DNA from: Minisyncoccota bacterium
GTDB lineage: Bacteria > Patescibacteriota > Minisyncoccia > JAHIHE01 > JAGLIN01
Direction of reading: 5' to 3'
Assembly: GCA_041661265.1 (NCBI GenBank)
Contig: JBAZUT010000009.1
Coordinates: forward strand, 1 to 62,448
DNA: 62,448 nucleotides
Of the stretch, positions 1-62,448 are shown in pieces. Numbering within the stretch: the first letter of the stretch is position 1; every line of letters starts with the position of its first letter. The notes below the pieces were generated by a model. That model saw only the letters and a program-made list of their open reading frames with translations, searched no databases and was not told the origin of the DNA. A program made the position numbers and the translations under genes.

Positions 1-1
1 C

Positions 2-607
2 ATCGTAAATGAGACAAAAATAACCGAGTACTATTTGATAGATGAAAAAATAAATAAATCATTTTCTTCGATGGACACCCCGCCGGGAATCGCCGCGGTA
101 TATTCCAAACCCGGCAACAAAATTGACCATACAAAACCGATTGTCTATCTCAACGCAATCAACGATCCCGGAAACGTCGGCACGATCCTGAGGTCTGCTC
201 TTGCGTTTGATCTGCAAAATATCGTGATCGACGAACGCTCGGCGGACGTCTATAATCCAAAAACCATCAGCGCCGCAAAAGACGCCATTTTCAAACTGAA
301 CATCGGATTTGATAAGGATAGAAAATTTCTTATTGATCTGAAAAAAATGTCCGCCCAAGGCGGACCAGCCTCGGGCTGGCCCATATTCACAACGCGGCTT
401 GAGAAATCCAACGGGCTTGAAATTTTGAATAAGCAAAAACTGTTCTGCATTGTCCTTGGAAGCGAATCGCATGGCGTGGATGAAGCCATCAGAAAAATGA
501 GTGATGATTTCATCAGGATCCCGATGAGTGCCAACATTGAGTCTCTCAACGTAGCCGCAAGCGCCGCAATAATTTTTCATGAAATTTATAATAATCGTAA
601 AAACTGA
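2..607 (+). CDS. TrmH/SpoU-family RNA 2'-O-methyltransferase, 5' end runs off the window
   Basis: Frame is open from nt 2, with no stop before the TTG at 35. Motifs NDPGNVGTILRSALAF, VLGSESHGV and IPMSANIESLNVAASAAIIFHE. Confidence 0.8.
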   Translation: MVNETKITEYYLIDEKINKSFSSMDTPPGIAAVYSKPGNKIDHTKPIVYLNAINDPGNVGTILRSALAFDLQNIVIDERSADVYNPKTISAAKDAIFKLNIGFDKDRKFLIDLKKMSAQGGPASGWPIFTTRLEKSNGLEILNKQKLFCIVLGSESHGVDEAIRKMSDDFIRIPMSANIESLNVAASAAIIFHEIYNNRKN

Positions 608-697
608 CATTAATTCTATTGTAAAAATGCGCTAAAAACCTTCGGAAGGGTATTTTAGCCCCTCCCCCCATTTGCCTAGAGGAGATTTGACAGGGTA

Positions 698-726
698 TTG
701 ACAAAAGCACTATAAAGTACTATAAT
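698..726 (+). promoter_or_regulatory. sigma70-type promoter for 776..1156
   Basis: TTGACA (698-703), 17-nt spacer, TATAAT (721-726). A second TTGACA lies at 687-692. Confidence 0.6.
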
Positions 727-775
727 ACAATGTTCCTTTTAAAAAATAAAAGAGGAATAAAAATGAGGTGATGGA

Positions 776-1156
776 ATGTTAAGAATGATATTAGAGCTAG
801 GGTTGTTCATATTTGGAATCGCGTCGTTGATTGTTGGCATTAGTGCAACTGAAAAACACCACCGGTTAATAAAATTTGTGGGAATTATTATGGGAATCGC
901 GGTGATATTTTTTTCAGGCGCCTTATATTCTCAAGGAACGGATGCCAGCGGCGATGTCAGCTTGCCTGACGGAATATATTACATGCATAGCGACTTTATC
1001 CAAAGTGATGATAATGTATATGTATTGTTGGCTCCGACGCCATCTACAGTTCCAAAGTATTATCACTTCCCAACAAACAAGATAAATCCGACAGAACAGC
1101 TAAAAGCCGGCGATACCGTGGAGATCATGGGAGGTACGATATCAAAATATAAGTAA
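776..1156 (+). CDS. hypothetical membrane-anchored protein
   Basis: GAGGTGA RBS just upstream. Two N-terminal hydrophobic helices. Followed by a terminator. Confidence 0.65.
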   Translation: MLRMILELGLFIFGIASLIVGISATEKHHRLIKFVGIIMGIAVIFFSGALYSQGTDASGDVSLPDGIYYMHSDFIQSDDNVYVLLAPTPSTVPKYYHFPTNKINPTEQLKAGDTVEIMGGTISKYK

Positions 1157-1162
1157 CTATAT

Positions 1163-1187
1163 AAGCGTAGAACATACGCTTTTTTTA
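1163..1187 (+). terminator. intrinsic terminator
   Basis: AAGCGTA-gaaca-TACGCTT followed by a T-run. Confidence 0.7.
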
Positions 1188-1479
1188 TAAGATAATCCTG
1201 CTTGCCGTATTTGGAAAATGCAATAAGAATGTTTATACAACCGATATCTTATCGATCTCTCTAAAAAGGACAGACATTTCTCATGTTCCAAATTGATATC
1301 TCATTATCCGGGATGAGTTTTCTCCATCCGCACCCCTCTTCTTGTGTTGATTTTGGCATAGTTTTTGACATATGCCCTTAGTTTACCAGAAGATCAATAT
1401 GTCTGTACACATTACCAAAAGGTATTGACATTTCTGTTCTTTTATGAGACTATACTCTGTTGTTTATACAACAGGAGAG

Positions 1480-1749
1480 ATGATTATGTGGAATGAACTA
1501 GTTATAGCATTTATTCTTGTGAGCATAGCGGCATTTCTTTTTGCTCTTGCAAAAAAAGCCGCTGACGACTATGTGAATAATATATACGATCGGGATTCAT
1601 TTGATTCGGTCGTCGCAGTTTTTTTCTTTGCAGTTGGACTGGCTTTTCTCGTTGTGGCATTCGGATATGCGAAAGAATATGCCATAATACCTTCCGCCAT
1701 GTTCACAATTCTTGCGGTCTTAATGAAAAAATTCAAAAAAACTCCCTGA
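1480..1749 (+). CDS. hypothetical small membrane protein
   Basis: AGGAGA RBS before the ATG at 1480. The track start at 1444 lies inside the TTGACA(1425)/TATACT(1451) promoter region. Two TM helices. Confidence 0.6.
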   Translation: MIMWNELVIAFILVSIAAFLFALAKKAADDYVNNIYDRDSFDSVVAVFFFAVGLAFLVVAFGYAKEYAIIPSAMFTILAVLMKKFKKTP

Positions 1750-1768
1750 TCACGGGAGTTCTTTCTTT
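1741..1768 (+). terminator. intrinsic terminator
   Basis: ACTCCC-tgatcac-GGGAGT then TCTTTCTTT. The stop codon sits in the loop. Confidence 0.6.
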
Positions 1769-1837
1769 ATAGCAGATCGGAATCCGACAGATATCGCGAA
1801 CGTTTTTCTGCATCGGACCCTATCGGAGAGAAAACTC

Positions 1838-3487
1838 TTAATCTGAGACTTTTCGCAGTTCTATATATTCCAGCTTTCCCTTGGAGGCTTTTTTGGAAAA
1901 TTCCGAAGATGCATTGATCTTCAATTTCAGATCTTTCAATATGGAATTGTAATACCTTCTCTGATCCCCTTTTACAATGCTCATCAATATCCTTCCGTTC
2001 GGACGGAGTATGCGGGCCAGTTCTTCCAATATTTCTTTCCGGAATTCGTTCTCCATCCCATAGTGCATAAAAGTGTTTATGAAAATAGTGTCGACGGAAT
2101 TATCGGGAAGTCCGGTCCGGTGAGCCGAAGCAAGAATAAAGTTTCCGGAATCGATCTGCTTATGATCAAGCCAGATATCCAATCCGCGTGCATCGGTTCC
2201 CGCTTCGCGCAGTTCATCCATAAACTTTCCCGCTCCCGTTCCAACATCAAGCGTCTGGCCCAAATTCTTATCCTTGACGAATTCCCTCAGCTGTTCGGGA
2301 TTCCGGGTGCCAAAAAACCATCGAGCATCCCGGTTGGTCCGGTCAAAACCATTCTCTTTGATTTTCCCATCCGGCGTTCTGCGTTTAATATGAACAAACC
2401 CGCCCGGATCATATCCTTCTTTCTGAACCTCTATCTCTTCTCCGTCCGGATAGCGATACTTCAGCTTGTAACCGCTTTTCAACTCCTCGATCATCGGCGC
2501 CAAATGAGCTTCTTCTTTCGCATTATCTAAATCGGGCTCAGGCTCGGGTCCCACCTCTTCCCGGAACAGCTTCATGACATCTTTCAGTCTTTCTCCAAAA
2601 ACCTCCCCGAAGCACTTTTCGAGGTCGGCCTCGCGCTTTCGTTCGGACAGAACACTCCAAAATTCTTTGAGCTTTTCTTTTCCGAATCTGTTTTCCAGGA
2701 ACCGGCAAACGAGTCTTTCCCACTCCTCGACCGCAAAATCCCCCTCTTTGAAATCCTTTACGATCTCGTCATATGGGTCCTTGTCCCGCACTTGCTCCCT
2801 TGCTTTGTCTTCAACCATCTTCCTGTAATCGAAAAAATCCTTCGTATATTTTTCCCACATTTCCTGGTCGATGAACACGCATGCCATCTCCTGCGCCCAT
2901 TTGTTTCCCGGCTCCCTGTAATCAACTTTGTTAAAAAAAGAATGGGCGTGGGTCAATTCGTGCGCTATGGTCGGATAGATGCTATATTTGTAGTTTTTCC
3001 TCGAACGTATCTCGAACTCTTCGAATGTGATTTCATTTTCTTCGAGATATTTCCGGACCTTCGGATCATCCGGGTCCGATTTCAGCGTCATGAACTTGCC
3101 TATATGATACTTGTCGCTTTTCTCGTCATAAATGCAATACATATCGTCTTCGATGACACCCTTTTCGAATTTATCCGGAAAACCGGCCTTAAGATATTCT
3201 TCATACTCTTTTCTATCGCTATAGACCCGAAAATCATATGCTGACGTATTTTCGTTCTCGCCCAGATATTTTTCGATCTCGCTGTTTATCTTTTGCACTT
3301 CAGCCGAAAATTCTTCCTTATCCATTACCCCGTCCAGTCCTTTATCAAAATAGACCTCACCGATATTAAGTTCTTTCTCGGGATATTTTCTTTGTTCGGG
3401 ATTGCCGGTATCCGCATCCTCATCCGGCAAATCGCCGGAAGTCCTGTCGTTAAAGGCCTGTATAAAATTTCTTTCATTCATTTCCAT
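1838..3487 (-). CDS. fusion protein: HExxH (zincin-like) N-terminal region + class I SAM-dependent methyltransferase
   Basis: IAHELTHAH motif. C-terminal LDVGTGAGKF (SAM motif I) and DTIFINTFMHY/RILRPNGRIL. Confidence 0.7.
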   Translation of the reverse strand: MEMNERNFIQAFNDRTSGDLPDEDADTGNPEQRKYPEKELNIGEVYFDKGLDGVMDKEEFSAEVQKINSEIEKYLGENENTSAYDFRVYSDRKEYEEYLKAGFPDKFEKGVIEDDMYCIYDEKSDKYHIGKFMTLKSDPDDPKVRKYLEENEITFEEFEIRSRKNYKYSIYPTIAHELTHAHSFFNKVDYREPGNKWAQEMACVFIDQEMWEKYTKDFFDYRKMVEDKAREQVRDKDPYDEIVKDFKEGDFAVEEWERLVCRFLENRFGKEKLKEFWSVLSERKREADLEKCFGEVFGERLKDVMKLFREEVGPEPEPDLDNAKEEAHLAPMIEELKSGYKLKYRYPDGEEIEVQKEGYDPGGFVHIKRRTPDGKIKENGFDRTNRDARWFFGTRNPEQLREFVKDKNLGQTLDVGTGAGKFMDELREAGTDARGLDIWLDHKQIDSGNFILASAHRTGLPDNSVDTIFINTFMHYGMENEFRKEILEELARILRPNGRILMSIVKGDQRRYYNSILKDLKLKINASSEFSKKASKGKLEYIELRKVSD

Positions 3488-3599
3488 ATTTGATCGGTTT
3501 ATGCTCTTATTCTCTGCTTAGTATATCAAAATATCGCTCCATTGGCGACAAATGGACATTTATTAAAAAAAGAGAGTTTTTTTGCTCTCAATTCAGAAG

Positions 3600-3818
3600 T
3601 CACACATACGACCTGTTGATCTCGCTCTTACGAGCTTCTTTCTGCTTTGCTCGAATTTCTCTGCCCATATCTATTTTTCTTGGAGAATCCGCCGGCTCAT
3701 TCATGCAAAGCTCAAGCTCCTTTTCAGTGAGATCGGCCATCATCTCGGCATATGTTTGGTCCCGCTCTTCCAGAGTGTGGTCGCAATAAGCGCGGCCGCA
3801 TATCGGACACAAGCTCAT
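3600..3818 (-). CDS. small Cys-motif (zinc-ribbon-like) protein
   Basis: GGAGG RBS before the ATG at 3818. The TTGACA at 3866-3861 lies downstream of the track start at 3869, which excludes that start. CPICGRAYCDH motif. Confidence 0.6.
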   Translation of the reverse strand: MSLCPICGRAYCDHTLEERDQTYAEMMADLTEKELELCMNEPADSPRKIDMGREIRAKQKEARKSEINRSYV

Positions 3819-3944
3819 ATTCTCTGCCTCCGAAATTAATATTAATCTGAATTGTCTCTTTGTCAACAATTAAAAAGTCCGGTCACAAACGGATTTTGAA
3901 ACAATAAAAATGCTTTGCACCTTGAAGCTTCCTGATGAGGAAGC

Positions 3945-4175
3945 GAAAAAGTGGACCGTACCGGACTGTCACTGCTCGTCCCGAGGACTCGGGACTGCGT
4001 TCGATGTGGCTTCGCGACAATATATCCGCCCTCCTTCGCCCAGGGCGGCGGGGCTTCACTTCGGCTCGGGCGAGGCGGAATTCCCTCACACCCCCCCCCC
4101 TTCCGCCTTGCCCGCGCTTTGAACGCCGACAGAATTTGTGCCAGCGTTACCTGGCGCTCCGTCCTTTTCTATTTA
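3945..4175 (-). ncRNA. GC-rich structured RNA with RNase P RNA-like motifs (identity not settled)
   Basis: GC island with only Arg/Pro/Gly-rich pseudo-ORFs. Contains GCCAGGUAACGCUGGC, GCGGGCAAGGCGGAAGGGG and a GUCCCGAG..CUCGGGAC hairpin followed by GACAGUCCGGUAC. The termini can pair (AGAAAAGGAC/GUCCACUUUUUC). Confidence 0.5.
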
Positions 4176-4179
4176 TATT

Positions 4180-4710
4180 TCAATACCAAAGACCCAATCC
4201 TTTTTTTATAAATATTGCATATTTATAACGGCTGCTATTTTCACACTCAATCTTAATTGTTACAGTAATGTCTTTTATATTAAATTCAATTTCAGATGTA
4301 TTAACTTCTTTTAAGAAATGTTTGCAAAATGAATTCCAATTTAACAAAGGATTGACCGGTATATTTTTATCCTTAACAAATCTCTCGATGTCAGCTTTTA
4401 ATTTTTTGAAATTAAATATATCATTTACATATTTTTTAATATTGCTAAGAATTTCTTTGTTCGATTTACCTAAAATTAAATTGGGTGATAATAAAGATGA
4501 TATAAATTCAGTTGATGATTTTCTATCTAATTTAGGGTGAACTATCCAGTTGCAGTATACATACAGCGTTTCGTATTTTGAAGTTAGATTTTCATTATCA
4601 ATAATCTTGCGAGCGGTAATCAGAAAATATATAACCTCTTGCCCGCTATTAAATAGCGAATTATTTGGCATATTTGTTCTTAAATTATCCAACAATACTT
4701 GTTTATCCAT
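4180..4710 (-). CDS. hypothetical protein in the AT-rich islet
   Basis: 176-aa ORF, Asn/Lys/Ile-rich. I recognise no motif. Confidence 0.55.
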   Translation of the reverse strand: MDKQVLLDNLRTNMPNNSLFNSGQEVIYFLITARKIIDNENLTSKYETLYVYCNWIVHPKLDRKSSTEFISSLLSPNLILGKSNKEILSNIKKYVNDIFNFKKLKADIERFVKDKNIPVNPLLNWNSFCKHFLKEVNTSEIEFNIKDITVTIKIECENSSRYKYAIFIKKGLGLWY

Positions 4711-4719
4711 AAATAGACT

Positions 4720-4881
4720 TTATTTCCCCGATTCAGTCCGATTACCTTGTTTGCACAACATTTGACAATTACTTAATACGGTTTTTCCGCCTTCATGTCA
4801 CGGTTTTATATGGTCGGCTTCCATTTCTTCTGTTTCAAAATGTTCTTTGCATTTTTTACTTGACTTGCCTTGTGTAAGTAT
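4720..4881 (-). pseudogene. HNH endonuclease remnant (C-terminal core only, with an in-frame TGA)
   Basis: My own translation gives ..[44 protein letters not shown]. The TGA (4798-4800) sits where HNH proteins have Trp (DHIxPW). There is no N-terminus and no start codon. Confidence 0.6.
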
Positions 4882-4929
4882 TTATTTGATGATTTATTTT
4901 TCATAAGCTATTTGCTTTAGGTGTAATAA

Positions 4930-5574
4930 CTAAAAATTATTTGAACGCATTTGCAAAAACAGTGACAGGATTGCTTCTGGAAGATATTTTTGCGGATTTG
5001 GATTGTGCCAAATTTTATAATCAAACATCTGCTCTTCGTACATCCCCCCTAAAATCATCAGGGAGCTGACTTTAGAATTTTCGCAAAGATTTAAATACAT
5101 CTCTGGTGTATTTTGCATTTCCAAAATTGGACTCATAAAAAGCGGCGGCCGCATAGTATCCTCATCTGCAAGAACCACAATGTTATGCGCGTTATCTAAA
5201 AATTTATTGCGGGCTCTCGTTAAAGCTCGATCTATTTTGATTTCATCATCATCGCCAGAAAGCACACCACCACGCCTTGCTTTCTCATACTCTTCTGGCC
5301 TAAAACCTTTCACTTCCACATATATAGTTCCCCCATTTAGCTCACAGGCAAAATCAACATCCTTCTTAGAAACAGTCTTTTTATCTATCTCAATCACGGA
5401 GATACCAAGCTTATTATTAAAAATGATAATCGCGCGCATTTCGCTTATAGTCTGCCAGTAACTTGGGACATTTTTCAGCTTTGATTCAAAAACTTCCCTA
5501 AACTTGTCGGGAATGAGACTAAGTAGTTTCTCCTCTAGCACTACATTATTTTTTAAGTAATTATTTCCTGCCAT
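4930..5574 (-). CDS. hypothetical protein with PD-(D/E)xK-like nuclease motif
   Basis: DVDFAC..(10 aa)..IYVEVKG matches the D..(D/E)xK pattern of restriction-endonuclease-fold proteins. Confidence 0.5.
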   Translation of the reverse strand: MAGNNYLKNNVVLEEKLLSLIPDKFREVFESKLKNVPSYWQTISEMRAIIIFNNKLGISVIEIDKKTVSKKDVDFACELNGGTIYVEVKGFRPEEYEKARRGGVLSGDDDEIKIDRALTRARNKFLDNAHNIVVLADEDTMRPPLFMSPILEMQNTPEMYLNLCENSKVSSLMILGGMYEEQMFDYKIWHNPNPQKYLPEAILSLFLQMRSNNF

Positions 5575-5654
5575 AATTTACTTCATTAAATCATCAAGCG
5601 AAACACCGAGAGTTTTGACAATTTTACTTAACCCCAAGCAAGTCCGTAAATTAA

Positions 5655-5939
5655 TCAAAAAAGTGAATCAACCAATTTTTCAGCTTCTCTATCCATCGCA
5701 TTATCATCATGATTGTCGATATGAGAAGCTACGCACAAAAACGCAACTGTTGCTCCCCGAACGGCAAACCAGACTCTCGGGAATTGATTGGGACGTAAAT
5801 TTTTGACTGCCAGTTCTATTTTCCAAATTGCAAAGCTTTCAAAACACTTGATCCTATGCAGCTTTGCCGGGGCGATGACCTGCCTTGGGTTTACTGGATC
5901 AAAATGGACTTCGCAGATTCGCTTGAATGACTCAATGCC
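5655..5939 (-). pseudogene. possible RelE/ParE(Gp49/HigB)-like toxin remnant without a start codon
   Basis: My own translation gives ..FAIWKIELAVKNLRPNQFPRVWFAVRGATVAFLCVASHIDNHDDNAMDREAEKLVDSLF*. No ATG/GTG/TTG lies near the 5' end. It is followed (5578-5667) by a 29-codon frame ending IVKTLGVSLDDLMK*, which looks like an XRE-HTH C-terminus. Confidence 0.3.
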
Positions 5940-5945
5940 GGGATC

Positions 5946-5980
5946 AAAAAAAAGGAAACCGCCGTTTCAAATTGGCGGAT
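5946..5980 (-). terminator. intrinsic terminator after 6011..6502
   Basis: CCGCC-aauuugaaac-GGCGG followed by UUUCCUUUUUUUU on the minus strand. Confidence 0.65.
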
Positions 5981-6010
5981 TCTTTCTCAAAACGAGGATG
6001 AAAAACAAAA

Positions 6011-6502
6011 TTAAGCATTTTCTTCCATGTTAGTTCCGCGATAAAAAGCCAGCTCATAAGCAATCTCCTGATTGGGAGCTGTACCGATATATGGCGCTTC
6101 TGCGTGCGTCAGATCCTCCAGTTGTTTTCCTGATAAGTGGCCATATTTCAAAATAACCCTATCTAATATTTCATGTTCTTCCTTTGAAAAATTTCTTTCA
6201 ATTTTCCTTCTGGCTTTGTAAATTTCCGTCGGGTTGAAATCAGCCCTCTCTTTTTCTTGTTTTATATCAATCTCTTTTCCATTCATATCAGCAAGCACTT
6301 TTTCCATGGTTATAGGAAATGGCCCCATGGGCAACGCCTTATAAACATCGCCGGTCAATGATTTATTGAATTTTTCAAAATAATCAAAATCGACGAAATA
6401 TAACAATTTCGCTAGTTTTTTCTTACCTTTTATCTCGCCGCCAAGCTTTTCCGCAAGATATAAGATAATCTCCTTATATTTTTTTTCGTTGATTTTTGCC
6501 AT
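6011..6502 (-). CDS. Panacea/DUF4065 (SocA/GepA-like) antitoxin-type protein
   Basis: KKKLAKLLYFVDFDYFEKFNKSLTGDVYKALPMGPFP and ..LSGKQLEDLTHAEAPY.. resemble DUF4065 proteins. It has its own TATAAT promoter upstream. Confidence 0.65.
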   Translation of the reverse strand: MAKINEKKYKEIILYLAEKLGGEIKGKKKLAKLLYFVDFDYFEKFNKSLTGDVYKALPMGPFPITMEKVLADMNGKEIDIKQEKERADFNPTEIYKARRKIERNFSKEEHEILDRVILKYGHLSGKQLEDLTHAEAPYIGTAPNQEIAYELAFYRGTNMEENA

Positions 6503-6569
6503 GTCTTTTCATTTACTAAATTCTATAAATATTATACCACAATAATAATCCAAAGTAAAGTAATTTCTG

Positions 6570-6640
6570 TGGACCCAAGGAGAGTCGAACTCCTGACTTC
6601 GCAATGCCATTGCGATATTTTACCACTGAACTATGGGCCC
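6570..6640 (-). tRNA. tRNA-Ala (GGC)
   Basis: Folded by hand: acceptor GGGCCCA/TGGGTCC with G3:U70, anticodon arm TCGCA-ATGGCAT-TGCGA, T-arm AGGAG-TTCGACT-CTCCT, discriminator A. No encoded CCA. Confidence 0.9.
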
Positions 6641-7311
6641 TTATGAAACATTTTTGGCATTTCCATTAATTCTAAATGCAAGTCAGCAGACAGATAATCA
6701 ATTCTGCAAACTCCCTTGTAATTCTTTTTTTCCGATTTTTTCCCTATTGTTCGCGGGTCAATTCTTGCTCTATAGAATTGCGACGACGGAACTTTCGTGA
6801 CCCTGGACCACAGATTTTCCAATTCAATTATATTCTGATCGGCTCTGCATTGAAGAGTACACCGAAATTTGTTTTCATTGATATTATAGCAAAATCTCAA
6901 CAAGCGCAAGAAAAGACTGATAATAAATGGGTCCGAATTACCAAACAACACTGTACCCCGCTTACGACTCTTGCCTCCTTCTCCCAAATACAGCATTGAT
7001 AGTGCAACCCTGGCGATGTCCTTGTTTTTCAATGCATTCGCAAGCCGCTTATTCCGCTGCGTGACCGATTCCAAATACTTTCTTCTATTGTTTCTATTTA
7101 CGACCAATGCGATTTTACGACCAATGCGTGCATTCCTCACAACCATACTTTTCACTCTCTTGTGATATTCTTCCGACATACCGATATTTCTACACCAATT
7201 TGAAAGTGTGCTTTTAGGGATCATAATTTTCAGAGATTTTTGAATCTCTTTATATGTTTTCCCTTTTTTTCTCAGATCGATAGCTTTATCTTTTGTGGTT
7301 TGCATTTTCAT
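6631..7311 (-). CDS. LAGLIDADG-like homing-endonuclease-type protein with N-terminal HTH
   Basis: MLYLGEGGK...LFGNSDPFIISLFLRLL resembles single-motif LAGLIDADG proteins. The N-terminus KGKTYKEIQKSLKI..STLSNW is HTH-like. The stop codon TAG (6631-6633) is U8-A9-G10 of tRNA-Ala. Confidence 0.5.
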   Translation of the reverse strand: MKMQTTKDKAIDLRKKGKTYKEIQKSLKIMIPKSTLSNWCRNIGMSEEYHKRVKSMVVRNARIGRKIALVVNRNNRRKYLESVTQRNKRLANALKNKDIARVALSMLYLGEGGKSRKRGTVLFGNSDPFIISLFLRLLRFCYNINENKFRCTLQCRADQNIIELENLWSRVTKVPSSQFYRARIDPRTIGKKSEKKNYKGVCRIDYLSADLHLELMEMPKMFHKGP

Positions 7312-7403
7312 ATCTTTATTGTACCACCGCGCTTATCAATGTGCAAACTACATAGAAAACCACATCGCCCTCACTGATTATTACAGCCATCTGCCATCTC
7401 TGT

Positions 7404-7426
7404 TCTACCAACTGCGCTAACGGCCC
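7404..7426 (-). other. tRNA-like 5' fragment (acceptor 5' strand + D-arm 5' half only)
   Basis: GGGCCGTTAGCGCAGTTGGTAGA looks like tRNA positions 1-21. No D-stem closure, anticodon arm or T-arm follows. Confidence 0.35.
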
Positions 7427-7574
7427 AAATCAACTTATAACGTGTAACTCATAACCCACACCGCCAACTAAACACGACTAAGCACCTTGAATTTTAAGCT
7501 ATAAGTTATATGCCACACGTTACACGAAGTTATCTTACCAAAATCTGAAAAAAACACAAGCCTTGCGATCAATT

Positions 7575-7603
7575 AAAAAAGTAAGCCGAAATTAATTCGA
7601 CTT
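7575..7603 (-). terminator. intrinsic terminator after the lipoprotein gene
   Basis: AAGUCGAA-uuaau-UUCGGCUU followed by ACUUUUUU. It overlaps the stop codon. Confidence 0.65.
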
Positions 7604-7990
7604 ATAGTTCTTTATTGCCTGCATTTCATCCATCCCAAGCTCCCTGTGATCTTCAAAGGTTCCATCCCCTTTTCCGTATAGGACCTCCCATGAACCATCC
7701 ACGTAACTGGTCTTATAGATGACATCATGCTTTCCATCCTTATTCAGATCAAAAACGATCGTTGAAGCTTTTTCAATTTTCCTTCTCGTTATTTCCTTTG
7801 AAAAAGAACCGCCAGATCCGTCCATCGTTATATAGATCACATCGATAGCTGAGTCATACTGAGTTATTATAGTATCGTTCAAACCGTCATTGTTCATGTC
7901 CTCCCTTACAATATAGGGCGGACCGTTGATACATCCTGCCGTCAAAGCAGCGATCGCTATGACAGTCAAAACCAATATCCATTTATTCAT
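7592..7990 (-). CDS. lipoprotein with FG-GAP/VCBS-like Asp-rich repeats
   Basis: AAGGAGGT RBS before the ATG at 7990. Signal peptide with lipobox LTAGC. Repeats DMNNDGLND, DLNKDGKHD and GKGDGTF. Confidence 0.7.
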   Translation of the reverse strand: MNKWILVLTVIAIAALTAGCINGPPYIVREDMNNDGLNDTIITQYDSAIDVIYITMDGSGGSFSKEITRRKIEKASTIVFDLNKDGKHDVIYKTSYVDGSWEVLYGKGDGTFEDHRELGMDEMQAIKNYKSN

Positions 7991-8139
7991 TCTCTTACCT
8001 CCTTTATTCAAGTAACCGGTACTTTGCCTAAACTGCATTATACGCTTATTTATCATTATTGTCAACACATCGGGATTATCTGTATTATATGGATTTAAAA
8101 AAGCAGTGATGATCCATCAAACTGCTCATATTATATTTA

Positions 8140-9420
8140 TTACCAGCTGCTTTCGATCCCGATGTCCTCCCTGCACCATTTCCCATCGAACTTGATGAGT
8201 TTTGCGGCTCTGTATGCCAGCGCGCGAGCTTCTTCTTTCGTGTTCGCTATGGCCGTCACCGACAGCACGCGTTTCCCTTTGAATGTATAGAGGTCATTCA
8301 GCCGTTCGGTGCCGGAATGATTTACATAGACTCCGGAGATCTTTTCGGCCTCTTCGATCCCGCTTATTATGATCTTTTCTTTCTTTGCATCTTTGACTTT
8401 CGCGGGATAGCCCTCGGAAGCGAGCACCAGACATACCGCATACTTTTTCTTCCAGTCTATTTCGACCTCGGATAGCTTTCCTGCAATGCACACTTCGACG
8501 ATCTTCAGAAAGCTTGTTCCAAGAAGCGCCATCGCGACCTGCGCCTCAGGATCTCCCAGCCTGACGTTATATTCAAGGACCATCGGTCCTTTTTTTGTCA
8601 TCATCAGTCCGAAATAAAGACAGCCCGCATAAGGCATGTTCCGGTCTTTCAAGCCCTGCATGGTCGGAATGACGATCTCCTGTTTGATCCTCTTGAAAAG
8701 GTCATCGCTCACCCAGGTCAGCGGTCCGATGGCTCCCATTCCTCCGGTGTTCGGACCTTTATCATTGTCATGAGCGCGCTTGTGATCCTGTATCAAAGGG
8801 AACATTTTGAACGTGCGACCGTCATAGAACACCATGAGCGACAATTCGCGCCCCGAAAGAAGTTTCTCTATAAGGACGATATTTCCCGCACAGCCGAATT
8901 CTTGCTTCACCATTATCCTGTATAACGCGGATTCGATCTCTCTTCTTGTCTTGCAGACGAAAACTCCTTTTCCGGAAGCCAGGCCATTCGCCTTCACGAC
9001 GCCCTTTTTCAGATTATTCTTCCTGACATATTCCATCGCATCTTCATAGCCTTGGAACATTTCATATTCCGCGGTCGGGATCCCGTACTCTTCCATGAAA
9101 AGTTTCCCGAAAAGTTTGTCCGCTTCAAGCTGAGTGGCGAATTTCCCCGGACCGAATATCGGAATTCTTTCGTGTTTGAACCGGTCCACTATCCCCTGGT
9201 TGAGGATCGTTTCCGGCCCCACGATCGTCACATGGACATTGTTCCTGGCAAACCTCGCAAGTTCGTCCAAATTCGCAAGATCTATCGGCACATTTATCCC
9301 GATCTTCTTTGTTCCCGCATTTCCGGGGATTGCATAAACCTTGTGCCCCTCACGAACCAGCCTGTTCACCATCGCATCTTCACGCCCGCCGTTTCCCAAA
9401 ACCAATACTCTCTGTTTCAT
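8140..9420 (-). CDS. purD: phosphoribosylamine--glycine ligase
   Basis: 426 aa with ATP-grasp layout. N-terminus MKQRVLVLGNGGREDAM, plus GPNTGGMGA and EYNVRLGDPE. AAGGAGG RBS. Confidence 0.9.
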   Translation of the reverse strand: MKQRVLVLGNGGREDAMVNRLVREGHKVYAIPGNAGTKKIGINVPIDLANLDELARFARNNVHVTIVGPETILNQGIVDRFKHERIPIFGPGKFATQLEADKLFGKLFMEEYGIPTAEYEMFQGYEDAMEYVRKNNLKKGVVKANGLASGKGVFVCKTRREIESALYRIMVKQEFGCAGNIVLIEKLLSGRELSLMVFYDGRTFKMFPLIQDHKRAHDNDKGPNTGGMGAIGPLTWVSDDLFKRIKQEIVIPTMQGLKDRNMPYAGCLYFGLMMTKKGPMVLEYNVRLGDPEAQVAMALLGTSFLKIVEVCIAGKLSEVEIDWKKKYAVCLVLASEGYPAKVKDAKKEKIIISGIEEAEKISGVYVNHSGTERLNDLYTFKGKRVLSVTAIANTKEEARALAYRAAKLIKFDGKWCREDIGIESSW

Positions 9421-9550
9421 AAGACATCTGCCTCCTTTTTCCTGTTTTCAATGTTCGATCGATTGGTTAGTCGTAAATTATTTAACTTCCCCCGATCAAT
9501 GTATTCAGTTTAGTTTTTATTTCCATTTTGTCAATATATAAAACTCGAAA

Positions 9551-9585
9551 AGAGGTCTGCACCTTGTCCGCAAGGTCAGACCTCT
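9551..9585. repeat. 35-nt GC-rich hairpin element (family with 11316..11350)
   Basis: AGAGGTCTGCACCTTG-tccg-CAAGGTCAGACCTCT. Confidence 0.6.
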
Positions 9586-9682
9586 GAAATTATATTATAA
9601 TGCCGGCAATCGACATCAACAGAGGATCCGACCTGTATAAATGCAAGATCTGCTCTCAATACGAGAATATATAAACATATCA

Positions 9683-9714
9683 CGAAAAAAAGAGAAAGCC
9701 TTTTCCGGCTTTCT
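9683..9714 (-). terminator. intrinsic terminator after the small ORF 9721..9840
   Basis: AGAAAGCC-ggaaaa-GGCUUUCU followed by CUUUUUUU. Confidence 0.7.
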
Positions 9715-9720
9715 TGTATT

Positions 9721-9840
9721 TTAGGATATTCTCCTTTTTTCTTTGTTTTCTTTTTCTCGTTCGATCCTCGCAAATCCGCAATTCTTTTCATTGTGCATTT
9801 CTCTTCTTTCTTTTTCTCCCTCTCCGGTCATGCTGCTCAT
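9721..9840 (-). CDS. small highly charged protein (39 aa), not in the ORF track
   Basis: AAGGAGG RBS 8 nt before the ATG. Sequence MSSMTGEGEKERREMHNEKNCGFARIEREKENKEKRRIS*, with a terminator directly after. The track ORF 9576..9791 reads through that terminator in another frame. Confidence 0.5.
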   Translation of the reverse strand: MSSMTGEGEKERREMHNEKNCGFARIEREKENKEKRRIS

Positions 9841-10011
9841 TTTGTTTTCCTCCTTCTTTAAATTTGTTTCAAAAACAAAAAAACTCCCTGTAAGATATTA
9901 TAGAGAGACTTCTTCGTCTTTTTGACACTTCATTGTGCCGCTTATGAAGATATTTTACACCCGCCTCCGATCTGAGTCAATACCGAATAAAAAAAGAGCA
10001 GACAAGTTTGT

Positions 10012-10623
10012 CTACTTCTGTGTGATGATCTGGGCTGATTTGTATACGCCGATATTGGCGTAATAGGCATTTCCCAATGTTTCTCCGCCGACACTTCCGA
10101 TGGCTGTAGCATATCTAAATGCTGACCTGTCACTGTATCTGATGGAAAACGTTCCGTCATTGAATGTGTATTTGTAACTTCCTTTGCTAACCGGTCCGAC
10201 GCCTGTGAATCTGACATCAATGTCTTTCAAAACTGCCGGTTCCTCCGTACACATGTATGTCACTGGGTCGCAAGTCTGAACTGTTACGTTCATTGCGGAT
10301 ATAAACATCTCCGCTTTATTCAATTTGTTTCTGTCAACTGATACGAACCCAACGCTCGAATCAATTGGTCCATAGCCATATGTGGATGAAATGTAGTTCC
10401 ACCCCTCATCGTATGTCGAAGAACTGAAAGATACAAATGTTCCGTCATTCCCCCATGTTCCCGAAATGTAAGTGTCAGTCGTATTGCCATTCACAGTTTG
10501 CGTGAAAGACGCAATTGTATTGACTCCGTCATGCTTTACGATTACGGGCTTTGCCGCTTCTGCGCTCATGGTCAATGCAAACAAGACCATAAAGGCGACT
10601 ATTACCTTATATATGTTGTTCAT
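10012..10623 (-). CDS. secreted hypothetical protein
   Basis: Signal peptide MNNIYKVIVAFMVLFALTMSAEA. Thr/Ser/Gly-rich, beta-rich look. A terminator hairpin overlaps the stop codon. Confidence 0.65.
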   Translation of the reverse strand: MNNIYKVIVAFMVLFALTMSAEAAKPVIVKHDGVNTIASFTQTVNGNTTDTYISGTWGNDGTFVSFSSSTYDEGWNYISSTYGYGPIDSSVGFVSVDRNKLNKAEMFISAMNVTVQTCDPVTYMCTEEPAVLKDIDVRFTGVGPVSKGSYKYTFNDGTFSIRYSDRSAFRYATAIGSVGGETLGNAYYANIGVYKSAQIITQK

Positions 10624-10842
10624 TTATTGTTCCTTCGCATACATACGTGTATGCTATGCCATCCTCAGTTTCTGAAGCCGATTCCCCTACTTCGGGAGAT
10701 GGTTGTTTTGCGCTTTTTTTCACGCCTTATAAGGTTATCACAGATTTTGATATCTGTCAAGGGGACTGTAATCATTAAGCTATAATGTCCTCATAACTAT
10801 TCATCTAAATGTCCAAATGGCAGAATATATTCGTCCTATGTC

Positions 10843-10949
10843 GTCATTCTGAGCGAAGCGAAGCGGAGTCGAAGAATCCCCATGTCTATGGCATTCTCAT
10901 CGTCATAAAGGCTGGATCCTTCGCTCCATTCCATTACGCTCAGGATGAC
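10843..10949. repeat. REP-like imperfect inverted repeat (GTCATTCTGAGCG...CGAAGAATCC type)
   Basis: The left arm 10843-10879 and right arm 10914-10949 are near reverse complements. They produce the spurious ORF ending ..LRFASLRMTT. Confidence 0.6.
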
Positions 10950-11064
10950 ATCCGGGAATGAACATATCGCTGCATAATTAATTTGGACATTTTGCTGACT
11001 TGCAACGGGAGATTGAACCATATTTTGACGATAATTGTGAAACTACGAAAAAAAATACCGGCCA

Positions 11065-11223
11065 TCATTTCACCGGTTTTTTATTATTTATAACGAATTT
11101 TCCGAAACAGCATCCTCCTTTTGCAACGCCCTTTTCGCAAGATAGCAGACCTTTGCATTCCCAATCTTTTATAAGTCGGAGCTTTATCCAGCAATAGAAC
11201 ATCTTCTCATCCGCCTCAGTCAT
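11065..11223 (-). CDS. small Cys-rich protein (52 aa)
   Basis: GGAGG RBS 6 nt before the ATG at 11223. Sequence MTEADEKMFYCWIKLRLIKDWECKGLLSCEKGVAKGGCCFGKFVINNKKPVK*. A bidirectional hairpin with T-runs follows at ~11048-11085. Confidence 0.45.
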   Translation of the reverse strand: MTEADEKMFYCWIKLRLIKDWECKGLLSCEKGVAKGGCCFGKFVINNKKPVK

Positions 11224-11315
11224 AACAACCTCCATTGGCTCAATAATAGGTTTGTTGTGGAATAATGTCAACAACCGCTATTTTACTAAAAAATCGAGTC
11301 CCTGAAATAACTACC

Positions 11316-11350
11316 AGAGGTCCGACCTCCCGCTGGAGGTGCGGACCTCT
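11316..11350. repeat. 35-nt GC-rich hairpin element (family with 9551..9585)
   Basis: AGAGGTCCGACCTCC-cgct-GGAGGTGCGGACCTCT. Confidence 0.6.
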
Positions 11351-11469
11351 TTCACAGGCAAACTTGTCGCGACAATACATGATCTTGAACACAAAAAAAC
11401 CGCCCTCCGGCAGATAAAATAGTTTTCCATATTTTTTCATTTTGATCTTTGCATTTTTCATTTTTTCTG

Positions 11470-11541
11470 CGTCCCCGATAGGAATCGAACCTATATCTAG
11501 AGCTTAGGAGTCTCTTGTTCTATCCATTGAACTACGGGGAC
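11470..11541 (-). tRNA. tRNA-Arg (CCT)
   Basis: Hand fold: acceptor GTCCCCG/CGGGGAC, D-arm GTTC-AATGGATA-GAAC, anticodon loop CTCCTAA, T-arm ATAGG-TTCGATT-CCTAT. Close to E. coli argW in layout. No encoded CCA. Confidence 0.85.
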
Positions 11542-11698
11542 GGATATATATAATACTCATTTAATATAACAGTAATCCGGCATAAGTCAACATCAAACCC
11601 CGCAGCGAATCCCACTCCGCTGCCTTCCGGCACGTTTCATCGAATGCTGGCAGCGAAACAAGCATGCAGGTTCCGGCGCCGTAATAAAAAAGGATATC

Positions 11699-12103
11699 TT
11701 AATTGAATATCCCTGTCCAAGCTTTGTCCCAAAATCCTCTTGGGATGTATTTAAAGTTCAGAACTTTGCTTGTTTTTTTGAGCGCCGATTGCGACCCCCA
11801 CTGATCAAATTTATCGCAGATCCCGCGCCTTTCGCCGATCTCATATTCCCATGAATTTAGCGTCCTATATATTTCGACCGCATATTTTGTACGCTCGTCA
11901 CGCTGGTATTCGCTATTTTCCGCATTTGCAGACGTCATGATATCATCCGTGATCTTGATATATTCATCAGAATCTATATCGATGCTGGATTTATTTGACG
12001 CTTCCATACAAAGCCGGGGTTCTTCCTTTTTGTTTTTTTCGATAATATCCGCCAACCGCTCCTTGAAACGTTTCATGGAGAAGCCGAATATCTCAATGGT
12101 CAT
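11699..12103 (-). CDS. hypothetical protein
   Basis: 134-aa ORF whose ATG overlaps the stop of the upstream gene (ATGA coupling). Confidence 0.55.
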   Translation of the reverse strand: MTIEIFGFSMKRFKERLADIIEKNKKEEPRLCMEASNKSSIDIDSDEYIKITDDIMTSANAENSEYQRDERTKYAVEIYRTLNSWEYEIGERRGICDKFDQWGSQSALKKTSKVLNFKYIPRGFWDKAWTGIFN

Positions 12104-12603
12104 GGGGATCTGATTTGCATATCGTTCGAAGCTATATATATATATATATCATGGTGGCCTGTAATATCCAATCGCTCAAGCATAGCCTTCTCGATCATAT
12201 CGTTCCATTGGGCTCCGCCTCCTTCGCTTCTTGCGATCACTGTGACGACTGCTTCAAGCGTGTCTCTTTCATTCTCATGGAATTTTCCATTGATAAGCTC
12301 ATAGAGAGACATCCAGATCGCTTTTTCCGTGTGATATAGATTCACAGAATGCAATTTTTTTATTGCCACAAGCTCGGTTTCGTCCAATACTGATTTTTTC
12401 TCATTATCAAGCAATATTTCACGCAATTTTTCCATATTGCCCGGCGCAATCGCTGCCCTCTTTATGACTTCCGAGAACTGTTTTTCTTTAAAATGCGTCG
12501 GAATGCTTCCGACCATAGCCTCAGCCAAAAGATTCTCCTCATGCAGCTGTTTAAGCTCCGATACGGTCATGTTCACATAACATATACACTTTTCGTCTGA
12601 CAT
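12100..12603 (-). CDS. hypothetical protein
   Basis: GGAGGT RBS before the ATG at 12603. 167 aa with no motif I recognise. Confidence 0.6.
   Translation of the reverse strand: MSDEKCICYVNMTVSELKQLHEENLLAEAMVGSIPTHFKEKQFSEVIKRAAIAPGNMEKLREILLDNEKKSVLDETELVAIKKLHSVNLYHTEKAIWMSLYELINGKFHENERDTLEAVVTVIARSEGGGAQWNDMIEKAMLERLDITGHHDIYIYIASNDMQIRSP
12133..12149. repeat. (TA)8 dinucleotide microsatellite inside the 3' end of CDS 12100..12603
   Basis: tatatatatatatatat encodes ..DIYIYIAS.., 30 nt before the overlapping start of the next gene. Confidence 0.9.
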
Positions 12604-12700
12604 ACTTACCTCCGAATATAATGTACGATCCGCTTTGAACGTACAGCACAGTTACGCATAATGCAATTCCGATGTCAATAGTGGTGAAGATCTCGAACGA

Positions 12701-12729
12701 TTGACATTTATTCTAAATCATGCTATGAT
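12701..12729 (+). promoter_or_regulatory. sigma70-type promoter with extended -10
   Basis: TTGACA (12701-06), 17-nt spacer, TGcTATGAT (-10 at 12724-29). Confidence 0.6.
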
Positions 12730-12780
12730 GTTGAGTTGTAAATCCTACAACGCACTGAAAATATATGGATGTGAAACAAC

Positions 12781-13134
12781 ATGATTACGGTAACAGTATT
12801 GACAAAACGCAATCCTGAATTCAGGGAATACGAAGTGAACGAAAGAGTTTCAAATAGCGACAGATTGTTCAATGACATCTCCAGCGAACACAGCAAAGAA
12901 AGCCTTATCTGGATCGGTAATAACGGGAAGTCTATCGTGGAGGATTTATTTTCAACCGGCGGCATAGGCGATATCCTGATATTTTCCGAAAAAATATCGA
13001 TCCAAAAGAAAAAGGAAGCAGACTGGTCAAAGATTGAAGAACAACTTATGGCCACTCTAGCGAAACTATACGGAGGGTCAAAGCTTTCATTCTGGACATG
13101 GCTTTCACGCGAGATTAACGCTTTGACGTCATAA
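12781..13134 (+). CDS. hypothetical protein
   Basis: 117-aa ORF downstream of the promoter. The antisense 12723..13169 ORF is low-complexity. Confidence 0.5.
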   Translation: MITVTVLTKRNPEFREYEVNERVSNSDRLFNDISSEHSKESLIWIGNNGKSIVEDLFSTGGIGDILIFSEKISIQKKKEADWSKIEEQLMATLAKLYGGSKLSFWTWLSREINALTS

Positions 13135-13158
13135 AACAAAAATCGGAGGATAATTCTA

Positions 13159-13437
13159 ATGATCGTCAATCAAGAAGAAATCGATAAGATCAAAGAGGAA
13201 ATTAAAATATTTGAGAATGAAATAGAATGTCCAGAATGTGGCGGGAAGCAAAAAGTCATAAATGAAAGGTATTTAGTTTGTCACGACAAGATAACACCCT
13301 CTGGAACGATAAGACGCATATCAATGTTCAGATCTCACATGAAATGTTCATGTACAAAAATATATTTTATTTCAGCGGAAATAAATGATTCTATAATAGA
13401 AGAATTGGAAGATTCATATGCCCTAAATATGCTTTAG
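13159..13437 (+). CDS. hypothetical Cys-motif protein
   Basis: GGAGGA RBS. CPECGG..(x12)..C zinc-ribbon-like motif. Confidence 0.55.
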   Translation: MIVNQEEIDKIKEEIKIFENEIECPECGGKQKVINERYLVCHDKITPSGTIRRISMFRSHMKCSCTKIYFISAEINDSIIEELEDSYALNML

Positions 13438-13547
13438 TATTGATAGGGATAAATGACAGCAGGAAATCATCTTGCTGTTTCTTTTTATCAAATGTCTTCT
13501 ATGCTTGATGCTTTTCAAATAATATTAACATATGCTAGACTAATATC

Positions 13548-15020
13548 ATGATAATCCCAAAAGAAGTAACAACCATTTTGAAAAAGCTTGAAAAGGCGGG
13601 CTTTGAGGCGTATATCGTAGGCGGATGCGTGCGCGATTTTTTGATTGACCGTGATCCGAACGATTGGGACGTGACCACAAACGCAAAACCCGAAGATATT
13701 CAAAGATTATTCCCACATAATTTCTATAACAACAAATTCGGCACGGTTACGGTTGTGGACGAAAAAGCGAAAAATGAGAACATGAAGAACATTGAGATAA
13801 CAACCTACAGGATCGACCAGGGATACAGCGACAAAAGACATCCGGACGCGATCCTGTTCACCCCGAATCTGGAAGAAGATCTTGCCAGAAGAGATTTCAC
13901 GATCAATGCGATGGCGTTGAAAGTCGAAAGTGGAAAGTCGAAAGTGGAAAGTCGAAAAGCAAAAAAATATGAGATTGTGGATCCGTTCGGCGGACAAGGA
14001 GATCTGAAAGACAAGATCATAAGGGCGGTCGGAGATGCTGACAAGAGATTCAATGAGGATGCTCTGCGCATGATGCGCGCTGTCCGATTCGCATCCCAGC
14101 TCGGATTCAAGATCGAAAAGAATACAGCCAACGCGATCAACAAGAACAGGGACCTCTTGAAATTCGTTTCATGCGAAAGGATACGCGATGAATTCTCGAA
14201 AATAATCCTGTCAGACAGGTCCTATGACGGCGTTGAACTCCTTCGCGAGACCGGACTTCTCAGATATGTCGTCCCCGAACTCGAAGCAGGGATCGGCGTG
14301 GGGCAGAACCGCCACCACATCTATACGATATATGAACACTCGGTCCTTTCTTTGAAACATTGCCCGAGCAAGAAACTCGAAGTGCGGATCGCGGCACTTC
14401 TTCATGACATCGCCAAACCGCAGACAAAAGCGGGATCGGGACCGGACGCGACTTTCTATAACCACGATTTTGTCGGCGCAAAATTCGCACGGAACATTAT
14501 GACGCGCCTCAAATTTCCCAACGCCGTGATCGACAAAGTTTTTCTCCTCGTAAAAAACCACATGTTCTATTACAACACGGGAGAAGTCTCCGAAGCGGGA
14601 GTCCGCAGGCTCATCTCGAGAGTGGGAAAAGAGAATCTGAAAGATCTTATGGACCTCCGCATTGCCGACCGCCTCGGAAGCGGAGTCCCGAAAGCGAAAC
14701 CATATAAATTACGCCATCTTGAATATCTGATCGAGAAAGTAAGCAAGGATCCGATCTCTCCGAAAATGCTCAAAGTGAACGGAAATGACATCATCAAAAC
14801 CCTGAACGTCCCGCCGGGACCGAAGATCGGCGCAATCCTGAAAGTTCTTCTTTCCGAGATCATAGAAGACCCGGAAAGAAACACAAAGAAATATCTTGAG
14901 AAAAGAATGAAAGAGCTTTATGAACTGTCCGACGAAGAGATCAGAAAGAGCGAAAATATAATCCAGGAAAAGAAAGAAGAGGAAGACCTCAAAGACAAGA
15001 AGAAGTTCTGGGTGAAATGA
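13548..15020 (+). CDS. cca: class II tRNA nucleotidyltransferase (CCA-adding type) with HD domain
   Basis: GGCVRDFLIDRDPNDWDVTT, RRDFTINAMA and the HD motif LLHDIAKP. Confidence 0.85.
   Translation: MIIPKEVTTILKKLEKAGFEAYIVGGCVRDFLIDRDPNDWDVTTNAKPEDIQRLFPHNFYNNKFGTVTVVDEKAKNENMKNIEITTYRIDQGYSDKRHPDAILFTPNLEEDLARRDFTINAMALKVESGKSKVESRKAKKYEIVDPFGGQGDLKDKIIRAVGDADKRFNEDALRMMRAVRFASQLGFKIEKNTANAINKNRDLLKFVSCERIRDEFSKIILSDRSYDGVELLRETGLLRYVVPELEAGIGVGQNRHHIYTIYEHSVLSLKHCPSKKLEVRIAALLHDIAKPQTKAGSGPDATFYNHDFVGAKFARNIMTRLKFPNAVIDKVFLLVKNHMFYYNTGEVSEAGVRRLISRVGKENLKDLMDLRIADRLGSGVPKAKPYKLRHLEYLIEKVSKDPISPKMLKVNGNDIIKTLNVPPGPKIGAILKVLLSEIIEDPERNTKKYLEKRMKELYELSDEEIRKSENIIQEKKEEEDLKDKKKFWVK
13919..13957 (+). 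repeat. 2.8 copies of a 14-nt tandem repeat inside cca
   Basis: gaaagtcgaaagtg x2 plus 11 nt, encoding KVESGKSKVESRKAKK just after RRDFTINAMA. Confidence 0.9.
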
Positions 15021-15147
15021 TCGAGATTGCCAAAAAGGAGCTAAGCTCCTTTTTAAATTATTTTCCGGAATATAAAGATTAATCCTCCGGTAGTGACAGG
15101 TCGCGACCTGTCACTACATATGATGTATTAAAAAAAACCGATCAGCT

Positions 15148-15345
15148 CTATTTCTTGATCGGCTTATATTTATCAGCATCGTTTTGTTTTGTTTCAAAAA
15201 AGATCGAAACGATAAGACCATTTGGACCCGCAGTAACCTCCCTATGAATTATCTTTATCTTTCTGTCATGTTCTTTGAACCAATCATTCACTTCTTTATC
15301 CAGCTCTTCAACATTATTACCCTTAAATGTCTTCATCTGTTCCAT
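15148..15345 (-). CDS. small hypothetical protein (65 aa)
   Basis: AGAGGTG RBS before the ATG at 15345. Sequence MEQMKTFKGNNVEELDKEVNDWFKEH... Confidence 0.55.
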   Translation of the reverse strand: MEQMKTFKGNNVEELDKEVNDWFKEHDRKIKIIHREVTAGPNGLIVSIFFETKQNDADKYKPIKK

Positions 15346-15489
15346 GATACACCTCTTTTTTCCGCTTCGATTCAAACAAGCGGATTCATGAAAAGATTTT
15401 GGCATACGGATACGCTTATGTCAACCCCGTGCGATTGCATATGCAAGAATGCGCCATCTGTCCGTATTACGAAAAAAATAACGATTAGC

Positions 15490-15921
15490 CTAATAGCCAA
15501 TCGCTTTTTTGATTTTTATATATATCGCTCCATATGGAACAATTTCACTGGACAGGATAAGAACAGCTCCGATCCCGCCAACCGCCCCCAAAGCCTGCCA
15601 TAAGGAATATTCCGAGCAACAACCGCTGATCGCGTTTCCCGCCATCTTGACCGCCACGATCATAAAGATCGGAGCTATCAGCAGCATGAAAACCGCATAT
15701 ATGGTTTTGCTGTTCTTCTTCACGATGATCTGCGCTTTTTCAGGCCGCAACATGCACGACAGCACGATACCTATGGCAACAATGCCGAATACCATCAATA
15801 TGTCCTTCATGTCCAATCCTCCGGTCAGGATCCTGATCCCCACAACCGACACCAGAAAAGCCGGGAACAATATCATCACGGCAAGCTCTGATCTGCCAAT
15901 TTCCCTTCCTGCAATTTTCAA
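15490..15921 (-). CDS. hypothetical polytopic membrane protein
   Basis: GGAGGT RBS with a TTG start. About 4 hydrophobic helices. Confidence 0.6.
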   Translation of the reverse strand: MKIAGREIGRSELAVMILFPAFLVSVVGIRILTGGLDMKDILMVFGIVAIGIVLSCMLRPEKAQIIVKKNSKTIYAVFMLLIAPIFMIVAVKMAGNAISGCCSEYSLWQALGAVGGIGAVLILSSEIVPYGAIYIKIKKAIGY

Positions 15922-16034
15922 ATTATTACCTCCATATATGCATATTATAATACCGGATATTCAGAGTCAAGACGATACCTTTACAATAACAGCCAATATA
16001 ATAGAATGATATAAAAGAAAAGGAGGCACGTTCT

Positions 16035-16928
16035 TTGCAAAACAGAATACCGAAAATAAAAAACACCGAATTGAAAATCGTTGCCTCTGCCGGCGCAGTG
16101 CACTATGGCAACGGATACTTTTTCAAGCCTATAAAGCTTGCGCAATTCAGCGCGGCAACGACAAAAACACTCACAAGACTGCCAAGAGCGGGAAATTTCA
16201 GATGGCATAAGCCATGGGAAACGATAAAGCCCATCGACGAACATGGAAATGTGGATTACATGAGTTATTCCGGGTTCGTGAACGCGGTGGGACTTTCCAA
16301 CGTCGGAATTGAAAGATGGATCAGGAAATATTATCGTGATATAAAAACACCAGAAAAATTGATCGTTTCGATCGCCGCGGAAAACCTTGATGACCTTCTC
16401 GGCCTGATCAAATTCACCGATGCTCTTGATATTCTTGCGGTCGAACCCAACCTTACATGCCCGAACGACATTTTCTGTGTAGATCAGTGGATGACCGACG
16501 AAAAACTATTCATTGAAACCTTTGAGGCCATCTCTGAGAATTCCCGGCATCCGATCGTCCTGAAACTGAGTGCAAGGCAGAACTATGCCAGCATTGCCGA
16601 GAAGCTGAAAGACAAAGTTTCCGCCGTGAGCATAAACAGCGTTCCATGGGATATCATTTTTCCGGACAGAATTTCCCCGCTCGAACGTTTCGGCGGAGGA
16701 GGCGTCTCCGGAAGAACCGCAAAAGCTTTCACATGGGGAATGGCGCTTTCCATCTCGCGCGTCGCGGACATTCCGGTGATCGTTCCCGGCATATGGGAAG
16801 TGAATGACCTTGAAAGAATAAAAAAGATGGACAGATGGAATCTCGTCCCAAGCATCGGCTCGGGCTCGATCCCTCCGCCATTTCTGAAACCGCTAAAAAT
16901 AATAAAACGGGCCTTGAGGCCCCTCTGA
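16035..16928 (+). CDS. dihydroorotate dehydrogenase-like TIM-barrel protein
   Basis: AAGGAGG RBS with a TTG start. NLTCPN and GGGGVSG resemble class 1 DHOD/DHPD motifs. Confidence 0.55.
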   Translation: MQNRIPKIKNTELKIVASAGAVHYGNGYFFKPIKLAQFSAATTKTLTRLPRAGNFRWHKPWETIKPIDEHGNVDYMSYSGFVNAVGLSNVGIERWIRKYYRDIKTPEKLIVSIAAENLDDLLGLIKFTDALDILAVEPNLTCPNDIFCVDQWMTDEKLFIETFEAISENSRHPIVLKLSARQNYASIAEKLKDKVSAVSINSVPWDIIFPDRISPLERFGGGGVSGRTAKAFTWGMALSISRVADIPVIVPGIWEVNDLERIKKMDRWNLVPSIGSGSIPPPFLKPLKIIKRALRPL

Positions 16929-16954
16929 TCTGAAAAACATTTCAGATTTTTTTT
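16928..16954 (+). terminator. intrinsic terminator
   Basis: ATCTGAAA-aaca-TTTCAGAT followed by T7. Confidence 0.75.
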
Positions 16955-16966
16955 GCTTAGGCCGGC

Positions 16967-17015
16967 AATCCTTAAACTTAGTTTTAGGAATTTCCTAAAA
17001 CTAAGTTTAAGGATT
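16967..17015. repeat. 49-bp perfect palindrome (24-bp arms, 1-nt centre)
   Basis: AATCCTTAAACTTAGTTTTAGGAA-t-TTCCTAAAACTAAGTTTAAGGATT. The right arm overlaps the last codons and stop of nth. Confidence 0.95.
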
Positions 17016-17657
17016 ATTTCTGAAACTGGATACTGATGGACAGATTTTATTAAGAACACATTCTATGCAATTCGGCTTCCTGGCAAAGCAAACATTCCTT
17101 CCATGCATGATGAGCAGGTTTGAAACTTTCCCCCAATCTTCTTTCGGTGTTATTTTCATGAGATCCTTTTCAACTTTCTCCGCATTTGAATTTTGGGAAA
17201 GCCCCAGTCTCAATGAAAGCCTCAGCACATGAGTGTCCACTGCGATCCCTTCGACCTTGCCATATGCTTCGGTCAGAACTATATTCGCCGTTTTTCTTGC
17301 AACTCCGGGAAGCGTGACCAACTCTTCCATTGTATCCGGAACCTTGGAACCGAATTTCTCGAAGATCATTTTTGCGCTGTTGATTATGTTCTTTGCCTTA
17401 TTCCTATAAAATCCCGTGGACCTTATGTCTTTTTCAAACTCTCCGACGTCCGCCCCGACATAGTCCGCAACATTCTTATATTTTTTGAAAAGTTCTTTGG
17501 TCACCAGATTCACGCGCTTATCCGTACATTGCGCAGAAAGTATAGTCGCCACCAGAAGTTCATGGGGCGTCTTGAAATCCAAAGCGGTTTTGGGATCCCC
17601 ATAAACCCCGTTCAACAACATCATTATTTTTTTTATCTGGTTGTTATTTTTAACCAT
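17007..17657 (-). CDS. nth: endonuclease III
   Basis: ILSAQCTDKRVN, the HhH motif LPGVARKTANIVL, DTHVLR, and the Fe-S motif C-x6-C-x2-C-x5-C at the C-terminus. Confidence 0.9.
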   Translation of the reverse strand: MVKNNNQIKKIMMLLNGVYGDPKTALDFKTPHELLVATILSAQCTDKRVNLVTKELFKKYKNVADYVGADVGEFEKDIRSTGFYRNKAKNIINSAKMIFEKFGSKVPDTMEELVTLPGVARKTANIVLTEAYGKVEGIAVDTHVLRLSLRLGLSQNSNAEKVEKDLMKITPKEDWGKVSNLLIMHGRNVCFARKPNCIECVLNKICPSVSSFRNNP

Positions 17658-17693
17658 AATGATCCTTAAGTTTATATAACCCGATAGTGACGG

Positions 17694-18515
17694 CTATTTC
17701 GTATCCTTCACCAAGTTTACGATAAAATCATGAAGAAGCCCGTTGGAATATATGACTGAATTGGATTCCCTGGACAGCTCATTCCCGAATATATCGCTTG
17801 TTCTTCCTCCGGATTCTTCGACGATAAGTTTGTGCGCGATAAAATCCCAATATTGCGCGGAGTTGGAAACATAGCCGACCGCCTTCGTGCTTCCGAGCAA
17901 TCCCGCTTCCTGCGCATTGCTGAACTTGTCCACCTGCCTGAAGAATGGAACGGTTTTATTAAAGATCCTCCCGGTCCATAATCTTTTCTCGAGGCTCTTT
18001 CCGGAACACAGGAGCAGAACTCCGTCTTTCGCTTCAGCGATCCTGCTCACGCTCATCCTTTTTTTGATCTTCAATCTGCGATTGATATGAAACGCCCCGG
18101 CGCCCTTCTTCGCATAATAAAGATCGTCCGCATACGGATAATAATTGAATCCGAAGACCGGCTCGCCTTTTTTCACCAATGCAAGATTGATGCCGAAATG
18201 AGGGATCCTTGCTTCAAAGTTAATTGTTCCCGCAATCGAATCAACGACCCACAAATGATCAGAGCCGGACAGCTTATCATAGTCCGACTCCTCAAACATT
18301 ATGCCATGATCCGGAAAACTATCCGATATCACTTTTTTGATATTACGTGCGGAAAGCCTGTCTGCTTCAGTTTCGATGTCATTTTCGTTCTTGGTCTCCA
18401 CTTTCATCGCAACCGTTGAATCACTCAATAATATTTTCATCAATAGTTTCCCCGAAGATTCAAGAGATCTGACTGCGACTTTGAATATTTTGTTATCCTC
18501 GGTGTTTCGATCCAT
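17694..18515 (-). CDS. inositol monophosphatase/FBPase-family protein
   Basis: WVVDSIAGTINF and WDFIAHKLIVEESGG motifs. The start is placed at the ATG at 18515. The track TTG at 18560 lies inside the GC-rich hairpin region. Confidence 0.75.
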   Translation of the reverse strand: MDRNTEDNKIFKVAVRSLESSGKLLMKILLSDSTVAMKVETKNENDIETEADRLSARNIKKVISDSFPDHGIMFEESDYDKLSGSDHLWVVDSIAGTINFEARIPHFGINLALVKKGEPVFGFNYYPYADDLYYAKKGAGAFHINRRLKIKKRMSVSRIAEAKDGVLLLCSGKSLEKRLWTGRIFNKTVPFFRQVDKFSNAQEAGLLGSTKAVGYVSNSAQYWDFIAHKLIVEESGGRTSDIFGNELSRESNSVIYSNGLLHDFIVNLVKDTK

Positions 18516-18614
18516 AAAACGATAAATAAATATTTGGCGATAAGCTTGCCGCTCTTTCAAAGCATGCCTTGGCCTTGAATAGTGCTTGCACTACGAATCC
18601 GCCACCTGGCGGAG

Positions 18615-18637
18615 AAGTAGTGGACCTGGCGAGAATC
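18615..18637 (-). repeat. 23-bp direct repeat copy 2: duplicated 3' end of tRNA-Ala(CGC)
   Basis: aagtagtggacctggcgagaatc is identical to 18749..18771. Confidence 0.95.
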
Positions 18638-18649
18638 CCTGTCCGCCTT

Positions 18650-18733
18650 GGGTGTAGGCTCATGTCCCTGCCTGCCGGCCCGCTTCGCCGAAAGCTGACA
18701 GCGAGGCGAGCAGGCAGGTCTGCAATTTGCCCC
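18650..18733 (-). ncRNA. GC-rich long hairpin RNA candidate (4.5S/SRP-like? unresolved)
   Basis: 9-bp stem CCUGCCUGC/GCAGGCAGG enclosing ..CGCUGUCAGCUUUCGGCGAAGCGGGCC.. GGGG/CACCC pairing is possible at the ends. No credible ORF. Confidence 0.35.
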
Positions 18734-18748
18734 GTTAGATATACACTA

Positions 18749-18771
18749 AAGTAGTGGACCTGGCGAGAATC
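18749..18771 (-). repeat. 23-bp direct repeat copy 1 (T-arm 3' half + acceptor 3' strand + 4 nt of trailer of tRNA-Ala)
   Basis: Identical to 18615..18637. Confidence 0.95.
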
Positions 18772-18825
18772 GGACTCGCGTCTCCGCAATGCGAATGCGA
18801 TGTATTACCACTGTACTACAGGCCC
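18755..18825 (-). tRNA. tRNA-Ala (CGC)
   Basis: Hand fold: acceptor GGGCCTG/CAGGTCC with G3:U70, anticodon arm TCGCA-TTCGCAT-TGCGG, T-arm GCGAG-TCCGATT-CTCGC, discriminator A. No encoded CCA. Confidence 0.9.
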
Positions 18826-19072
18826 GCGATCATTCTAACATACTAACATTTTAACATTTAAACAAATAACCGCCATACGACACAGATTCGTTAGCATATT
18901 GTCATATTAAAATGCTAATATGCTTAAATGTCAGCATGTCGTTATATTACCAAAAAATAGAAAAAACACAAGATGCTCCACCGCATAAATCCCGAATACC
19001 GGTCAAAAAGACAAAAAATTAGAAATGAACTAAATTCATTTCTAATTAAACACAACAGATTAATTGACTTTC

Positions 19073-19360
19073 CTATATGCCTCTTTCCGAATCTTGCACT
19101 TTCTTAACTCCCTTTATGCTAGTCATCGTCGCATTAATATGTTCAGATACCAAATCATGAATCTCTTTTTCGCCCTCCGCAACCCCGGCTTCATCGATCT
19201 CGCCCTTATGATACCTTTCCATTAATAGATCTATTTTATCGCCTATGATCTTCCGGCTTGCATTCCCAAAATTTTCCATCATATATTCCGTCTTTTCATT
19301 ATTTTCATCTATGATAGACCTTGGCATTTTTTCTTCTGGCATTTTTTCCATTGGATTCAT
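19073..19360 (-). CDS. hypothetical acidic protein
   Basis: 95-aa ORF with no recognisable motif. Confidence 0.5.
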   Translation of the reverse strand: MNPMEKMPEEKMPRSIIDENNEKTEYMMENFGNASRKIIGDKIDLLMERYHKGEIDEAGVAEGEKEIHDLVSEHINATMTSIKGVKKVQDSERGI

Positions 19361-19408
19361 TTGTTTTATTTAATTGATTACATGTATATTATAGCACAAA
19401 ATAACCGC

Positions 19409-19990
19409 TTATGCAAGAGACAAAATGACCGGTGTAATGAAGCTTTCGACGAATGCGGCCACAAAAAGAAGAGGAACGACCAGCAGTATGAAATATTTAA
19501 CCGCATCATATAATTCATCGATAATGCTGACATTTTTTCTCCGGACTTTCGCCATTACCGTCGAACCTATTTTCATTCCCATGGATGAAGCGATAATAGC
19601 CGCGGGGATCTCGAATATTCCGTGAGGCACGATCCCAAGTATAAAATACAAAAAAGAAGCTTTCTTCACGACCAGGACCATAAAAACTCCGATTATGACT
19701 CCGTTTGCAATGATCATTGTGACGGCAGAAATTCCGAATACCAAAGACTCGATCAATGCATAAAACAGCGCCGTTACATTGTTTTTAAACAAAAAAGAAA
19801 AAAGTTCGAATCTTGAAAGATCCATTCCGCCGGAAAGAGCATCCGCCGCCCAGTCGATCACCGCCTGCGTTTCCTTCTCGTGATATGCAGCGACATAGAC
19901 TCCGACCACCACCGAAAGAATGAGCAGCCGGACGCTAAACCTGATATAACCCTTCAGAGTACGAAGATAATCGAATATTGGACCGTTCAT
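19409..19990 (-). CDS. SpoIIM-like (DUF95) membrane protein
   Basis: Polytopic protein with the IVPHGIFEIPAAIIASSMG motif. Confidence 0.65.
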   Translation of the reverse strand: MNGPIFDYLRTLKGYIRFSVRLLILSVVVGVYVAAYHEKETQAVIDWAADALSGGMDLSRFELFSFLFKNNVTALFYALIESLVFGISAVTMIIANGVIIGVFMVLVVKKASFLYFILGIVPHGIFEIPAAIIASSMGMKIGSTVMAKVRRKNVSIIDELYDAVKYFILLVVPLLFVAAFVESFITPVILSLA

Positions 19991-20133
19991 TTCGATAGTA
20001 GCAAATGCTTAATATCCATATTATACCCTTTTCATACAATTGCGTCACTCACATCTATTACACGATCATTGACATTTCGCCGGATTTCCGTTAATATCGA
20101 CATGCAATTGATCATTGTACAAACGGAGGAATT

Positions 20134-20919
20134 ATGGAAACAAAAACCGGCCACTATTGGCAAGATTTGAATTTTGCGCTATTTGAAGCGCTTAGCGGCA
20201 TGAAAAGATCTCCCACCATTAATCAGAAAAGGGACCTGGCGTCATTCATGATGCATGTATTGGATGAAGAAAATGGGATACCTGTCGCCGATCTGAAATT
20301 CAGAACCAATTTCAATGACAAAAAGTTTTTAACGTTGAAGGAAGTTCTCACTGATGCAGGACTAATATCCGAGATCAGCTCCGGGACGCCATACGGAGAC
20401 GGTGAAATTGCGAGCATCAAACCCACAGACAAGATCAGACGCTTCACGAGAGAGATCTATCACGCCTCCAACGGCAACGGCAAATGCAACTGCCCGAAGA
20501 AGAATGTTATGAATATACCGAAAGATGCGATCGTCAGCCAAAGAGATATGGTGTCCGTGATCACAATCCCGGATCGGAAAGAAATTCAGAAGAAGAATCC
20601 GGTCATTGTAAAGCCTGCTTCCGGAAGAAAGAGGATAGAAGTCCAGAAACAAAACATCGAACCTATTCCAAAAAAGAAGCCGGACAAAGAGCTTGCCTAT
20701 CTCGTCATCGTAAACAAAGCGCATATAAACGAGATCCGCGAACATTTGACGGACAAGGGCGATACGGGTATGGACTTGAAAACATTATTCGAAAAATGGA
20801 AGATCCCCTACTCGCAAGCCTCAATCGACAGACTGAAAATGTATCTGGGGATCAACAAAGTAGACTTCGTTCTTGAAGGAATGTTTCCGAAAATAAAATT
20901 GCTTGGAAAATCTGAATGA
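20134..20919 (+). CDS. hypothetical protein
   Basis: GGAGG RBS. 261 aa with a Lys-rich central linker. Confidence 0.6.
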   Translation: METKTGHYWQDLNFALFEALSGMKRSPTINQKRDLASFMMHVLDEENGIPVADLKFRTNFNDKKFLTLKEVLTDAGLISEISSGTPYGDGEIASIKPTDKIRRFTREIYHASNGNGKCNCPKKNVMNIPKDAIVSQRDMVSVITIPDRKEIQKKNPVIVKPASGRKRIEVQKQNIEPIPKKKPDKELAYLVIVNKAHINEIREHLTDKGDTGMDLKTLFEKWKIPYSQASIDRLKMYLGINKVDFVLEGMFPKIKLLGKSE

Positions 20920-20928
20920 AATAAACAT

Positions 20929-20954
20929 TGACGACATCGATCGTCATTTTTTTT
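20929..20954 (+). terminator. intrinsic terminator
   Basis: TGACGA-catcga-TCGTCA followed by T8. Confidence 0.75.
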
Positions 20955-21048
20955 ATTTGCCGGCAGAAGATAAAATAATATTATCAACAAGCTCCTTTTG
21001 ACACATGAAGCGCAATAACCGATAATCAGAATAAAGGGAGTTGATAGC

Positions 21049-21528
21049 ATGAAAATAGCAATAGAGGCCGAAAAGCTCTTTTCCACAAATCTCCGGAATG
21101 TTTATGCCTGCCTGAAGGACAGTCCATGCGCCGCAAGAGATATTGTTTCGAAAGCCTGCAAAAAGGGCATGTCCTTCCCTCACCCCAGAGAAGATGTCCG
21201 GAAGTCCCTGGCCATTCTTGAAATCACGGGCATTGCGGACAAAAAGGTCTCCGGTTTGTCGCACTTCTTTGAATTATCCGAAAATGCCGCGATAGATCCC
21301 GAGAATATCTATGAGATAACAAGAGGCGTAAGCAGAGCCCTGGATGAACTGGGATCCGACTGGACGGAAATGCCTGTTGAAGATCTCCGCCATGCACTGG
21401 CGGATCTCCGTGATAAAGATTTTCACGAGATCATGGACCTTCTGGCGAAGAAAAGGAAAATAAGAATAGAGAACGGAAGGGTGATAAAGAACATAACCAC
21501 ATATACATATAAAAAAACAAGCGACTGA
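21049..21528 (+). CDS. hypothetical protein (possible winged-helix)
   Basis: AGGGAG RBS. 159 aa. Confidence 0.55.
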   Translation: MKIAIEAEKLFSTNLRNVYACLKDSPCAARDIVSKACKKGMSFPHPREDVRKSLAILEITGIADKKVSGLSHFFELSENAAIDPENIYEITRGVSRALDELGSDWTEMPVEDLRHALADLRDKDFHEIMDLLAKKRKIRIENGRVIKNITTYTYKKTSD

Positions 21529-21545
21529 ACACAGTTGCTTTTTTA
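21520..21545 (+). terminator. intrinsic terminator
   Basis: AGCGACTG-aaca-CAGTTGCT followed by T6. Confidence 0.7.
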
Positions 21546-21937
21546 TTCGGTACGCTTCCCGGAACAAGAACAAGGATTTGAGGAGATAAGGAAAGAAAGA
21601 TCTATATCTCCGAATATCGCTCAATACGCGGAGCATCTTCCTTTCCTTACATGGCTATAGACCTTTATCGGCTTTTGTTTGTTTTATAGGAGGTTCCTAA
21701 AAAAGAGTGCCGATTTTGTTAAGGCCTAATCCGAATCCGCTTTCTTTGAATTGAATTCCGATCAAGCCTTACCTTGAAAATGAGATATTAACAAAAAAAA
21801 CATACCCCTCGTATGCTTCATTCAATCAATGATAAACCGTAGTTCATATTAATATATTTTAGCTGCCCTGAGTATAGCACACCCCAATTATGGAGTCAAT
21901 AAAGTTTTAGCCTCAAAGTTTTACACCGCACTTTTGC

Positions 21938-23032
21938 CTATTTTCTCGCTACGCAAACCTTCCTGACCGGATCGCAACCCTTTCTGTTTTTTATGGAAGA
22001 ACTCAGAGCGCAGTCCTTTGGCGTCGGATATTGTCTCTCCCAGGCCGGTCCATATAACCTGTTTATAATAGCCCAGACGCACCCGCTGCTGTCGGATACC
22101 CTCGCCAGATTCGGCATCGCGCCCATGGCTCCCGATTCATCCGTCGTGGCAAAAAAATAATATTGGCAATCCGTATCCGCATTGCACCTGACAATATATT
22201 CGCTGCCGGCAAGTCCGCTGCTGCCGGTCGTATCGGACGCGGCTCCTCCGCCATCTGTCTCCCGGGCATTTTTTGTTTCATTGCCGGCAAGATATATTGA
22301 ATAGCCGACCAGAGAAAGCGCCATGAGAAACAGATAGATCGCGAATATCTTATTACGGAACGACTGCTCGCCGGCCCTTGCTTTGTTTTTCTCAAAATAC
22401 CGCTTTTCTTCATAGAATCGCTTCTCTTCCGCACTGGTTGAGAATTTCTGAGGCTTATTGAAATTCCTTTTATCTGTCATCATGGTGTTCGAATTGAATG
22501 AACCGGCACTCAACGGAGTCATCCTGAAACTTCGATAACTTTGCTGATTCAGCATATTCTTGATCTTAAGTTTCTTTGACAGAGCGGCATTCACCATTGC
22601 CGAATCGCGCACTCCCGCCCTCAGTTTTATCTGGCTCCCCCCCACTCTTTCCAGCATAAAATCATCGCCGGCATATTTTTTCAAAAAAGATCCATAGAGA
22701 GGCTTTGCAACGCTGTATGGGCAATAGCTTGTGAGTTCGTTCCAAAGATATTTATGACTGCGTTGATTTCTGATATTTTCTACGGTCACACCCTCATTAT
22801 CGATCTTATATTTTTCCAACACCGCACCGCCGCCGGATGCTGAACTTTCGTCGCGCGACATCTTGCCTATCAAAATAAAAACGAAGACAAGAATAAGAAT
22901 AGCGATGCCGGGAGATACGAAAAACATTATTATCATGACAAAATAAACGCTTTCAATCGTCTGCGAATACTGTTTATTCTTCTCGGCTGCATAATTCAAA
23001 CTCCACTCAAAAGGCGCGATCTGTTTTTCCAT
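21938..23032 (-). CDS. hypothetical membrane protein
   Basis: 364 aa with hydrophobic segments near residues 30-55 and 225-245, and a Cys-containing C-terminal domain. Confidence 0.55.
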   Translation of the reverse strand: MEKQIAPFEWSLNYAAEKNKQYSQTIESVYFVMIIMFFVSPGIAILILVFVFILIGKMSRDESSASGGGAVLEKYKIDNEGVTVENIRNQRSHKYLWNELTSYCPYSVAKPLYGSFLKKYAGDDFMLERVGGSQIKLRAGVRDSAMVNAALSKKLKIKNMLNQQSYRSFRMTPLSAGSFNSNTMMTDKRNFNKPQKFSTSAEEKRFYEEKRYFEKNKARAGEQSFRNKIFAIYLFLMALSLVGYSIYLAGNETKNARETDGGGAASDTTGSSGLAGSEYIVRCNADTDCQYYFFATTDESGAMGAMPNLARVSDSSGCVWAIINRLYGPAWERQYPTPKDCALSSSIKNRKGCDPVRKVCVARK

Positions 23033-23207
23033 ATTCTTTGTTAAAATAGTATCTTACACATATTTTAACACCAATAACCCGTCGAGTCCACTTGCATATA
23101 TTGACATTTACCCTTTTTCTCTATAGAATGCATAGAACATGTTTTGAGCCGAGATATCGTCATTTGCTCGGATCCATGCTCAAAAAACTGTATATGGAGG
23201 TTTTATT

Positions 23208-24053
23208 ATGGATCATTTATGGAGAATCGAGGTCGTTGATGGAAAATTGGCGGACGCATCAGCCGATGCGATAATAATGACCATCGATCCGAACAGGATG
23301 TTCTTTCGAAAGATCGACCGTGATATCCGACGTTCGCAAAAAGGACAAGGCGGCGCATATTATACGCAACTTCCGATCAAGGGGATCGAGAACCTGGGCA
23401 CATTTATCGCAAAAAGCGATTATGAGATCAGGGTCGAATCCGATAAATACAACCTTGACGCCTGTATTTGTCCCTCATGCAGGAACTACGGCAAATTCCC
23501 GGAAAACAACAGACAAAAATTGCTATGTTCGCCGGAAACGGAAAGGTCCAGTTGCATAATCGCATCCTCGGATTGCATATGCCGTAAGTGTCCGATCCAC
23601 AGAAGATCATATCTTCGCAAGGAACTCTATTGCAGAGCAGAAATAGCAAAGCCAAAAAGCGAAATAAAATATCCCGACATAATTTTTGTGTCGGATAGAT
23701 ACATTTCCAGGCTTTCCGACATCGTAATCAGCGGACTTTCAGCTGCCGACAGTGCGGGATTCAGACATATTGCGTTTCCGCCGTTTCGCCACGACATTAT
23801 ATGGAGAGAGATAGAGAACAGCAACAGCGAAAAGAGCCGGGAGATCGCAGCCGGACTGAATCGATATTTTCTGGATCACCCGGATTCAAAGATCGAATCA
23901 ATAGAGATAATCGTCGATGACGATTCCGTTGTCTTTACAGAGCTGATCCTTGAGATCGAAAAACACAAAATATTAAAAAGAGTGTTGAAAAAAGAAAAAT
24001 ACAGCATTGCCAAGGCCTTCAAGAATTTATTTAAGAAAAACGCAGTATCCTAA
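23208..24053 (+). CDS. macro-domain-like protein with a Cys-rich insertion
   Basis: TGGAGGT RBS. IEVVDGKLADASADAIIMTID and GFRHIAFPPF resemble the macro-domain N- and C-terminal motifs. An insertion CICPSCRNYG...CIIASSDCICRKCPIH lies between them. Confidence 0.4.
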   Translation: MDHLWRIEVVDGKLADASADAIIMTIDPNRMFFRKIDRDIRRSQKGQGGAYYTQLPIKGIENLGTFIAKSDYEIRVESDKYNLDACICPSCRNYGKFPENNRQKLLCSPETERSSCIIASSDCICRKCPIHRRSYLRKELYCRAEIAKPKSEIKYPDIIFVSDRYISRLSDIVISGLSAADSAGFRHIAFPPFRHDIIWREIENSNSEKSREIAAGLNRYFLDHPDSKIESIEIIVDDDSVVFTELILEIEKHKILKRVLKKEKYSIAKAFKNLFKKNAVS

Positions 24054-24177
24054 AAACAAGGATACTGCTATTTTATTTAACATTATCATTGCCGTATTAT
24101 TGACATGGACAATATTTTATGTTACACTCTGCCGTTGCCCAAAATATATGATCTATGGCGACACAAAGGAGGATATC

Positions 24178-24597
24178 ATGGAACCAGATGAAAAAACCGA
24201 GAAAACCGATTTAACAAATGTAATATTATTCGTAGCGGGAGCGATCATATCGAACATTGCAATATTCGTGAACTTAGAAGGAGCACCTTCAACCGCTATG
24301 CGTGATTCGTTTACGCTGTTTGCGGGATCAAGCGGAATGTTCCTCGTCTTCATCATCAGAGTTACTGTGCATAGGCAAAGAATGAAACATACATCAGTCA
24401 CATTACTGCGCTGGATCTTTATGGTCCTCTCATTTGGACTTATAGCGGCAGGTTACTATCTGCTAAGCGAGAAAATTAACATGATCCTGGCGGCAAACTT
24501 CGCATGGTTCGCAGCCATATTGATGATGACTGCAGCATTCTTAGCTCATTACGAAGCGAGACAAAAAACAACAGGAGGCAATAATGAAAACAATTAG
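24178..24597 (+). CDS. hypothetical membrane protein
   Basis: AAGGAGG RBS before the ATG at 24178. A TTGACA/TGTTACACT promoter at ~24101-24128 excludes the track start at 24007. About 4 TM helices. Confidence 0.6.
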   Translation: MEPDEKTEKTDLTNVILFVAGAIISNIAIFVNLEGAPSTAMRDSFTLFAGSSGMFLVFIIRVTVHRQRMKHTSVTLLRWIFMVLSFGLIAAGYYLLSEKINMILAANFAWFAAILMMTAAFLAHYEARQKTTGGNNENN

Positions 24598-25126
24598 TGG
24601 AAAAGAAGCAAGCCAAATATTATGCAAAAATGGCTTTATAGGTGAAGAATATTATGTCATAGGACAAATCCTGATACCGGAGAATTTCAGAGGACACGGA
24701 GCAGAGATCTATTGCTCGAATTCCGGCATACTGGTCAAGTGCCACCTGAAACACTTGGCGATCCTACAAGGAGTAACTGCGGTCTTGGAGATCGCTGACA
24801 ATTCGTTTGTGGAAAAAATAACGGTCAATGGAAGCGTGGAGGCCTTGATCTTCAGTCAAAGTGAGAAGGGATCATCTCCCGGAAGAGTAAAGGAGCTGCT
24901 GGTCGGATCGGGTCTTCTCCAGGCATATGACTACACTGGCATGGGAATCCTTTCGGTATGCAATGGCGGAGCGATCGACTCAGTTCGCATTCAGAAGAAT
25001 GCGCATTTAACCAGCGCAATAGTTGAGAACCTGCTTCTCGCGCAACAACTCCAGATGCAAGGAATAAAAACATACATAAGCCAGGAAAACATCAAAAAAG
25101 GCATGAAAAAGATGATGCTTGGCTGA
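24584..25126 (+). CDS. hypothetical protein
   Basis: AGGAGG RBS. Overlaps the upstream gene by 14 nt. Confidence 0.6.
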   Translation: MKTISGKEASQILCKNGFIGEEYYVIGQILIPENFRGHGAEIYCSNSGILVKCHLKHLAILQGVTAVLEIADNSFVEKITVNGSVEALIFSQSEKGSSPGRVKELLVGSGLLQAYDYTGMGILSVCNGGAIDSVRIQKNAHLTSAIVENLLLAQQLQMQGIKTYISQENIKKGMKKMMLG

Positions 25127-25134
25127 ATAAAAAC

Positions 25135-25175
25135 AAGAGTGATCACGGAATCGATCCGCACATCACTCTTTTTTC
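25135..25175 (+). terminator. intrinsic terminator
   Basis: AAGAGTGAT-(18 nt)-ATCACTCTT followed by a T-run. Confidence 0.65.
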
Positions 25176-25220
25176 ATATCTGCTAATATAGTTATTGCTG
25201 GTATAGTCTGAATTCTGATC

Positions 25221-25313
25221 GTCATTGCGAGGAGGTACGACGAAGCAATCTTGTTTTTTGGTTTAGTTGCGGGATTGCTTCGTCTCCGCCGACTGGCGGA
25301 TTCTCGCAATGAC
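25221..25313. repeat. REP-like imperfect inverted repeat (GTCATTGCGAGG...CGAAGCAATC type) between convergent genes
   Basis: Arms 25221-25250 and 25273-25313, with a nested CCGCC-gact-GGCGG hairpin. Related in ends to 10843..10949. Confidence 0.6.
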
Positions 25314-25419
25314 ATGGTTTATGACTATTTCATCAGAAACTAATATTGCATCCGGCCGGCCATATGGGACATTGAACGGCATTCTAGGGTGAATATGCCG
25401 CATTCATCTCCTTCAATGA

Positions 25420-28400
25420 TCAGCGTATACGGAAATCTTCGGATACGAAATAGAACCTGTCCAGAACGGTATCCGTCTTGGGAAGAACCCCCAAAACGAT
25501 CACGCGATTGCCGAAGAGATCTTCTATGCGATCTCCCGCAGTCTTGAATGCTTTCATCTTGATGAGAGCGTCAGCCTCTTCGGCGCCGAGATATATTTCC
25601 TGATATTGGCTGCCGCCTATATTGATCGCACCGAGCGAATCGATCTTTCCGACAAATTTCAAAGGCACATTTCCATCCGTCTCATAGATCAATTTGATCT
25701 CTGGCCCCATCCTTATCGCTTTCATATCCGCATCACTCCTGAGACGGCTGAAAGTATTTGAGTTCACAACATGATAATAATCCAGAATTGTTCCCGTGGG
25801 TTCCAATATCCCGGTCACCCTTACGGATGAAAGTCCGAAAAAGTCATTGATCGAATCATTGATGTTCCTGAATATTTTTTCTTCCTGCATCATCGTCGCC
25901 TCCGCATAGCCGACTATCATATCATTGTCATTCAGGCCGGATGATCCTTCTTTGATCTTGATTCCGTCGATATCGCCGGCTTTGAGGAAAAGCTTCGGAG
26001 AACCATCGACCGTAAAGTTTATTTTCGACTGCCCCGAAGACACCATATCCGTAATTTCATTTTTCATTTCCGCCGAGATCGCAGCTTTCTCCATTCCGCT
26101 GCCGCTTCCCATGCTTGAACTGATCTTCCCGAACTCGATGAACATGAATGTGAACAGGATCGCGAGGATGAAAGGAGCGATCATGGAAAGATAATTTTTC
26201 TTGTTCGGCTTGAAATATTTCAGAAGCAATGAATTCGAAACGACGGAGATCGAGCTGAATGCCATTGCAAGACCTGCGAGCTCGGGTTTCAGGACCAACC
26301 CGATGCTGACAAAAACCCTTGCGGCGATCGGGATCCCGATCACATTATAGAAAAGTGCAAAGAACATGTTCTGCCTGATCTTTGCCATCGTATCCCGGCT
26401 AAGGTCAAGCGCGGTCAGGACGTCCCTGAGGTCGTTCCTGATGATCACGATCCCGCCGGTTTCCATGGCAACATCCGTTCCGCCTCCCATGGCGATCCCA
26501 AGATCCGCCTGCGCGAGAGCCGGCGCATCATTGATCCCGTCACCGACCATGGCGACTTTTATTTTTCTCTCCTGCAATTTCCTCACTTCATTCGCCTTGT
26601 CCTGAGGAAGAACTTCCGCCAGGACATTTTTGATGCCGACTTGCTTTGCGATCGCATCTGCCGTTCTCCTGTTGTCGCCCGTGATCATGAAAACCTCGAT
26701 CCCTCTCTTTTGTAATTTCTGGACCGCCTCGAGCGAACTTTCTTTCAATGTGTCCGCAACCGCGATCAACCCAAGAATATCTTTTCCATTGGAAAGAATC
26801 ATAACGGTTTTCCCCGCTTCCTCGAGCCTTTTCATTTTCTTTTCCGCTTTTTCAAGATCCAAGCCAAGCGTTTCAACGATCAATTTTCTATTGCCAAGAT
26901 AATACATAACGTCACCCGCCTTCCCCTCGACACCATGGCCCGGAATCGCCTTGAAATCCCGCACCTCCGAAAGCTTTATGGATTCCTCTTCCGAATATTT
27001 TATTATGGCTTCCGCCAGAGGATGTTCGGATAGTTTTTCCAAACCACCCGCAATGGCGATGATATCATCCTCGTCGAACGAAGATGTGGCCACAATATCC
27101 GTAACTTCCGGCTTTCCATTGGTGAGAGTTCCGGTCTTGTCGAAAACGATCGCTTTGATCTTGTTGGCCGCTTCAAGCGGTTCCCCGCCTTTTATAAGCA
27201 CTCCGTATTCCGCTCCTTTTCCGACCCCAACCATGATCGCCGTTGGAGTTGCGAGCCCCAGCGCGCACGGACAAGCGATCACGATCACAGACGTGAATGC
27301 CATAAGGCTGAATGTAAGACCCGCACCAAACACATAGAACCAAGCAACGAATGTAAGAGTTGCGATCACCAGAACTGCCGGCACGAAATATGAGGATATT
27401 TTGTCTGCCATCGCCTGGATCGGAGCCTTGGAACCCTGCGCATCCTCGATAAGGCGTATGATCTGTGCCAGCGCCGTCTCGTTTCCGACCTTGGTCGCTT
27501 CAAATTCAAAACTTCCATGTTTGTTTATCGTTGCTCCGATCACTTTGTCACCGACATTTTTCTCAACCGGTATGCTTTCTCCCGTAAGCATCGACTCATC
27601 GACGGAGGATTTGCCCTTTGTCAGAACTCCATCTACCGGGATCTTTTCTCCCGGTCGGACCACGATCACATCGCCCTTGACCACCTGCTCGATCGGTATG
27701 TCGATCGATCCTCCATTTCTCACAACCCTCGCCGTCTTTGGCTGGAGGCCCATAAGTTTTTTGATTGCTTCCGAAGTCCTTCCCTTTGCCTTCGCCTCAA
27801 GCCATTTCCCAAGGGTCACAAAGGTGATGAGGAATGCCGCCGTTTCAAAATATAGCTCGGGTATTTTTTCTCCGTTCAGGCCTATAAAAGAATCGTTTCT
27901 CGAAAAATATGCCGCGAACTGCCACAAGCTGTAGAAAAACGCCGTGCTCGTTCCGATCGCGATCAAACTGTCCATATTGAATGTCTTCATCTTCAAACTG
28001 CTCCACATGCCTTTATAGAATCCCGCGCCGATCACGAACTGGACCGGAATGGTCAGCACAAACGAGATTATTCCGATATATGGCGTCAGCGTTTCTTTCA
28101 GGGGAATAAAACTGAAAAAATCAAAAAGCATAAAGTATAACATCGGAAAGCTCAAAATAAAAGAAATGACAAATTTGTTTCTAAATCCATCGATCTCTTT
28201 CTGCTTTCTCCTGCGTTCAGCATCCGGATCCGCATCGTTCGGGAGGCTGGCGCCATATCCGACCGCCTTCACCGCCTTCACAAGATCATTTACACCCGCT
28301 TTCGATGAATCAAAGATAACCCTCGCCTTTTCCGCGGCGAAGTTCACATTAGCCTCTTTCACCCCCGGAACTTTCGCCAGTTTCTTCTCGATTATTTTGG

Positions 28401-29046
28401 CGCATGATGCACAGTGCATTCCGCTGAGAACAAGATTCACATGCTGATCGCCCGCCTTGGCTGCCGCAATAGATTCAGTTTTGACGGCTTTTTCCTCCTT
28501 GACGACCGGTCCGCTCGCGGAAGAACTTATGCTTCTCGGCGGATTATCCGAGAAAGCCCCCAGAAGCTGATTGATCTTGGACGAATTAAATATGCTCTGG
28601 ATCGCTTTTTCGACATCCTGTCTCCCCTCGGGGATCTCGAACTCACCCCTTTTCAGATGATTTATCTTCCCTTTGAAATTCGGGTTGCCGTCCTGCTGGA
28701 AAAACTCTCCGTCCGCAACAACGGATGATTCAAGCCGGATCCTCACGGGAGAGTTTGCATCCACTATTTTCTTCTCGATGACGACCTCCTCTTTTGACAG
28801 CGCTTCACTATCCGATCCTGATGGAACACCTTCGATAATTGTTCCCTTATAGCCGGCCTTCTCAATCGCCAAGACAATTTCCTCATTTTTCACGATGCTG
28901 TCGTCAAAAACAACCTCTCCCGTTTTATTTTTGAAATCGAACTTGGTGGACTTTACTCCAAAGATCTCCATCACCTCCATATCAATTATCTTTTCGCATG
29001 ACGCGCAATGCATTCCTTCAACTTGTAATTTTATTGTTTTTTCCAT
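25420..29046 (-). CDS. copA: Cu(I) P1B-type ATPase with two N-terminal HMA domains and a ~260-aa C-terminal extension
   Basis: MHCASC x2, [36 protein letters not shown] and MAFSSISV. After the last core TM there is an extra TM plus 263 aa. Confidence 0.9.
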
Positions 29047-29085
29047 AATCTTTTCTTATTAATGAGATTAATCGCCGACAACGGA

Positions 29086-29358
29086 TCAGCTGGTGATCTT
29101 GAAATTCTTAATTAGTTCTTTCACAAAACTTTCACGTTCTTCTTTTTTCTTGGAATTCAGCTTGTGAGCCGCACAAGAATTAAGATGCCCCTCCAGAATC
29201 AGATCATTGGCTCTTTTCAATAGACCGATGGTGGCGTTTACCTGCTGAGCGACATCAACGCAGTATCTTTTATCATCGATCATCTTCTGCAGAAGATTTA
29301 TCTGTCCCTGCGCCTTTTTTAAATTCAGCTGCACTTTGCTTTTATACGGTTCTATCAT
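29086..29358 (-). CDS. csoR: CsoR/RcnR-family metal-sensing repressor
   Basis: 90 aa. KRYCVDVAQQVNATIGLLKRANDLILEGHLNSC matches the C...H...C layout. Confidence 0.8.
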   Translation of the reverse strand: MIEPYKSKVQLNLKKAQGQINLLQKMIDDKRYCVDVAQQVNATIGLLKRANDLILEGHLNSCAAHKLNSKKKEERESFVKELIKNFKITS

Positions 29359-29387
29359 ACTTGTTGATATTAATCATATTATATTTC

Positions 29388-29415
29388 ATTGTACCATGAC
29401 CATAGGTATAGGTCA
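29388..29415 (-). promoter_or_regulatory. promoter of csoR-copA with candidate CsoR operator in the spacer
   Basis: Minus strand: TTGACC, 17 nt, TACAAT. The spacer holds the palindrome TACC-N9-GGTA (29392-29408). Confidence 0.5.
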
Positions 29416-29559
29416 AGAGAAGATCAAAAAAAATAGTATTTTTTTACCAATAATCAAGAAGTAAACACAAGGCTTATTTCAATCACTAAATCGACAAATA
29501 CCGAATATCTGATTATTACATATTGTAATTTTTCATTTTGATATTTTATTTTTTCGTTA

Positions 29560-29760
29560 CTAAAACGCTACCGTCTTATCGGCCTTCGCAAGTGCACTTT
29601 CAATCTCATCTTCCGGCACTTCCCTCTCTGATTCAATTGCGGTTTCTCCATTTTTATTTATTTCCACGTTTGTCACTCCTGGAATTTTCTTTAGGACCAT
29701 ACTGCTAATTTTTATGCACGCGTCGCATGTTATATTCGTGATCGTAAAATTTTTCTTCAT
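29560..29760 (-). CDS. copZ: CopZ-like HMA-domain metallochaperone
   Basis: 66 aa with ITCDACIKI (CxxC) in a ferredoxin-like layout. Confidence 0.75.
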   Translation of the reverse strand: MKKNFTITNITCDACIKISSMVLKKIPGVTNVEINKNGETAIESEREVPEDEIESALAKADKTVAF

Positions 29761-29809
29761 ATTTGGTTCATTAATTATTAATCCGTTAATTCGTAAATCC
29801 GTTAATTTA

Positions 29810-31579
29810 TCAGTTTACCACTTTTATCACTCCCCTCGGAACGCCCATTGCGCAGGTAATGTTGTAATCCCCCGCTTTTTCCGGAGTAAATTCCATTACC
29901 ATCTTTTTCCCGCCCTCAAGATATTGTGCCGAATTATAAAGACCCGGAACCATAACCGAACTCATGCATCCCTGTCCGTCTTCTTTAACATCGATCTCAA
30001 ATCTGACCGGAACTCCCTTTTTTACCTCGAAATTATTCGGAACTATATCTTTCGATAAAGTATAATCGGCTTTTATGATCTGCCCTTCGTTCGTTTTCGC
30101 CTGAGGCTGAGTCGCAACAGGATCTATGTTCTTTTTTGCGCCGCCTCCGCATCCGCAACCGCCGCCTCCCGATCCGCAGCTTCCGCCTGCCTGTGCCTGA
30201 ACATTGTCTGAGCTTGGACTCGGACTTGAATTGCTTGCGCCAGCTCCGGATCCCGGCTCAACCACGATGAATTTTCCCCTATACATCCCCATGGAACATG
30301 AGAAAGGTATTTCTCCTGTTTCTTTCGGGACGAACTCGATCACATTCTCGCCCTTCTTCAAACTCTTTGAGATCCCGTATTTGGGCATCACTATCGAACT
30401 TGCACAGGAGAATTGATTCGTTGACGTTATGATCCACCTGACCTTTTTTCCTTTTTCAACCGTAAGCACATTCGGCGTATATCCGGTGTTCCCTTGTGTC
30501 ATTTTCACTTCCTGAACTTCCAAAGAACTGCTCGCGACATCAATCGCACTATCCGCCTTTCCCTGGAAAACCAGCTGGCTTCCATTCGTTATATTTATCC
30601 AGCCTAGAATTATAACCGCCAAGCCCGTCGTTGCAAAAAAGGTCCTTGCGTTTTTTCCTTTGAACATTGAAGAAAGTCCCCCTATTCCCAGAAGTCCCGG
30701 AGCGGTTCCAAGCGCAAAAAGAGACATAATCAGCGCGCCGTTCACGAATCCTCCGCTTCCAACCGCATAAAGCTGCATGGCCTGAGTAAATCCGCATGGA
30801 AGAAAAAAAGTCAGTGCCCCGGTAATGGCCGCGCCTTTGTGGCTGTATTCTTTCTGTTCTCTCTTGATGCCAAGCGCCTTTGAAATCCCCTTGGGAAGAG
30901 ATATTGTAATGTCTTTCATGAACGGAAATATCTCAATAAGCTTCAGGCCCAAAAAGATCATCACTCCTCCGATTATTATCGTCATAAGTCCCATTGAGCC
31001 CGGAGATGGCTGAAACGCCGAACCGATCATTGCAAGTATACCTCCGAAGATCCCGAAGCCTGCTATTCTTCCAAGATTGAAAAACAGATGAGGCCGGAAT
31101 TTCTGGCTCGAGGTTATTTCCGGATGCGCCTCGGCATGTTGCGCGGAAATGCTTAGCACAAGCCCTCCTACAAGAGCCATGCATGTCGACACGCCCGCCA
31201 CAAGACCCACCATCAGAACCACGGGATAGCTTACATTTTCCGAATTGACGCTATAATCAAGAATACCCGTAAACTTGGCGACAAAAAAAATAATAATTAG
31301 GATTATTATCCCGTTCAACAGGTTATTGTAATCATTTTCGTCTTTTGATATCCATTCAACTTGGTTTTTATATCCGACATCATAGCCTATATTCTTGACT
31401 GCATTATATATCGCCTCCCCTTGAGACGGAATGCCCTTTTTGAAATATAGATCGGCTTTTCCTGTCCTGTAATTTACTTCAACATTTTTGACGCCAGGAA
31501 CATCTTTCAGCGCTTCCTCAACCAGCAACTCGCAGCTCCGGCAATGCATACCCTTGATCGGTACTGTGACTTTGTTCAT
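29810..31579 (-). CDS. HMA domain - polytopic membrane domain (TauE/DsbD_2-like) - two cupredoxin-like domains
   Basis: MHCRSC at the N-terminus. About 6 TM helices. Repeats FSCASSIVMP..FSCSMGMYRG and CMSSVMVPG..ITCAMGVPRG, separated by the Gly/Cys linker GGSCGSGGGGCGCGGG. Confidence 0.7.
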   Translation of the reverse strand: MNKVTVPIKGMHCRSCELLVEEALKDVPGVKNVEVNYRTGKADLYFKKGIPSQGEAIYNAVKNIGYDVGYKNQVEWISKDENDYNNLLNGIIILIIIFFVAKFTGILDYSVNSENVSYPVVLMVGLVAGVSTCMALVGGLVLSISAQHAEAHPEITSSQKFRPHLFFNLGRIAGFGIFGGILAMIGSAFQPSPGSMGLMTIIIGGVMIFLGLKLIEIFPFMKDITISLPKGISKALGIKREQKEYSHKGAAITGALTFFLPCGFTQAMQLYAVGSGGFVNGALIMSLFALGTAPGLLGIGGLSSMFKGKNARTFFATTGLAVIILGWINITNGSQLVFQGKADSAIDVASSSLEVQEVKMTQGNTGYTPNVLTVEKGKKVRWIITSTNQFSCASSIVMPKYGISKSLKKGENVIEFVPKETGEIPFSCSMGMYRGKFIVVEPGSGAGASNSSPSPSSDNVQAQAGGSCGSGGGGCGCGGGAKKNIDPVATQPQAKTNEGQIIKADYTLSKDIVPNNFEVKKGVPVRFEIDVKEDGQGCMSSVMVPGLYNSAQYLEGGKKMVMEFTPEKAGDYNITCAMGVPRGVIKVVN

Positions 31580-31694
31580 TTGTTTTGTATTTATTTATTA
31601 GTAATACTGCAATTATGCATAAAAGATCCGGCAAATATTTCTTTCCTATTTTTTCGCTTTCGCGGCCTTACGGTCATTTGAACCGCATAATAAT

Positions 31695-31734
31695 ACCTAC
31701 TATTCATTGTAGTAGGTTAGATAAAACTTGTCAA
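31695..31734 (-). promoter_or_regulatory. promoter with palindromic operator ACCTACTA-N7-TAGTAGGT over the -10
   Basis: Minus strand: TTGACA (31734-29), 17 nt, TACAAT (31711-06). The palindrome spans 31695-31717. Confidence 0.65.
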
Positions 31735-31770
31735 GAGATTTATATCCACAAAAAGAACGTGCGGATTAGC

Positions 31771-34011
31771 TCAAATGTTTATCAGATCCTTTTCCGCGCT
31801 TTTCAAGAAGACGGCATTGGTCGCCACGATGATCGAAGATATGCTCATCAGAAGAGCTGAAACTTCAGGCCTTAAATATATACCATAACCGGGATATAAT
31901 AATCCTGCTGCAACGGGTATGGCCAAAATATTATAGATCGACGCCCAAACAAGATTTTGCTTCATTTTTCTGACTGTAGCCTTTGATAATCGGATGGCTC
32001 TTAATATATCGGCCGGGTCGGATCTCATCAGTACCACCTTGGCGGTTTCGATCGCTACGTCCGTGCCGGCGCCGATCGCGATCCCGATGTCCGCCTGCGC
32101 GAGAGCAGGAGCGTCATTCACGCCATCACCCACCATCGCCACGAATTTTCCTTCATCCTGAAGTTTCTTCACATAAATGGATTTTTCTTCAGGCAGAACC
32201 TCGGAAAAAACGCGATCAATGCCAACTTGCTTTCCGACCGCTTCTCCGGTTTTTTTGTTATCGCCGGTGATCATTGCCACCTCCAGACCCAGTTCCTTCA
32301 TGCGCAATATGGCGATCTTTGCAGTGGACTTTATGGGATCAGCGGCAGCAAGCACTCCGGCCATTTTTCCGTCTATTGCGATCATAATTATCGTTTTTCC
32401 CTCATTTAGCATTTGCTCAAAATCTCCCCGAAGAACTGAAACATCGACATTTCTGTCCTTCATAAGCTTCATGGTGCCTGCCAGAACATGCCTCCCCTCC
32501 ACTGTCGCCTCCAAACCTAATCCGGACAATGATCTGAAATTTTCCGCATTTTCAGAAAAATTTATACCCCTCTTGTTCGCTTCCTCCAAAACTGCCCTGC
32601 TGAGGGGATGCGCGGATCTCATTTCAACGCTGGCTGACAATCTTAATATTTCGTCTTCAGAAAATCCTTTAACGCAAACGATATCCGTTATTTTCGGCTT
32701 CCCTTCGGTCAAGGTTCCCGTTTTATCCAGAACGACAGCCTGAATCCCGGATAGCCGCTCAAGAGTTGAGGCATCCTTGATCAATATATTATGTTTTGCG
32801 CCAAGACCCGTGCCGACAGCGACAGCCGTGGGAGTTGCAAGGCCCAATGCATCGGGACAAGCGATCACTATGGTAGAAATGGCAAAAGTTAAAGCGAACA
32901 TCAGAGATTCGCCCATCACAAAATACCAAACAAAAAAAGTGAGCAATCCGCCGCCCACTGCCACAACAACAAGATATCCGGCAAATTTATCCGCAAGCCT
33001 CTGTCCGGGCGCTTTGGAATTCTGTGCAGTCTCGACCATTTTTACGATTTGGGCGAGTGCAGTATCCTTTCCGACTTTTGTGGCTTTGAATTTCACAGAA
33101 CCGGATTGATTGATCGAACCGCCGGTGACGCTATCTCCGGCTTTTTTTGAAACAGGGATCGATTCTCCCGTTATCAATGATTCATCGATCGCGGTTTCGC
33201 CTTCAATGACCTCCCCGTCAACCGGCACCTTGTCGCCCGGCTTCAGGATCAGAATATCTCCGATCTTAACCTCAGATGTCGGAATGATCGCCTCTTCGCC
33301 ATCCCTGACGACTCTGGCGCTTGGCGGAACAAGAGCAAAAAGCGCCTGAAGCGCATCGGTTGTTCCCCTTCTAGATTTCATTTCCATCCAATGCCCGAAC
33401 AGGACAAAAGTAATAAGCATTGCCGCCGCTTCATAAAAAGAATCTTCACTGCCCATTAGGGTCAGGATCAAACTGAAAACATACGCGGCAGTGATTCCGA
33501 CCGCAATAAGCACTGACATATTAAGAGCCCTCTTTTGGAGAGCTTTATATGCGGAATAAAGAAAGATCCAGCCGGCATAAAAAAATACCGGCGTAGTGAG
33601 AATGAACAAGATCCACGTAGCGGGAATAAGAGAGGGCAGCTTCAAACCGAATATCATTTCTCCCATCGGAGAATATAGAATGATAGGAATTGTCAAAAGA
33701 AAAGCGAAAAAGAATTTATTTCTGATGTCGATCTCCATAAGCCGGGCCATTTCCCGCCCCGCCAAACCCGTATGATCCATGCCCATGGTCATCGTCATGC
33801 TCATTTTAAATTTTTCCCAAAAGGACATTCCTCCGGAAGATCCCATTGTGTGTTCATGATGATCGTGCATTTCATGATCCGAGGCTTCACCGGATCTGCT
33901 ATTTTCGACCGGAACCAGTTTCATTCCGCATTTCGAACAATTTCCGGGCTCGGTTTCCCTGATCTCGGGATGCATGGAACAGGTATAGATCACATTTTGA
34001 CCTTGGTTCAT
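31771..34011 (-). CDS. P1B-type heavy-metal ATPase, CopB-like, with CPD instead of CPC/CPH
   Basis: N-terminal YTCSMHPEI..CSKCGM and the His-rich HEMHDHHEH. Also TGES, ACPDALGLATP, DKTGTLT, GDGVNDAP, YNILAIP and MSISS. Confidence 0.85.
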   Translation of the reverse strand: MNQGQNVIYTCSMHPEIRETEPGNCSKCGMKLVPVENSRSGEASDHEMHDHHEHTMGSSGGMSFWEKFKMSMTMTMGMDHTGLAGREMARLMEIDIRNKFFFAFLLTIPIILYSPMGEMIFGLKLPSLIPATWILFILTTPVFFYAGWIFLYSAYKALQKRALNMSVLIAVGITAAYVFSLILTLMGSEDSFYEAAAMLITFVLFGHWMEMKSRRGTTDALQALFALVPPSARVVRDGEEAIIPTSEVKIGDILILKPGDKVPVDGEVIEGETAIDESLITGESIPVSKKAGDSVTGGSINQSGSVKFKATKVGKDTALAQIVKMVETAQNSKAPGQRLADKFAGYLVVVAVGGGLLTFFVWYFVMGESLMFALTFAISTIVIACPDALGLATPTAVAVGTGLGAKHNILIKDASTLERLSGIQAVVLDKTGTLTEGKPKITDIVCVKGFSEDEILRLSASVEMRSAHPLSRAVLEEANKRGINFSENAENFRSLSGLGLEATVEGRHVLAGTMKLMKDRNVDVSVLRGDFEQMLNEGKTIIMIAIDGKMAGVLAAADPIKSTAKIAILRMKELGLEVAMITGDNKKTGEAVGKQVGIDRVFSEVLPEEKSIYVKKLQDEGKFVAMVGDGVNDAPALAQADIGIAIGAGTDVAIETAKVVLMRSDPADILRAIRLSKATVRKMKQNLVWASIYNILAIPVAAGLLYPGYGIYLRPEVSALLMSISSIIVATNAVFLKSAEKDLINI

Positions 34012-34143
34012 GATAGATAATTATGGATAGTATATTTTCTATATTCTTACCGATCGGCTGACTACAGATGCCGCAAGATTTTTTTGCGGCAGAACATCGG
34101 CTATGTGTTCATTATATCATTTTCAGCGAATTCCGGCGACCCG

Positions 34144-34356
34144 CTACTTCTTCGCAATATGCGATTCCGGATCCTGGCTGAACTGATCTTTGCAGTGATC
34201 AGAACAGAAATAATAGGTCTTTCCGTGATACTGATATGTGATCAGACTTTTTGTCGCTTCCATGCCGCAAACAGGATCAATAGCTTTCGGTTCGGGTATT
34301 ATCCGATAACCGAGAGCCTTTATCTTCCTGAATAACGATTTGTATTTATTTGACAT
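34144..34356 (-). CDS. YHS/TRASH-domain protein
   Basis: DPVCGMEA..YQYHGKTYYFCSDHCKDQF. Confidence 0.75.
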   Translation of the reverse strand: MSNKYKSLFRKIKALGYRIIPEPKAIDPVCGMEATKSLITYQYHGKTYYFCSDHCKDQFSQDPESHIAKK

Positions 34357-34395
34357 AGTTTGTGGATTTAGTTATTAAAGCACACGCTCCCTGAA

Positions 34396-35658
34396 TTATG
34401 TGAACCAGATCAGCATGATCGCACCGAGGGCTATCATTACAGCCGCTCCGAAAACCTTTATCTGCGGGACTTTGGATTGCTCCCATCTCTGGAAAACTTC
34501 CAGCGTCCTCTTGTTGGACATCGCAAGAAGTATGATAATAAGCGGCATTACGAACATTATATTATAAAGTATGAGATATCCGAATCCGATCGCGGACGTT
34601 GTCTGTGAGACAAGCAGGCCTATTATGGCGACATAGATCCCTCCTGAGCACGGGAATGTGCAGAGCCCGACGAAAAAGCCGAGAATAAAAGCCGAGGGAA
34701 GCGTTGCCTTGTGGACGTATTCTTTGATCGTTCCTTTCGCAATGTGAGGTATTTGGAGCCTTATCGGGAAGCTCGGAATGAGAATGCCGATGATATTTAT
34801 GATCCCAAGGATTATAACGAGCCATGCTCCGATCTTTGCCATGGCGTGGGGAGCGTTGATGAACATCACTGTACTGACCAGCCCGAGTCCGATCGCAAGA
34901 TAGGCGAGGAATATGGCCGCGATATATACGACCCCTGTTTTCCAAACGTCTTTCTTGGTCCTCTTCAGGGTGTAAAGAAACGAAATAAAAAAGAGAAGGA
35001 CCGCAAAAGCGCAGGGATTTATCCCGTCCAGAAACCCGGAAACGAGAACGATCGGCAGAATGAAAGCTTCTTTATTCGAATTCGCTTTAAGCTCGTTTTT
35101 GTTATTTTCAAGATAGTCAAGGTATTCGCTGATCGGTGTGCCGATGGGGTAAGTCTTCGGCTCGCCCATATAATCATCTGCGTAGTTCGGGATACCGAAT
35201 ATTTTATAATTCTTGGCTTCACTGCCCATGTCGTCCTGGAAAACCAAAAGTCTCTTGAATCTTGAGCTGTTATCTTCGTTGAACATTTCCCCGACAATAT
35301 GATCCGGCATATGTCCCGCCATGATATATTTATCGCCGACAAATGTCATGATGTGGCCTTGCAGATCGAGGGGGATCCCGGCATCCTTCATCCTCCTGTT
35401 CATCTCAGGCCTGATATCTTTTCCGTTTATGTAATCCCTTTTGTCGATCTTGTTTATTCCCGCACCCTGAAGCTGCCTGGGAAGATCGTTCTTTACATAA
35501 TCCGCACACATTCCGCAAGCTTCGTTATAATATAATATGGCCTCCTGAGGATCTGATTGGGCTTGGGCGTTATGCGCCGGATGAGCAAAAAGAGCAAAAA
35601 TGTAAAATAATATAGCGGCGCAGGAGAATAATCCCTTCTTCAAATTTTTCTTTGCCAT
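34396..35658 (-). CDS. DUF411(CopG-like) domain fused to a CcdA/DsbD-type thiol-transfer membrane domain
   Basis: Signal/TM region, then YYNEACGMCADY..GIPLDLQGHIMTFVG..MAGHMPDHIV (DUF411-like). The membrane domain carries DGINPCAFAVL and FPCSGG. Confidence 0.65.
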   Translation of the reverse strand: MAKKNLKKGLFSCAAILFYIFALFAHPAHNAQAQSDPQEAILYYNEACGMCADYVKNDLPRQLQGAGINKIDKRDYINGKDIRPEMNRRMKDAGIPLDLQGHIMTFVGDKYIMAGHMPDHIVGEMFNEDNSSRFKRLLVFQDDMGSEAKNYKIFGIPNYADDYMGEPKTYPIGTPISEYLDYLENNKNELKANSNKEAFILPIVLVSGFLDGINPCAFAVLLFFISFLYTLKRTKKDVWKTGVVYIAAIFLAYLAIGLGLVSTVMFINAPHAMAKIGAWLVIILGIINIIGILIPSFPIRLQIPHIAKGTIKEYVHKATLPSAFILGFFVGLCTFPCSGGIYVAIIGLLVSQTTSAIGFGYLILYNIMFVMPLIIILLAMSNKRTLEVFQRWEQSKVPQIKVFGAAVMIALGAIMLIWFT

Positions 35659-35703
35659 AAATATGTCTGTTAATAATTAACTTCCGTTACAAGATTATAG
35701 CGA

Positions 35704-35979
35704 TCAGTGGCACCCATGGCCTGAATGCGGCGCATCGCCATTTCCCGTCCCGTCCGGACCATGCTCTTTTCCACTCTTGCCGTGCGATCTTGCCATCATA
35801 ATGAAATGCCCGACCATGAAAACTCCCATCAGACCGAAAATAAACCATTTTGATGATCCACTCGCCAATCCGGCACCTCCCAATAAAAGAATAGCTAGCG
35901 GCAGTACAGCACAGCAAAATAACATCATAAGCATCATTCCAAGATCAGATTTACCGTTGTCATGATTATCCATATTCAT
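35704..35979 (-). CDS. small His/Met/Cys-rich membrane protein (DUF2933-like)
   Basis: MMLMMLFCCAVLPLAILLLGG followed by a second TM. The C-terminus is HSGHGCH. Confidence 0.55.
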   Translation of the reverse strand: MNMDNHDNGKSDLGMMLMMLFCCAVLPLAILLLGGAGLASGSSKWFIFGLMGVFMVGHFIMMARSHGKSGKEHGPDGTGNGDAPHSGHGCH

Positions 35980-36018
35980 ATAATTATATTGTTAAGATTA
36001 TTTATATTAGTCTTTTAT

Positions 36019-36537
36019 TTAAACGGGTACTTGCTTAACCCGATCTCCATATCTGCAAATTACGCTCTTTTTGATATTCTCACACAATAGATATATAGAT
36101 ATCAGCAAGAATATTATTCCGGAAAGTTTGATCTCCAGACCGCGCAGGGGCAGAGTCATAAGACCGAATGGCATTCCAAGCAGAGCCAGGAGCGGCGCTC
36201 CGCATGACGGGCATCCGGAAACTATTATACCGGTTCCTATCCCCAGAATTCCCGCGGGTTTCCCATTTGAAAGCTTGATCTTATACCGGAGGTCGCTCCG
36301 CAGGATCAAAAGTGAAATGAACAATCCGGAAAGAACCGATGAAGAAAGCGCCATTATCATCGAAATTATCGTGTATGCGGTTCCGTTCATTTCCGCATAG
36401 ATATCCAGGTCTTTTCCGGACACATTGACAACCGTAAGATAATAGGAAACCGCCTCCACAAATAGCATAGCGGCAATCGCCGGCAAAAAATACCTTTTTC
36501 TTTTTATTATGATCTGTAAGAATTCAATCATTATCAT
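36019..36537 (-). CDS. polytopic membrane protein with intramembrane CPSC motif
   Basis: 172 aa with ~4 TM helices and IVSGCPSCGAPLL. Start overlaps the upstream stop by 4 nt. Confidence 0.6.
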   Translation of the reverse strand: MIMIEFLQIIIKRKRYFLPAIAAMLFVEAVSYYLTVVNVSGKDLDIYAEMNGTAYTIISMIMALSSSVLSGLFISLLILRSDLRYKIKLSNGKPAGILGIGTGIIVSGCPSCGAPLLALLGMPFGLMTLPLRGLEIKLSGIIFLLISIYLLCENIKKSVICRYGDRVKQVPV

Positions 36538-37055
36538 TTGATTACGTTCCCCGAAAATGTTATGACGCTTTTTGCATTTCCTTTTCCTCCGGTGTTGCTG
36601 ATTATATTGATCACCCTTGTTATCGGACCTACCGCATCCGGCCCGTGCGCCAGCGGATCAAAAACGGCCTCCAAAACAGCCGACTGCCCGGGAGCGATCT
36701 TTTCGGACCAGAACAGGGGCTTTACGCCATGTCCCGGCATGCTGAATTCCGGGCTTCTTCTTCCATCAACTACCAGCACGACCTTCGTGCACGCGCACGA
36801 AGTGCTGATATCGGTTATTTCCAGCGCCTGATCTCCGTCGTTCTTGATCTTAAATTCGTGGCGAGCAAGCCCGTTCTTCATGGATATATCCCCGAAATCA
36901 TAATCGGTTTCGGCTATGCTCAATTTGGCACTTCCGCCTTTTCCGCTCACTTCGCCATTTTCACCGAAAAAAATAAATGCTCCCGCGCCAAGGATCAAAA
37001 CTGCGAAAATCACTGCGAAGATCTTCGCGCGGGGATCTATCGATGCATTCTGCAT
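36534..37055 (-). CDS. DUF1573-like secreted/anchored protein
   Basis: N-terminal TM, then YDFGDISMKNG..HEFKIKNDGDQALEITDISTSCACT. Confidence 0.65.
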   Translation of the reverse strand: MQNASIDPRAKIFAVIFAVLILGAGAFIFFGENGEVSGKGGSAKLSIAETDYDFGDISMKNGLARHEFKIKNDGDQALEITDISTSCACTKVVLVVDGRRSPEFSMPGHGVKPLFWSEKIAPGQSAVLEAVFDPLAHGPDAVGPITRVINIISNTGGKGNAKSVITFSGNVIK

Positions 37056-37073
37056 ATGTTTATATTATTGATG

Positions 37074-37790
37074 TTATTCAACGATCAGCTTACCTTCCGA
37101 ATTTCCTCCGTCATAGAATCTGAACGATCCTTTTTTGTCTGCCTTGAAAACAACGCTTTGCGACTCGTCTCCCGCGTCGATCGTCTTTGCTATATTATAT
37201 TCATCCATCCTGAAATCGTATTTGGAATCCGGCTTGGCAAACTTGAGTTCCACATAAGTATTTTTCTTCGTTTTTATCTCAACCGGATCAAATTTACCGT
37301 TCTCATTTTTGATCTCATATGTTGCATTGCTCTCAGGCTTTATGACATTTGCGCTGATCTCTATTTCTTTTTCAGGAATGTTCTTGTCATTCGTTTTTAC
37401 ATATACGACCCTCTTGATCTCTCCCATGTCTGAATAGTTTCCATGGATCGCGGGATTCATGGAAACGGTCATGCCGGAGCTTTCCCCCGGAAATATTATT
37501 TTTACTCCATTGTTCATCTCGGCTTTCGTGCATCCGCATGACGTCGAGATCTTCAATATCTCCAGATTTTCATTCCCTGTATTTTTTATCGTAAATTCCT
37601 TTTTGGAAATTTCGCCATAAACCACTTTCCCGAAATCATATGAAGCAGGACTCGCTTCGATAGCGGGACCTCCCGCGACCTCCCGCGCTTTCCTGAAATT
37701 TCCGTAGTCGATCAGCGGCCTGTAGAAATACGCGACTGAACCTATCGCTATTACGATCAGGCATGAAAGAATAAATTTTGCTTTTGGCAT
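37074..37790 (-). CDS. DUF1573-like domain + C-terminal beta-sandwich (cupredoxin-like?) domain
   Basis: N-terminal TM, then YDFGKVVYGE..FTIKNTGNENLEILKISTSCGCT. The C-terminal ~100 aa is beta-rich. Confidence 0.6.
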   Translation of the reverse strand: MPKAKFILSCLIVIAIGSVAYFYRPLIDYGNFRKAREVAGGPAIEASPASYDFGKVVYGEISKKEFTIKNTGNENLEILKISTSCGCTKAEMNNGVKIIFPGESSGMTVSMNPAIHGNYSDMGEIKRVVYVKTNDKNIPEKEIEISANVIKPESNATYEIKNENGKFDPVEIKTKKNTYVELKFAKPDSKYDFRMDEYNIAKTIDAGDESQSVVFKADKKGSFRFYDGGNSEGKLIVE

Positions 37791-37834
37791 ATTGTTTTTT
37801 TTATACCGTATAAATGCAAAGATCCGCCCAACCT

Positions 37835-38992
37835 CTATTGCCCGGCAGAGCCCGGTTCAGGACTTATGATCTTTCCGCTTGCGAGGTCTTTATAGACGCC
37901 AAGCTGCTTTACTCCTTCCCTGAGAACATATGCGGACCCGTTCTCAACGGTTCCGATGCCGGGCCAGATCTTCGTCAGATTCTCGTATGCGCCGGGATCT
38001 CCCGTCATGATGATCACAGGGATCTGTCCGATCTTATATTTTTCGATCGTTTTTTTCGCTTCAACGCTTTCAATATCCAGGCTTTTTTTATCGCGGAATT
38101 TTATCCCGAAATTGCCGATCACCTGCTCGAAGCTGTTCGCGTCAAAACACTCAGTGCATGACTTATCGGAAATAATGGTCGCATCCACCATACCCCTGAC
38201 TTTGCCGCTTGATATCTCCCTATAGGGCGGGCTGACTTTGGTCAGAACGAAGATCCCGTCGTTGATATTTCCTATCTGATTCAATATCGGATAGCTTTCA
38301 AGGTCTCCCGTAATTATCACGGTAGGCACATTCTTTATTTCATTTTTATTTATAACTCTTTTCCCTTCCGGAGATGAAGCATCGACGCTGTCCTGGCTGT
38401 CGATCGCCATGCCAAGCTGCGTTTTGACCGCATTCACATATACATTCGGATCGAAACAGTTTGTACATGATGTGTCCGTAACAAGGATCAGATCAACCCT
38501 GCCCTTGGGCTCGCCTGTTTCAGCTGAAATATAGGGATTGCCTATTTTCGTCATTATAAAAGCTCCATCTTTGATCTCACCGGCTTTTGCAAAAAAATCT
38601 TTCAGCGCCTGATCCCTTTCGATCTCTCCGCTCACTATGACCGTCGGGATCTTCTTAATGGCATATTTTTTAATAAGCTCTTTTCCTTCATCACTGGAGA
38701 TCTCAAGTTCCCGCTCGGAAGTTATGCTCACCTTTTGTTTCTTAATGGCATCGATCATGGGCTTTACATCAAAACAATCGATACAGATGGAATCTTTTAT
38801 CGTGATGACATCCAATTTTGACGGGCTTTCAGCTTCTCCTGATTTGACGGAAAGCCTATCCAGATTCTTATTCGTGAGCGCAAGCGACATATATCCCGCA
38901 GATAGTGCAGTAGCGAAAATTACCGCAATAGGGATAATGATCCGGGATCTCAAGGGCACATTTGAACTCTGCAATGTTTTTTTCATATTCAT
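37835..38992 (-). CDS. membrane-anchored protein with three thioredoxin-fold-like CxxC repeats
   Basis: Start set at the ATG at 38992; the track start at 39112 overlaps the upstream gene. Three ~110-aa repeats each carry C(I/T)(D/N/E)CFD and a downstream (I/V)P(T/V)(V/I)I motif. Confidence 0.65.
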   Translation of the reverse strand: MNMKKTLQSSNVPLRSRIIIPIAVIFATALSAGYMSLALTNKNLDRLSVKSGEAESPSKLDVITIKDSICIDCFDVKPMIDAIKKQKVSITSERELEISSDEGKELIKKYAIKKIPTVIVSGEIERDQALKDFFAKAGEIKDGAFIMTKIGNPYISAETGEPKGRVDLILVTDTSCTNCFDPNVYVNAVKTQLGMAIDSQDSVDASSPEGKRVINKNEIKNVPTVIITGDLESYPILNQIGNINDGIFVLTKVSPPYREISSGKVRGMVDATIISDKSCTECFDANSFEQVIGNFGIKFRDKKSLDIESVEAKKTIEKYKIGQIPVIIMTGDPGAYENLTKIWPGIGTVENGSAYVLREGVKQLGVYKDLASGKIISPEPGSAGQ

Positions 38993-39023
38993 ATGATTTG
39001 GTCTTATAAAGACTTTATTTTTC

Positions 39024-39407
39024 TTAGCAGCCTCCGACCATGTTCGGAAGACTGTCGATGCTTGAAGGGACAGCAGCTGAGGAACTGCCTGATCCGAAAT
39101 TACCGCCTTCAATTTTCTTCATGACATTATACGACTCCAAGGCCTGCAATATCGAAACAGAGGTCAGAATGATCAGAATGAACGTCACTGTCATGCTTCC
39201 CCACTGGAGTCTGCCTTTCGTTTTGCTCTTCTCAATGCTCCTGATTATCGCTTCCTCGACCGGCCCGCTCTCTTCTTTGGTCTCAACGGCCGGCTGTTTG
39301 TGAGTCAACATATGCTTGTTCAATTCATTTATGTTTTCATGCCTCATTCCGCACAATTCGCAGTGCACTGAAGCTCCCGCTTTTTTTGAAATTTTTTTGT
39401 TTTCCAT
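39024..39407 (-). CDS. single-pass membrane protein: cytoplasmic C2H2-like zinc finger, external tail ending LPNMVGGC
   Basis: CELCGMRHENINELNKHMLTH, then the TM segment VTFILIILTSVSIL, and the C-terminus SIDSLPNMVGGC*. Confidence 0.6.
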   Translation of the reverse strand: MENKKISKKAGASVHCELCGMRHENINELNKHMLTHKQPAVETKEESGPVEEAIIRSIEKSKTKGRLQWGSMTVTFILIILTSVSILQALESYNVMKKIEGGNFGSGSSSAAVPSSIDSLPNMVGGC

Positions 39408-39456
39408 ATTTTTTTATAAATAATAATTATATATAAACATAAGCTGACGTTCTCTA

Positions 39457-40269
39457 TTATGAACACCCTCCGACCATGCCGGGAAGATTCTCTATTTCCG
39501 AGGGAAGCGGCACCTGTTTGTCTCCTTTTCCGTAATCGGGAAGCTTCGCTCCGAGAAGGATCGCTGAGACATCGGGGGTATAACTCCCGCTTTGGAGCTG
39601 GCCCGCCACTTTCTTTATCATCTGTTTCGGAAAATACATGCCTTTCCACTTGGCCAATTCCTTCAGGATCTGGTCATCGGTGTATTCTCCGCCGTGATTC
39701 TGGAGAAGATATGCCGCCAAGCCTCTCATGGCCATGGCGTGCGCGCACCCGCAAGCGGTCTTTCCGTTCGCAAAAATTATCGCCTTCGCCCCGCAGCAAT
39801 ATTCGCATGATATTTTCGTTCCGATCGCGCTATACCGTTTCAGATTCTCTCCTTCCGGAATTATCCTTTTTCCTCCCGGCTTGAGATCATAAGGATCGAA
39901 CTGGCGCATGACATTCATCGACTGCTGGACCTGATCGAAAGACACTCCGAGTTCTTTTCCATAGACCTCCGGCACTCCGCTTGAGATCACAAGGCTGATC
40001 GCGTCCTTTCCAATATCCCCGGTCAATTCTTTGCTGGCGTTCGCAGACACCGCAAATTGCTTGCCGTTTTTACCGGTAATATTTCCGAAAATGTCTCCCG
40101 CAACATCTTTTATCCCAAGCTTCGCATTTGTTGAATTCAGAAACACTTGATTCGCGCCCATTGTTATTATCAGCGCAAGGAGCAGACCAATGTTGACGAC
40201 GGACATTCCTCGCGATTCGTTCTCTTTCTCTTTGAAAGTCGGATCTGATACACCTTTATTTGTGTTCAT
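39457..40269 (-). CDS. membrane-anchored Cys-cluster protein ending LPGMVGGCS
   Basis: N-terminal TM, then SCEYCCGAKAIIFANGKTACGCAHAMAMRG, and the C-terminus SEIENLPGMVGGCS*. Confidence 0.6.
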   Translation of the reverse strand: MNTNKGVSDPTFKEKENESRGMSVVNIGLLLALIITMGANQVFLNSTNAKLGIKDVAGDIFGNITGKNGKQFAVSANASKELTGDIGKDAISLVISSGVPEVYGKELGVSFDQVQQSMNVMRQFDPYDLKPGGKRIIPEGENLKRYSAIGTKISCEYCCGAKAIIFANGKTACGCAHAMAMRGLAAYLLQNHGGEYTDDQILKELAKWKGMYFPKQMIKKVAGQLQSGSYTPDVSAILLGAKLPDYGKGDKQVPLPSEIENLPGMVGGCS

Positions 40270-40287
40270 TTTTGTTTGATATTGATT

Positions 40288-40327
40288 AACTACTATACAG
40301 TGTAGTAGGTTATTAATTGCCTGTCAA
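40288..40327 (-). promoter_or_regulatory. promoter with palindromic operator AACTACTA-N7-TAGTAGGT over the -10
   Basis: Minus strand: TTGACA (40327-22), 17 nt, TACACT (40304-299). The palindrome spans 40288-40310. Same architecture as 31695..31734. Confidence 0.65.
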
Positions 40328-40370
40328 ATTTACGCTGTTGAAAAGTTCCGTAAAATAATTTCTCCATATA

Positions 40371-40400
40371 AACAAAAAAGCGCCGTGACTCATTTCGGCG
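40371..40400 (-). terminator. intrinsic terminator after the BlaR1-like gene (hairpin flanked by T-runs on both strands)
   Basis: CGCCG-(10 nt)-CGGCG followed by CUUUUUUG on the minus strand. Confidence 0.6.
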
Positions 40401-40462
40401 ATTTTTTAAGATAAAAGATTCTAAATTTTTATTACTGAGATCACTGGCTCCATCCTAACGCT

Positions 40463-41509
40463 TCACTGAGCTTCGCAAGTCTCGTTTATTTCATGGCTGA
40501 CAGCATGCTGCATATCGCATGTTTTTTGCTCGTTCGTAAGCGCATCGAAAAAATCTATTTTCTTATTGTTTTCCAGAGTGCAAAGTCCCCCGCTATGCAT
40601 GTCATATGCCTTCGTACTGTTCGTGAGAGCGGATAGCACTGCCATTGATACGAAGACAAAAACGATCGAACAGGCGATCAGGCTTTTTCCAATATGCCTG
40701 AAATCCGGAACATACGCATTATCGGAAAGACGGTTGATCCTTTCAATAATGGCGGAACTTGATATGTCCGATGCCAGCCTGCTCTCTTCCTGTTCAGTGA
40801 TCTTGTAGATCGCGCTTGCCAGCTTCGGCTTGCCATACGGCTTGACGCAAGCCTGCTCATCGGCGGAAAGCTCGGAAAAAGTCAGATACTTCCTGACAAG
40901 TTTTCCGATCCCCGGAAGGATGAACAGTATATTCTGGAAGTATATGGCAATGAACAATTTCATAGGCTCATGGCTCTCCATATGCTGTTTTTCATGCAGA
41001 AGAACGGCTTTCAGTTCGGATCTGTCCAGCAGTTTAACAAGAGAACTCGATATGCAAATTTTCGGCTTCAGGAACCCATAGCAGAAAACGACCGCATCTT
41101 CACTACTGCACTCTATGACTCTTTCTTTTGCGATACCCAGTTCCCGGACGGCACAGCTCAGTTTCCATGAATGCTTCCTTGCGGCGCAGGAGGAAGAATA
41201 ATATTTTGAATACTTTTTGGTTGCAAAATATAATTTCAGGAACCTATGGACCGAAAATAGCATGAACGAGAATATCGCGAATGCAAAAATTCCCACTTCC
41301 GCAAATATGACCGGGTGCATATTCAAAAACTGGACGACATCCGTACACTGGCACGCAGTGCGCAAATGATGATAGAGAACTCCGAGATACAGATCCGCCT
41401 CGTTGTATATCCTGAATGATAAGAACATGATCGCGCCCACTACCAAAAATACTGCAAGCATAAGCTGTCCGAATGCGTAGTTGGTTTTTCTGGCATATAT
41501 CGGAGCCAT
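40463..41509 (-). CDS. BlaR1/MecR1-like M56 peptidase-family membrane sensor, short form
   Basis: HEKQH (HExxH) after TM helices. The ATG at 41509 lies 1 nt after the BlaI-like stop. The C-terminal tail holds 3 Cys. Confidence 0.65.
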   Translation of the reverse strand: MAPIYARKTNYAFGQLMLAVFLVVGAIMFLSFRIYNEADLYLGVLYHHLRTACQCTDVVQFLNMHPVIFAEVGIFAFAIFSFMLFSVHRFLKLYFATKKYSKYYSSSCAARKHSWKLSCAVRELGIAKERVIECSSEDAVVFCYGFLKPKICISSSLVKLLDRSELKAVLLHEKQHMESHEPMKLFIAIYFQNILFILPGIGKLVRKYLTFSELSADEQACVKPYGKPKLASAIYKITEQEESRLASDISSSAIIERINRLSDNAYVPDFRHIGKSLIACSIVFVFVSMAVLSALTNSTKAYDMHSGGLCTLENNKKIDFFDALTNEQKTCDMQHAVSHEINETCEAQ

Positions 41510-41510
41510 A

Positions 41511-41897
41511 CTATTCGATAAGTTTTTTAAGCTTGCTCTTCCACTCCTTCGACTTCCTGGAATCCGAACTCTCAATGATATCAAAAAATTGCGCGACAGC
41601 CACATCGCCATATTCCCTGAGAAAGCCCTTGATTATTTTTTGTGACTTTTCCTGGATAAAAGCTTCTTTCTCCTTCATTGATTCATAAACAAACGCTCCG
41701 CTCGCGTTGAGCTTTCTTTCTAAAACTCCTTTGTCATAGAGCCTCGACATCACGGTCATCACTGTAGTGTATGCGATCTTCCTTTTTTTTTGCATTTCCA
41801 AAAGAACATCTCTCACAGACGCGTTTCCCGCTTTCCACACGATCTCCATTATCTCCGATTCCAGATCGCTTAATATCTTTATGTTGTTCTTTGCCAT
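41511..41897 (-). CDS. BlaI/MecI/CopY-family winged-helix repressor
   Basis: LSDLESEIMEIVWKAGNASVRDV...IAYTTVMTVMSRLYDKGVLER. There is no C-terminal CxC metal motif. Confidence 0.8.
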   Translation of the reverse strand: MAKNNIKILSDLESEIMEIVWKAGNASVRDVLLEMQKKRKIAYTTVMTVMSRLYDKGVLERKLNASGAFVYESMKEKEAFIQEKSQKIIKGFLREYGDVAVAQFFDIIESSDSRKSKEWKSKLKKLIE

Positions 41898-41912
41898 ATC
41901 TGTAATTAATTC

Positions 41913-41931
41913 ATACTACACTAGATAGTAC
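41913..41931. promoter_or_regulatory. third copy of the TACTA-N7-TAGTA palindrome, upstream of the BlaI-like gene
   Basis: ATACTA-cactaga-TAGTAC, 16 nt upstream of the ATG at 41897. Confidence 0.5.
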
Positions 41932-42031
41932 CGCATCCATTAAAAAAACGCAAGTTTACATTTATACACACCAAAAAAAGTTACCCTGGCGCATATGCCC
42001 GAATCAATCCGGTTTATTCCCATCAACGTAG

Positions 42032-42166
42032 CTACTTTTTGTTTATATATTTCCAGAGAGCAGCAATGGCCAGTATCAGAAAAGCTATTACCAGCAAATA
42101 AATAGTCCAAGCAAAGAACATCATACTGCTTCCGCCATAACCCATCATATAATTATAATCCATCAT
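42032..42166 (-). CDS. small Met-rich membrane peptide (44 aa), not in the ORF track
   Basis: AAGGAGGTG RBS 7 nt before the ATG. Sequence MMDYNYMMGYGGSSMMFFAWTIYLLVIAFLILAIAALWKYINKK*. Confidence 0.55.
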   Translation of the reverse strand: MMDYNYMMGYGGSSMMFFAWTIYLLVIAFLILAIAALWKYINKK

Positions 42167-42394
42167 ACTTATTCACCTCCTTTGTTTTGAATTACTGAAT
42201 TGCATTTTGCAAAAATAATTAACAAAAATGAAACTATTTTTTCACCTCAATTCGCCATTACTCTATGATACAATCATACTAGATACGAAAAAAGGCACAA
42301 GTCCGCGCTTATGCACAATTATAAAATAAAAACGGCCTTTATCACTTCTTATTTTCCGCATTTCGTGGTCAGTTGAATGTCATACGATTAGGGT

Positions 42395-42545
42395 AACTAA
42401 GGATTTCACTGCTAGTCCTTCTATAAGCTGGAGTCTTCGCTCCTTAGAAGTTCCGCCTCTGGCGTCCTGCGCCTTGGCGCCTCGCGGTTTCAATGCCTGC
42501 CGGCAGGCCCGACCCCCTTCCCGTTCGATTCCTAATTCTTCCAAT
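42395..42545 (-). ncRNA. unclassified GC-rich structured RNA candidate downstream of tRNA-Pro
   Basis: GC island without an ORF. Hairpins: GCCUGCCGGCAGGC, GCGCCAAGGCGC, CGCCAGAGGCG and CUUCUA..GGAGcgaagaCUCC..UAGAAG. Confidence 0.4.
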
Positions 42546-42592
42546 CCATCTCCTTTGTTATCAAGTTATAAGTTATAAGTTTTGAGTTATTG

Positions 42593-42666
42593 TGGTCGGG
42601 GTACTGGGAATCGAACCCAGTCTACATCCTCCCGAAGGATGCGTACTACCGGTATACCATACCCCG
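42593..42666 (-). tRNA. tRNA-Pro (CGG), CCA encoded
   Basis: Hand fold: acceptor CGGGGTA/TACCCCG, anticodon arm CATCC-TTCGGGA-GGATG (G37), T-arm CTGGG-TTCGATT-CCCAG, A73 then CCA. Confidence 0.9.
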
Positions 42667-42821
42667 CAGATCTGCGCTTATTATCACTTTATAATGTCTT
42701 AGAAAACTATACTATGTATTTTTCAAAATGGCAATGCTTGACACCCTCCGTTAAGAGTTTATAATGACGCAGTTGAGCGTTCGCTCATTCATATATATAT
42801 ACATTAAGGAGGATTGTTAAT

Positions 42822-43646
42822 TTGACAAAAAAACACAGATCGGACTTTCACACGCATTCGAAATGCTCGGACGGTGAAAATACTTTGAAAGAACTGGCGC
42901 GCCTTTACATTGAAGCAGATCTGGCCAATGTAAGCCTTTGCGACCACAACACTATAGCTGGAGTGGGAATTATAAGAAAATCACTGTCAGGATCAGACAC
43001 TGAATTATTTTCAGGAATGGAAGCCAGTTGCAGGGATCGCATCCACGTTTTAGGACTGGGCTTGAACGAGAACAGTAATATTCTCAAAAATCATTGTCTT
43101 CATCAGGAACTGATCCATGCAGAAAGAGCTTCGGCGCAGATCGTAGTTCTTGAAGAAAATAATTTTATTGTCGACCGGTCCATTCTAAAAAAGGAAAGAG
43201 GTGTCATCACGGAATACGAGATCTTTTCCGCAACGGAAAATAATGGCGGGGTATTCAAGGACTTTGCAAAAAAATGGCTCTATAAAAATAGCCCCTACTA
43301 TGTGAAGATAGAAAGAATGTCCGTTGAAGAAGCCATAAATCTGATCCATGATGCCGGAGGGATCGCCATCTGGGCCCATCCCGGATTCACTTTCAGGAAA
43401 GATCTTGCAATGATCATTGATAAGATCTCCGAGTTTAAAGAATTTGGACTTGACGGGATCGAAGTCTTCTCGTCAAAACATGACAATGAACAGACTCGGC
43501 TTCTTTTTAAGCTCGCGCAAAAAAACAAATTGGCCATGAGTGCGGGCTCCGACTATCACGGATCGAATGAAAGAAAACTGGGAGGTTATAATACTTTCGG
43601 TCTCAAGTTCGATGAACAAAAATTAATTGATCTTATAAGAAGGTAA
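42822..43646 (+). CDS. PHP-domain metal-dependent phosphoesterase
   Basis: AAGGAGG RBS with a TTG start. DFHTHSKCSDG, WAHPG and GSDYHG motifs. Confidence 0.8.
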   Translation: MTKKHRSDFHTHSKCSDGENTLKELARLYIEADLANVSLCDHNTIAGVGIIRKSLSGSDTELFSGMEASCRDRIHVLGLGLNENSNILKNHCLHQELIHAERASAQIVVLEENNFIVDRSILKKERGVITEYEIFSATENNGGVFKDFAKKWLYKNSPYYVKIERMSVEEAINLIHDAGGIAIWAHPGFTFRKDLAMIIDKISEFKEFGLDGIEVFSSKHDNEQTRLLFKLAQKNKLAMSAGSDYHGSNERKLGGYNTFGLKFDEQKLIDLIRR

Positions 43647-43921
43647 GCGGCGATATACTCTATCGGCCGATATCCTTCTTTTTTTGCGATCATAAAAAAA
43701 TCTCCTGCATTGTTTTGCAAGAGATCATATGTGCTGTTTATTTATCCAAATATTTGTTTTCGATCCTGTTCTTCCAGGTTTGCGTTCTCATTTTGCAAAT
43801 TCGATCAGCATGCTGAAAAATCCGGTTGCGATCTCTTTGAAAAGTTCCGCCTTTTATACATGTCAGACTTATTTCCATCCAAATTGCGATCAAATAAAAA
43901 AAGACCGCTTGTTCGCTGTCT

Positions 43922-44320
43922 TTATGGACTTGATGAAAAATTTTTTATATAGTCGATCACTTTTATATTCACTTCGATATTCGAACTGGCAAACTTTGTA
44001 ATTTCCTCCTTTGCGATCGGGAATACGAAGATATCATCGACATAAACCGTAATTCTTCTTGATCCTTCAATTTCGCCCGTATCGATCAAAATCAGATTCG
44101 TTCTTTCTTCTGTTTTGAGAGGAAATACCCCCATCCATTTCCTTGTCTTCGTCTTCACTCTGATTATGCGCGGATCATATCTCATGCCGGAACGGACCAT
44201 ATGCGCCACAATAAGCTCATTGGAATAATCTTTCTGGAACTGATCCGCTATTTTTTTGAGCACATCGATCAACAGATTGACGATTTCGGGTTTTCCTATC
44301 GATTCGCTGACTTCTACCAT
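43922..44320 (-). CDS. hypothetical protein
   Basis: GGAGGT RBS. 132 aa. Confidence 0.55.
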   Translation of the reverse strand: MVEVSESIGKPEIVNLLIDVLKKIADQFQKDYSNELIVAHMVRSGMRYDPRIIRVKTKTRKWMGVFPLKTEERTNLILIDTGEIEGSRRITVYVDDIFVFPIAKEEITKFASSNIEVNIKVIDYIKNFSSSP

Positions 44321-44452
44321 ATATCATACCTCCATACTGCCGATATACTAAAGTAAAGTTTGCGTTTAGTCAAATCATTTCCGTCATTTGCCTCCGGACA
44401 TCTTGAACAAATGCGATTTGTATAATAAAATGAGAATATAACGTAAAATAAC

Positions 44453-45685
44453 ATGATGGGCCTGAACAATCTCAAGATCTCATTCTTCCTTGCGAAGAAA
44501 TCGATCACCAAGGGAAACAAAAGCACGATCGCGCTGACGATCCTGATAATGGCGCTTGCATACATAAATCTTGTTTTCATCTCTTCCATCCTGATGGGGA
44601 TCATAGACACGATGAACAGGCAGGCCATAAACAATCAGGTTGCGAATATCGTGATCGAACCGGAAAAAGACGAAACATATATCAAACAGGTAAGAGCGGT
44701 CCTGACAAAGGTCAACTCCGTTCCGGGGGTTATCGGAAGCTCGGCTCATTACGCAACCGGAGCCGTTTTCTCTTTCGATGAAAATAAGGATGGTGAAAAT
44801 ATAAACACCGGAAGTTTTGCCGTAAAATCCATCGATCCCGCAGACGAAAAAAAGACTACGATCATATACAAAGGCATAGTGTCCGGATCTTATCTGGACG
44901 AAAATGACCGCAACAAGATCATTCTGGGAAAGGAAATCGCGGGAGGATTCGGAGCATCAATGGAAAATCAGGCGCTGGGAGTCAAGGTCGGAGACAAGAT
45001 CGAACTGTCATTCAAAAACGGGATCAAGCGGGAATATGAGATCAAGGGCGTATTCGATGCAAAAAACATAGATTCCGATCTGATGGCATTCATTACCAGA
45101 AAGGAAATGGAATCCATCCTGAACCTGAACGATAGAGCGACGGAGATCATCGTAAAAACAAGAGACACCGGCAACGAGGAAAAATATATCCGGCAATTCA
45201 GAGATTTGGGATTGACCAAAGAAGAAATAAAGCCATGGAAGGATTATATGGGAATGGTCGACAGCCTGTCTGACAGTCTTGGCGTGATCAGGATCATAAT
45301 CTCGATCATAGGATTGGTCGTTGCAGGGATCACTATTTTTATTGTAATTTTTATCAGCGTCATCAACAAGAGAAAGCAGATCGGCATTCTGAGGGCGATC
45401 GGGATAGAAGAAAAGATCATAATAAGATCATATGTGATCCAGGCGATGTTTTACGCAATATTGGGAGTAGGCATGGGATTATTTTTGACATATTTCTTTT
45501 TAATCCCGTATTTCGAAAAGAATCCTCTTGATTTCCCCATGGGACCTGTAGGTCTCGTTGCCACTTTCAATGATCTTGCGATCAACAGCTTGAGCCTAAT
45601 TGCGGCCGCCATAGTCGCGGGCTTCATTCCCTCATGGCAAGCCACAAGAGAGGATATAGTGAAAGCGATCTGGGGAGCACAGTAA
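44453..45685 (+). CDS. ABC transporter permease, MacB/FtsX type
   Basis: One TM, a large external domain, then 3 TM helices with RKQIGILRAIG. Confidence 0.8.
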   Translation: MMGLNNLKISFFLAKKSITKGNKSTIALTILIMALAYINLVFISSILMGIIDTMNRQAINNQVANIVIEPEKDETYIKQVRAVLTKVNSVPGVIGSSAHYATGAVFSFDENKDGENINTGSFAVKSIDPADEKKTTIIYKGIVSGSYLDENDRNKIILGKEIAGGFGASMENQALGVKVGDKIELSFKNGIKREYEIKGVFDAKNIDSDLMAFITRKEMESILNLNDRATEIIVKTRDTGNEEKYIRQFRDLGLTKEEIKPWKDYMGMVDSLSDSLGVIRIIISIIGLVVAGITIFIVIFISVINKRKQIGILRAIGIEEKIIIRSYVIQAMFYAILGVGMGLFLTYFFLIPYFEKNPLDFPMGPVGLVATFNDLAINSLSLIAAAIVAGFIPSWQATREDIVKAIWGAQ

Positions 45686-45774
45686 AAATTAAAAATGTAA
45701 ATATCAAAAATAAAAATTATGGTAAATTATGAGTTGATTTTTTCATTTTCATTTTTTATTTTTTAATTTGCAAA

Positions 45775-46446
45775 ATGATCTCAGTCAAAGATCTCACAAA
45801 AACCTATGCCGGAGATGTTCCCACCCAAGCCCTCAAGGGGGTCAGCTTTGAGATCGGCGAAGGTGAATTCGTCGCAATCATGGGGAGGAGCGGGTCCGGG
45901 AAATCCACACTGCTTCACCAGCTGGGGCTTCTTGACGTGCCCACATCGGGAGACGTCATTATCAATAAAAATAGTGTTCGCTCATTCTCGGAAAAAGAGA
46001 AGACGTCTTTCAGACTAAACAAGCTTGGTTACGTTTTTCAGGAATACGCGCTGCTTCCGGAACTCACGGCTCTCGAAACTGTCTATCTCCCCCTGATGAT
46101 GTGCGGAATAAAAAAGAAGGAATATCTGAAAACGGCTTCCGGCGTTCTTGAAAAAGTGGGACTGAAGGACCGCCTGAACCATCTTCCACACGAGCTGTCG
46201 GGAGGAGAACAGCAAAGGGTCGCCATTGCGCGGGCGATAGTCAATAATCCCAAAATACTTTTTGCCGACGAACCTTGCGCAAACCTGGACAGCGAGTCTT
46301 CGGAGATCGTCCTGGATCTGCTGAAAAGTCTCAACAAAGAATTCGGCCAGACCATAGTCATGGTGACTCATGAGAATGAGGACAGAAAATATGTCGACCG
46401 CGTAATATGGCTGAAAGACGGACTCATTGAAAAAGAAGAAAAATAG
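45775..46446 (+). CDS. ABC transporter ATP-binding protein (LolD/MacB-like)
   Basis: GRSGSGKST, LSGGEQQRVAIARA and LFADEP. Confidence 0.9.
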   Translation: MISVKDLTKTYAGDVPTQALKGVSFEIGEGEFVAIMGRSGSGKSTLLHQLGLLDVPTSGDVIINKNSVRSFSEKEKTSFRLNKLGYVFQEYALLPELTALETVYLPLMMCGIKKKEYLKTASGVLEKVGLKDRLNHLPHELSGGEQQRVAIARAIVNNPKILFADEPCANLDSESSEIVLDLLKSLNKEFGQTIVMVTHENEDRKYVDRVIWLKDGLIEKEEK

Positions 46447-46602
46447 GGCCAAACACTCTATTTTTTATTATTGAGCTAAAATGTTGACAACTGGCACCTC
46501 GGATATTAAACTGATTTCGGAGGGATACAAACGTTCCACAAAATTGCAGTAAGCAAAAACAATAATTACGAGTACGAGTACTGGCCGAAGAGCACTGTCG
46601 TA

Positions 46603-47004
46603 TTGATCCGGGCATTGATCCTGGGACTTTCTCTAATGACCATATTCCTCGTCTCGGATTGGATCTTCCGACATATCAGCCGAGATCTTCAGTTCATATT
46701 ACTGGCAGTGACCGCAATTGTTGGTCTATATTGGATACTCACTGATTCAGGCAGAAAGAAACATTACTACTGCCATAAAGCGATAAGCGACATTGAGGAC
46801 TGGCTGAAGATATGGCAAAAAGCCGGAGTGCCGGATGATGATACGCACCTTGCGGAAATGGTTTCGAAAATCAATGCTCTGAAGACACATGTTGCCGGAT
46901 CGAACGAACATGTGAAATGCAACCTGCCGAATAGTTTCTATGCCGAGACAAGAAGATTGATAACGGAGATAAACAAAAAAACATTTTACGAAACTCCTTT
47001 GTAA
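46603..47004 (+). CDS. hypothetical membrane protein
   Basis: Two N-terminal TM helices. The start codon is uncertain (TTG in the track). Confidence 0.5.
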   Translation: MIRALILGLSLMTIFLVSDWIFRHISRDLQFILLAVTAIVGLYWILTDSGRKKHYYCHKAISDIEDWLKIWQKAGVPDDDTHLAEMVSKINALKTHVAGSNEHVKCNLPNSFYAETRRLITEINKKTFYETPL

Positions 47005-47014
47005 AAAAACAGCC

Positions 47015-47039
47015 AGAGAAATCATCTTTCTCTTTTTTT
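47015..47039 (+). terminator. intrinsic terminator
   Basis: AGAGAA-atcatct-TTCTCT followed by T7. Confidence 0.65.
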
Positions 47040-47161
47040 ATACCAAATTTTTACAATTATTTTGCAGATGCCAGAATTCCGATAAAGAAAATATCGTCAT
47101 TGTCATTGAAAAAGTGGCAAAAAGAATAGAAATTAAAAAGTGATGTCTTCGCCTTTCTTTT

Positions 47162-49537
47162 TCACAAACCGCTGGAAAAAAATGAATCGAATATTTCATT
47201 CACCCTTTTATCCATCATGGCATTCATTTTTTTGATCTGCAGGTTTTGCTTTCTTCCCGATACGTTTTCTATGCCTTCCCTGATCTTCCTTACTTCCTCA
47301 TCTTCTTCTATAAGCCCCGCGATTTTATCGAATATCTTTTCTTCCCTGATCATGCTTCTCAGCTTTTCTTTCGCCAAATCCTTGTCTGACATTTCTTTTC
47401 CCGGAAAAAGATTGTTGAGATAATCGATCAGAATGGGTATCGCGCGCGAAAAATTATATTTCCCGAACCTCACCAGTCCTCCTCGCATCTCCAGCTTTTC
47501 TCCCTGCAATATTTCGATGACCTCATCAGGCTTGATTATATTTTCTTTTTTGGCTGTTCCGACTTTTTCTTTATTAGCCTTTTTATATTCTTCATAGGTC
47601 CTCACCACATCGTCATATTTTTCGGTTTTCACCGGCCTTGATCCCATGACATCCGCTTTCCACAGTTCCAGAAGTTTGTCGAAATTTTGGTCTTCCATGA
47701 GCTTCTCCTGTTTGGTTCTGCTCATCCTTGAAAAATCCAGATGATGCATGTGATTTGCAACGAGCCAGACGACATTACCGGCAAATTCCGTTTCATAGTT
47801 CAATCCCTTCAGCCGCTCTCCCTTCATATTCAACCCTTGCCCCCTGTGCCACTTCGCCTCTTTCTCGATATACATGAAGAACTTTGATATTTCAACTGAT
47901 GCCTTTTCGTGTTTGTTGAAATTGATCTCGTCGGAACCCGCTTCCATCGAGACAGTTTGAGATGCAACCTTCCCGGAATCATGCAGAAGAACTGACCATG
48001 CAAGTTCCAGGTATTCCCTCTCGATATCCTTGGCATCTTTCTTCGAGAATTCACTGACATACTCTTCCTTGGACGGCATTTTCCCGCGCCATTTTTCCAG
48101 GATCTCGGAATATTTATTCTCGTCCGCTTTTATATTCCTGCTTCTGCATACGTTAACATATTCTTCAAACGAGAGAAGGGCTTCCCGGCCGCTTCCCGGA
48201 AGATCAAGGTATTCCTGCTCGATCTTTTTCGGATCGTATCCGGGATATTTGTTCCTGTAATCCTCAAGACTGATCAGCTCTTCAAGGCATTTCTTTGTAT
48301 GCTCCCAGACATCTCCCTCTTCATGATGCTCCGCGGGCTGCCGGACGCCTTTCATTTTCGCGATCTCCGGCATGATCAGTTCCAGAACTCCCTCGTTCAT
48401 CATGTCGTCCAAGATCTCAGTCCTGGCGCGGCTCTTGAGTATTTTTTCAAACTCGGGTTTTATCCTCTGATTGAGATAGAACATATCCATGAACTCCTTT
48501 TTCCTGTCTTCGCTCGAAAACCAATTTCTAATTGCCTCGATCGACTCCTCATCGGCATCCAATCCCATCACACCTTTAAATCTGAAAAACCTCAATATCC
48601 TGATCTTGTCTTCCCTTATTCTTTCCACAGGATCTCCGATGAACTTTATCTTTTTGTTTATCACGTCATCATAACCGCCGACGCAATCGATTATTTTTCC
48701 GGACTTGGGATCAAAAAAGAGTCCGTTCATCGTGAAATCCCTCCGCCGCGCGTCCTCTTCAAGCGTTACTCCTTTTGTGACAGTCAGGTCCGGATGCCGT
48801 CCAGCCACTTGCTTTTGTTTTTTTGCAATCTCCGCTCCGCTTTCATTTCCGGCATCATCCGCATCTGTGTTTTCCCCAGCATCTTTCTGATCCGATATGA
48901 CCTTGAAAAACAATATGTCGTATTTCTGATCGCCGTCCTCAATGCGATATACCCCGGCTTTATCGGTCGGCAGGACCGACATATCGTCTTTCAGGATGCC
49001 CTTCAGCGATCCTTCGTTCAGCAGTTCATATTTTATCCCGTCCTTCTCCCCGTTTAAAAATTCTTGGTAATCATTGTCATATTCGATCAGACGCTTGCTG
49101 TATCCGCTGGACTCTATCGCCTTTATCTTCCCGGAAATATCATCGGCCAGGAACACGTCTTTCCTGAATGACGCAACCTCAAAGTCAAATCCGCCGGTCT
49201 TGATGTTTATTATTTTGTTTTCCTGCGCTTTTTCGCTTTTGAAATAAACGGTTGAACCGAATCCTTTTTCAAATATTTTTCTGACATCGTTCGAGCTTGC
49301 CGAAGTGCAAATATCCACATCATTCGGTTTCTTTCCTTTTATATAATCGCGCACCGCTCCTCCCGCAAAATATGCCTCGAAACCCGCTTCCTGGATCTTC
49401 TCAATGATCTCAATGGCCGCCTTTTCCTGCTCATCCCACTCTCTGTCGGGCTTGAAATCCATTTCTATTCTCTGCGCGATCGCTTCCTCTTTGTCATATT
49501 TCTCATCCTCTGCAAAATTGATTTTTTCCATTATCAT
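47162..49537 (-). CDS. large class II nucleotidyltransferase (PcnB/CCA family) paralog with HD domain and big insertions
   Basis: GFEAYFAGGAVRDYIKGKKPNDVDICT, RRRDFTMNGLFFD and LLHDSGK. About 130 aa are inserted between ..EVASFRKD and RRDFT. Confidence 0.75.
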   Translation of the reverse strand: MIMEKINFAEDEKYDKEEAIAQRIEMDFKPDREWDEQEKAAIEIIEKIQEAGFEAYFAGGAVRDYIKGKKPNDVDICTSASSNDVRKIFEKGFGSTVYFKSEKAQENKIINIKTGGFDFEVASFRKDVFLADDISGKIKAIESSGYSKRLIEYDNDYQEFLNGEKDGIKYELLNEGSLKGILKDDMSVLPTDKAGVYRIEDGDQKYDILFFKVISDQKDAGENTDADDAGNESGAEIAKKQKQVAGRHPDLTVTKGVTLEEDARRRDFTMNGLFFDPKSGKIIDCVGGYDDVINKKIKFIGDPVERIREDKIRILRFFRFKGVMGLDADEESIEAIRNWFSSEDRKKEFMDMFYLNQRIKPEFEKILKSRARTEILDDMMNEGVLELIMPEIAKMKGVRQPAEHHEEGDVWEHTKKCLEELISLEDYRNKYPGYDPKKIEQEYLDLPGSGREALLSFEEYVNVCRSRNIKADENKYSEILEKWRGKMPSKEEYVSEFSKKDAKDIEREYLELAWSVLLHDSGKVASQTVSMEAGSDEINFNKHEKASVEISKFFMYIEKEAKWHRGQGLNMKGERLKGLNYETEFAGNVVWLVANHMHHLDFSRMSRTKQEKLMEDQNFDKLLELWKADVMGSRPVKTEKYDDVVRTYEEYKKANKEKVGTAKKENIIKPDEVIEILQGEKLEMRGGLVRFGKYNFSRAIPILIDYLNNLFPGKEMSDKDLAKEKLRSMIREEKIFDKIAGLIEEDEEVRKIREGIENVSGRKQNLQIKKMNAMMDKRVNEIFDSFFSSGL

Positions 49538-49578
49538 AGATTATTCTTATACCCTGATTATACCAAAAAAAACAGATT

Positions 49579-49607
49579 AAAAAAATAACAGCGGTTGTTT
49601 CGCTGTT
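49579..49607 (-). terminator. intrinsic terminator
   Basis: AACAGCG-aaacaac-CGCUGUU followed by AUUUUUUU. Confidence 0.7.
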
Positions 49608-49612
49608 TTACG

Positions 49613-50008
49613 CTATTCTCCGAACTCGGATCTGACGACATCCCTGAATTCGCCAAAAGACATCATCATGCCTCGGGCTTCGGGAAGCATATTCGCTCTG
49701 TTTCGGCATTTGATCAGCATCTTATATGCCATATTCCAATAACCCAGGCTCAATGCCTCGAAACTCACATGCTTTTTGAGCGCGCTTTCAAGATTTTTGA
49801 GTGCGCTGTCGAATTTCCCGAGAAATGCCTGCGCAGTGCCGAGGATAACCTCGACCGTCGCGATCCTTGCCTCCCTTTCAAGGCATTCAGACCGTTGAAC
49901 TTCCGCTTTCAATCTTTCCGCCCTGATCTCGGCTGCGGCAAACGACATTTCGTCGCCTTTTTGCAAAATACTGTTTATTTCTTCCACTTCTTTCTCAAAA
50001 TCCGCCAT
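49613..50008 (-). CDS. hypothetical helical protein
   Basis: 131-aa ORF followed by a terminator. Confidence 0.55.
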   Translation of the reverse strand: MADFEKEVEEINSILQKGDEMSFAAAEIRAERLKAEVQRSECLEREARIATVEVILGTAQAFLGKFDSALKNLESALKKHVSFEALSLGYWNMAYKMLIKCRNRANMLPEARGMMMSFGEFRDVVRSEFGE

Positions 50009-50155
50009 TTTTTATCATCTCGACATATTTTCATGTTTGAAAATACTGTTTAAAGAGTATATGCCATTTACCTGCATTTGTAAATATGCGCATGCGGAAC
50101 ATATAGCCATAAAAATAGCCTTTGCCGCCGATCGGAGCAAAAGCTGGGGGTTTTA

Positions 50156-51238
50156 TTATATTTTTTTGATCAATAGCGGGCAAAGCTTTGAACATTTATC
50201 GCATCCGCTGACCTCGGAATCAGGGTTGCAGCTTTTTGCCGCCTTTCTTTTGTCGGCTATCTGCCGATCGACCTCCATAAGTTCGGGGAGCCTGCACATA
50301 TCTCCGGCATGAACGCTTGTGACCGTTGCCTTAATGCCTTCGATGGTATCCCGGAGGGTCGGAAAACCCTTATGTTCTCTCGGCGGTATCGTGGTTATTT
50401 TCCCGACGTTATGCATCGCTGCAATCGCCGCTCCGCTTGCCGCCGCATACTGGTCACAGTCGAGATTATATTCCGTGACAATAGGGCCAAGCATTTGGAA
50501 GGGTATATAACTTCCGTACTTCTTTCTGATGCTGTCGATCCCGGGACCTATGTCTTTCAGCGGCTGATGGCTCATCGGCTCGATGATCGCCTGAACGCCT
50601 GCCGCCTCCGCCCTTTTAAACACCTTGATCTGTTCCTTCAGCTCCCAGATGTGGGCCTTGTCATAAGCCTCCAGAACAGACGTGGGCCGGAAAGTGGCAC
50701 CGATGTGCAACGTAACATTATATTCCCTGAACAGGGAAAATATGTCTTCCAGGATCGGTCCGTGAGGATTGCATGCGTCATGCTTCATCATATATTGCAG
50801 GAGAACGCCTCCCTGCCTGCTGGTCGTGACGAAATTCCTTTCATGAGCGATCTCGAAATCTCTCAATTTCATCGGAACCAGATTCATTGTCATATAGTCC
50901 ACGCCGGCCTTCACAGACCATTCGATCTCTTCCAGCAGCTTTTCGGGAGCGACGTCTCCGTCATTTTCAACGGCAACCAATATTGGTGCCACCTTCCCGA
51001 AAGCTATTTTCGGATATTTTCTCCTGCCATAGACCCATAACGGAGGATCTATCCTTGCAGTGCTGAGATCGATTATAGTATGAACTCCGAGCCTCGCCGC
51101 CGCATCGATTTTTTTTCTTTCCAGCTCGGCTCCTTTTTCATTATTTGCGCCTACGATCAGGTTTATTTTCGTAGACAGGCCTTCGCCAACATCAACATTT
51201 GCCGTGCTGAGCAAATTACCGATTTTGATCCGTAACAT
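50156..51238 (-). CDS. divergent short ThiC-family (radical-SAM-type) protein
   Basis: AAGAGGTG RBS. TTSRQGG, NVTLHIGATFRPT, GVQAIIEPMSHQPL, PFQMLGPIVTE, IPPREHKGFP and the C-terminal CDKCSKLC. These parallel ThiC motifs but with substitutions. Confidence 0.65.
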   Translation of the reverse strand: MLRIKIGNLLSTANVDVGEGLSTKINLIVGANNEKGAELERKKIDAAARLGVHTIIDLSTARIDPPLWVYGRRKYPKIAFGKVAPILVAVENDGDVAPEKLLEEIEWSVKAGVDYMTMNLVPMKLRDFEIAHERNFVTTSRQGGVLLQYMMKHDACNPHGPILEDIFSLFREYNVTLHIGATFRPTSVLEAYDKAHIWELKEQIKVFKRAEAAGVQAIIEPMSHQPLKDIGPGIDSIRKKYGSYIPFQMLGPIVTEYNLDCDQYAAASGAAIAAMHNVGKITTIPPREHKGFPTLRDTIEGIKATVTSVHAGDMCRLPELMEVDRQIADKRKAAKSCNPDSEVSGCDKCSKLCPLLIKKI

Positions 51239-51385
51239 TTTTGCACCTCTTTTGCAATAGTTTATCAGCCCGATAATAATTGGAAGATCGGACTGTTTTC
51301 ACTATAACAAAGAGGTTTGATGCGAATATTCTAAGAACACTTTTATCTTACATGTGATTCTAGCTTAACAGTGATTTCTAGTCAA
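51239..51385 (-). promoter_or_regulatory. promoter (TTGACT-17-TAGAAT) and ~110-nt structured leader that can sequester the RBS
   Basis: -35 at 51385-80 and -10 at 51362-57. CCUCUUUG (51315-08) pairs with CAAAAGAGG (51254-46), which is the SD. An inner hairpin GUCCGAU..AUCGGGC is also present. Confidence 0.45.
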
Positions 51386-51485
51386 TGAACCCGCCCCCGG
51401 CAGATCCGCCCCTTGTCCCGCCATTGAACCGGTTCTGTTACCCGGAAATAAAAACGGACCGTATAATTGGCAGATCATGTCGAAT

Positions 51486-51510
51486 AAAAAAGCAGCGAAT
51501 GTTTTCGCTG
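51486..51510 (-). terminator. intrinsic terminator after the DUF362 gene
   Basis: CAGCGAA-aaca-UUCGCUG followed by CUUUUUU. Confidence 0.7.
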
Positions 51511-51593
51511 TTATTATTCATCGGGCCTGATTCAGACAGGTATCCTGGATTCTTGCGCGATCCGTTGCCGATTCCAATGCCTCGGCACGTCAG

Positions 51594-52715
51594 TTATTTT
51601 TTGCCGAATCGCCGTTTCAATACTTTCATAAAATCCGAAGTTACAGGCGGACAGCCCTTAACCTTGAAAATTCCATCCGCTTCAGCAGCACATTTCCCGA
51701 ACAATATCGCGTTTTTGGCGATCCTTCTATTTTTGCAACAACCGGCGACTATTTCCAGATCATCCGGATATTCCGCCCCTGTTTTCGCCAGCTTATTCAG
51801 GATGTGATACAGACTTCCGGTACAGCTCGTGCAGGGATTGCCGTCAATTATCTTTATTTTGAATTTCTCCGCCATATGGTCCAGTCCCGGATCGCATGTA
51901 CTGAAGACCGCGGGATCACCCAATCCGTCTCCAAGCACATTTATGTTTCCCGCTTTCGGATCTTTTGCCAAATTCAAAAATTTAATATCACCGGGATCGA
52001 TCCCCATAGCTCTTGCACAGACGATATCGCACGCCGCGAGATCATTTGATGCGATCAGAAGGCCGCGCTTCTTCGGCTCGTACAGTTCGCTTCCCAAGAT
52101 CCCATCGACAAGGGCTATAACTTTGATCTTTCGCTTTAGCGCATTACATATGTCCGCAACCGATTCGGACAAGCCGACGTGGTGCGAATTTTTTTTATCG
52201 CCGTCTTTCAGAAGCCCCTTAAGGTTCTTCATCGCGCAGGATATTGTCGTCACATAATTCGTTTTGAGCTTGGCCAGGCTTATCAGACAGTCAGCGCTCA
52301 GCGCCTCCTCAGGAAATGATATCTTTTTTTGGACTATTCCGGATCCGTTTTCCAATTCGATATAGTTGCTCTTCTTGAAATCGACTATTCTGACGTTCAG
52401 CTTTTGCGCGACTTTGAAAATCCCCGTCTTCTCATAGGCGGAAAAAGTATCTGTTCCAACCGTTGAAGATTCGCCTATCGCTATCTCGGAATTCAGGCTC
52501 AGGAGATGCAGGATCAATGCCTCCATAACCGCCGGATGCGTCGTTCTGCCTTCCTTGGGAGAAAAACTTCCGGTGCAATTCGGCTTGATCAGTATCTTCC
52601 GATCTTTCAATCCCTCGTTGATCCCGACAAGATCAAATAATTCTTCTATTTTTCCCCTGATCCGGGGCACGGAATAGCTGTGCTGCTTGAGCACTGCAAC
52701 GATCTTTTCATCCAT
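51594..52715 (-). CDS. DUF362-family protein with Cys-rich C-terminus
   Basis: KILIKPNCTGSFSPKEGRTTHPAVMEAL. C-terminal CTSCTG..GCC..KCAAE..GCPP. Confidence 0.6.
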   Translation of the reverse strand: MDEKIVAVLKQHSYSVPRIRGKIEELFDLVGINEGLKDRKILIKPNCTGSFSPKEGRTTHPAVMEALILHLLSLNSEIAIGESSTVGTDTFSAYEKTGIFKVAQKLNVRIVDFKKSNYIELENGSGIVQKKISFPEEALSADCLISLAKLKTNYVTTISCAMKNLKGLLKDGDKKNSHHVGLSESVADICNALKRKIKVIALVDGILGSELYEPKKRGLLIASNDLAACDIVCARAMGIDPGDIKFLNLAKDPKAGNINVLGDGLGDPAVFSTCDPGLDHMAEKFKIKIIDGNPCTSCTGSLYHILNKLAKTGAEYPDDLEIVAGCCKNRRIAKNAILFGKCAAEADGIFKVKGCPPVTSDFMKVLKRRFGKK

Positions 52716-53823
52716 AAAATTTCGCCTCCCGATTAACCCGCAAATACGCGCCCAACATGTTCGGATTCACTCCTCTTGAATATGCTTCGGAGAGGACGCA
52801 CTCTGCCTGAACGCCATTTTCTTCGATCTCGCTTGCCATATCCGGCCAGAATAATTCCCTGGAATCCAGAATATTCCCGGCCAGCCGAACTTGAAAATAT
52901 CTTCCGTGATCCTCATATAATATTTTTTCCGCTCTTGAGATCGCTTTTCCCAGGAATCTTCCCATCAGTCTATAGGCAAGCATGGACCTCGGCTCTCCGT
53001 TTTTCGCAAGTTTCGCCATGGTCCTTGCAGCATATCTTTCACTGAATAGATCTTGGAGCATACCGTCATTTTCTTCAAGATATTTCATGTAATACTTTTT
53101 GCAATCCTCGCCGAAGAACTTTCCTTTCCAGAGCATTTGCAGGATATTTCCGACTCCGACCGCCGAACCCAGAGAACCCAGTTGAATGCTTTCCGCGTCC
53201 ATGCTCAGACCATGATCCATTATTCCCATTTTCACGAACGTGTCTGCTATTTCTTGCCTGCTTATTGCAGATCTCAGACCTATATCGCTTATGGGATGGT
53301 TCATTTCTTCGACGAACGGAATGTTCCTGTCTATCCTGACCGGATAAAGAAGTTTCCCGCCGCTGTCAACGCAAGCGCTTCCGATCCCCGATCCGATCAC
53401 CACATAAAACAATTCCGTGCCTATGTAATAATGCTCGCCAATCGCGCCGCAATCAGCATCATTATCCTGGGTATAACTCTCAGCCCCGAATTTTTTTGCA
53501 ACGAATTGTCCTATATTGGATCCGGTAAACGAGGTCAGCACCGTTGATCTGAAAAGCGTGCCGTCACACGAAAGCAATCCGGCAATTCCCAAACCGACGA
53601 GATCCGCCCTGCCGCTGCATATCTCTTTGAGTTTCGAGAGCAGATCTGATCTTGCCGCCGCAAAGCAGCTATTTTTATAATCATGCCTCCACAAACCTTT
53701 TTCGATCATCTTTCCGTCCTGGAACAATCCTGCTTTTACAGCCGAACCGCCCATATCTACAACCAATGTCTCTTTTCCTTTTCCGAATCGGGTTATATCC
53801 GATATCTTTGATGTTTTATACAT
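52708..53823 (-). CDS. ASKHA-fold (ROK/sugar-kinase-like) protein
   Basis: AAGGAGGAAGG RBS before the ATG at 53823. LVVDMGGSAVKAGLF, GLGIAGLL and VVIGSGIGSACV. Confidence 0.55.
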   Translation of the reverse strand: MYKTSKISDITRFGKGKETLVVDMGGSAVKAGLFQDGKMIEKGLWRHDYKNSCFAAARSDLLSKLKEICSGRADLVGLGIAGLLSCDGTLFRSTVLTSFTGSNIGQFVAKKFGAESYTQDNDADCGAIGEHYYIGTELFYVVIGSGIGSACVDSGGKLLYPVRIDRNIPFVEEMNHPISDIGLRSAISRQEIADTFVKMGIMDHGLSMDAESIQLGSLGSAVGVGNILQMLWKGKFFGEDCKKYYMKYLEENDGMLQDLFSERYAARTMAKLAKNGEPRSMLAYRLMGRFLGKAISRAEKILYEDHGRYFQVRLAGNILDSRELFWPDMASEIEENGVQAECVLSEAYSRGVNPNMLGAYLRVNREAKFYG

Positions 53824-53981
53824 GATCCTTCCTCCTTTTTTCAAAGATCGATTTTGCCTGCAAACTAACACATGGAAGTCCTTGTGTCAAACGATAAAGT
53901 CCGCTGATCAAGCTCATTTATTTCCACTTGTAAATATGGCATAAAATGTTAAGATGTTATAGATAATACTAACCGAATTCA

Positions 53982-55592
53982 ATGATAAAAAGACTGATAA
54001 ACGGAAAAGCGAGCTCGATCACATCGGCTGCGCTTATTCTTGCGATCTCGTCCCTTGCCAGCAAAGTGCTGGGACTCTATCGCGACAGGACTCTTCTCGG
54101 TTCATTCGGGCTTGGGAATGAATTGGACGTATATTATGCCGCATTCAGGATCCCCGATTTCATATTCAACATAATAGTTCTCGGAGCTCTCTCTGCAGGT
54201 TTCATTCCGGTTTTCTCCAGACTCATTCATGATAACAAAGAAAAGGAAGCGATCAGAACCGCCAATGCGGTACTGAATCTTCTTTTCGTTTTTATCCTGT
54301 TTTTTTGCGTCTTTGGAATAATTTTCGCGTCCAATCTGACCGACTTTATCACACCCGGATTCACAGATGAGAATAAGCTTCTTGCGACGAATCTCACAAA
54401 GATCATGTTCCTTTCGCCGATATTCCTGCTTCTCAGCGGGATAATCGGAGGAATATTGCAATCACACAAAAGGTTTTTCATCTATTCTCTTTCGCCCATC
54501 ATGTACAATGTCGGCATTATCATCGGCGCTCTTTATTTTTCCAGATGGTGGGGACTTAGCGGCTTGGCCTGGGGAGTTGTCCTGGGTTCCGCCATGCATT
54601 TTTTCATCCAGCTCCCCATGGTGTACAAGCTCGGCTATTCCTATGAAGCGATCCTGGATATCCAAGACAGAGGAGTGCGCACGATAATAAAAATGATGAT
54701 CCCCAGAACGCTTACGCTTGTGACCTCACAACTGAATCTCGTTATCATAACGATCATTGCGACGACGCTTCCCGCCGGAAGCCTGACGGCTTTCAATATT
54801 GCGAACAACCTCCAGAGTTTTCCTCTGAGCCTGTTTGCGATCTCTTTTGCGATTGCCGCCTTTCCGACCCTGTCCGCACTCAGCGGAGAAAAAGACAGAA
54901 ATGAATTCGCCAGAAGCCTTACGGTAACGACCAAACAGATCCTCTTTTTCGTGATCCCGATCAGCATATTTTTTGTGGCGCTCCGAGCGCAGATCGTGCG
55001 AACCATACTTGGAACGGGAAAAGTCGGATGGGAAGAAACGGCGCTTCTCGTGGATTCGCTTGCGATATTCTCATTCAGTCTTTTTGCGCAAAGCGTCATC
55101 CCGCTGTTCTCAAGAGCATTTTGGGCGCTTCATGACGCAAAAACTCCGTTCTACATTTCCTTCATGTCAGTCATTGTGAATATAATCCTTTCTGTGGCGC
55201 TCTCCAACAAATATGGCGCCCTTGGACTGATCGCATCTTTTTCCATATCTTCCGCCTTCAACGCCATAATGCTTTATTATTTCATAAACAAAAAGACCGG
55301 ATTTATCTGCCATGGCAGAATATTGATCCCTCTCATAAAGATATCCCTCGCTTCTGTTATTGCAGGCCTCATATCGCACTTTTCCCTTTATGCCATAGAA
55401 CCGCTTCTCGACACCCATACCGGGATCGGAATATTGATACAAGGGCTGTTCGCCGGAACCCTTGGCGCGGCAACCTATTGCATTTTTTGCTGGAAGCTTG
55501 AGATAGAAGAATTTATGATCCTGAAAGACTCACTGAAAAGAAAGCTGCTTGGTGCGAAGATCACAACATCCGAAATAGTCACGGAAGAGTGA
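53982..55592 (+). CDS. murJ: lipid II flippase MurJ/MviN
   Basis: 536 aa with ~14 TM helices. N-terminal ..SRVLGLxRD-like LGLYRDRTLLGSFG, and the overall MviN layout. Confidence 0.85.
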   Translation: MIKRLINGKASSITSAALILAISSLASKVLGLYRDRTLLGSFGLGNELDVYYAAFRIPDFIFNIIVLGALSAGFIPVFSRLIHDNKEKEAIRTANAVLNLLFVFILFFCVFGIIFASNLTDFITPGFTDENKLLATNLTKIMFLSPIFLLLSGIIGGILQSHKRFFIYSLSPIMYNVGIIIGALYFSRWWGLSGLAWGVVLGSAMHFFIQLPMVYKLGYSYEAILDIQDRGVRTIIKMMIPRTLTLVTSQLNLVIITIIATTLPAGSLTAFNIANNLQSFPLSLFAISFAIAAFPTLSALSGEKDRNEFARSLTVTTKQILFFVIPISIFFVALRAQIVRTILGTGKVGWEETALLVDSLAIFSFSLFAQSVIPLFSRAFWALHDAKTPFYISFMSVIVNIILSVALSNKYGALGLIASFSISSAFNAIMLYYFINKKTGFICHGRILIPLIKISLASVIAGLISHFSLYAIEPLLDTHTGIGILIQGLFAGTLGAATYCIFCWKLEIEEFMILKDSLKRKLLGAKITTSEIVTEE

Positions 55593-55664
55593 TTGACAGC
55601 TTCGTTTTTTTCTGATAACATCTGTTATTACGGAATACTGAATCTATACAAGGAGGAAAAAACA

Positions 55665-55898
55665 GTGAAAATTACAGTTGTAACGGACGACGGCAGGGAA
55701 CATGAGACGGAAATCTCGCCGGAACTGATGTGCCATTCGGATATATCGAATGCCATGAAGAATAATATAAATCCGGCAGATGCACTGATTGAGCTCGCCG
55801 GAGCAGGATCGAAAGCGTTGAGGGGAAATAAAATAAAACCCGAAGGGAATGACATCCTTATGGCACTTCTCTCTTGCGACCAAGAACCATTGGCTTAA
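55665..55898 (+). CDS. small hypothetical protein (77 aa)
   Basis: AAGGAGG RBS 8 nt before the GTG at 55665. The track start at 55593 directly abuts the murJ stop and has no RBS. Confidence 0.5.
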   Translation: MKITVVTDDGREHETEISPELMCHSDISNAMKNNINPADALIELAGAGSKALRGNKIKPEGNDILMALLSCDQEPLA

Positions 55899-55972
55899 CC
55901 GATGGTATTTTTTTATTAAAAAAACGCCACGATCTATCTGACGTATTATTGCACCGATAATTTTTAATAAAA

Positions 55973-57079
55973 TTATACTTTAATGTCCGTGATCTCCAGA
56001 TTTCTCGTATGCCAGTTCAGCACAGCAGTCTTCTTGATCATAAGCTTCCGCATATCCGGATGCACTTTGACAATGACCTCCGATGCATAATGACTCAAAA
56101 AATCAGACTTCAATTCAGCCCTTGCTTTGTCCACCCCGATCTCGTCATAAGGCGCGGAAACAAGAAGTAAAAATCCGTCTTTCGGGATCATCCCCTTGTC
56201 CATATTGGATTTGATTATGCTGACCGCGCTCGCGATCGGCCCGCTAAGATCCGGACTATATGGACCGATGATCAGCGCCATATTCGGAATGTGCAAGAAG
56301 TCGAATCCCCGTCCGATGCATATGATCCATTCTCTGTGAACCGTATCAAGATCCAAATTCCGATGTAGGGCTCTGACCTCGGTTATGTGTTCGATGTTCC
56401 CCTCGACCAGCGGAACCAGGTCCAGCAACACGCGCTCCGGCATATCCGGATATACCGCCCTCAGTTTATTCACCCAGTATTCCCTGGACAATTCTTTGCT
56501 TTCGGCCAAATTCAATATTTCCTTATTCTCCCCGTGAAGTATCATCGCATCTTCATCTGTCTCAAAACCGCAGATAATGGGATATACGGTCTGATGATCG
56601 TGTCCGAAAATATACTCGATCTGTTTTTTTATTCCGGCAACATATTCCTTTGCCTTTTCCGTGTCATGATCAAATCCGGCGCATCCTCGCTTCTTCTCGC
56701 TTTTGGAATAATGATAAGTGATCAGAAGCAAAACGCGCTGTGATGATTCGATCGCCTGATTTACTGTGTTATACAGAACCTCGCCAAGATAGGGCCAGCC
56801 GAGATCAAACATCCCTCCGAAATTCCTGAACGGCTTGATTATGCCAAGAGGAGTCTTGGTGGCAAATGGGATGTGAATGCGCCCGTCCATGCACTTGAGA
56901 ACGATCACCATCGTCGGATGCTTGAATGTGTATCTTTTTCTCGCCAAATACGCCTCCGGCGTACAATATATCTCGGAGTGCCTCTTGGAAAGATCGATCA
57001 GCCAATCGATCCTTTCCTGGATCGGCAAATTGGTTATATTCGCTTCTCTGGCGTTAATATATTTATTGATCTCTTTCAT
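55973..57079 (-). CDS. hypothetical protein with beta-carbonic-anhydrase-like CxDxR motif
   Basis: KCMDGRIH and, downstream, YHYSKSEKKRGCAGF (H..C). Confidence 0.5.
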   Translation of the reverse strand: MKEINKYINAREANITNLPIQERIDWLIDLSKRHSEIYCTPEAYLARKRYTFKHPTMVIVLKCMDGRIHIPFATKTPLGIIKPFRNFGGMFDLGWPYLGEVLYNTVNQAIESSQRVLLLITYHYSKSEKKRGCAGFDHDTEKAKEYVAGIKKQIEYIFGHDHQTVYPIICGFETDEDAMILHGENKEILNLAESKELSREYWVNKLRAVYPDMPERVLLDLVPLVEGNIEHITEVRALHRNLDLDTVHREWIICIGRGFDFLHIPNMALIIGPYSPDLSGPIASAVSIIKSNMDKGMIPKDGFLLLVSAPYDEIGVDKARAELKSDFLSHYASEVIVKVHPDMRKLMIKKTAVLNWHTRNLEITDIKV

Positions 57080-57242
57080 ATTGCTAAGATAAACACTGAA
57101 TTTATGCTGAAAGAAAGCGCGAATATTGAAACAAACCTTAAAATCAATTTATACCCGCATTATATAAAATATTATTAAATTTAGCAATAAAAAAAAGGAG
57201 CTCAGTTCCTTTGTTTGGAATGTGTTGCTCCATTTAAATTGT

Positions 57243-58475
57243 TTACATTTCTGAATAAGGTGTTTTTTTACCATCCTCTACACAGAGACCGAGTTCCGAA
57301 AGGAATCGCTCTATTGTTTCCCATTCTCCCTCGTCTTCCGGCATGACTTCAATGAAATTGCCGAGTCCCCTGGTTTCGCCATTTTTTGACAATATGACAT
57401 CAAAATCCACGGCGAACAACAATCCTTCCCATCTGTACATTCTTCTTTCTTTGCTAATTGCAACCACTGGGCCTTCGAGCAAAGTCAGCAAGCTTTTTTC
57501 CGCTTCTGGCGTAATTTCGAATTCATGCTTGAACTTTCTTCGGAGAATTCTTCCTTTCTCCTTTATCTCAGGACCTTTATAAGTGAATATCTTGCAGACA
57601 TTGCTTTCAGTCCTGATTCTCAATATCTCGTCTGTTCTGCTCAAGTCCCTTCCTCTTATATTGAAATAGTGGTCTTCCTGCGTCGCGACAGATTTTCTTT
57701 CCATCCGCTTTTTTGTAAGAATATTCAGGACCTTTCCTTTCTCACCGATGATTCGGAACTTAAGCTGATTCTCGGATAACCCGGTACCTGGTGCTTCAAT
57801 CTCGGGATCGTAGGCATTGTTTATTATAATATCTGCGTTCGCCTTAGTCGGTTCAATGTATTTAATGTGCATCGGCTCCACTACGCTCGCAAAATAGCCG
57901 ACGATCTGAGATGAATCCATTTCCGTCCTATCAAGATCCCTGAGCATTCTTCGAATCATTCTGTCGAAAGTCTCTGCATGAACAAATATCTTGAGATCGC
58001 CTTTATTTTGGAGAAGACCATATAATCCTTCCACGATAATAATATCAGCGGGTTTCATTTCTCCGACAATGGCTGGCGGATTACCGTCAAATCTGTATTG
58101 GTATTTGGGTACCGGCATTCCTCTTGCCAGCGCTTCGGTCAGCTCTTCACTTAACTTAATGTCTACAGCTTCCGGCTGATCCCAATTCAAGATATTTCCC
58201 TTGGCTCTTTCGGATTCCATAAAGGCATTTCCCTTATACAAGTCATCCTGACTGAACTTTATAACTCTCTCCGGATATGCTTCCTCGATTCTTTTGGTCA
58301 CGACTTTCGTCTTTCCCGTCGAAGATCCCGCACCTACAAGTATTACCATCCGTTTATCGGGATTGTCTTCGAAGAATTTTTCAATGCATCTTCTTATTTC
58401 CAGTATCCCTTGTCTAAGGTTATATTCTGGTATATCTTTCGTTCTATTCATATTATCCTCTCCTTTTCTTTCCAT
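57243..58475 (-). CDS. uridine-kinase/PRK-family P-loop kinase fused to a CYTH domain
   Basis: Walker A GAGSSTGKT and IIIVEGLYGL. C-terminal EDHYFN..LRIRTE..FTYKGP..KHEFEI. Confidence 0.7.
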   Translation of the reverse strand: MERKGEDNMNRTKDIPEYNLRQGILEIRRCIEKFFEDNPDKRMVILVGAGSSTGKTKVVTKRIEEAYPERVIKFSQDDLYKGNAFMESERAKGNILNWDQPEAVDIKLSEELTEALARGMPVPKYQYRFDGNPPAIVGEMKPADIIIVEGLYGLLQNKGDLKIFVHAETFDRMIRRMLRDLDRTEMDSSQIVGYFASVVEPMHIKYIEPTKANADIIINNAYDPEIEAPGTGLSENQLKFRIIGEKGKVLNILTKKRMERKSVATQEDHYFNIRGRDLSRTDEILRIRTESNVCKIFTYKGPEIKEKGRILRRKFKHEFEITPEAEKSLLTLLEGPVVAISKERRMYRWEGLLFAVDFDVILSKNGETRGLGNFIEVMPEDEGEWETIERFLSELGLCVEDGKKTPYSEM

Positions 58476-58477
58476 TT

Positions 58478-59017
58478 CTATTTTTTCTTCGGAAAACCGT
58501 TTACTGCAATTACTGCATTGCTATATTCCGGCCTTCCCGTCACTTCTTCCCCGATCCACAGCGGAAGCTTCAGGTCGATGATTTGATCCCCGTTCTTTCT
58601 TTCAATTTCGGCAACGATGTTCTTGCTCAATAGGGAAGCTTTCGGATCGTAATCATACACATCGACTTCGACGACAACTCCGACTTCCAGCTCTACCAGG
58701 AATCTTTCTTTGGAGATTCTTTCATAATCAGCCCCATAAAGCATCCTATAGAACATTTCATTCGGAATTTCGATCTCATTTTCAAACCTCTTGGATATAT
58801 CTCCATCTTCGGTCTTTTTCTTCATCGTGAGGAAATACTTCGCATCAGTTTTACTCACTTGCGAGCGAATCCTTATTTCAACTGAATCGCCAGGCTTTGT
58901 GAAATAATATTGCACAATCTGGAAATGAGTGTTCTCGATGAAATTTGGCGGAAGAAGTCTCGGCTTCACCAAAAATTTTCTTTCTTCTTCAATTTTCAAT
59001 GTGCTTTTGTTTGTCAT
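58478..59017 (-). CDS. CYTH-domain (triphosphate tunnel metalloenzyme) protein
   Basis: N-terminal LKIEEERKFLV (ExExK). 179 aa. The stop lies 2 nt before the next ATG. Confidence 0.7.
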   Translation of the reverse strand: MTNKSTLKIEEERKFLVKPRLLPPNFIENTHFQIVQYYFTKPGDSVEIRIRSQVSKTDAKYFLTMKKKTEDGDISKRFENEIEIPNEMFYRMLYGADYERISKERFLVELEVGVVVEVDVYDYDPKASLLSKNIVAEIERKNGDQIIDLKLPLWIGEEVTGRPEYSNAVIAVNGFPKKK

Positions 59018-59239
59018 ATTTTCCCTCTCTAATATTTGTTTCTACCGTCACGGATATTATCTTCACTTGATTACAGGAGATTGGTATGTTTATTCTTGTG
59101 ATACTAAGCCAAAACCCTGTATTAATGAACATAAAAGCGGACCCTACACTATAGCATATTATTGAATATATAGCAAGGACCTAACCACTTCTTCTGCCTG
59201 GCAAGAACTGTACTAATATAATTTACTGAAGCTACAAAG

Positions 59240-59267
59240 TTGACAATCCTTTAATATAGTGTATAAT
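59240..59267 (+). promoter_or_regulatory. near-consensus promoter with extended -10, no adjacent ORF
   Basis: TTGACA (59240-45), 16-nt spacer, TGTATAAT (-10 at 59262-67). Confidence 0.6.
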
Positions 59268-59581
59268 GTTCTTGTTATCAATAAACAACCAGAAATGTTA
59301 AGTCTAGACAGAAAATATATGCATTGGGTGATCGCCTCAACAAAAGGCGGGTTTTTGGCTGTTCTTGATTTAAATTGATAAACTGCAATATCATTTAGAC
59401 AGGAAGAAACAGCCAAAGAAAGGGCTGGTTTTTTTAAACATTTAACGGATAAGATGCAAAATAGTACGAATAAAATCATCGTGTGGCTATCAAGACATAT
59501 GACAGGTAAATCTGCCTATGTTGATTTTATGCGTACTGTTTTTTATCTGAAATGACCTCATAAATACGATTTCCGATAAAC

Positions 59582-59619
59582 AATAGTCCGCATAAACAAA
59601 GCGGACTATTGTTCTTTTT
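59582..59619 (+). terminator. strong intrinsic terminator
   Basis: AATAGTCCGC-ataaacaaa-GCGGACTATT followed by GTTCTTTTT. Confidence 0.75.
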
Positions 59620-59661
59620 AATTGCGTATAGAGAAACATTCAAATACAAAATCAAAATGAG

Positions 59662-60078
59662 GTGACAAATATGGGTGAAACTGAAACTGAGAAAATGATC
59701 GATAACAAAACCGATCTTATCATAAAAGTACTGATGAATAACGACTTCAAGGGCGTTCTCCTGATGGATCTGGAGGGATATGATGATAAAAATAACTACA
59801 TACTCCCGGAGAAAACCACTGAAAAGATCATGAAACAAGAACTTGAGTATGCCATGGATCTGATCACTGAAGTAAGAAAACTTGCGATGGATCTGAATAA
59901 CCTGGACCTGCAAGCTGAAACGTTCGAAGCGATGTTCGAACTCGAACAGGATTGGATCAAGGTCTATAACGGCATTGAAACCGACAATAGAGGCGCTGAT
60001 GCCCGAAAAGCACAATACCCCGTTGAACTGATAGCGGTCGCTAGCGGAGGAATGGAAAATGTGCTCGACTGGACATAA
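59662..60078 (+). CDS. hypothetical acidic protein
   Basis: TGAGGTGA RBS. Preferred over the overlapping antisense ORF 59527..60108, which has no RBS and is low-complexity. Confidence 0.55.
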   Translation: MTNMGETETEKMIDNKTDLIIKVLMNNDFKGVLLMDLEGYDDKNNYILPEKTTEKIMKQELEYAMDLITEVRKLAMDLNNLDLQAETFEAMFELEQDWIKVYNGIETDNRGADARKAQYPVELIAVASGGMENVLDWT

Positions 60079-60237
60079 GCGAAAACACGGCAAACAAACA
60101 AAAACCAAATACGCAATTAAAAGAATAAAAAAGGGCCTGAGAGGATAGAATAATTCCGAACAGGCCTTATTTTTTTATGCCGGAACCTTCCTGCAGTGAA
60201 ACCTGGTTCAAATAAAAAAGGCAGGTATTCCTGTCTT

Positions 60238-61218
60238 TTACTTGTGATTCTTTTTTCTTTTCAAAAGCAGTGCTTCAATGGATTTTTCCAGAACCTCTTC
60301 GCTCCTCCAGTTCAGCGGATCCAAAAGCTTTGAAAGCTCTTCAATGATCTTGGGATCATTGCTGTTAGCGGCGATCACGATCGCCACCTCTGAATAGCGG
60401 TCCAGCTCGCTTTTCGGTTCATTGTTTCTTATTGCATCCAATATGACTGACGCGGCCTTTTCTATGTCGCGCGCTTCCCGGCTTGCGTAATATATTCCGA
60501 CGTATGCCCATGCTCTGTAAAAATTTCCCCACCAAAGGGATTGCATTTTTTCAGCGATTTCCCGCGCCTTATCCAGATCTTTGCCGATGACATCAACCAG
60601 GATCTCAAGCAGCGTATCCGAATCCTGGCCGGCTAAAGCATACTCAACAGCCGTTTCCAGATCGCCATTTTTCATTGCCGCTTTTGCGATCCGGCCAAGA
60701 TTTGAAGTGTCATACTCGGAGTTCTTTGCCAGAACTTCCGCCCAAATATATATCCGCTCTTGAGCAAGGATACATATCAGTTTTTCGATATAGCCATTGC
60801 GATCGAATCCCTCGGGCACTTCATCTCTTATGAATCTTTCAATGTTTCTCAGATCCTCAAGATCTCTGCTTTCCTTGGCGATAGAAAGCATCGCCTCGGC
60901 TGCCTTGTTCTTGTCCAGGATCACTGCGGCCGCTTCCCGTGCCAGTTCAAATTCTCCGATCAATGAAAGCGATCCGACCAGTCCCTTGATCTTATAGTCA
61001 CCGACATCTTCTCTTTCATCCCGCTTTGACGAGATCGCACTCCGGACGATCTCTGCGATCCTGCCATTATTGCCTTTGATCTTCGCCGCATAGACCTGCA
61101 GGGTTATGCTTTCCGTAATTTTTTCCGCAACTCCTGCCAGACTGTTCAGAGACTTCTCGAAGAACTCATCTTTTGTATTTTTCTTAATATTGATCCCTCC
61201 TTGGAATATTTTTCTCAT
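60238..61218 (-). CDS. hypothetical all-helical repeat (HEAT/TPR-like) protein
   Basis: 326 aa with repeated ~35-aa helical segments by eye. Confidence 0.55.
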   Translation of the reverse strand: MRKIFQGGINIKKNTKDEFFEKSLNSLAGVAEKITESITLQVYAAKIKGNNGRIAEIVRSAISSKRDEREDVGDYKIKGLVGSLSLIGEFELAREAAAVILDKNKAAEAMLSIAKESRDLEDLRNIERFIRDEVPEGFDRNGYIEKLICILAQERIYIWAEVLAKNSEYDTSNLGRIAKAAMKNGDLETAVEYALAGQDSDTLLEILVDVIGKDLDKAREIAEKMQSLWWGNFYRAWAYVGIYYASREARDIEKAASVILDAIRNNEPKSELDRYSEVAIVIAANSNDPKIIEELSKLLDPLNWRSEEVLEKSIEALLLKRKKNHK

Positions 61219-61374
61219 CCTAAATCAAAAATGCCCTGAAGTCAAACCCACATCCGCACTCGCGCAAGCTTTGCGCCGTCATCGCTGATCGGATATTGAC
61301 AAAACTGCTTTTTTTTGCTAGACTAAGCGGTTGCAACAAAAACAGTCATGTTGCATATTGGAGGTTCTTATACA

Positions 61375-61794
61375 ATGAACGATAAAAAAAATCAAAATGA
61401 AATAGCCATAGGATTTGTCGTTGGATTCTATTCGATCGTCATACTGACGACAATTCTTGCAGCAATATTTCATAAATATTCCTATGACGTGCGCATCGCA
61501 TATCTGATAGCTGGCTCTTCGTTCGGACTTTTGGTATCTTTCTATACCTGGCATATGATCCTGAACAGGAACAGATACAGCCAATCCAGACACACATTCT
61601 TTGCGCTGGTATGTTTTGGTTCCAGTATCGGAATAATGCCCTTGGCGATATATTCGCTATCGGAAACACCGCCGGATCTAATATGGATCATGTACGTATC
61701 TTCAATTTCCCTATTCGTTACGGCGGCTACCGCAGCTTTATCCATTGCATTCGGACATCCGAAAGATACAACTGCACCAGTCAATACAACATAA
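61375..61794 (+). CDS. hypothetical membrane protein
   Basis: TGGAGGT RBS before the ATG at 61375. Four TM helices. Confidence 0.6.
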   Translation: MNDKKNQNEIAIGFVVGFYSIVILTTILAAIFHKYSYDVRIAYLIAGSSFGLLVSFYTWHMILNRNRYSQSRHTFFALVCFGSSIGIMPLAIYSLSETPPDLIWIMYVSSISLFVTAATAALSIAFGHPKDTTAPVNTT

Positions 61795-61889
61795 GCATAT
61801 GCGATCCCGTATATGTTTTTTTCTTTTTAGGCACAATCTGGAATATAAAAAAACAGAAAGAAAGTTTTCTTCACTGTTGTATGCTTTTG

Positions 61890-62432
61890 TTATGTAACAA
61901 CGCTTCCTGGCCTGGGAATGTCCCCGGGACCGAAAATGTTACCCAATAGCAGATATCCTGCCATTGAGAAGAGCGCCCAAAGGAACACCATCAGCGAGAA
62001 CATTTTCACATCTAGCTCATGATATATGATATAGACCGATCCGCTTTTTTCCGAAATGGCACTTGCCCGCAATGGTTCGAACATGACATTATGTTTAACC
62101 GTAAAAATATTTTGGCTCTTGCTCGAAAGCACAACTTCTCCATTTTCCATTGCGTAAATTCTGATCGAATTTCCATCTGTGCGGAAGCTTTCTGGAGCCA
62201 CATATTTCAGTCCCGTGTCGATATTAATTCTTTCGACTGACACTGTGGGTCTGATATAACTATCGACCTCTACCGGTCCGGACTGTGACCATACATTGAA
62301 TTCAACGGGCTGTACAAGATAGCTCAGACCATAAATGGAAGCTGCAAAGATTCCCAAACAATATAGCATTCTAATTATGTTCCATCTCGGGTTATCCAAT
62401 TCTAAATAGTTTTTATCATATCTTCTTGCCAT
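61890..62432 (-). CDS. hypothetical membrane-anchored protein
   Basis: GGAG RBS before the ATG at 62432. Has an N-terminal TM and a C-terminal TM. Confidence 0.55.
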   Translation of the reverse strand: MARRYDKNYLELDNPRWNIIRMLYCLGIFAASIYGLSYLVQPVEFNVWSQSGPVEVDSYIRPTVSVERINIDTGLKYVAPESFRTDGNSIRIYAMENGEVVLSSKSQNIFTVKHNVMFEPLRASAISEKSGSVYIIYHELDVKMFSLMVFLWALFSMAGYLLLGNIFGPGDIPRPGSVVT

Positions 62433-62448
62433 GTTAAACAACTCCGAA

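Follow-up and report, generated by a model that had tools for sequence, protein, structure and literature searches.

A conserved set of cysteine-bearing envelope proteins joined to copper-export genes in a bacterial DNA window

The window analysed here, a stretch of 62,448 nucleotides of bacterial origin, carries a block of 16 consecutive genes, all on the minus strand from 41897 down to 25420, which combines ordinary copper-export genes with a conserved, undescribed set of cysteine-bearing envelope proteins known from tiny, uncultured bacteria and archaea. An initial annotation had counted 17 genes; the ORF list gives 16, as do that annotation's own listed items, whilst its placing of all of them on the minus strand is borne out. 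The block ends at a tRNA-Pro gene and no integrase was found in the flanks searched, as first described. Because the minus strand carries most of the window, co-directionality alone is weak evidence; the clustering is nonetheless far above chance, since the gene order recurs in 69 loci. The central genes, whose closest relatives lie in Patescibacteria (CPR) MAGs, form a conserved module in the order I-R-A-B-T-D-P-C. The features are as follows (coordinates, strand where assigned, description).

42593-42666, tRNA-Pro, boundary of the cluster
41914..41930, no strand, putative operator 1, TACTACACTAGATAGTA, 17 nt upstream of the repressor gene
41511..41897, minus, I, BlaI/MecI/CopY-family winged-helix repressor, 128 aa (PF03965, E 5e-22)
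40463..41509, minus, R, M56/M48-type membrane zinc protease, 348 aa (PF05569, 35.3 bits; cut-off 31 bits)
40365..40412, minus, terminator-like hairpin followed by a T-run, between R and A (-10.5 kcal/mol, z -2.1)
40327-40299, promoter TTGACA-17-TACACT, upstream of A
40291..40307, no strand, putative operator 2, TACTATACAGTGTAGTA (+ strand), upstream of A, overlapping the -10 box
39457..40269, minus, A, N-terminal membrane anchor and all-alpha domain (no Pfam/NCBIfam family)
39024..39407, minus, B, single-pass membrane protein, 127 aa (TM helix and short tail)
37835..38986, minus, T, membrane-anchored protein with three thioredoxin-like repeats, 383 aa (weak Trx-family matches)
37074..37790, minus, D1, DUF1573 Ig-like domain with SCGCT and a C-terminal cupredoxin-like domain (PF07610, 59.8 bits)
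36534..37055, minus, D2, DUF1573 protein with SCACT (PF07610, 58.2 bits)
36019..36537, minus, P, membrane protein with four hydrophobic segments, 172 aa (from the alignment of homologues)
35704..35979, minus, small membrane peptide, 91 aa (no family match)
34396..35658, minus, C, N-terminal hydrophobic helix, Trx-like domain and CcdA/DsbD-like membrane domain
34144..34356, minus, small YHS/TRASH metal-binding protein (PF04945, E 4e-16)
31771..34011, minus, P1B-ATPase, 746 aa, with N-terminal HMBD and His/Met-rich stretch
31734-31706, promoter TTGACA-17-TACAAT, overlapped at -10 by putative operator 3
31698..31714, no strand, putative operator 3, TACTATTCATTGTAGTA (+ strand), upstream of the HMA-DsbD_2-cupredoxin gene, overlapping the -10 box
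29810..31579, minus, HMA, DsbD_2 membrane domain and two cupredoxin-like domains (PF13386, 108 bits)
29560..29760, minus, HMA-like protein, 66 aa, with TCDAC, possible CopZ (PF00403, 20 bits)
29416-29388, CsoR promoter TTGACC-17-TACAAT, containing a TACC-N9-GGTA inverted repeat
29086..29358, minus, CsoR-family repressor (PF02583, 71.7 bits)
25420..29046, minus, CopA-type P1B-1 ATPase with two HMA domains and CPC, 1208 aa

The first two genes had been labelled a BlaI/CopY-family repressor and a BlaR1-like M56 sensor, and both labels stand. As in BlaI/BlaR1 (MecI/MecR1), a winged-helix Penicillinase_R repressor adjoins a membrane M56 protease with an HExxH motif, here HEKQH. Protein I contains no cysteine and is therefore not a direct CopY-type metal sensor; it lacks the CxCx4CxC metal site of CopY and scores 45.7 bits against the CopY profile TIGR02698, under the 122-bit cut-off. 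Unlike BlaR1, R has no penicillin-binding sensor domain, and bears instead a conserved CxC in its first outward-facing loop and a Cys/His-rich C-terminal tail of 52 aa, with C87, C89 and C344 (ORF numbering) as conserved cysteines; its start was corrected to M35, in agreement with the 348-aa gene call. Topologies throughout were assessed by eye from hydrophobic segments and flanking charges, and by this inspection the HExxH domain of R falls between the second and third hydrophobic segments, across the membrane from the tails of A and B.

A 17-bp palindrome, TACTA-N7-TAGTA, is present in exactly three copies in the window, against 0.01 expected. The same putative operator precedes the central operon and the HMA-DsbD_2-cupredoxin gene in the window, and across related loci (1.03 Mb) 63 copies were found, nearly all directly upstream of I or A, with the consensus cTACTACAcTaTGTAGTAg. 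In most CPR loci it is conserved 16-42 nt before the BlaI-like gene, and in about 35 CPR loci it lies 30-70 nt before A. A terminator-like element and the new promoter noted initially after the M56 gene are present, although a reading of BlaI and M56 as a separate upstream unit is not upheld: with the putative operator kept upstream of both I and A, the pair is predicted to be the module's own regulator. The TACA/TGTA half-sites of the consensus are those of BlaI and CopY boxes, and, as in BlaI/BlaR1, the I-R pair is predicted to be autoregulated, with the palindrome overlapping the -10 box. The cop box is TACAnnTGTA; the half-sites here (TACTAC-N5-GTAGTA) are one base wider. As for CopY of Firmicutes cop operons, the predicted targets of I include a P1B-ATPase and a CupA-type cupredoxin; the other controlled genes, unlike those of BlaI/CopY systems, are an envelope Cys protein set.

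The description of the central genes as uncharacterised is correct, in that A, B and P have no relative in Pfam, NCBIfam or PDB. Homologues of A number 773 at E<=1e-3, and all those with a source name come from CPR MAGs. Its invariant residues are C155, E156, C158, C159, C173, C175 and H177, and its AlphaFold2 model (pLDDT >90 for residues 80-240) has no match among PDB folds (best E 3.5). In this model the Cys cluster, with CxxC-x13-CxC spacing, falls on short strands, and could be a structural Zn site or a disulfide knot instead of a Cu site. Protein B has at its N-terminus, predicted to be cytoplasmic, a C2H2-like CxxC..H..H segment, and the N-termini of B across loci are His/Cys-rich. The two LPxMVGGC ends reported initially can be read in the ORFs: a flexible LPGMVGGC(S) tail in A and an LPNMVGGC tail at the outer end of B, so that xPxMVGGC sits at the extreme C-terminus of both. 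The tails vary in step (M to Q; V to Q, A or S): within one locus, A and B always carry matching variants, yet of 417 codons for identical residues only 237 are the same. SoxY carries the motif GGCGG, and there, as in A and B, an invariant cysteine after Gly-Gly stands at the end of a flexible C-terminal peptide that must reach into partners. Unlike in SoxY, the motif here stops at the cysteine (GGC-COOH), the proteins are membrane-anchored and have no SoxY or SoxZ homology, and they lie in a copper context without Sox enzymes, not one of sulfur oxidation.

The proteins that follow A and B are rich in redox motifs, and here too most labels hold. Protein T, with its start corrected to give the 383 residues listed, has one CxxC in each thioredoxin-like repeat (CIDC, CTNC and CTEC), conserved in homologues; it reaches exactly the cut-off of Thioredoxin_3 (24.8 bits) and matches TIGR02187 at E 3e-6. 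The two DUF1573 proteins are confirmed by profile. The CxC motif of D2 is conserved, and the cupredoxin-like domain of D1 (PF13473, 42.7 bits) has neither Cys nor His; D1 also matches NF041425, the OS_HP2 (seleno)protein, at E 5.5e-17. Protein P, initially the CPSC membrane protein, has an invariant G-C109-P-S-C112-G in its third segment and a nearly invariant C161 near the C-terminus. The 91-aa peptide carries two adjacent cysteines in its first hydrophobic segment and closes with a His-rich stretch that ends in GHGCH, and has a homologue in locus L071; it had been called DUF2933-like, and no DUF2933 match was obtained in a profile search even at E<=10.

Protein C had been described as a DUF411-CcdA fusion, of which the CcdA-like part is retained. 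Its membrane domain has two invariant Pro-Cys motifs, NPC216 and C333xxPC337, and scores 18.7 bits against DsbD_TM, below the 27.1 cut-off, with further weak matches to SfLAP and ArsG; several of its 1880 full-length homologues are named CcdA by NCBI and JGI. The N-terminal hydrophobic helix is a signal peptide or membrane anchor. DUF411 was not recovered for the N-terminal domain, with no profile match at E<=10: the fold is that of a CxxC thioredoxin-like domain, with invariant C48xxC51, H102 and H116, and the top Foldseek matches of this domain (AlphaFold2 model of C, pLDDT 79.7) are all thioredoxins, with weak E-values. A PDB sequence search returned no CopG. The domain resembles CopG (DUF411) in being thioredoxin-like, with a Cys motif where helix 1 begins, conserved His residues and a location in a copper locus; unlike CopG, its motif is CxxC (CGMC), not CxCC, and it is fused to a CcdA-like membrane domain.

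Taken together, these proteins recall the DsbD, ScsB and CcdA pathways, in which a membrane protein with two Pro-Cys motifs adjoins extracytoplasmic thioredoxin-fold CxxC proteins. The Ig-like Cys domain (DUF1573) stands at the position of the Ig-like alpha domain of DsbD, and genetic linkage to copper tolerance or to Cu-site cysteines is shared with ScsABCD and CcdA-TlpA-Sco/PCuAC. Unlike in those pathways, the domains here lie in separate genes, the CcdA-like domain bears the Trx domain at its N-terminus, T has two to three tandem Trx repeats, three additional families without known relatives (A, B and P) are present, and the hosts of the module lack cytochromes c and oxidases.

The classical copper genes make up the remainder of the block, and the YHS, CsoR and CopA labels all hold. 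The 746-aa ATPase, proposed as CopB-like, is a P1B-ATPase by profile; its TM4 motif is CPD instead of CPC or CPH, and it carries YN(x)4P and MSISS motifs. The CPD subtype has been described earlier (PMC5552934), and is likewise present in L030, L033, L040 and L071. The HMA-membrane-2x cupredoxin protein is as first described, with HMA (PF00403, 43 bits), DsbD_2 and two Cupredoxin_1 stretches (PF13473, 74.6 bits) by profile; the first cupredoxin has the CupA-type C...CxMxM motif (SCSMGM), the second a reduced C...CxM (TCAMGV), and the linker between them is Gly/Cys-rich. As in CupA/CopA of Streptococcus pneumoniae, C...CxMxM Cupredoxin_1 domains here are encoded beside a Cu(I) P1B-ATPase, under the predicted control of a BlaI-family repressor; unlike CupA, they follow an HMA and a DsbD_2 membrane domain in one polypeptide and, with seven hydrophobic segments counted, probably face outward, and the classical CopA is under CsoR. 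The proposed CopZ-like chaperone is a possible CopZ by its TCDAC motif, although its PF00403 score lies below the 24.8 cut-off. CsoR has the Cu(I)-type ligand set C33/H58/C62, and CopA has an additional transmembrane helix at its C-terminus, as well as a domain of some 235 aa without known family.

Besides the window, the module was found in CPR, DPANN archaea and Anaerolineae, the order I-R-A-B-T-(D)-P-(C) being seen across loci L001-L071. Many of the counted loci come from related MAGs, so locus counts overstate independence, and co-occurrence was counted in non-redundant loci, with the 27 that have full flanks as denominator for CcdA-like proteins, P and copper-type genes, and a 10-kb range for ATPases. 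A is paired with B in 46/50 non-redundant loci and with T, located after A and B, in 39/47. A CcdA-like membrane protein is present in 19 of the 27 full-flank loci, P in 17/27, at least one copper-type gene in 20/27 and a P1B-ATPase within 10 kb in nine; copper genes are enriched around the central genes. The question raised initially of whether the module always travels with P1B-ATPases and CcdA is answered in the negative for 'always', although the association with CcdA-type proteins is frequent: minimal I-R-A-B-T-x-P loci of CPR (L004, L028 and similar) have neither a Cu pump nor CcdA within 10 kb, so these are not obligatory, and such loci still contain an HxH..HxHD protein. The module is a set of conserved accessory genes of Patescibacteria, DPANN archaea and Anaerolineae, joined in the window to Cu(I) export genes both physically and through a common putative operator.

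Protection of the cell envelope from copper or thiol stress is the probable role of the block. Our preferred, tentative reading (probability about 0.45, its mechanism inferred) is an inducible extracytoplasmic thiol relay for Cu(I) or for Cu-driven thiol damage. The HExxH domain of R would be cytoplasmic, with the conserved CxC loop and the short tail as its outward Cys/His-rich parts; on sensing envelope Cu or thiol-oxidation stress, R would inactivate the Cys-free repressor I, and the three TACTA-N7-TAGTA promoters (P_I, P_A and P_H2) would be released. P_A would transcribe A, B, T, D1, D2, P, the small peptide, C and YHS, and probably the CPD-type ATPase too. Reducing power may enter outside the membrane via the Trx-CcdA fusion C, the GCxxCG protein P or both, and pass on to T, with its several CxxC motifs, and to the DUF1573 proteins with their CxC; these would hold the A Cys cluster and the terminal cysteines of the A/B tails reduced. 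The tails would be flexible arms working at the membrane surface, where they would bind Cu(I) or resolve mixed disulfides caused by Cu, and they may share an exchange partner. Export of cytoplasmic Cu(I) would meanwhile fall to CopA, controlled by CsoR, together with the CPD-ATPase and the HMA-DsbD_2-CupA-like protein. A cytochrome c maturation role of CcdA is unlikely here, because genes for oxygen reductases are almost never found in CPR and DPANN (PMC7507113). Precedents are ScsB-type reductive envelope pathways (PMC3322552), TlpA, which reduces Cu-binding cysteines before metallation, and PCuAC, whose C-terminal extension transfers Cu (both PMC7558416). The 'thiol/disulfide-plus-copper machine' of the initial annotation is a reasonable proposal; as a whole, its observation is partly confirmed, holding with corrections, and its interpretation partly supported.

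The predominance of CcdA-like, Trx-like and CxC proteins would also suit a general system that reduces, isomerises or repairs disulfides in the envelope, functionally analogous to DsbD/DsbC or CcdA/Etrx and induced by any thiol-oxidising stress, with copper genes as mere neighbours through the clustering of stress and resistance genes. At least seven minimal loci without any Cu pump, and the finding of a P1B-ATPase in just 9/27 loci, point the same way. This is nevertheless unlikely, given the frequency of copper-type genes, the HxH..HxHD protein even in minimal loci, the His/Cys-rich cytoplasmic ends of B, the third putative operator before a CupA-like Cu(I) protein gene, and a locus without Msr, peroxiredoxin or other client enzyme. 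Maturation of cuproproteins, in which T and C reduce the Cu-ligand cysteines of cupredoxins (cf. TlpA) and the A/B tails deliver Cu in the manner of Sco and PCuAC, appears distinctly unlikely. CupA-type cupredoxins are present in CPR loci, CcdA-A-B-T of the DPANN loci L050-L058 has two cupredoxins with the CuA motif (CxxxCxxxHxxM) directly upstream of it, L008 has a CuA motif in its DUF1573-cupredoxin protein, and the TlpA/Sco/PCuAC precedent includes a Cu-carrying C-terminal extension; yet many CPR loci have no cupredoxin, the D1 cupredoxin domain of the window has lost every Cys and His, CuA-using oxidases are almost always absent from CPR and DPANN (PMC7507113), and a BlaI/M56 stress-type switch linked to CsoR-CopA suits detoxification better.

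Very unlikely is a carrier for another thiophilic species (sulfane sulfur or polysulfide, Se/Te, or Hg/Ag/As), held covalently on the terminal cysteines of A and B. The GGC-COOH tails on flexible linkers do resemble the swinging carrier arm of SoxY (PMC5336275), a selenoprotein form of DUF1573 exists with Sec in a UGC motif (PMC9312934), C and T have weak ArsG and ArsF similarities, and some loci contain DUF302, SHOCT and a methyltransferase; against this, sox, mer, ars and sulfur-oxidoreductase genes are absent from all loci examined, CsoR of the window has Cu(I)-type ligands and the neighbouring metal genes are all copper-type. That the tails direct sorting or processing, for instance attachment to lipid or the cell wall, with M56 as processing enzyme and not regulator, is extremely improbable, although two adjacent proteins conserve the motif, strictly at the C-terminus, and M56 is related to M48, the CAAX protease family (Pfam M48 match). 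The HExxH domain is placed on the other side of the membrane from the tails, R always comes with a BlaI-type DNA-binding protein, the putative operator of which precedes I and A, and in DPANN and Anaerolineae the A/B tails are retained without any I-R pair.

The run of minus-strand genes from 41897 down to 25420 that was described in the initial annotation was recovered, although it holds 16 genes in the ORF table and not the stated 17 (the annotation's own list also names 16). They are given below in order of transcription, with the starts of R and T adjusted to an independent gene call made on an identical contig.

Genes of the block (coordinates, strand, length, handle and product)
41511-41897, minus, 128 aa: I, BlaI-family repressor
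40463-41509, minus, 348 aa: R, M56 protease
39457-40269, minus, 270 aa: A, Cys-cluster protein with C-terminal tail
39024-39407, minus, 127 aa: B, TM helix plus tail
37835-38986, minus, 383 aa: T, three Trx-like repeats
37074-37790, minus, 238 aa: D1, DUF1573 plus cupredoxin-like domain
36534-37055, minus, 173 aa: D2, DUF1573
36019-36537, minus, 172 aa: P, GCxxCG membrane protein
35704-35979, minus, 91 aa: small membrane peptide
34396-35658, minus, 420 aa: C, Trx domain fused to CcdA-like domain
34144-34356, minus, 70 aa: YHS protein
31771-34011, minus, 746 aa: P1B-ATPase, CPD type
29810-31579, minus, 589 aa: H2, HMA-DsbD_2-2x cupredoxin
29560-29760, minus, 66 aa: HMA-like protein
29086-29358, minus, 90 aa: CsoR repressor
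25420-29046, minus, 1208 aa: CopA, P1B-1 ATPase

The BlaI, M56, DUF1573 (twice), YHS, HMA-2x cupredoxin and CsoR labels and those of both P1B-ATPases are backed by Pfam and NCBIfam, which also assign an additional cupredoxin-like domain to one of the two DUF1573 proteins and the architecture HMA-DsbD_2-Cupredoxin_1 x2 to H2. The DUF411 label proposed for the start of C was not recovered: it has no Pfam match at E<=10, PDB sequence searching gives no CopG chain, and the motif is CGMC, not CxCC. Nor does the 91-aa peptide, previously called DUF2933-like, match any family at E<=10; at that threshold Pfam returned only noise for the peptide, the N-terminal domain of C and the CopA C-terminal extension. 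The window is bacterial (MurJ, GARS and other typical genes are encoded) and mostly minus-strand, so that the same-strand arrangement alone carries little weight. The tRNA-Pro said to end the block was located at 42593-42666 and, as had been noted, no integrase was found flanking the block; a mobile island was rejected, there being neither an integrase nor repeat evidence. The central 4.3 kb had no Megablast match among plasmids. An Rfam scan of the window found four tRNAs and nothing else, and the GC-rich stretch 42385-42560 had no Rfam match in a sensitive scan of 41900-42800 and folds ordinarily (z -0.55). Just upstream of the repressor gene lies an unlisted 44-aa ORF (42032-42166, minus; MMDYNYMMGYGGSSMMFFAWTIYLLVIAFLILAIAALWKYINKK) with a GGAGG ribosome-binding site and no Pfam match, which is similar to the N-terminal membrane part of a SHOCT protein found between R and A in L071, a related locus.

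Conservation defines the module. In an exhaustive profile search of 1.84 billion representatives the A family formed 274 clusters at 50% identity. A separate search gave A 773 homologues at E<=1e-3, and all those with a source name are from Patescibacteria (CPR) MAGs. Neighbourhoods were taken from metagenome contigs and 62 loci of species-representative genomes, and annotated with iterated HMMs made from the window's 16 proteins. CPR loci follow the order I-R-A-B-T-(D)n-P-(C), D being the DUF1573 proteins; in loci of the archaeal superphylum DPANN (Woese- and Nanoarchaeota) the order is (cupredoxin x2)-CcdA-A-B-T and there is no I-R pair, and Anaerolineae loci hold D, C and A. In the close relative L071 (A 80% identical) the gene order is that of the window as far as YHS, the CPD-ATPase and H2. 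For co-occurrence, loci were collapsed to 58 clusters (<90% identity) and sufficient flank was demanded for each count. Among these loci, which are phylogenetically related, A is accompanied by B in 46/50 and by T in 39/47, and I/R lies upstream in 26/50 (CPR only); a CcdA-like protein is found in 19/27, P in 17/27, DUF1573 in 14/27, a P1B-ATPase in 9/27 and CsoR in 8/27. Any copper-type gene is present in 20/27, and so the lack of co-conservation with copper genes that had been named as counting against a copper role for the central genes is not what is seen. The link to copper genes is an enrichment and not an obligation, and loci of the L004 kind consist of nothing more than I-R-A-B-T-x-P. 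Minimal loci encode, between T and P, members of an uncharacterised, membrane-anchored HxH...HxHD...H family without a Pfam family (L004 11930-12430; L028 11976-12446; L055 12895-13470 and 4577-5320). Some loci come from TPA MAGs titled 'uncultured Gammaproteobacteria' (L011, L013, L015, L018 and others) or 'Methanosarcinales' (L051, L053, L057); they are syntenic with CPR/DPANN loci and 50-56% identical to them (archaeal: 36-42%), and the bins are probably mislabelled CPR or DPANN.

For A and B, Pfam returned only noise, also at E<=10. A has an N-terminal anchor and a confidently modelled all-alpha domain (pLDDT >90 over residues 80-240); its model matched no PDB fold in Foldseek (best E 3.5), and its invariant residues are C155, E156, C158, C159, C173, C175 and H177. 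Longer members of the family gave one FKBP fusion in Pfam and nothing else informative. B is hardly more than a transmembrane helix with a tail; from its sequence it appears to be single-pass with a cytoplasmic N-terminal end, topologies having been judged by eye. That end carries a perfect C2H2 zinc-finger pattern (C-x2-C-x12-H-x3-H; 39300-39362, minus), a C2H2-like form common to the window, L071 and L009; elsewhere it is CC plus His-rich. The last residues of both proteins are xPxMVGGC, closing on the Cys, except that the window's A has one Ser more. Within every locus the tail variant is identical in A and B (QVGGC, QQGGC, MAGGC, QSGGC and AP.MVGGC pairs), while at positions with identical residues only 237/417 codons agree, and in the Q variants one gene uses CAA and the other CAG. 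The match is therefore kept at the protein level; gene conversion as its sole cause was rejected, synonymous differences being frequent. Such a match is as expected if two arms share one partner site. The Q-tail loci look like a single clade.

The remaining proteins of the module also carry Cys motifs. T has three CxxC repeats, with CxxC kept in 52 homologues; most CPR loci have two such Trx-like repeats, and three are found in the window, its closest relatives and DPANN. Its score against Thioredoxin_3 (24.8 bits) is exactly the cut-off, and other Trx families fall below threshold. D1 and D2 match PF07610 with 59.8 and 58.2 bits (cut-off 26.1) through a conserved S-C-x-C-T motif (SCGCT and SCACT), and the existence of a DUF1573 selenoprotein form with a UGC motif argues that SCxCT is redox-active (PMC9312934). 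P, of which CPR loci hold two paralogue types, has an invariant G-C-x-x-C-G in its third hydrophobic segment and a further Cys near the C-terminus; no relatives were found by Pfam at E<=10 or by PDB sequence and profile searches, and the PDB searches likewise gave nothing for A, D2 and the N-terminal domain of C. The full-length architecture of C is conserved: a hydrophobic helix at the N-terminus (a signal peptide or an anchor) is followed by a thioredoxin-like domain, in which CxxC opens helix 1 while H102 and H116 are invariant, and by a membrane domain, modelled as helices throughout (residues 200-419), in which NPC216 and CxxPC (FPC337) are invariant in 34 sequences. The membrane core thus has the one conserved Pro-preceded Cys per half that marks CcdA/DsbD, and close homologues are named CcdA by NCBI and JGI, whilst scores against curated profiles are all below cut-off (PF02683 18.7/27.1, PF11139 20.2/35 and NF040495 ArsG 38.9/200 bits). 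Foldseek with the whole model gave weak thioredoxin matches only (E 0.3-2), probably through dilution by the membrane domain. A role for C in cytochrome c maturation, the classical one for CcdA, was rejected as unlikely, since the host groups have no such clients and oxygen reductases hardly ever occur in CPR and DPANN (PMC7507113).

The regulator pair I-R is part of the module itself. I has a Penicillinase_R winged-helix domain (PF03965, 78.8 bits; cut-off 22.6) and scores 45.7 bits against TIGR02698 (CopY; cut-off 122); its 128 residues include no cysteine, the CopY C-terminal CxCx4CxC metal motif is absent, and it is therefore no direct metal sensor of the CopY type. A putative operator is the palindrome TACTA-N7-TAGTA, with exactly three copies in the 62-kb window against 0.01 expected:

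Palindrome copies in the window (position)
Copy 1: 17 nt upstream of I
Copy 2: covering the -10 box of the TTGACA-17-TACACT promoter upstream of A
Copy 3: covering the -10 box of the near-identical TTGACA-17-TACAAT promoter upstream of H2

The 69 related loci, 1.03 Mb in all, contain 63 copies, nearly all 16-70 nt upstream of I or A, a position that is kept across CPR loci, and 58 distinct sites give the consensus cTACTACAcTaTGTAGTAg. The extra copies in L023, L037 and L043 are distant from the module, in non-coding DNA, and add no regulon members. R (348 aa) has an M56 domain (PF05569, 35.3 bits; cut-off 31) with HEKQH between transmembrane segments (by inspection, hydrophobic segments 2 and 3). 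This HExxH architecture is shared with BlaR1/MecR1, whereas their penicillin-binding (class D beta-lactamase-like) sensor domain is absent from R, which ends in a 52-aa Cys/His tail and scores 37.7 bits against NF000326 (cut-off 400). Its first loop, HH..ACQC, in which the CxC is conserved, and the tail would both face outward, and we infer that I-R is a proteolytic switch of the BlaR1 kind whose sensor head recognises thiols or a metal. No case of a BlaR1-type protease answering a metal or redox cue rather than a beta-lactam was found in the literature searched. CopA has its own CsoR-type promoter, separate from the module, and CsoR (PF02583, Trns_repr_metal, 71.7 bits) carries the Cu(I)-type x-C-H-C ligands C33, H58 and C62.

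The two P1B-ATPases are of different kinds. CopA has the CPC in TM4, HMA domains and E1-E2 and HAD domains of a P1B-1 ATPase. Its C-terminal ~250 codons (25420-26180) add, after the normal end of a P1B-ATPase, an extra hydrophobic helix and a ~235-aa domain that is free of cysteine and matches no Pfam family (best AIM24, E 0.04); this extension is missing from the ATPases of related loci (687-847 aa). The 746-aa ATPase had been called CopB-like, and the HMBD domain and His/Met-rich N-terminus are present; TM4, however, reads CPD, neither CPC nor the CPH of P1B-3, and MSISS stands in place of the MSxST that P1B-3 has in its last transmembrane helix, which argues against that label. The protein matches an atypical CPD subtype noted previously (PMC5552934), and the CPD-type ATPase is again beside the module in L030, L033, L040 and L071. 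H2 matches PF13473 (74.6 bits) in two stretches, and its cupredoxin domain 1 is of CupA type, with C...CxMxM (FSCASS...SCSMGM), domain 2 having a reduced C...CxM. In CPR loci a CupA-type cupredoxin of 121-125 aa often adjoins CopA. The DUF1573-cupredoxin protein has a CuA motif in L008, and the window's copy has lost every ligand. The small DPANN cupredoxins carry the complete CuA-type motif CxxxCxxxHxxM (e.g. L055 7570-8040, L056 6888-8675), in archaea thought to be without respiratory oxidases.

Starting from what has been demonstrated (conserved synteny, a shared operator, conserved Cys motifs, tail co-variation and copper-gene enrichment), the following pathway is proposed. R would detect envelope Cu or thiol stress and then remove I; reducing equivalents would come in via C and/or P and be relayed by T and D, so that the Cys cluster of A stays reduced, as do the thiols in the tails of A and B; the A/B arms would bind Cu(I) or resolve Cu-induced disulfides, and the pumps with H2 would clear Cu(I) out of the cytoplasm. 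Precedents are ScsB-type pathways (PMC3322552), the reduction of Cu-ligand cysteines by TlpA, the C-terminal extension with which PCuAC carries Cu, and CupA (PMC7558416). The swinging arm of SoxY (PMC5336275) is a further one, by analogy only, since the SoxY fold and C-terminal GGCGG are not found in A and B, which have no Pfam match and end in GGC. At its most specific, and with a probability of about one in four, A and B would be a new class of membrane-tethered carriers, whose co-evolving xPxMVGGC swinging-arm cysteines shuttle Cu(I) or a thiol adduct among T, the CxC-bearing DUF1573 proteins and the CxxC proteins of the membrane; the load or redox state of the relay would be read by the BlaR1-type protease via its outward-facing CxC loop. 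CPR bacteria would then have turned a penicillin-sensing architecture into a copper/thiol sensor of the envelope, and the effector module would have been exchanged with DPANN archaea.

Other readings compete with the proposed pathway. The module may be a general disulfide-repair system. It may be a cupredoxin maturation pathway, and in DPANN loci L050-L058 two CuA-motif cupredoxins always lie immediately upstream of CcdA-A-B-T. The arms might carry sulfur or another soft metal. Finally, the tails could be sorting signals rather than carriers.

Some of the parts are familiar (BlaI/M56, CcdA-like, Trx-like, DUF1573, copper pumps), and a reductive envelope pathway tied to copper is a known concept. 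New are the A, B and P families without known relatives, A also without a PDB fold match, the paired C-terminal Cys arms, the proposed BlaR1-type switch with a Cys/His head, the well-defined operator and the distribution of the module over CPR, DPANN and Chloroflexi. Literature on DUF1573/copper, BlaR1/copper/Patescibacteria, 'MVGGC' and CcdA/CPR gave no description of this cluster. CPR and DPANN make up a large part of microbial diversity, yet a role has been assigned to only a minority of their envelope proteins. The module defined by this locus comprises several genes, has a regulator of its own and a clear operator, and is common to CPR, DPANN and Chloroflexi. If the proposal holds, it shows how ultra-small, cytochrome-free cells defend extracytoplasmic thiols from copper, adds a BlaR1-type protease that apparently answers a metal/redox cue and not a beta-lactam, and gives copper trafficking a new carrier-arm principle. 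The operator, promoters and soluble domains are small and open to direct in vitro testing.

Outside the block, a Cys-rich 281-aa DUF2769 protein is encoded on the opposite strand immediately past the CopA end of the cluster (23208-24053, plus). The window also holds two PolyA_pol/CCA-adding-type nucleotidyltransferase genes (13548-15020, plus; 47162-49537, minus), the second of which encodes an unusually long protein of 791 aa with a split head domain.

Follow-up and report, generated by a model that had tools for sequence, protein, structure and literature searches.

Gene content and setting of the locus

Six minus-strand open reading frames, here called g1 to g6, occupy positions 36019-40269 of the window (the whole stretch of 62,448 nucleotides that was analysed). 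An independent public gene call on an identical contig gives products of 270, 127, 383, 238, 173 and 172 aa, respectively, and the successive genes are separated by gaps of 49, 31, 44 and 18 nt and joined in one case by a 4-nt overlap. The ORFs, membrane segments, Cys motifs and spacings listed in the original prediction, which had been made from the sequence alone, were confirmed by the sequence, by hydrophobic segments and by this gene call. The original prediction also treated the six genes as a co-transcribed module. The block is not self-contained: g1-g6 make up the front part of an operon of 10 genes with a CopB-like ATPase at its end. This operon sits within a 17-kb copper island (genes examined, 25420-42172), in which a second unit with the same operator comprises an HMA-DsbD_2-cupredoxin protein, CsoR and CopA. 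The setting of the g1-g6 block, conserved in ultra-small (CPR) bacteria, is a copper-resistance island. The features of the island are as follows.

41914..41930, no strand assigned: operator O1 (TACTACACTAGATAGTA), 5' of blaI, TACTA-N7-TAGTA pattern
41511..41897, minus: BlaI/MecI/CopY-family winged-helix repressor, 128 aa (PF03965)
40463..41509, minus: BlaR1-type M56 membrane protease/sensor, 348 aa, Cys-rich ectodomains (PF05569)
40291..40327, minus: promoter-like TTGACA-17-TACACT with overlapping operator O2 (40291-40307)
39457..40269, minus: g1, N-terminal TM anchor, Cys-cluster ectodomain, C-terminal ...LPGMVGGC(S) tail
39024..39407, minus: g2, small TM-anchored peptide, C-terminal ...LPNMVGGC as in g1
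37835..38992, minus: g3, TM anchor and three thioredoxin-like repeats (CxxC and cis-Pro-type IPT/VPT/IPV)
37074..37790, minus: g4, TM anchor, DUF1573 (TSCGCT; PF07610), C-terminal cupredoxin-like domain (PF13473)
36534..37055, minus: g5, TM anchor and DUF1573 (TSCACT...GM...DPLAHGP; PF07610)
36019..36537, minus: g6, 4-TM protein, G-C-P-x-C-G in TM3, LPFxGxE loop
35704..35979, minus: small 2-TM protein, CC in TM1, His-rich tail ending GHGCH (from sequence)
34396..35658, minus: signal/TM, DUF411-like thioredoxin-type domain (CGMC), CcdA-type 6-7 TM domain (NPC/FPC)
34144..34356, minus: YHS/TRASH metal-binding domain protein (PF04945, 59.1 bits)
31771..34011, minus: CopB-like P1B ATPase with HMBD, His/Met-rich N-terminus, TM4 CPD, YN and MSISS
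31694..31734, minus: second promoter/operator copy, O3 at 31698-31714 (pattern and repeat identity)
29810..31579, minus: HMA, DsbD_2 membrane domain, two cupredoxin-like domains
29089..29373, minus: CsoR-family metal-sensing repressor (PF02583, 71.5 bits)
25420..29046, minus: CopA-type Cu(I) P1B-1 ATPase with 2 HMA, CPC, YN and MAFSS

A Penicillinase_R repressor and an M56 HExxH protease, both over cut-off, are encoded together upstream of g1. The repressor scored 78.8 bits against a PF03965 cut-off of 22.6; its sequence has no Cys, and so no CopY C-terminal CxCx4CxC metal site, and identity with CopY was not supported (TIGR02698, 45.7 bits against a cut-off of 122). This BlaI-type repressor is not a proven metal sensor, which counts against a copper reading. 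The BlaR1-type protein, also 348 aa in the public gene call, scored 35.3 bits against a PF05569 cut-off of 31 and carries an HEKQH motif. It lacks the C-terminal penicillin-binding (transpeptidase-like) sensor domain, being 348 aa long as against 585 for BlaR1, and its NCBIfam model match is limited to model positions 107-344. The ectodomain is short and Cys-rich, and the loop CxC...HP, the HExxH motif and three C-terminal Cys are kept in 10 CPR homologues.

The promoter-like sequence TTGACA-17-TACACT at 40327-40299 is overlapped by the palindrome TACTA-N7-TAGTA (40291-40307); the window has three copies of this pattern, where 0.01 would be expected by chance. The 41-nt promoter/operator unit of g1 recurs at 31694-31734 with 76% identity. 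In 11 CPR loci the palindrome is conserved upstream of blaI homologues and directly upstream of g1 homologues, which bears out the single operator-controlled promoter proposed for the module, and TACTA-N7-TAGTA is the probable operator of the BlaI-type repressor.

Homologues of these genes are not scattered: some 10 CPR genomes have blaI-blaR-g1-g2-g3-g4-g5-g6 in colinear order, in most cases with a DUF411-like-CcdA gene next, and the Cys motifs vary little or not at all. This conservation of linkage and motifs supports the original prediction of an uncharacterised envelope module of Cys-motif proteins under an operator-controlled promoter. Among 41 related loci flanked on each side by 5 kb or more, 27 have a P1B ATPase and/or CcdA-type gene; in about a third of the well-flanked g1 loci, neither an ATPase nor CcdA lies within 8 kb. 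The core in evolutionary terms is g1 with one or two small anchored peptides ending in the MVGGC tail, not the six-gene set. The module contains two new protein families, and no described pathway of its composition was found in searches of Pfam, NCBIfam, PDB and the literature, as had been anticipated.

g1, g2 and the shared MVGGC tail

The g1 protein has one TM segment (residues 21-39) and six Cys (C155, C158, C159, C173, C175 and C269). The motifs SCEYCCGA and ACGCAH, which make up the cluster pattern C155-E-Y-C-C-G...C173-G-C-A-H177, are near-invariant across CPR and DPANN sequences. The family has 275 representatives among 1.84 billion clusters. No relatives were found by sequence in Pfam, NCBIfam or PDB, and a PDB fold search with the AlphaFold model (pLDDT 82) gave no match (best E 2.7). 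The PCYCGC domain (PF13798), known in proteins from the same kind of island, was rejected as a relative of g1 (hhalign probability 0.6%, no Pfam match). The five-Cys/His cluster could be a structural Zn site instead of a Cu(I) site. As neither g1 nor g6 has relatives of known function, the roles proposed for both are drawn only from motifs and neighbours.

In g2, a CxxC...H...H pattern near the N-terminus is followed by one TM (72-90) and a 37-aa tail. The C2H2-type zinc finger first read into this pattern did not hold, as zf-C2H2_4 scored 17.9 bits against a cut-off of 27 and each of the 15 aligned homologues lacks the finger region. The MVGGC tail is common to g1 and small neighbouring peptides in CPR bacteria and DPANN archaea, and it is always the true C-terminus. 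Tail-peptide genes lie 3' of g1 in 73 of 78 loci, and the last pentapeptide is identical in 96 of 99 g1/tail-peptide pairs, 84 of these 96 being encoded with synonymous differences. Where the g1 tail deviates (four loci), the peptide tail deviates likewise in every case; the tails covary within a locus. In 27 DPANN tail peptides, the tail is preceded by a MNYEMHG or MMARMHPD motif, and these metal-type motifs count towards a copper function. Neither the shared tail nor the copper setting figured in the original prediction.

The pairing of g1 with tail peptides, the common and covarying last five residues despite synonymous differences, and their fixed terminal position would all be expected of a tail-processing or tail-relay system, in which MVGGC is a recognition or reaction handle and g1 is an enzyme or dock that acts on the tails of the small peptides as well as its own. 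Such a handle might, for instance, be a swinging arm that bears a thiol, or its C-terminal Cys might be where modification or attachment takes place; the copper genes would then be mere neighbours. A confident g1 model with no PDB fold match also fits such a system. However, g1 has no recognisable catalytic motif, its modelled tail is of moderate confidence only (pLDDT 64-79), and no informative domain fusions were found. In addition, the Met and terminal Cys of MVGGC are explained equally well as a Cu(I) ligand pair, and a tail relay is compatible with a copper function rather than exclusive of it. We regard this explanation as rather unlikely.

Thiol and membrane proteins of the operon

The three-repeat layout proposed for g3 was found in its sequence: after one TM, the motifs CIDCFD, CTNCFD and CTECFD (residues 70, 176 and 279) are followed by IPT, VPT and IPV, respectively. 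The third repeat is seen only in the window and in L078, most homologues having two, and 19 homologues retain C..C and P(T). Thioredoxin_3 scored 24.8 bits, exactly its cut-off of 24.8, and other thioredoxin families fell below theirs; the PDO model TIGR02187 gave 26.6 bits against a cut-off of 185 (E 3e-6). The PDB matches (E 0.06-1) are nearly all thioredoxins and two-domain PDOs. g3 is probably a membrane-anchored multi-thioredoxin protein.

Downstream of g6, the family of the small 2-TM GHGCH-type protein has homologues in 15 related loci. The next gene encodes the DUF411-like-CcdA protein. Its N-terminal domain, originally called DUF411, had no match to the DUF411 profile in Pfam, even at E up to 10, and no PDB sequence match; the call is weakly supported by a tblastn search against plasmids, where the best 15 of 71 records are all annotated DUF411 (30-35% identity, best E 1e-4). 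The domain carries C48-G-M-C51, with ACG(M/A)CA in homologues, in place of the Cu4-binding CxCC motif. In the CcdA part, INPC216 and TFPC337 lie in hydrophobic segments and a G..NP motif is conserved; its scores are below cut-off for DsbD_TM (18.7 against 27.1 bits), SfLAP (20.2 against 35) and the ArsG family (38.9 against 200), and judged by sequence it is only a distant relative of CcdA/DsbD_TM. The two parts form a single gene in 12 related loci, and in five DPANN loci they are encoded by adjacent genes.

A CcdA-type protein together with a multi-thioredoxin, PDO-like g3 could belong to a general extracytoplasmic disulfide-isomerase/reductase pathway for protein folding in CPR bacteria, equivalent to DsbD-DsbC/DsbG or CcdA-ResA and with no specific metal link. 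DsbA-like and other Cys-bearing membrane proteins in related DPANN loci would suit such a pathway. We consider it quite unlikely: the module is regulated and not constitutive, shares its operator with the CsoR/CopA unit and is co-transcribed with YHS and the CopB-like ATPase. A housekeeping system would be unexpected on a metal island and would have no need for g1, g2, g4, g5 and g6.

The assignment of g4 and g5 to DUF1573, with the motifs STSCGCT and STSCACT, proved sound (PF07610, 59.8 and 58.2 bits, cut-off 26.1). The pattern TSCxCT is kept in sets of 11 and 16 DUF1573 homologues, and in g5 the residues C, C, M and H are conserved across 16 homologues. A natural selenocysteine variant of DUF1573, with UGC at the CxC motif, has been described (PMC9312934), and such a variant marks a reactive residue; the NCBIfam OS_HP2 (seleno)protein family is the match for this CxC/UGC family. 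The C-terminus of g4 matched the cupredoxin family PF13473 (42.7 bits against a cut-off of 27). It has no type-1 copper ligands (His/Cys/His/Met), with no Cys or His in residues 150-238, and the domain is seen only in the window, being absent from homologues.

Cupredoxin_1 domains in g4 and in the HMA-DsbD_2 protein could indicate a pathway for the maturation of an extracytoplasmic cuproprotein by copper loading, for instance of the nearby cupredoxin-like domains, in the manner of TlpA-Sco-PCuAC. Thioredoxin-type reductants prepare copper chaperones (TlpA/ScoI), which would fit. Such a pathway is highly improbable, given the missing ligands and the absence of the g4 domain from all homologues; no recognisable cuproenzyme is annotated among the island genes examined, and the CsoR repressor with two efflux ATPases favours detoxification.

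As originally proposed, g6 has four hydrophobic segments, the third of which contains C109-P-S-C112. Its 138 homologues are all annotated hypothetical, and the G-C-P-x-C-G columns are invariant in their alignment. No relatives were found in Pfam, NCBIfam or PDB, by sequence or fold, and the model is poor around the CxxC (pLDDT about 50). Genes for g6 are paired with DUF1573 genes, duplicated pairs included, and in 10 CPR loci a DUF1573 gene comes immediately before a CcdA-only gene. The association of DUF1573 with a membrane partner, CcdA or g6, within a copper island is a new context for the family.

The pairing recalls that of MerP with MerT, and g6 has its Cys pair inside a TM helix. A Mer-like thiol relay might take up a thiophilic metal or metalloid (Hg, Ag, Cd or As), the surface CxC/CxxC proteins g4 and g5 passing the ion to Cys pairs in g6 and in CcdA/ArsG-like proteins and then across the membrane. 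The best NCBIfam match of the CcdA part is indeed the ArsG permease family, though far below cut-off. Against this, no MerA/MerB-type or arsenic-type enzyme is annotated among the island genes examined, and it makes little sense to import a toxic metal with no enzyme in the cytoplasm to detoxify it. Further, g6 resembles no Pfam family, MerT and MerC included, and the YN and MxxSS signatures of both ATPases are of the Cu(I) type. Uptake of this kind is very unlikely.

Proposed function and closest known systems

On balance, the sequence evidence favours a surface system induced by copper or thiol stress, in which Cys/Met proteins would handle Cu(I) and CcdA-fed thioredoxin-type proteins would keep them reduced. 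The BlaR1-type protease, with its Cys-rich ectodomains, may detect stress outside the cytoplasm and inactivate the Cys-free BlaI-type repressor. The probable operator lies at three promoters, namely the repressor's own, that before g1 and that before the HMA-DsbD_2-cupredoxin/CsoR/CopA unit, and derepression at g1 would yield one transcript from g1 to the CopB-like ATPase. On the outside of the membrane, tethered g1, g2 and the two DUF1573 proteins may capture or hand on Cu(I), using the five-Cys/His cluster and Met-x-Gly-Gly-Cys arm of g1 and the CxC and His/Met of the DUF1573 proteins, while the ATPases would pump copper out. The DUF411-like-CcdA protein would move electrons from the cytoplasm to the surface, a feed of reducing power already suggested in the original prediction, with g3 and/or the DUF1573 proteins as likely acceptors that keep motif cysteines reduced and repair wrong disulfides formed by copper catalysis. 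The GCPxCG protein g6 may be a second membrane relay, for thiols or metal, working with the DUF1573 proteins. Points against this reading are the possible Zn site in g1, the CcdA scores below cut-off, CGMC in place of CxCC, the poor g6 model around its CxxC and the g1 loci that have neither ATPase nor CcdA nearby. There is precedent in DUF411/CopG, a copper-binding thioredoxin-fold resistance protein (PMC7558416), and in the Scs system, where a DsbD-type reductase is coupled to thioredoxin-fold proteins for copper tolerance (PMC10907172, PMC5524982, PMC3322552).

Scs (ScsABCD of Salmonella, Proteus and Caulobacter) is, like the module, a copper-linked envelope operon in which a membrane electron transporter serves thioredoxin-fold CxxC proteins. 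Scs includes membrane-anchored proteins and proteins that bind Cu(I), and it protects envelope thiols (PMC10907172, PMC5524982, PMC8900818, PMC3322552). The resemblance is functional only, with no sequence relationship, and none of the six proteins matched an Scs- or DsbA-type model in NCBIfam or Pfam. In place of ScsB, the module has a short CcdA-type transporter joined to a DUF411-like domain. Its thioredoxin protein is a tandem PDO-like chain of 2-3 domains, its regulators are BlaI/BlaR1 and not CpxR/CueR, and nothing in Scs corresponds to g1, the tail peptides, DUF1573 or g6.

The CcdA/DsbD reductive pathways (CcdA-ResA/CcmG, TlpA-ScoI) share the two-Cys membrane domain (NPC, FPC) beside extracytoplasmic thioredoxin-type acceptors, and the common logic is that surface cysteines are kept reduced. 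However, the module has no cytochrome c maturation genes, its CcdA domain is under Pfam and NCBIfam cut-offs, and its acceptors appear to be DUF411-like and DUF1573 domains. CopG/DUF411 is encoded beside copA (PMC7558416) and resembles the ectodomain of the CcdA fusion, which has CGMC where CopG has CxCC and is joined to a membrane electron transporter. MerP/MerT share the layout of a surface Cys-pair protein beside a small membrane protein with an intra-helix Cys pair, whereas no homology was detected (Pfam/NCBIfam, g6 or g4/g5), MerA is missing and the ATPase signatures are of Cu type.

The BlaI/BlaR1 (MecI/MecR1) systems likewise pair a Penicillinase_R repressor with an M56 HExxH protease and place an inverted-repeat operator over promoters, though the module has Cys-rich ectodomains in place of the penicillin-binding sensor domain. 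CopY differs from the repressor of the module in the CxCx4CxC metal site and in the cop box TACAnnTGTA, as against TACTA-N7-TAGTA. g4 and g5 belong clearly to DUF1573 (PF07610)/OS_HP2, where both carry CxC and some other members carry UGC.

The gene module and the surrounding copper island

The six minus-strand open reading frames of the envelope Cys-motif module (g1 to g6) were found in the window sequence exactly where they had been placed, and the TM segments and Cys motifs ascribed to their products agree with hydropathy and Cys positions. In order of transcription, the genes are as follows:

39457-40269 (-), g1: one N-terminal TM segment; Cys solely at 155, 158, 159, 173, 175 and 269
39024-39407 (-), g2: CxxC...H...H stretch, one TM segment and a 37-aa tail
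37835-38992 (-), g3: one TM segment; three repeats, each of about 105 aa
37074-37790 (-), g4: DUF1573 protein, well over the Pfam cut-off
36534-37055 (-), g5: DUF1573 protein, well over the Pfam cut-off
36019-36537 (-), g6: four hydrophobic segments, with CPSC within the third

In a public gene call on an identical contig, assembled from a sequencing run, the products have 270, 127, 383, 238, 173 and 172 aa. The repeats of g3 carry CxxCFD at positions 70, 176 and 279 with IPT, VPT or IPV downstream, and g4 and g5 carry STSC(G/A)CT. The tight packing of the genes also held (gaps of 49, 31, 44 and 18 nt and one 4-nt overlap). Directly 5' of g1 lies a promoter-like site, TTGACA-17-TACACT, which overlaps the palindrome TACTA-N7-TAGTA.

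The window is bacterial, encoding MurJ, FtsX and CCA-adding enzymes, and the nearest relatives of g1 are in genomes of Patescibacteria (CPR). Two genes for nucleotidyltransferases of the PolyA_pol/CCA-adding type occur in the 62-kb window, at 13548-15020 (+) and 47162-49537 (-); the product of the latter has 791 aa and a split head-domain match.

The module is part of a larger unit and is not free-standing. Located 5' of g1 are genes for a Cys-free BlaI-type repressor and a BlaR1-type M56 protease. Genes encoding a small His-rich 2-TM protein, a DUF411-like/CcdA-type fusion, a YHS protein and a CopB-like P1B ATPase (HMBD and His/Met-rich N-terminus; TM motifs CPD, YN and MSISS) follow 3' of g6 with gaps of 39-132 nt. 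Beyond the CopB-like ATPase gene, the 41-nt promoter/operator unit recurs (76% identical), ahead of genes for an HMA-DsbD_2-double-cupredoxin protein, a CsoR-family repressor and CopA, which is of the canonical CPC type with two HMA domains. Three copies of the operator pattern lie in the 62 kb, in front of blaI, g1 and the HMA-DsbD_2 gene, where 0.01 would be expected. Because copper genes, a shared operator and CsoR are found together there, 25420-42172 is a copper island regulated at two levels, by BlaI/BlaR and by CsoR. The reading of the system as a Mer-like uptake relay is very unlikely, and mercury was rejected as the main reading, given the lack of MerA and the Cu-type signatures of the ATPases.

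The CopB-like ATPase (31771-34011, -) departs from the CPC or CPH usual in TM4 of Cu pumps by having CPD; the motif could be read in 21 related ATPases of the fetched loci, as CPC in 19, CPH in one and CPD in one. Its HMBD reads YTCSMHPE...CSKCGM and is accompanied by the His/Met-rich stretch. In one protein (29810-31579, -), HMA and a DsbD_2 membrane domain are joined to a pair of cupredoxin-like domains, between which lies the Gly/Cys-rich linker GGSCGSGGGGCGCGGG. The CsoR-family gene (29089-29373, -) lies immediately before copA and has its own promoter-like site at 29416-29388; thus, the island joins BlaI/BlaR control to a classical Cu(I) sensor. The small 2-TM protein (35704-35979, -), without a Pfam match, carries CC in helix 1, and its His-rich tail ends in GHGCH; related loci encode small proteins like it that end in GGCH or GGCCH. 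A 46-aa Gly/Met-rich TM ORF located 5' of blaI (42035-42172, -) has relatives in 10 related loci. A tRNA-Pro gene (42593-42666, -) lies about 400 nt past the island with its 3' end toward it; no direct repeat of that 3' end, as an integration scar, was found at the island's far side.

Conservation in CPR and DPANN and identity of the proteins

A conservation scan seeded with g1 and using one genome per species yielded 80 g1 loci, in CPR bacteria (45-61% identity) and in DPANN archaea (Woese-, Pace-, Nano-, Micr-, Aenigm- and Diapherotrites). The linkage of the module was recovered in about ten CPR loci, in which blaI-blaR-g1-g2-g3-g4-g5-g6 is colinear with the window. In most of these a DUF411-like-CcdA gene comes next, and some CPR loci hold an additional DUF1573/g6 pair. 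The original prediction of operator control is likewise supported, as the pattern lies directly 5' of g1 and of blaI in 11 colinear-type CPR loci.

The Cys motifs are kept among homologues of g1, g3, g4, g5 and g6. In 48 sequences of g1, C155, E156, C158, C159, C173, C175, H177 and the MRG after it do not vary, and over all 80 loci these residues are near-invariant. Homologues of g3 keep the CxxC and P-T positions, those of g4 and g5 keep TSCxCT (g5 also GM and DPxAHGP), and those of g6 keep GCPxCG, LPFxGxE and a C-terminal Cys. Only the window and one other locus (L078) have a third thioredoxin repeat in g3, and only the window has the cupredoxin domain in g4. The zinc finger of g2 is absent in homologues and was ruled out as a feature of the system. 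Overall, the module is real and conserved.

Since CPR and DPANN members of the g1 family (L001-L017 versus L018-L080) share 35-55% identity and an identical tail, the family has presumably moved between the two domains of life. Several MAG taxon labels, such as 'uncultured Gammaproteobacteria' and 'Methanosarcinales', look unreliable because the loci concerned are syntenic with Patescibacteria and DPANN-type loci.

The DPANN neighbourhoods of g1 are rich in further uncharacterised families. Among these, a 4-TM family with the motif VVCCSHF is present at 71 loci, and a TM-anchored Cys-loop regulator, which has a winged helix of the DUF7343/MarR type and is often divergent from g1, at 45. A Met-rich CMSGMMIGMT membrane cluster is counted at 40 loci, single-linkage clustering having merged P-type ATPases into it. 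DUF5676, a 4-TM CVIC family, PCYCGC, DUF302 and DsbA-like proteins also occur there.

Neither g1 nor g6 found a relative in Pfam, NCBIfam or PDB profile searches, and Foldseek gave no PDB match for either fold (best E of 2.7 and 1.8, respectively). The AlphaFold model of g1 has a mean pLDDT of 82, with a core above 90; that of g6 has 75, with about 50 around CxxC. An exhaustive profile search among 1.84 billion clusters found 275 representatives of the g1 family, nearly all of 200-280 aa. Ten longer proteins scanned for Rosetta-stone fusions of g1 gave one FKBP domain and one weak PliI match, both uninformative. A relationship between g1 and PCYCGC proteins, or between g6 and other Cys-bearing membrane families from the same islands, was rejected (hhalign probability of 6% or less in each case).

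The g3 product appears to be a series of thioredoxin-like units anchored in the membrane, its best though weak similarity being to thioredoxins and two-domain protein disulfide oxidoreductases; that the whole module serves as a general disulfide-isomerase pathway is quite unlikely. DUF1573 is a function-less Pfam family with a selenoprotein form that has UGC at the CxC motif, which marks the Cys of this motif as reactive. The ectodomain of the CcdA fusion gave no match to the Pfam DUF411 model; by tblastn it matched 71 plasmid records, the top 15 of which are all annotated as DUF411. In DPANN, the gene after the tail peptides is commonly DUF411-like-CcdA, fused in some loci and present as two adjacent genes in five, and CPR genes for CcdA only are directly preceded by a DUF1573 gene. 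Thus, the partners of these CcdA-type proteins are the DUF411-like domain or DUF1573.

The MVGGC tail

The products of g1 and g2 end alike, in ...LP(G/N)MVGGC, to which g1 adds a single Ser. In 73 of 78 sources among the related loci, one or two small genes come after g1, and the TM-anchored peptides of 50-130 aa that they encode have MVGGC as their true C-terminus. The last five residues are identical in 96 of 99 within-locus g1/peptide pairs. In 84 of these 96 identical-tail pairs the 15 tail-coding bases differ synonymously; therefore, tail identity is selected at the peptide level and does not reflect recent copying. Where the g1 tail deviates, in four loci (MAGGC, QVGGC twice and QSGGC), the peptide tail deviates likewise. 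We count this covariation as demonstrated, as we do the fused and split DUF411-like and CcdA arrangements. Twenty-seven DPANN peptides have MNYEMHG or MMARMHPD ahead of the tail, which resemble Met/His runs of the kind known from Cu(I)-binding envelope proteins. No selenocysteine (TGA) version of the tail Cys was found, and a literature search on 'MVGGC' returned no description of this protein tail. The pair of g1 and tail peptide is the core of the system, which the original prediction had overlooked. A system devoted to tail processing or tail relay, in which copper is secondary, is fairly unlikely.

Proposed function and relation to known systems

Gene content and order, motif conservation, the shared operator and the copper-type ATPases, CsoR, YHS and HMA are likewise taken as demonstrated. 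With modest confidence, we propose from these sequence features a copper/thiol-stress system of the cell surface with CcdA-fed thiol upkeep. BlaR would detect copper or thiol stress outside the cell, whereupon BlaI repression would be lifted. The products of g1, g2, g4 and g5 would bind or hand on Cu(I) via their Cys, Met and His motifs; cuproprotein maturation, as an alternative role for the system, is highly improbable. In the proposed copper/thiol-stress system, the CcdA fusion would export electrons to g3 and/or the DUF1573 proteins, which may hold surface cysteines reduced and mend copper-induced disulfides, and g6, coupled to DUF1573, could provide a second relay for thiols or metal in the membrane.

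A bolder proposal, possible at best and to be held tentatively, is that g1 and the MVGGC peptides form an undescribed cell-surface device of CPR and DPANN. A Cys5-His domain without detectable structural relative would work with membrane-tethered peptides via a co-evolving C-terminal Met-x-Gly-Gly-Cys-COOH arm. This arm would be a mobile Cu(I)/thiol shuttle or the substrate of a new C-terminal cysteine chemistry, with thioredoxin, DUF1573, g6 and CcdA as dedicated redox support.

CPR bacteria and DPANN archaea represent a large part of microbial diversity, and with their tiny genomes and life attached to other cells, the surface proteins they have retained matter. The copper island, regulated and supplied with electrons by a CcdA-type protein, now gives g1, g6 and DUF1573 a setting in which they can be tested. 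If true, the copper/thiol-stress proposal would explain how surface thiols are protected from copper in organisms that lack an outer membrane and the classical Dsb or Cus machinery, and would provide a first function for DUF1573, as partner of CcdA-type membrane proteins. Experiments have a clean handle in the MVGGC C-terminus, which is invariant and covaries and may be a new metal-binding or redox motif.

No description of this module turned up in the databases and literature searched, and searches on copper and thioredoxin in CPR/DPANN likewise returned none. As components, g1 and g6 are two new families, and the striking, conserved C-terminal motif is common to both domains of life. At the system level, we lean towards the module being a metal-induced operon for envelope thiol redox and copper handling. 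CopG has a Cu4-binding CxCC, whereas the DUF411-like ectodomain here has CGMC instead. With the Scs system and with CcdA/TlpA-type pathways, the module shares its logic but not its ancestry.
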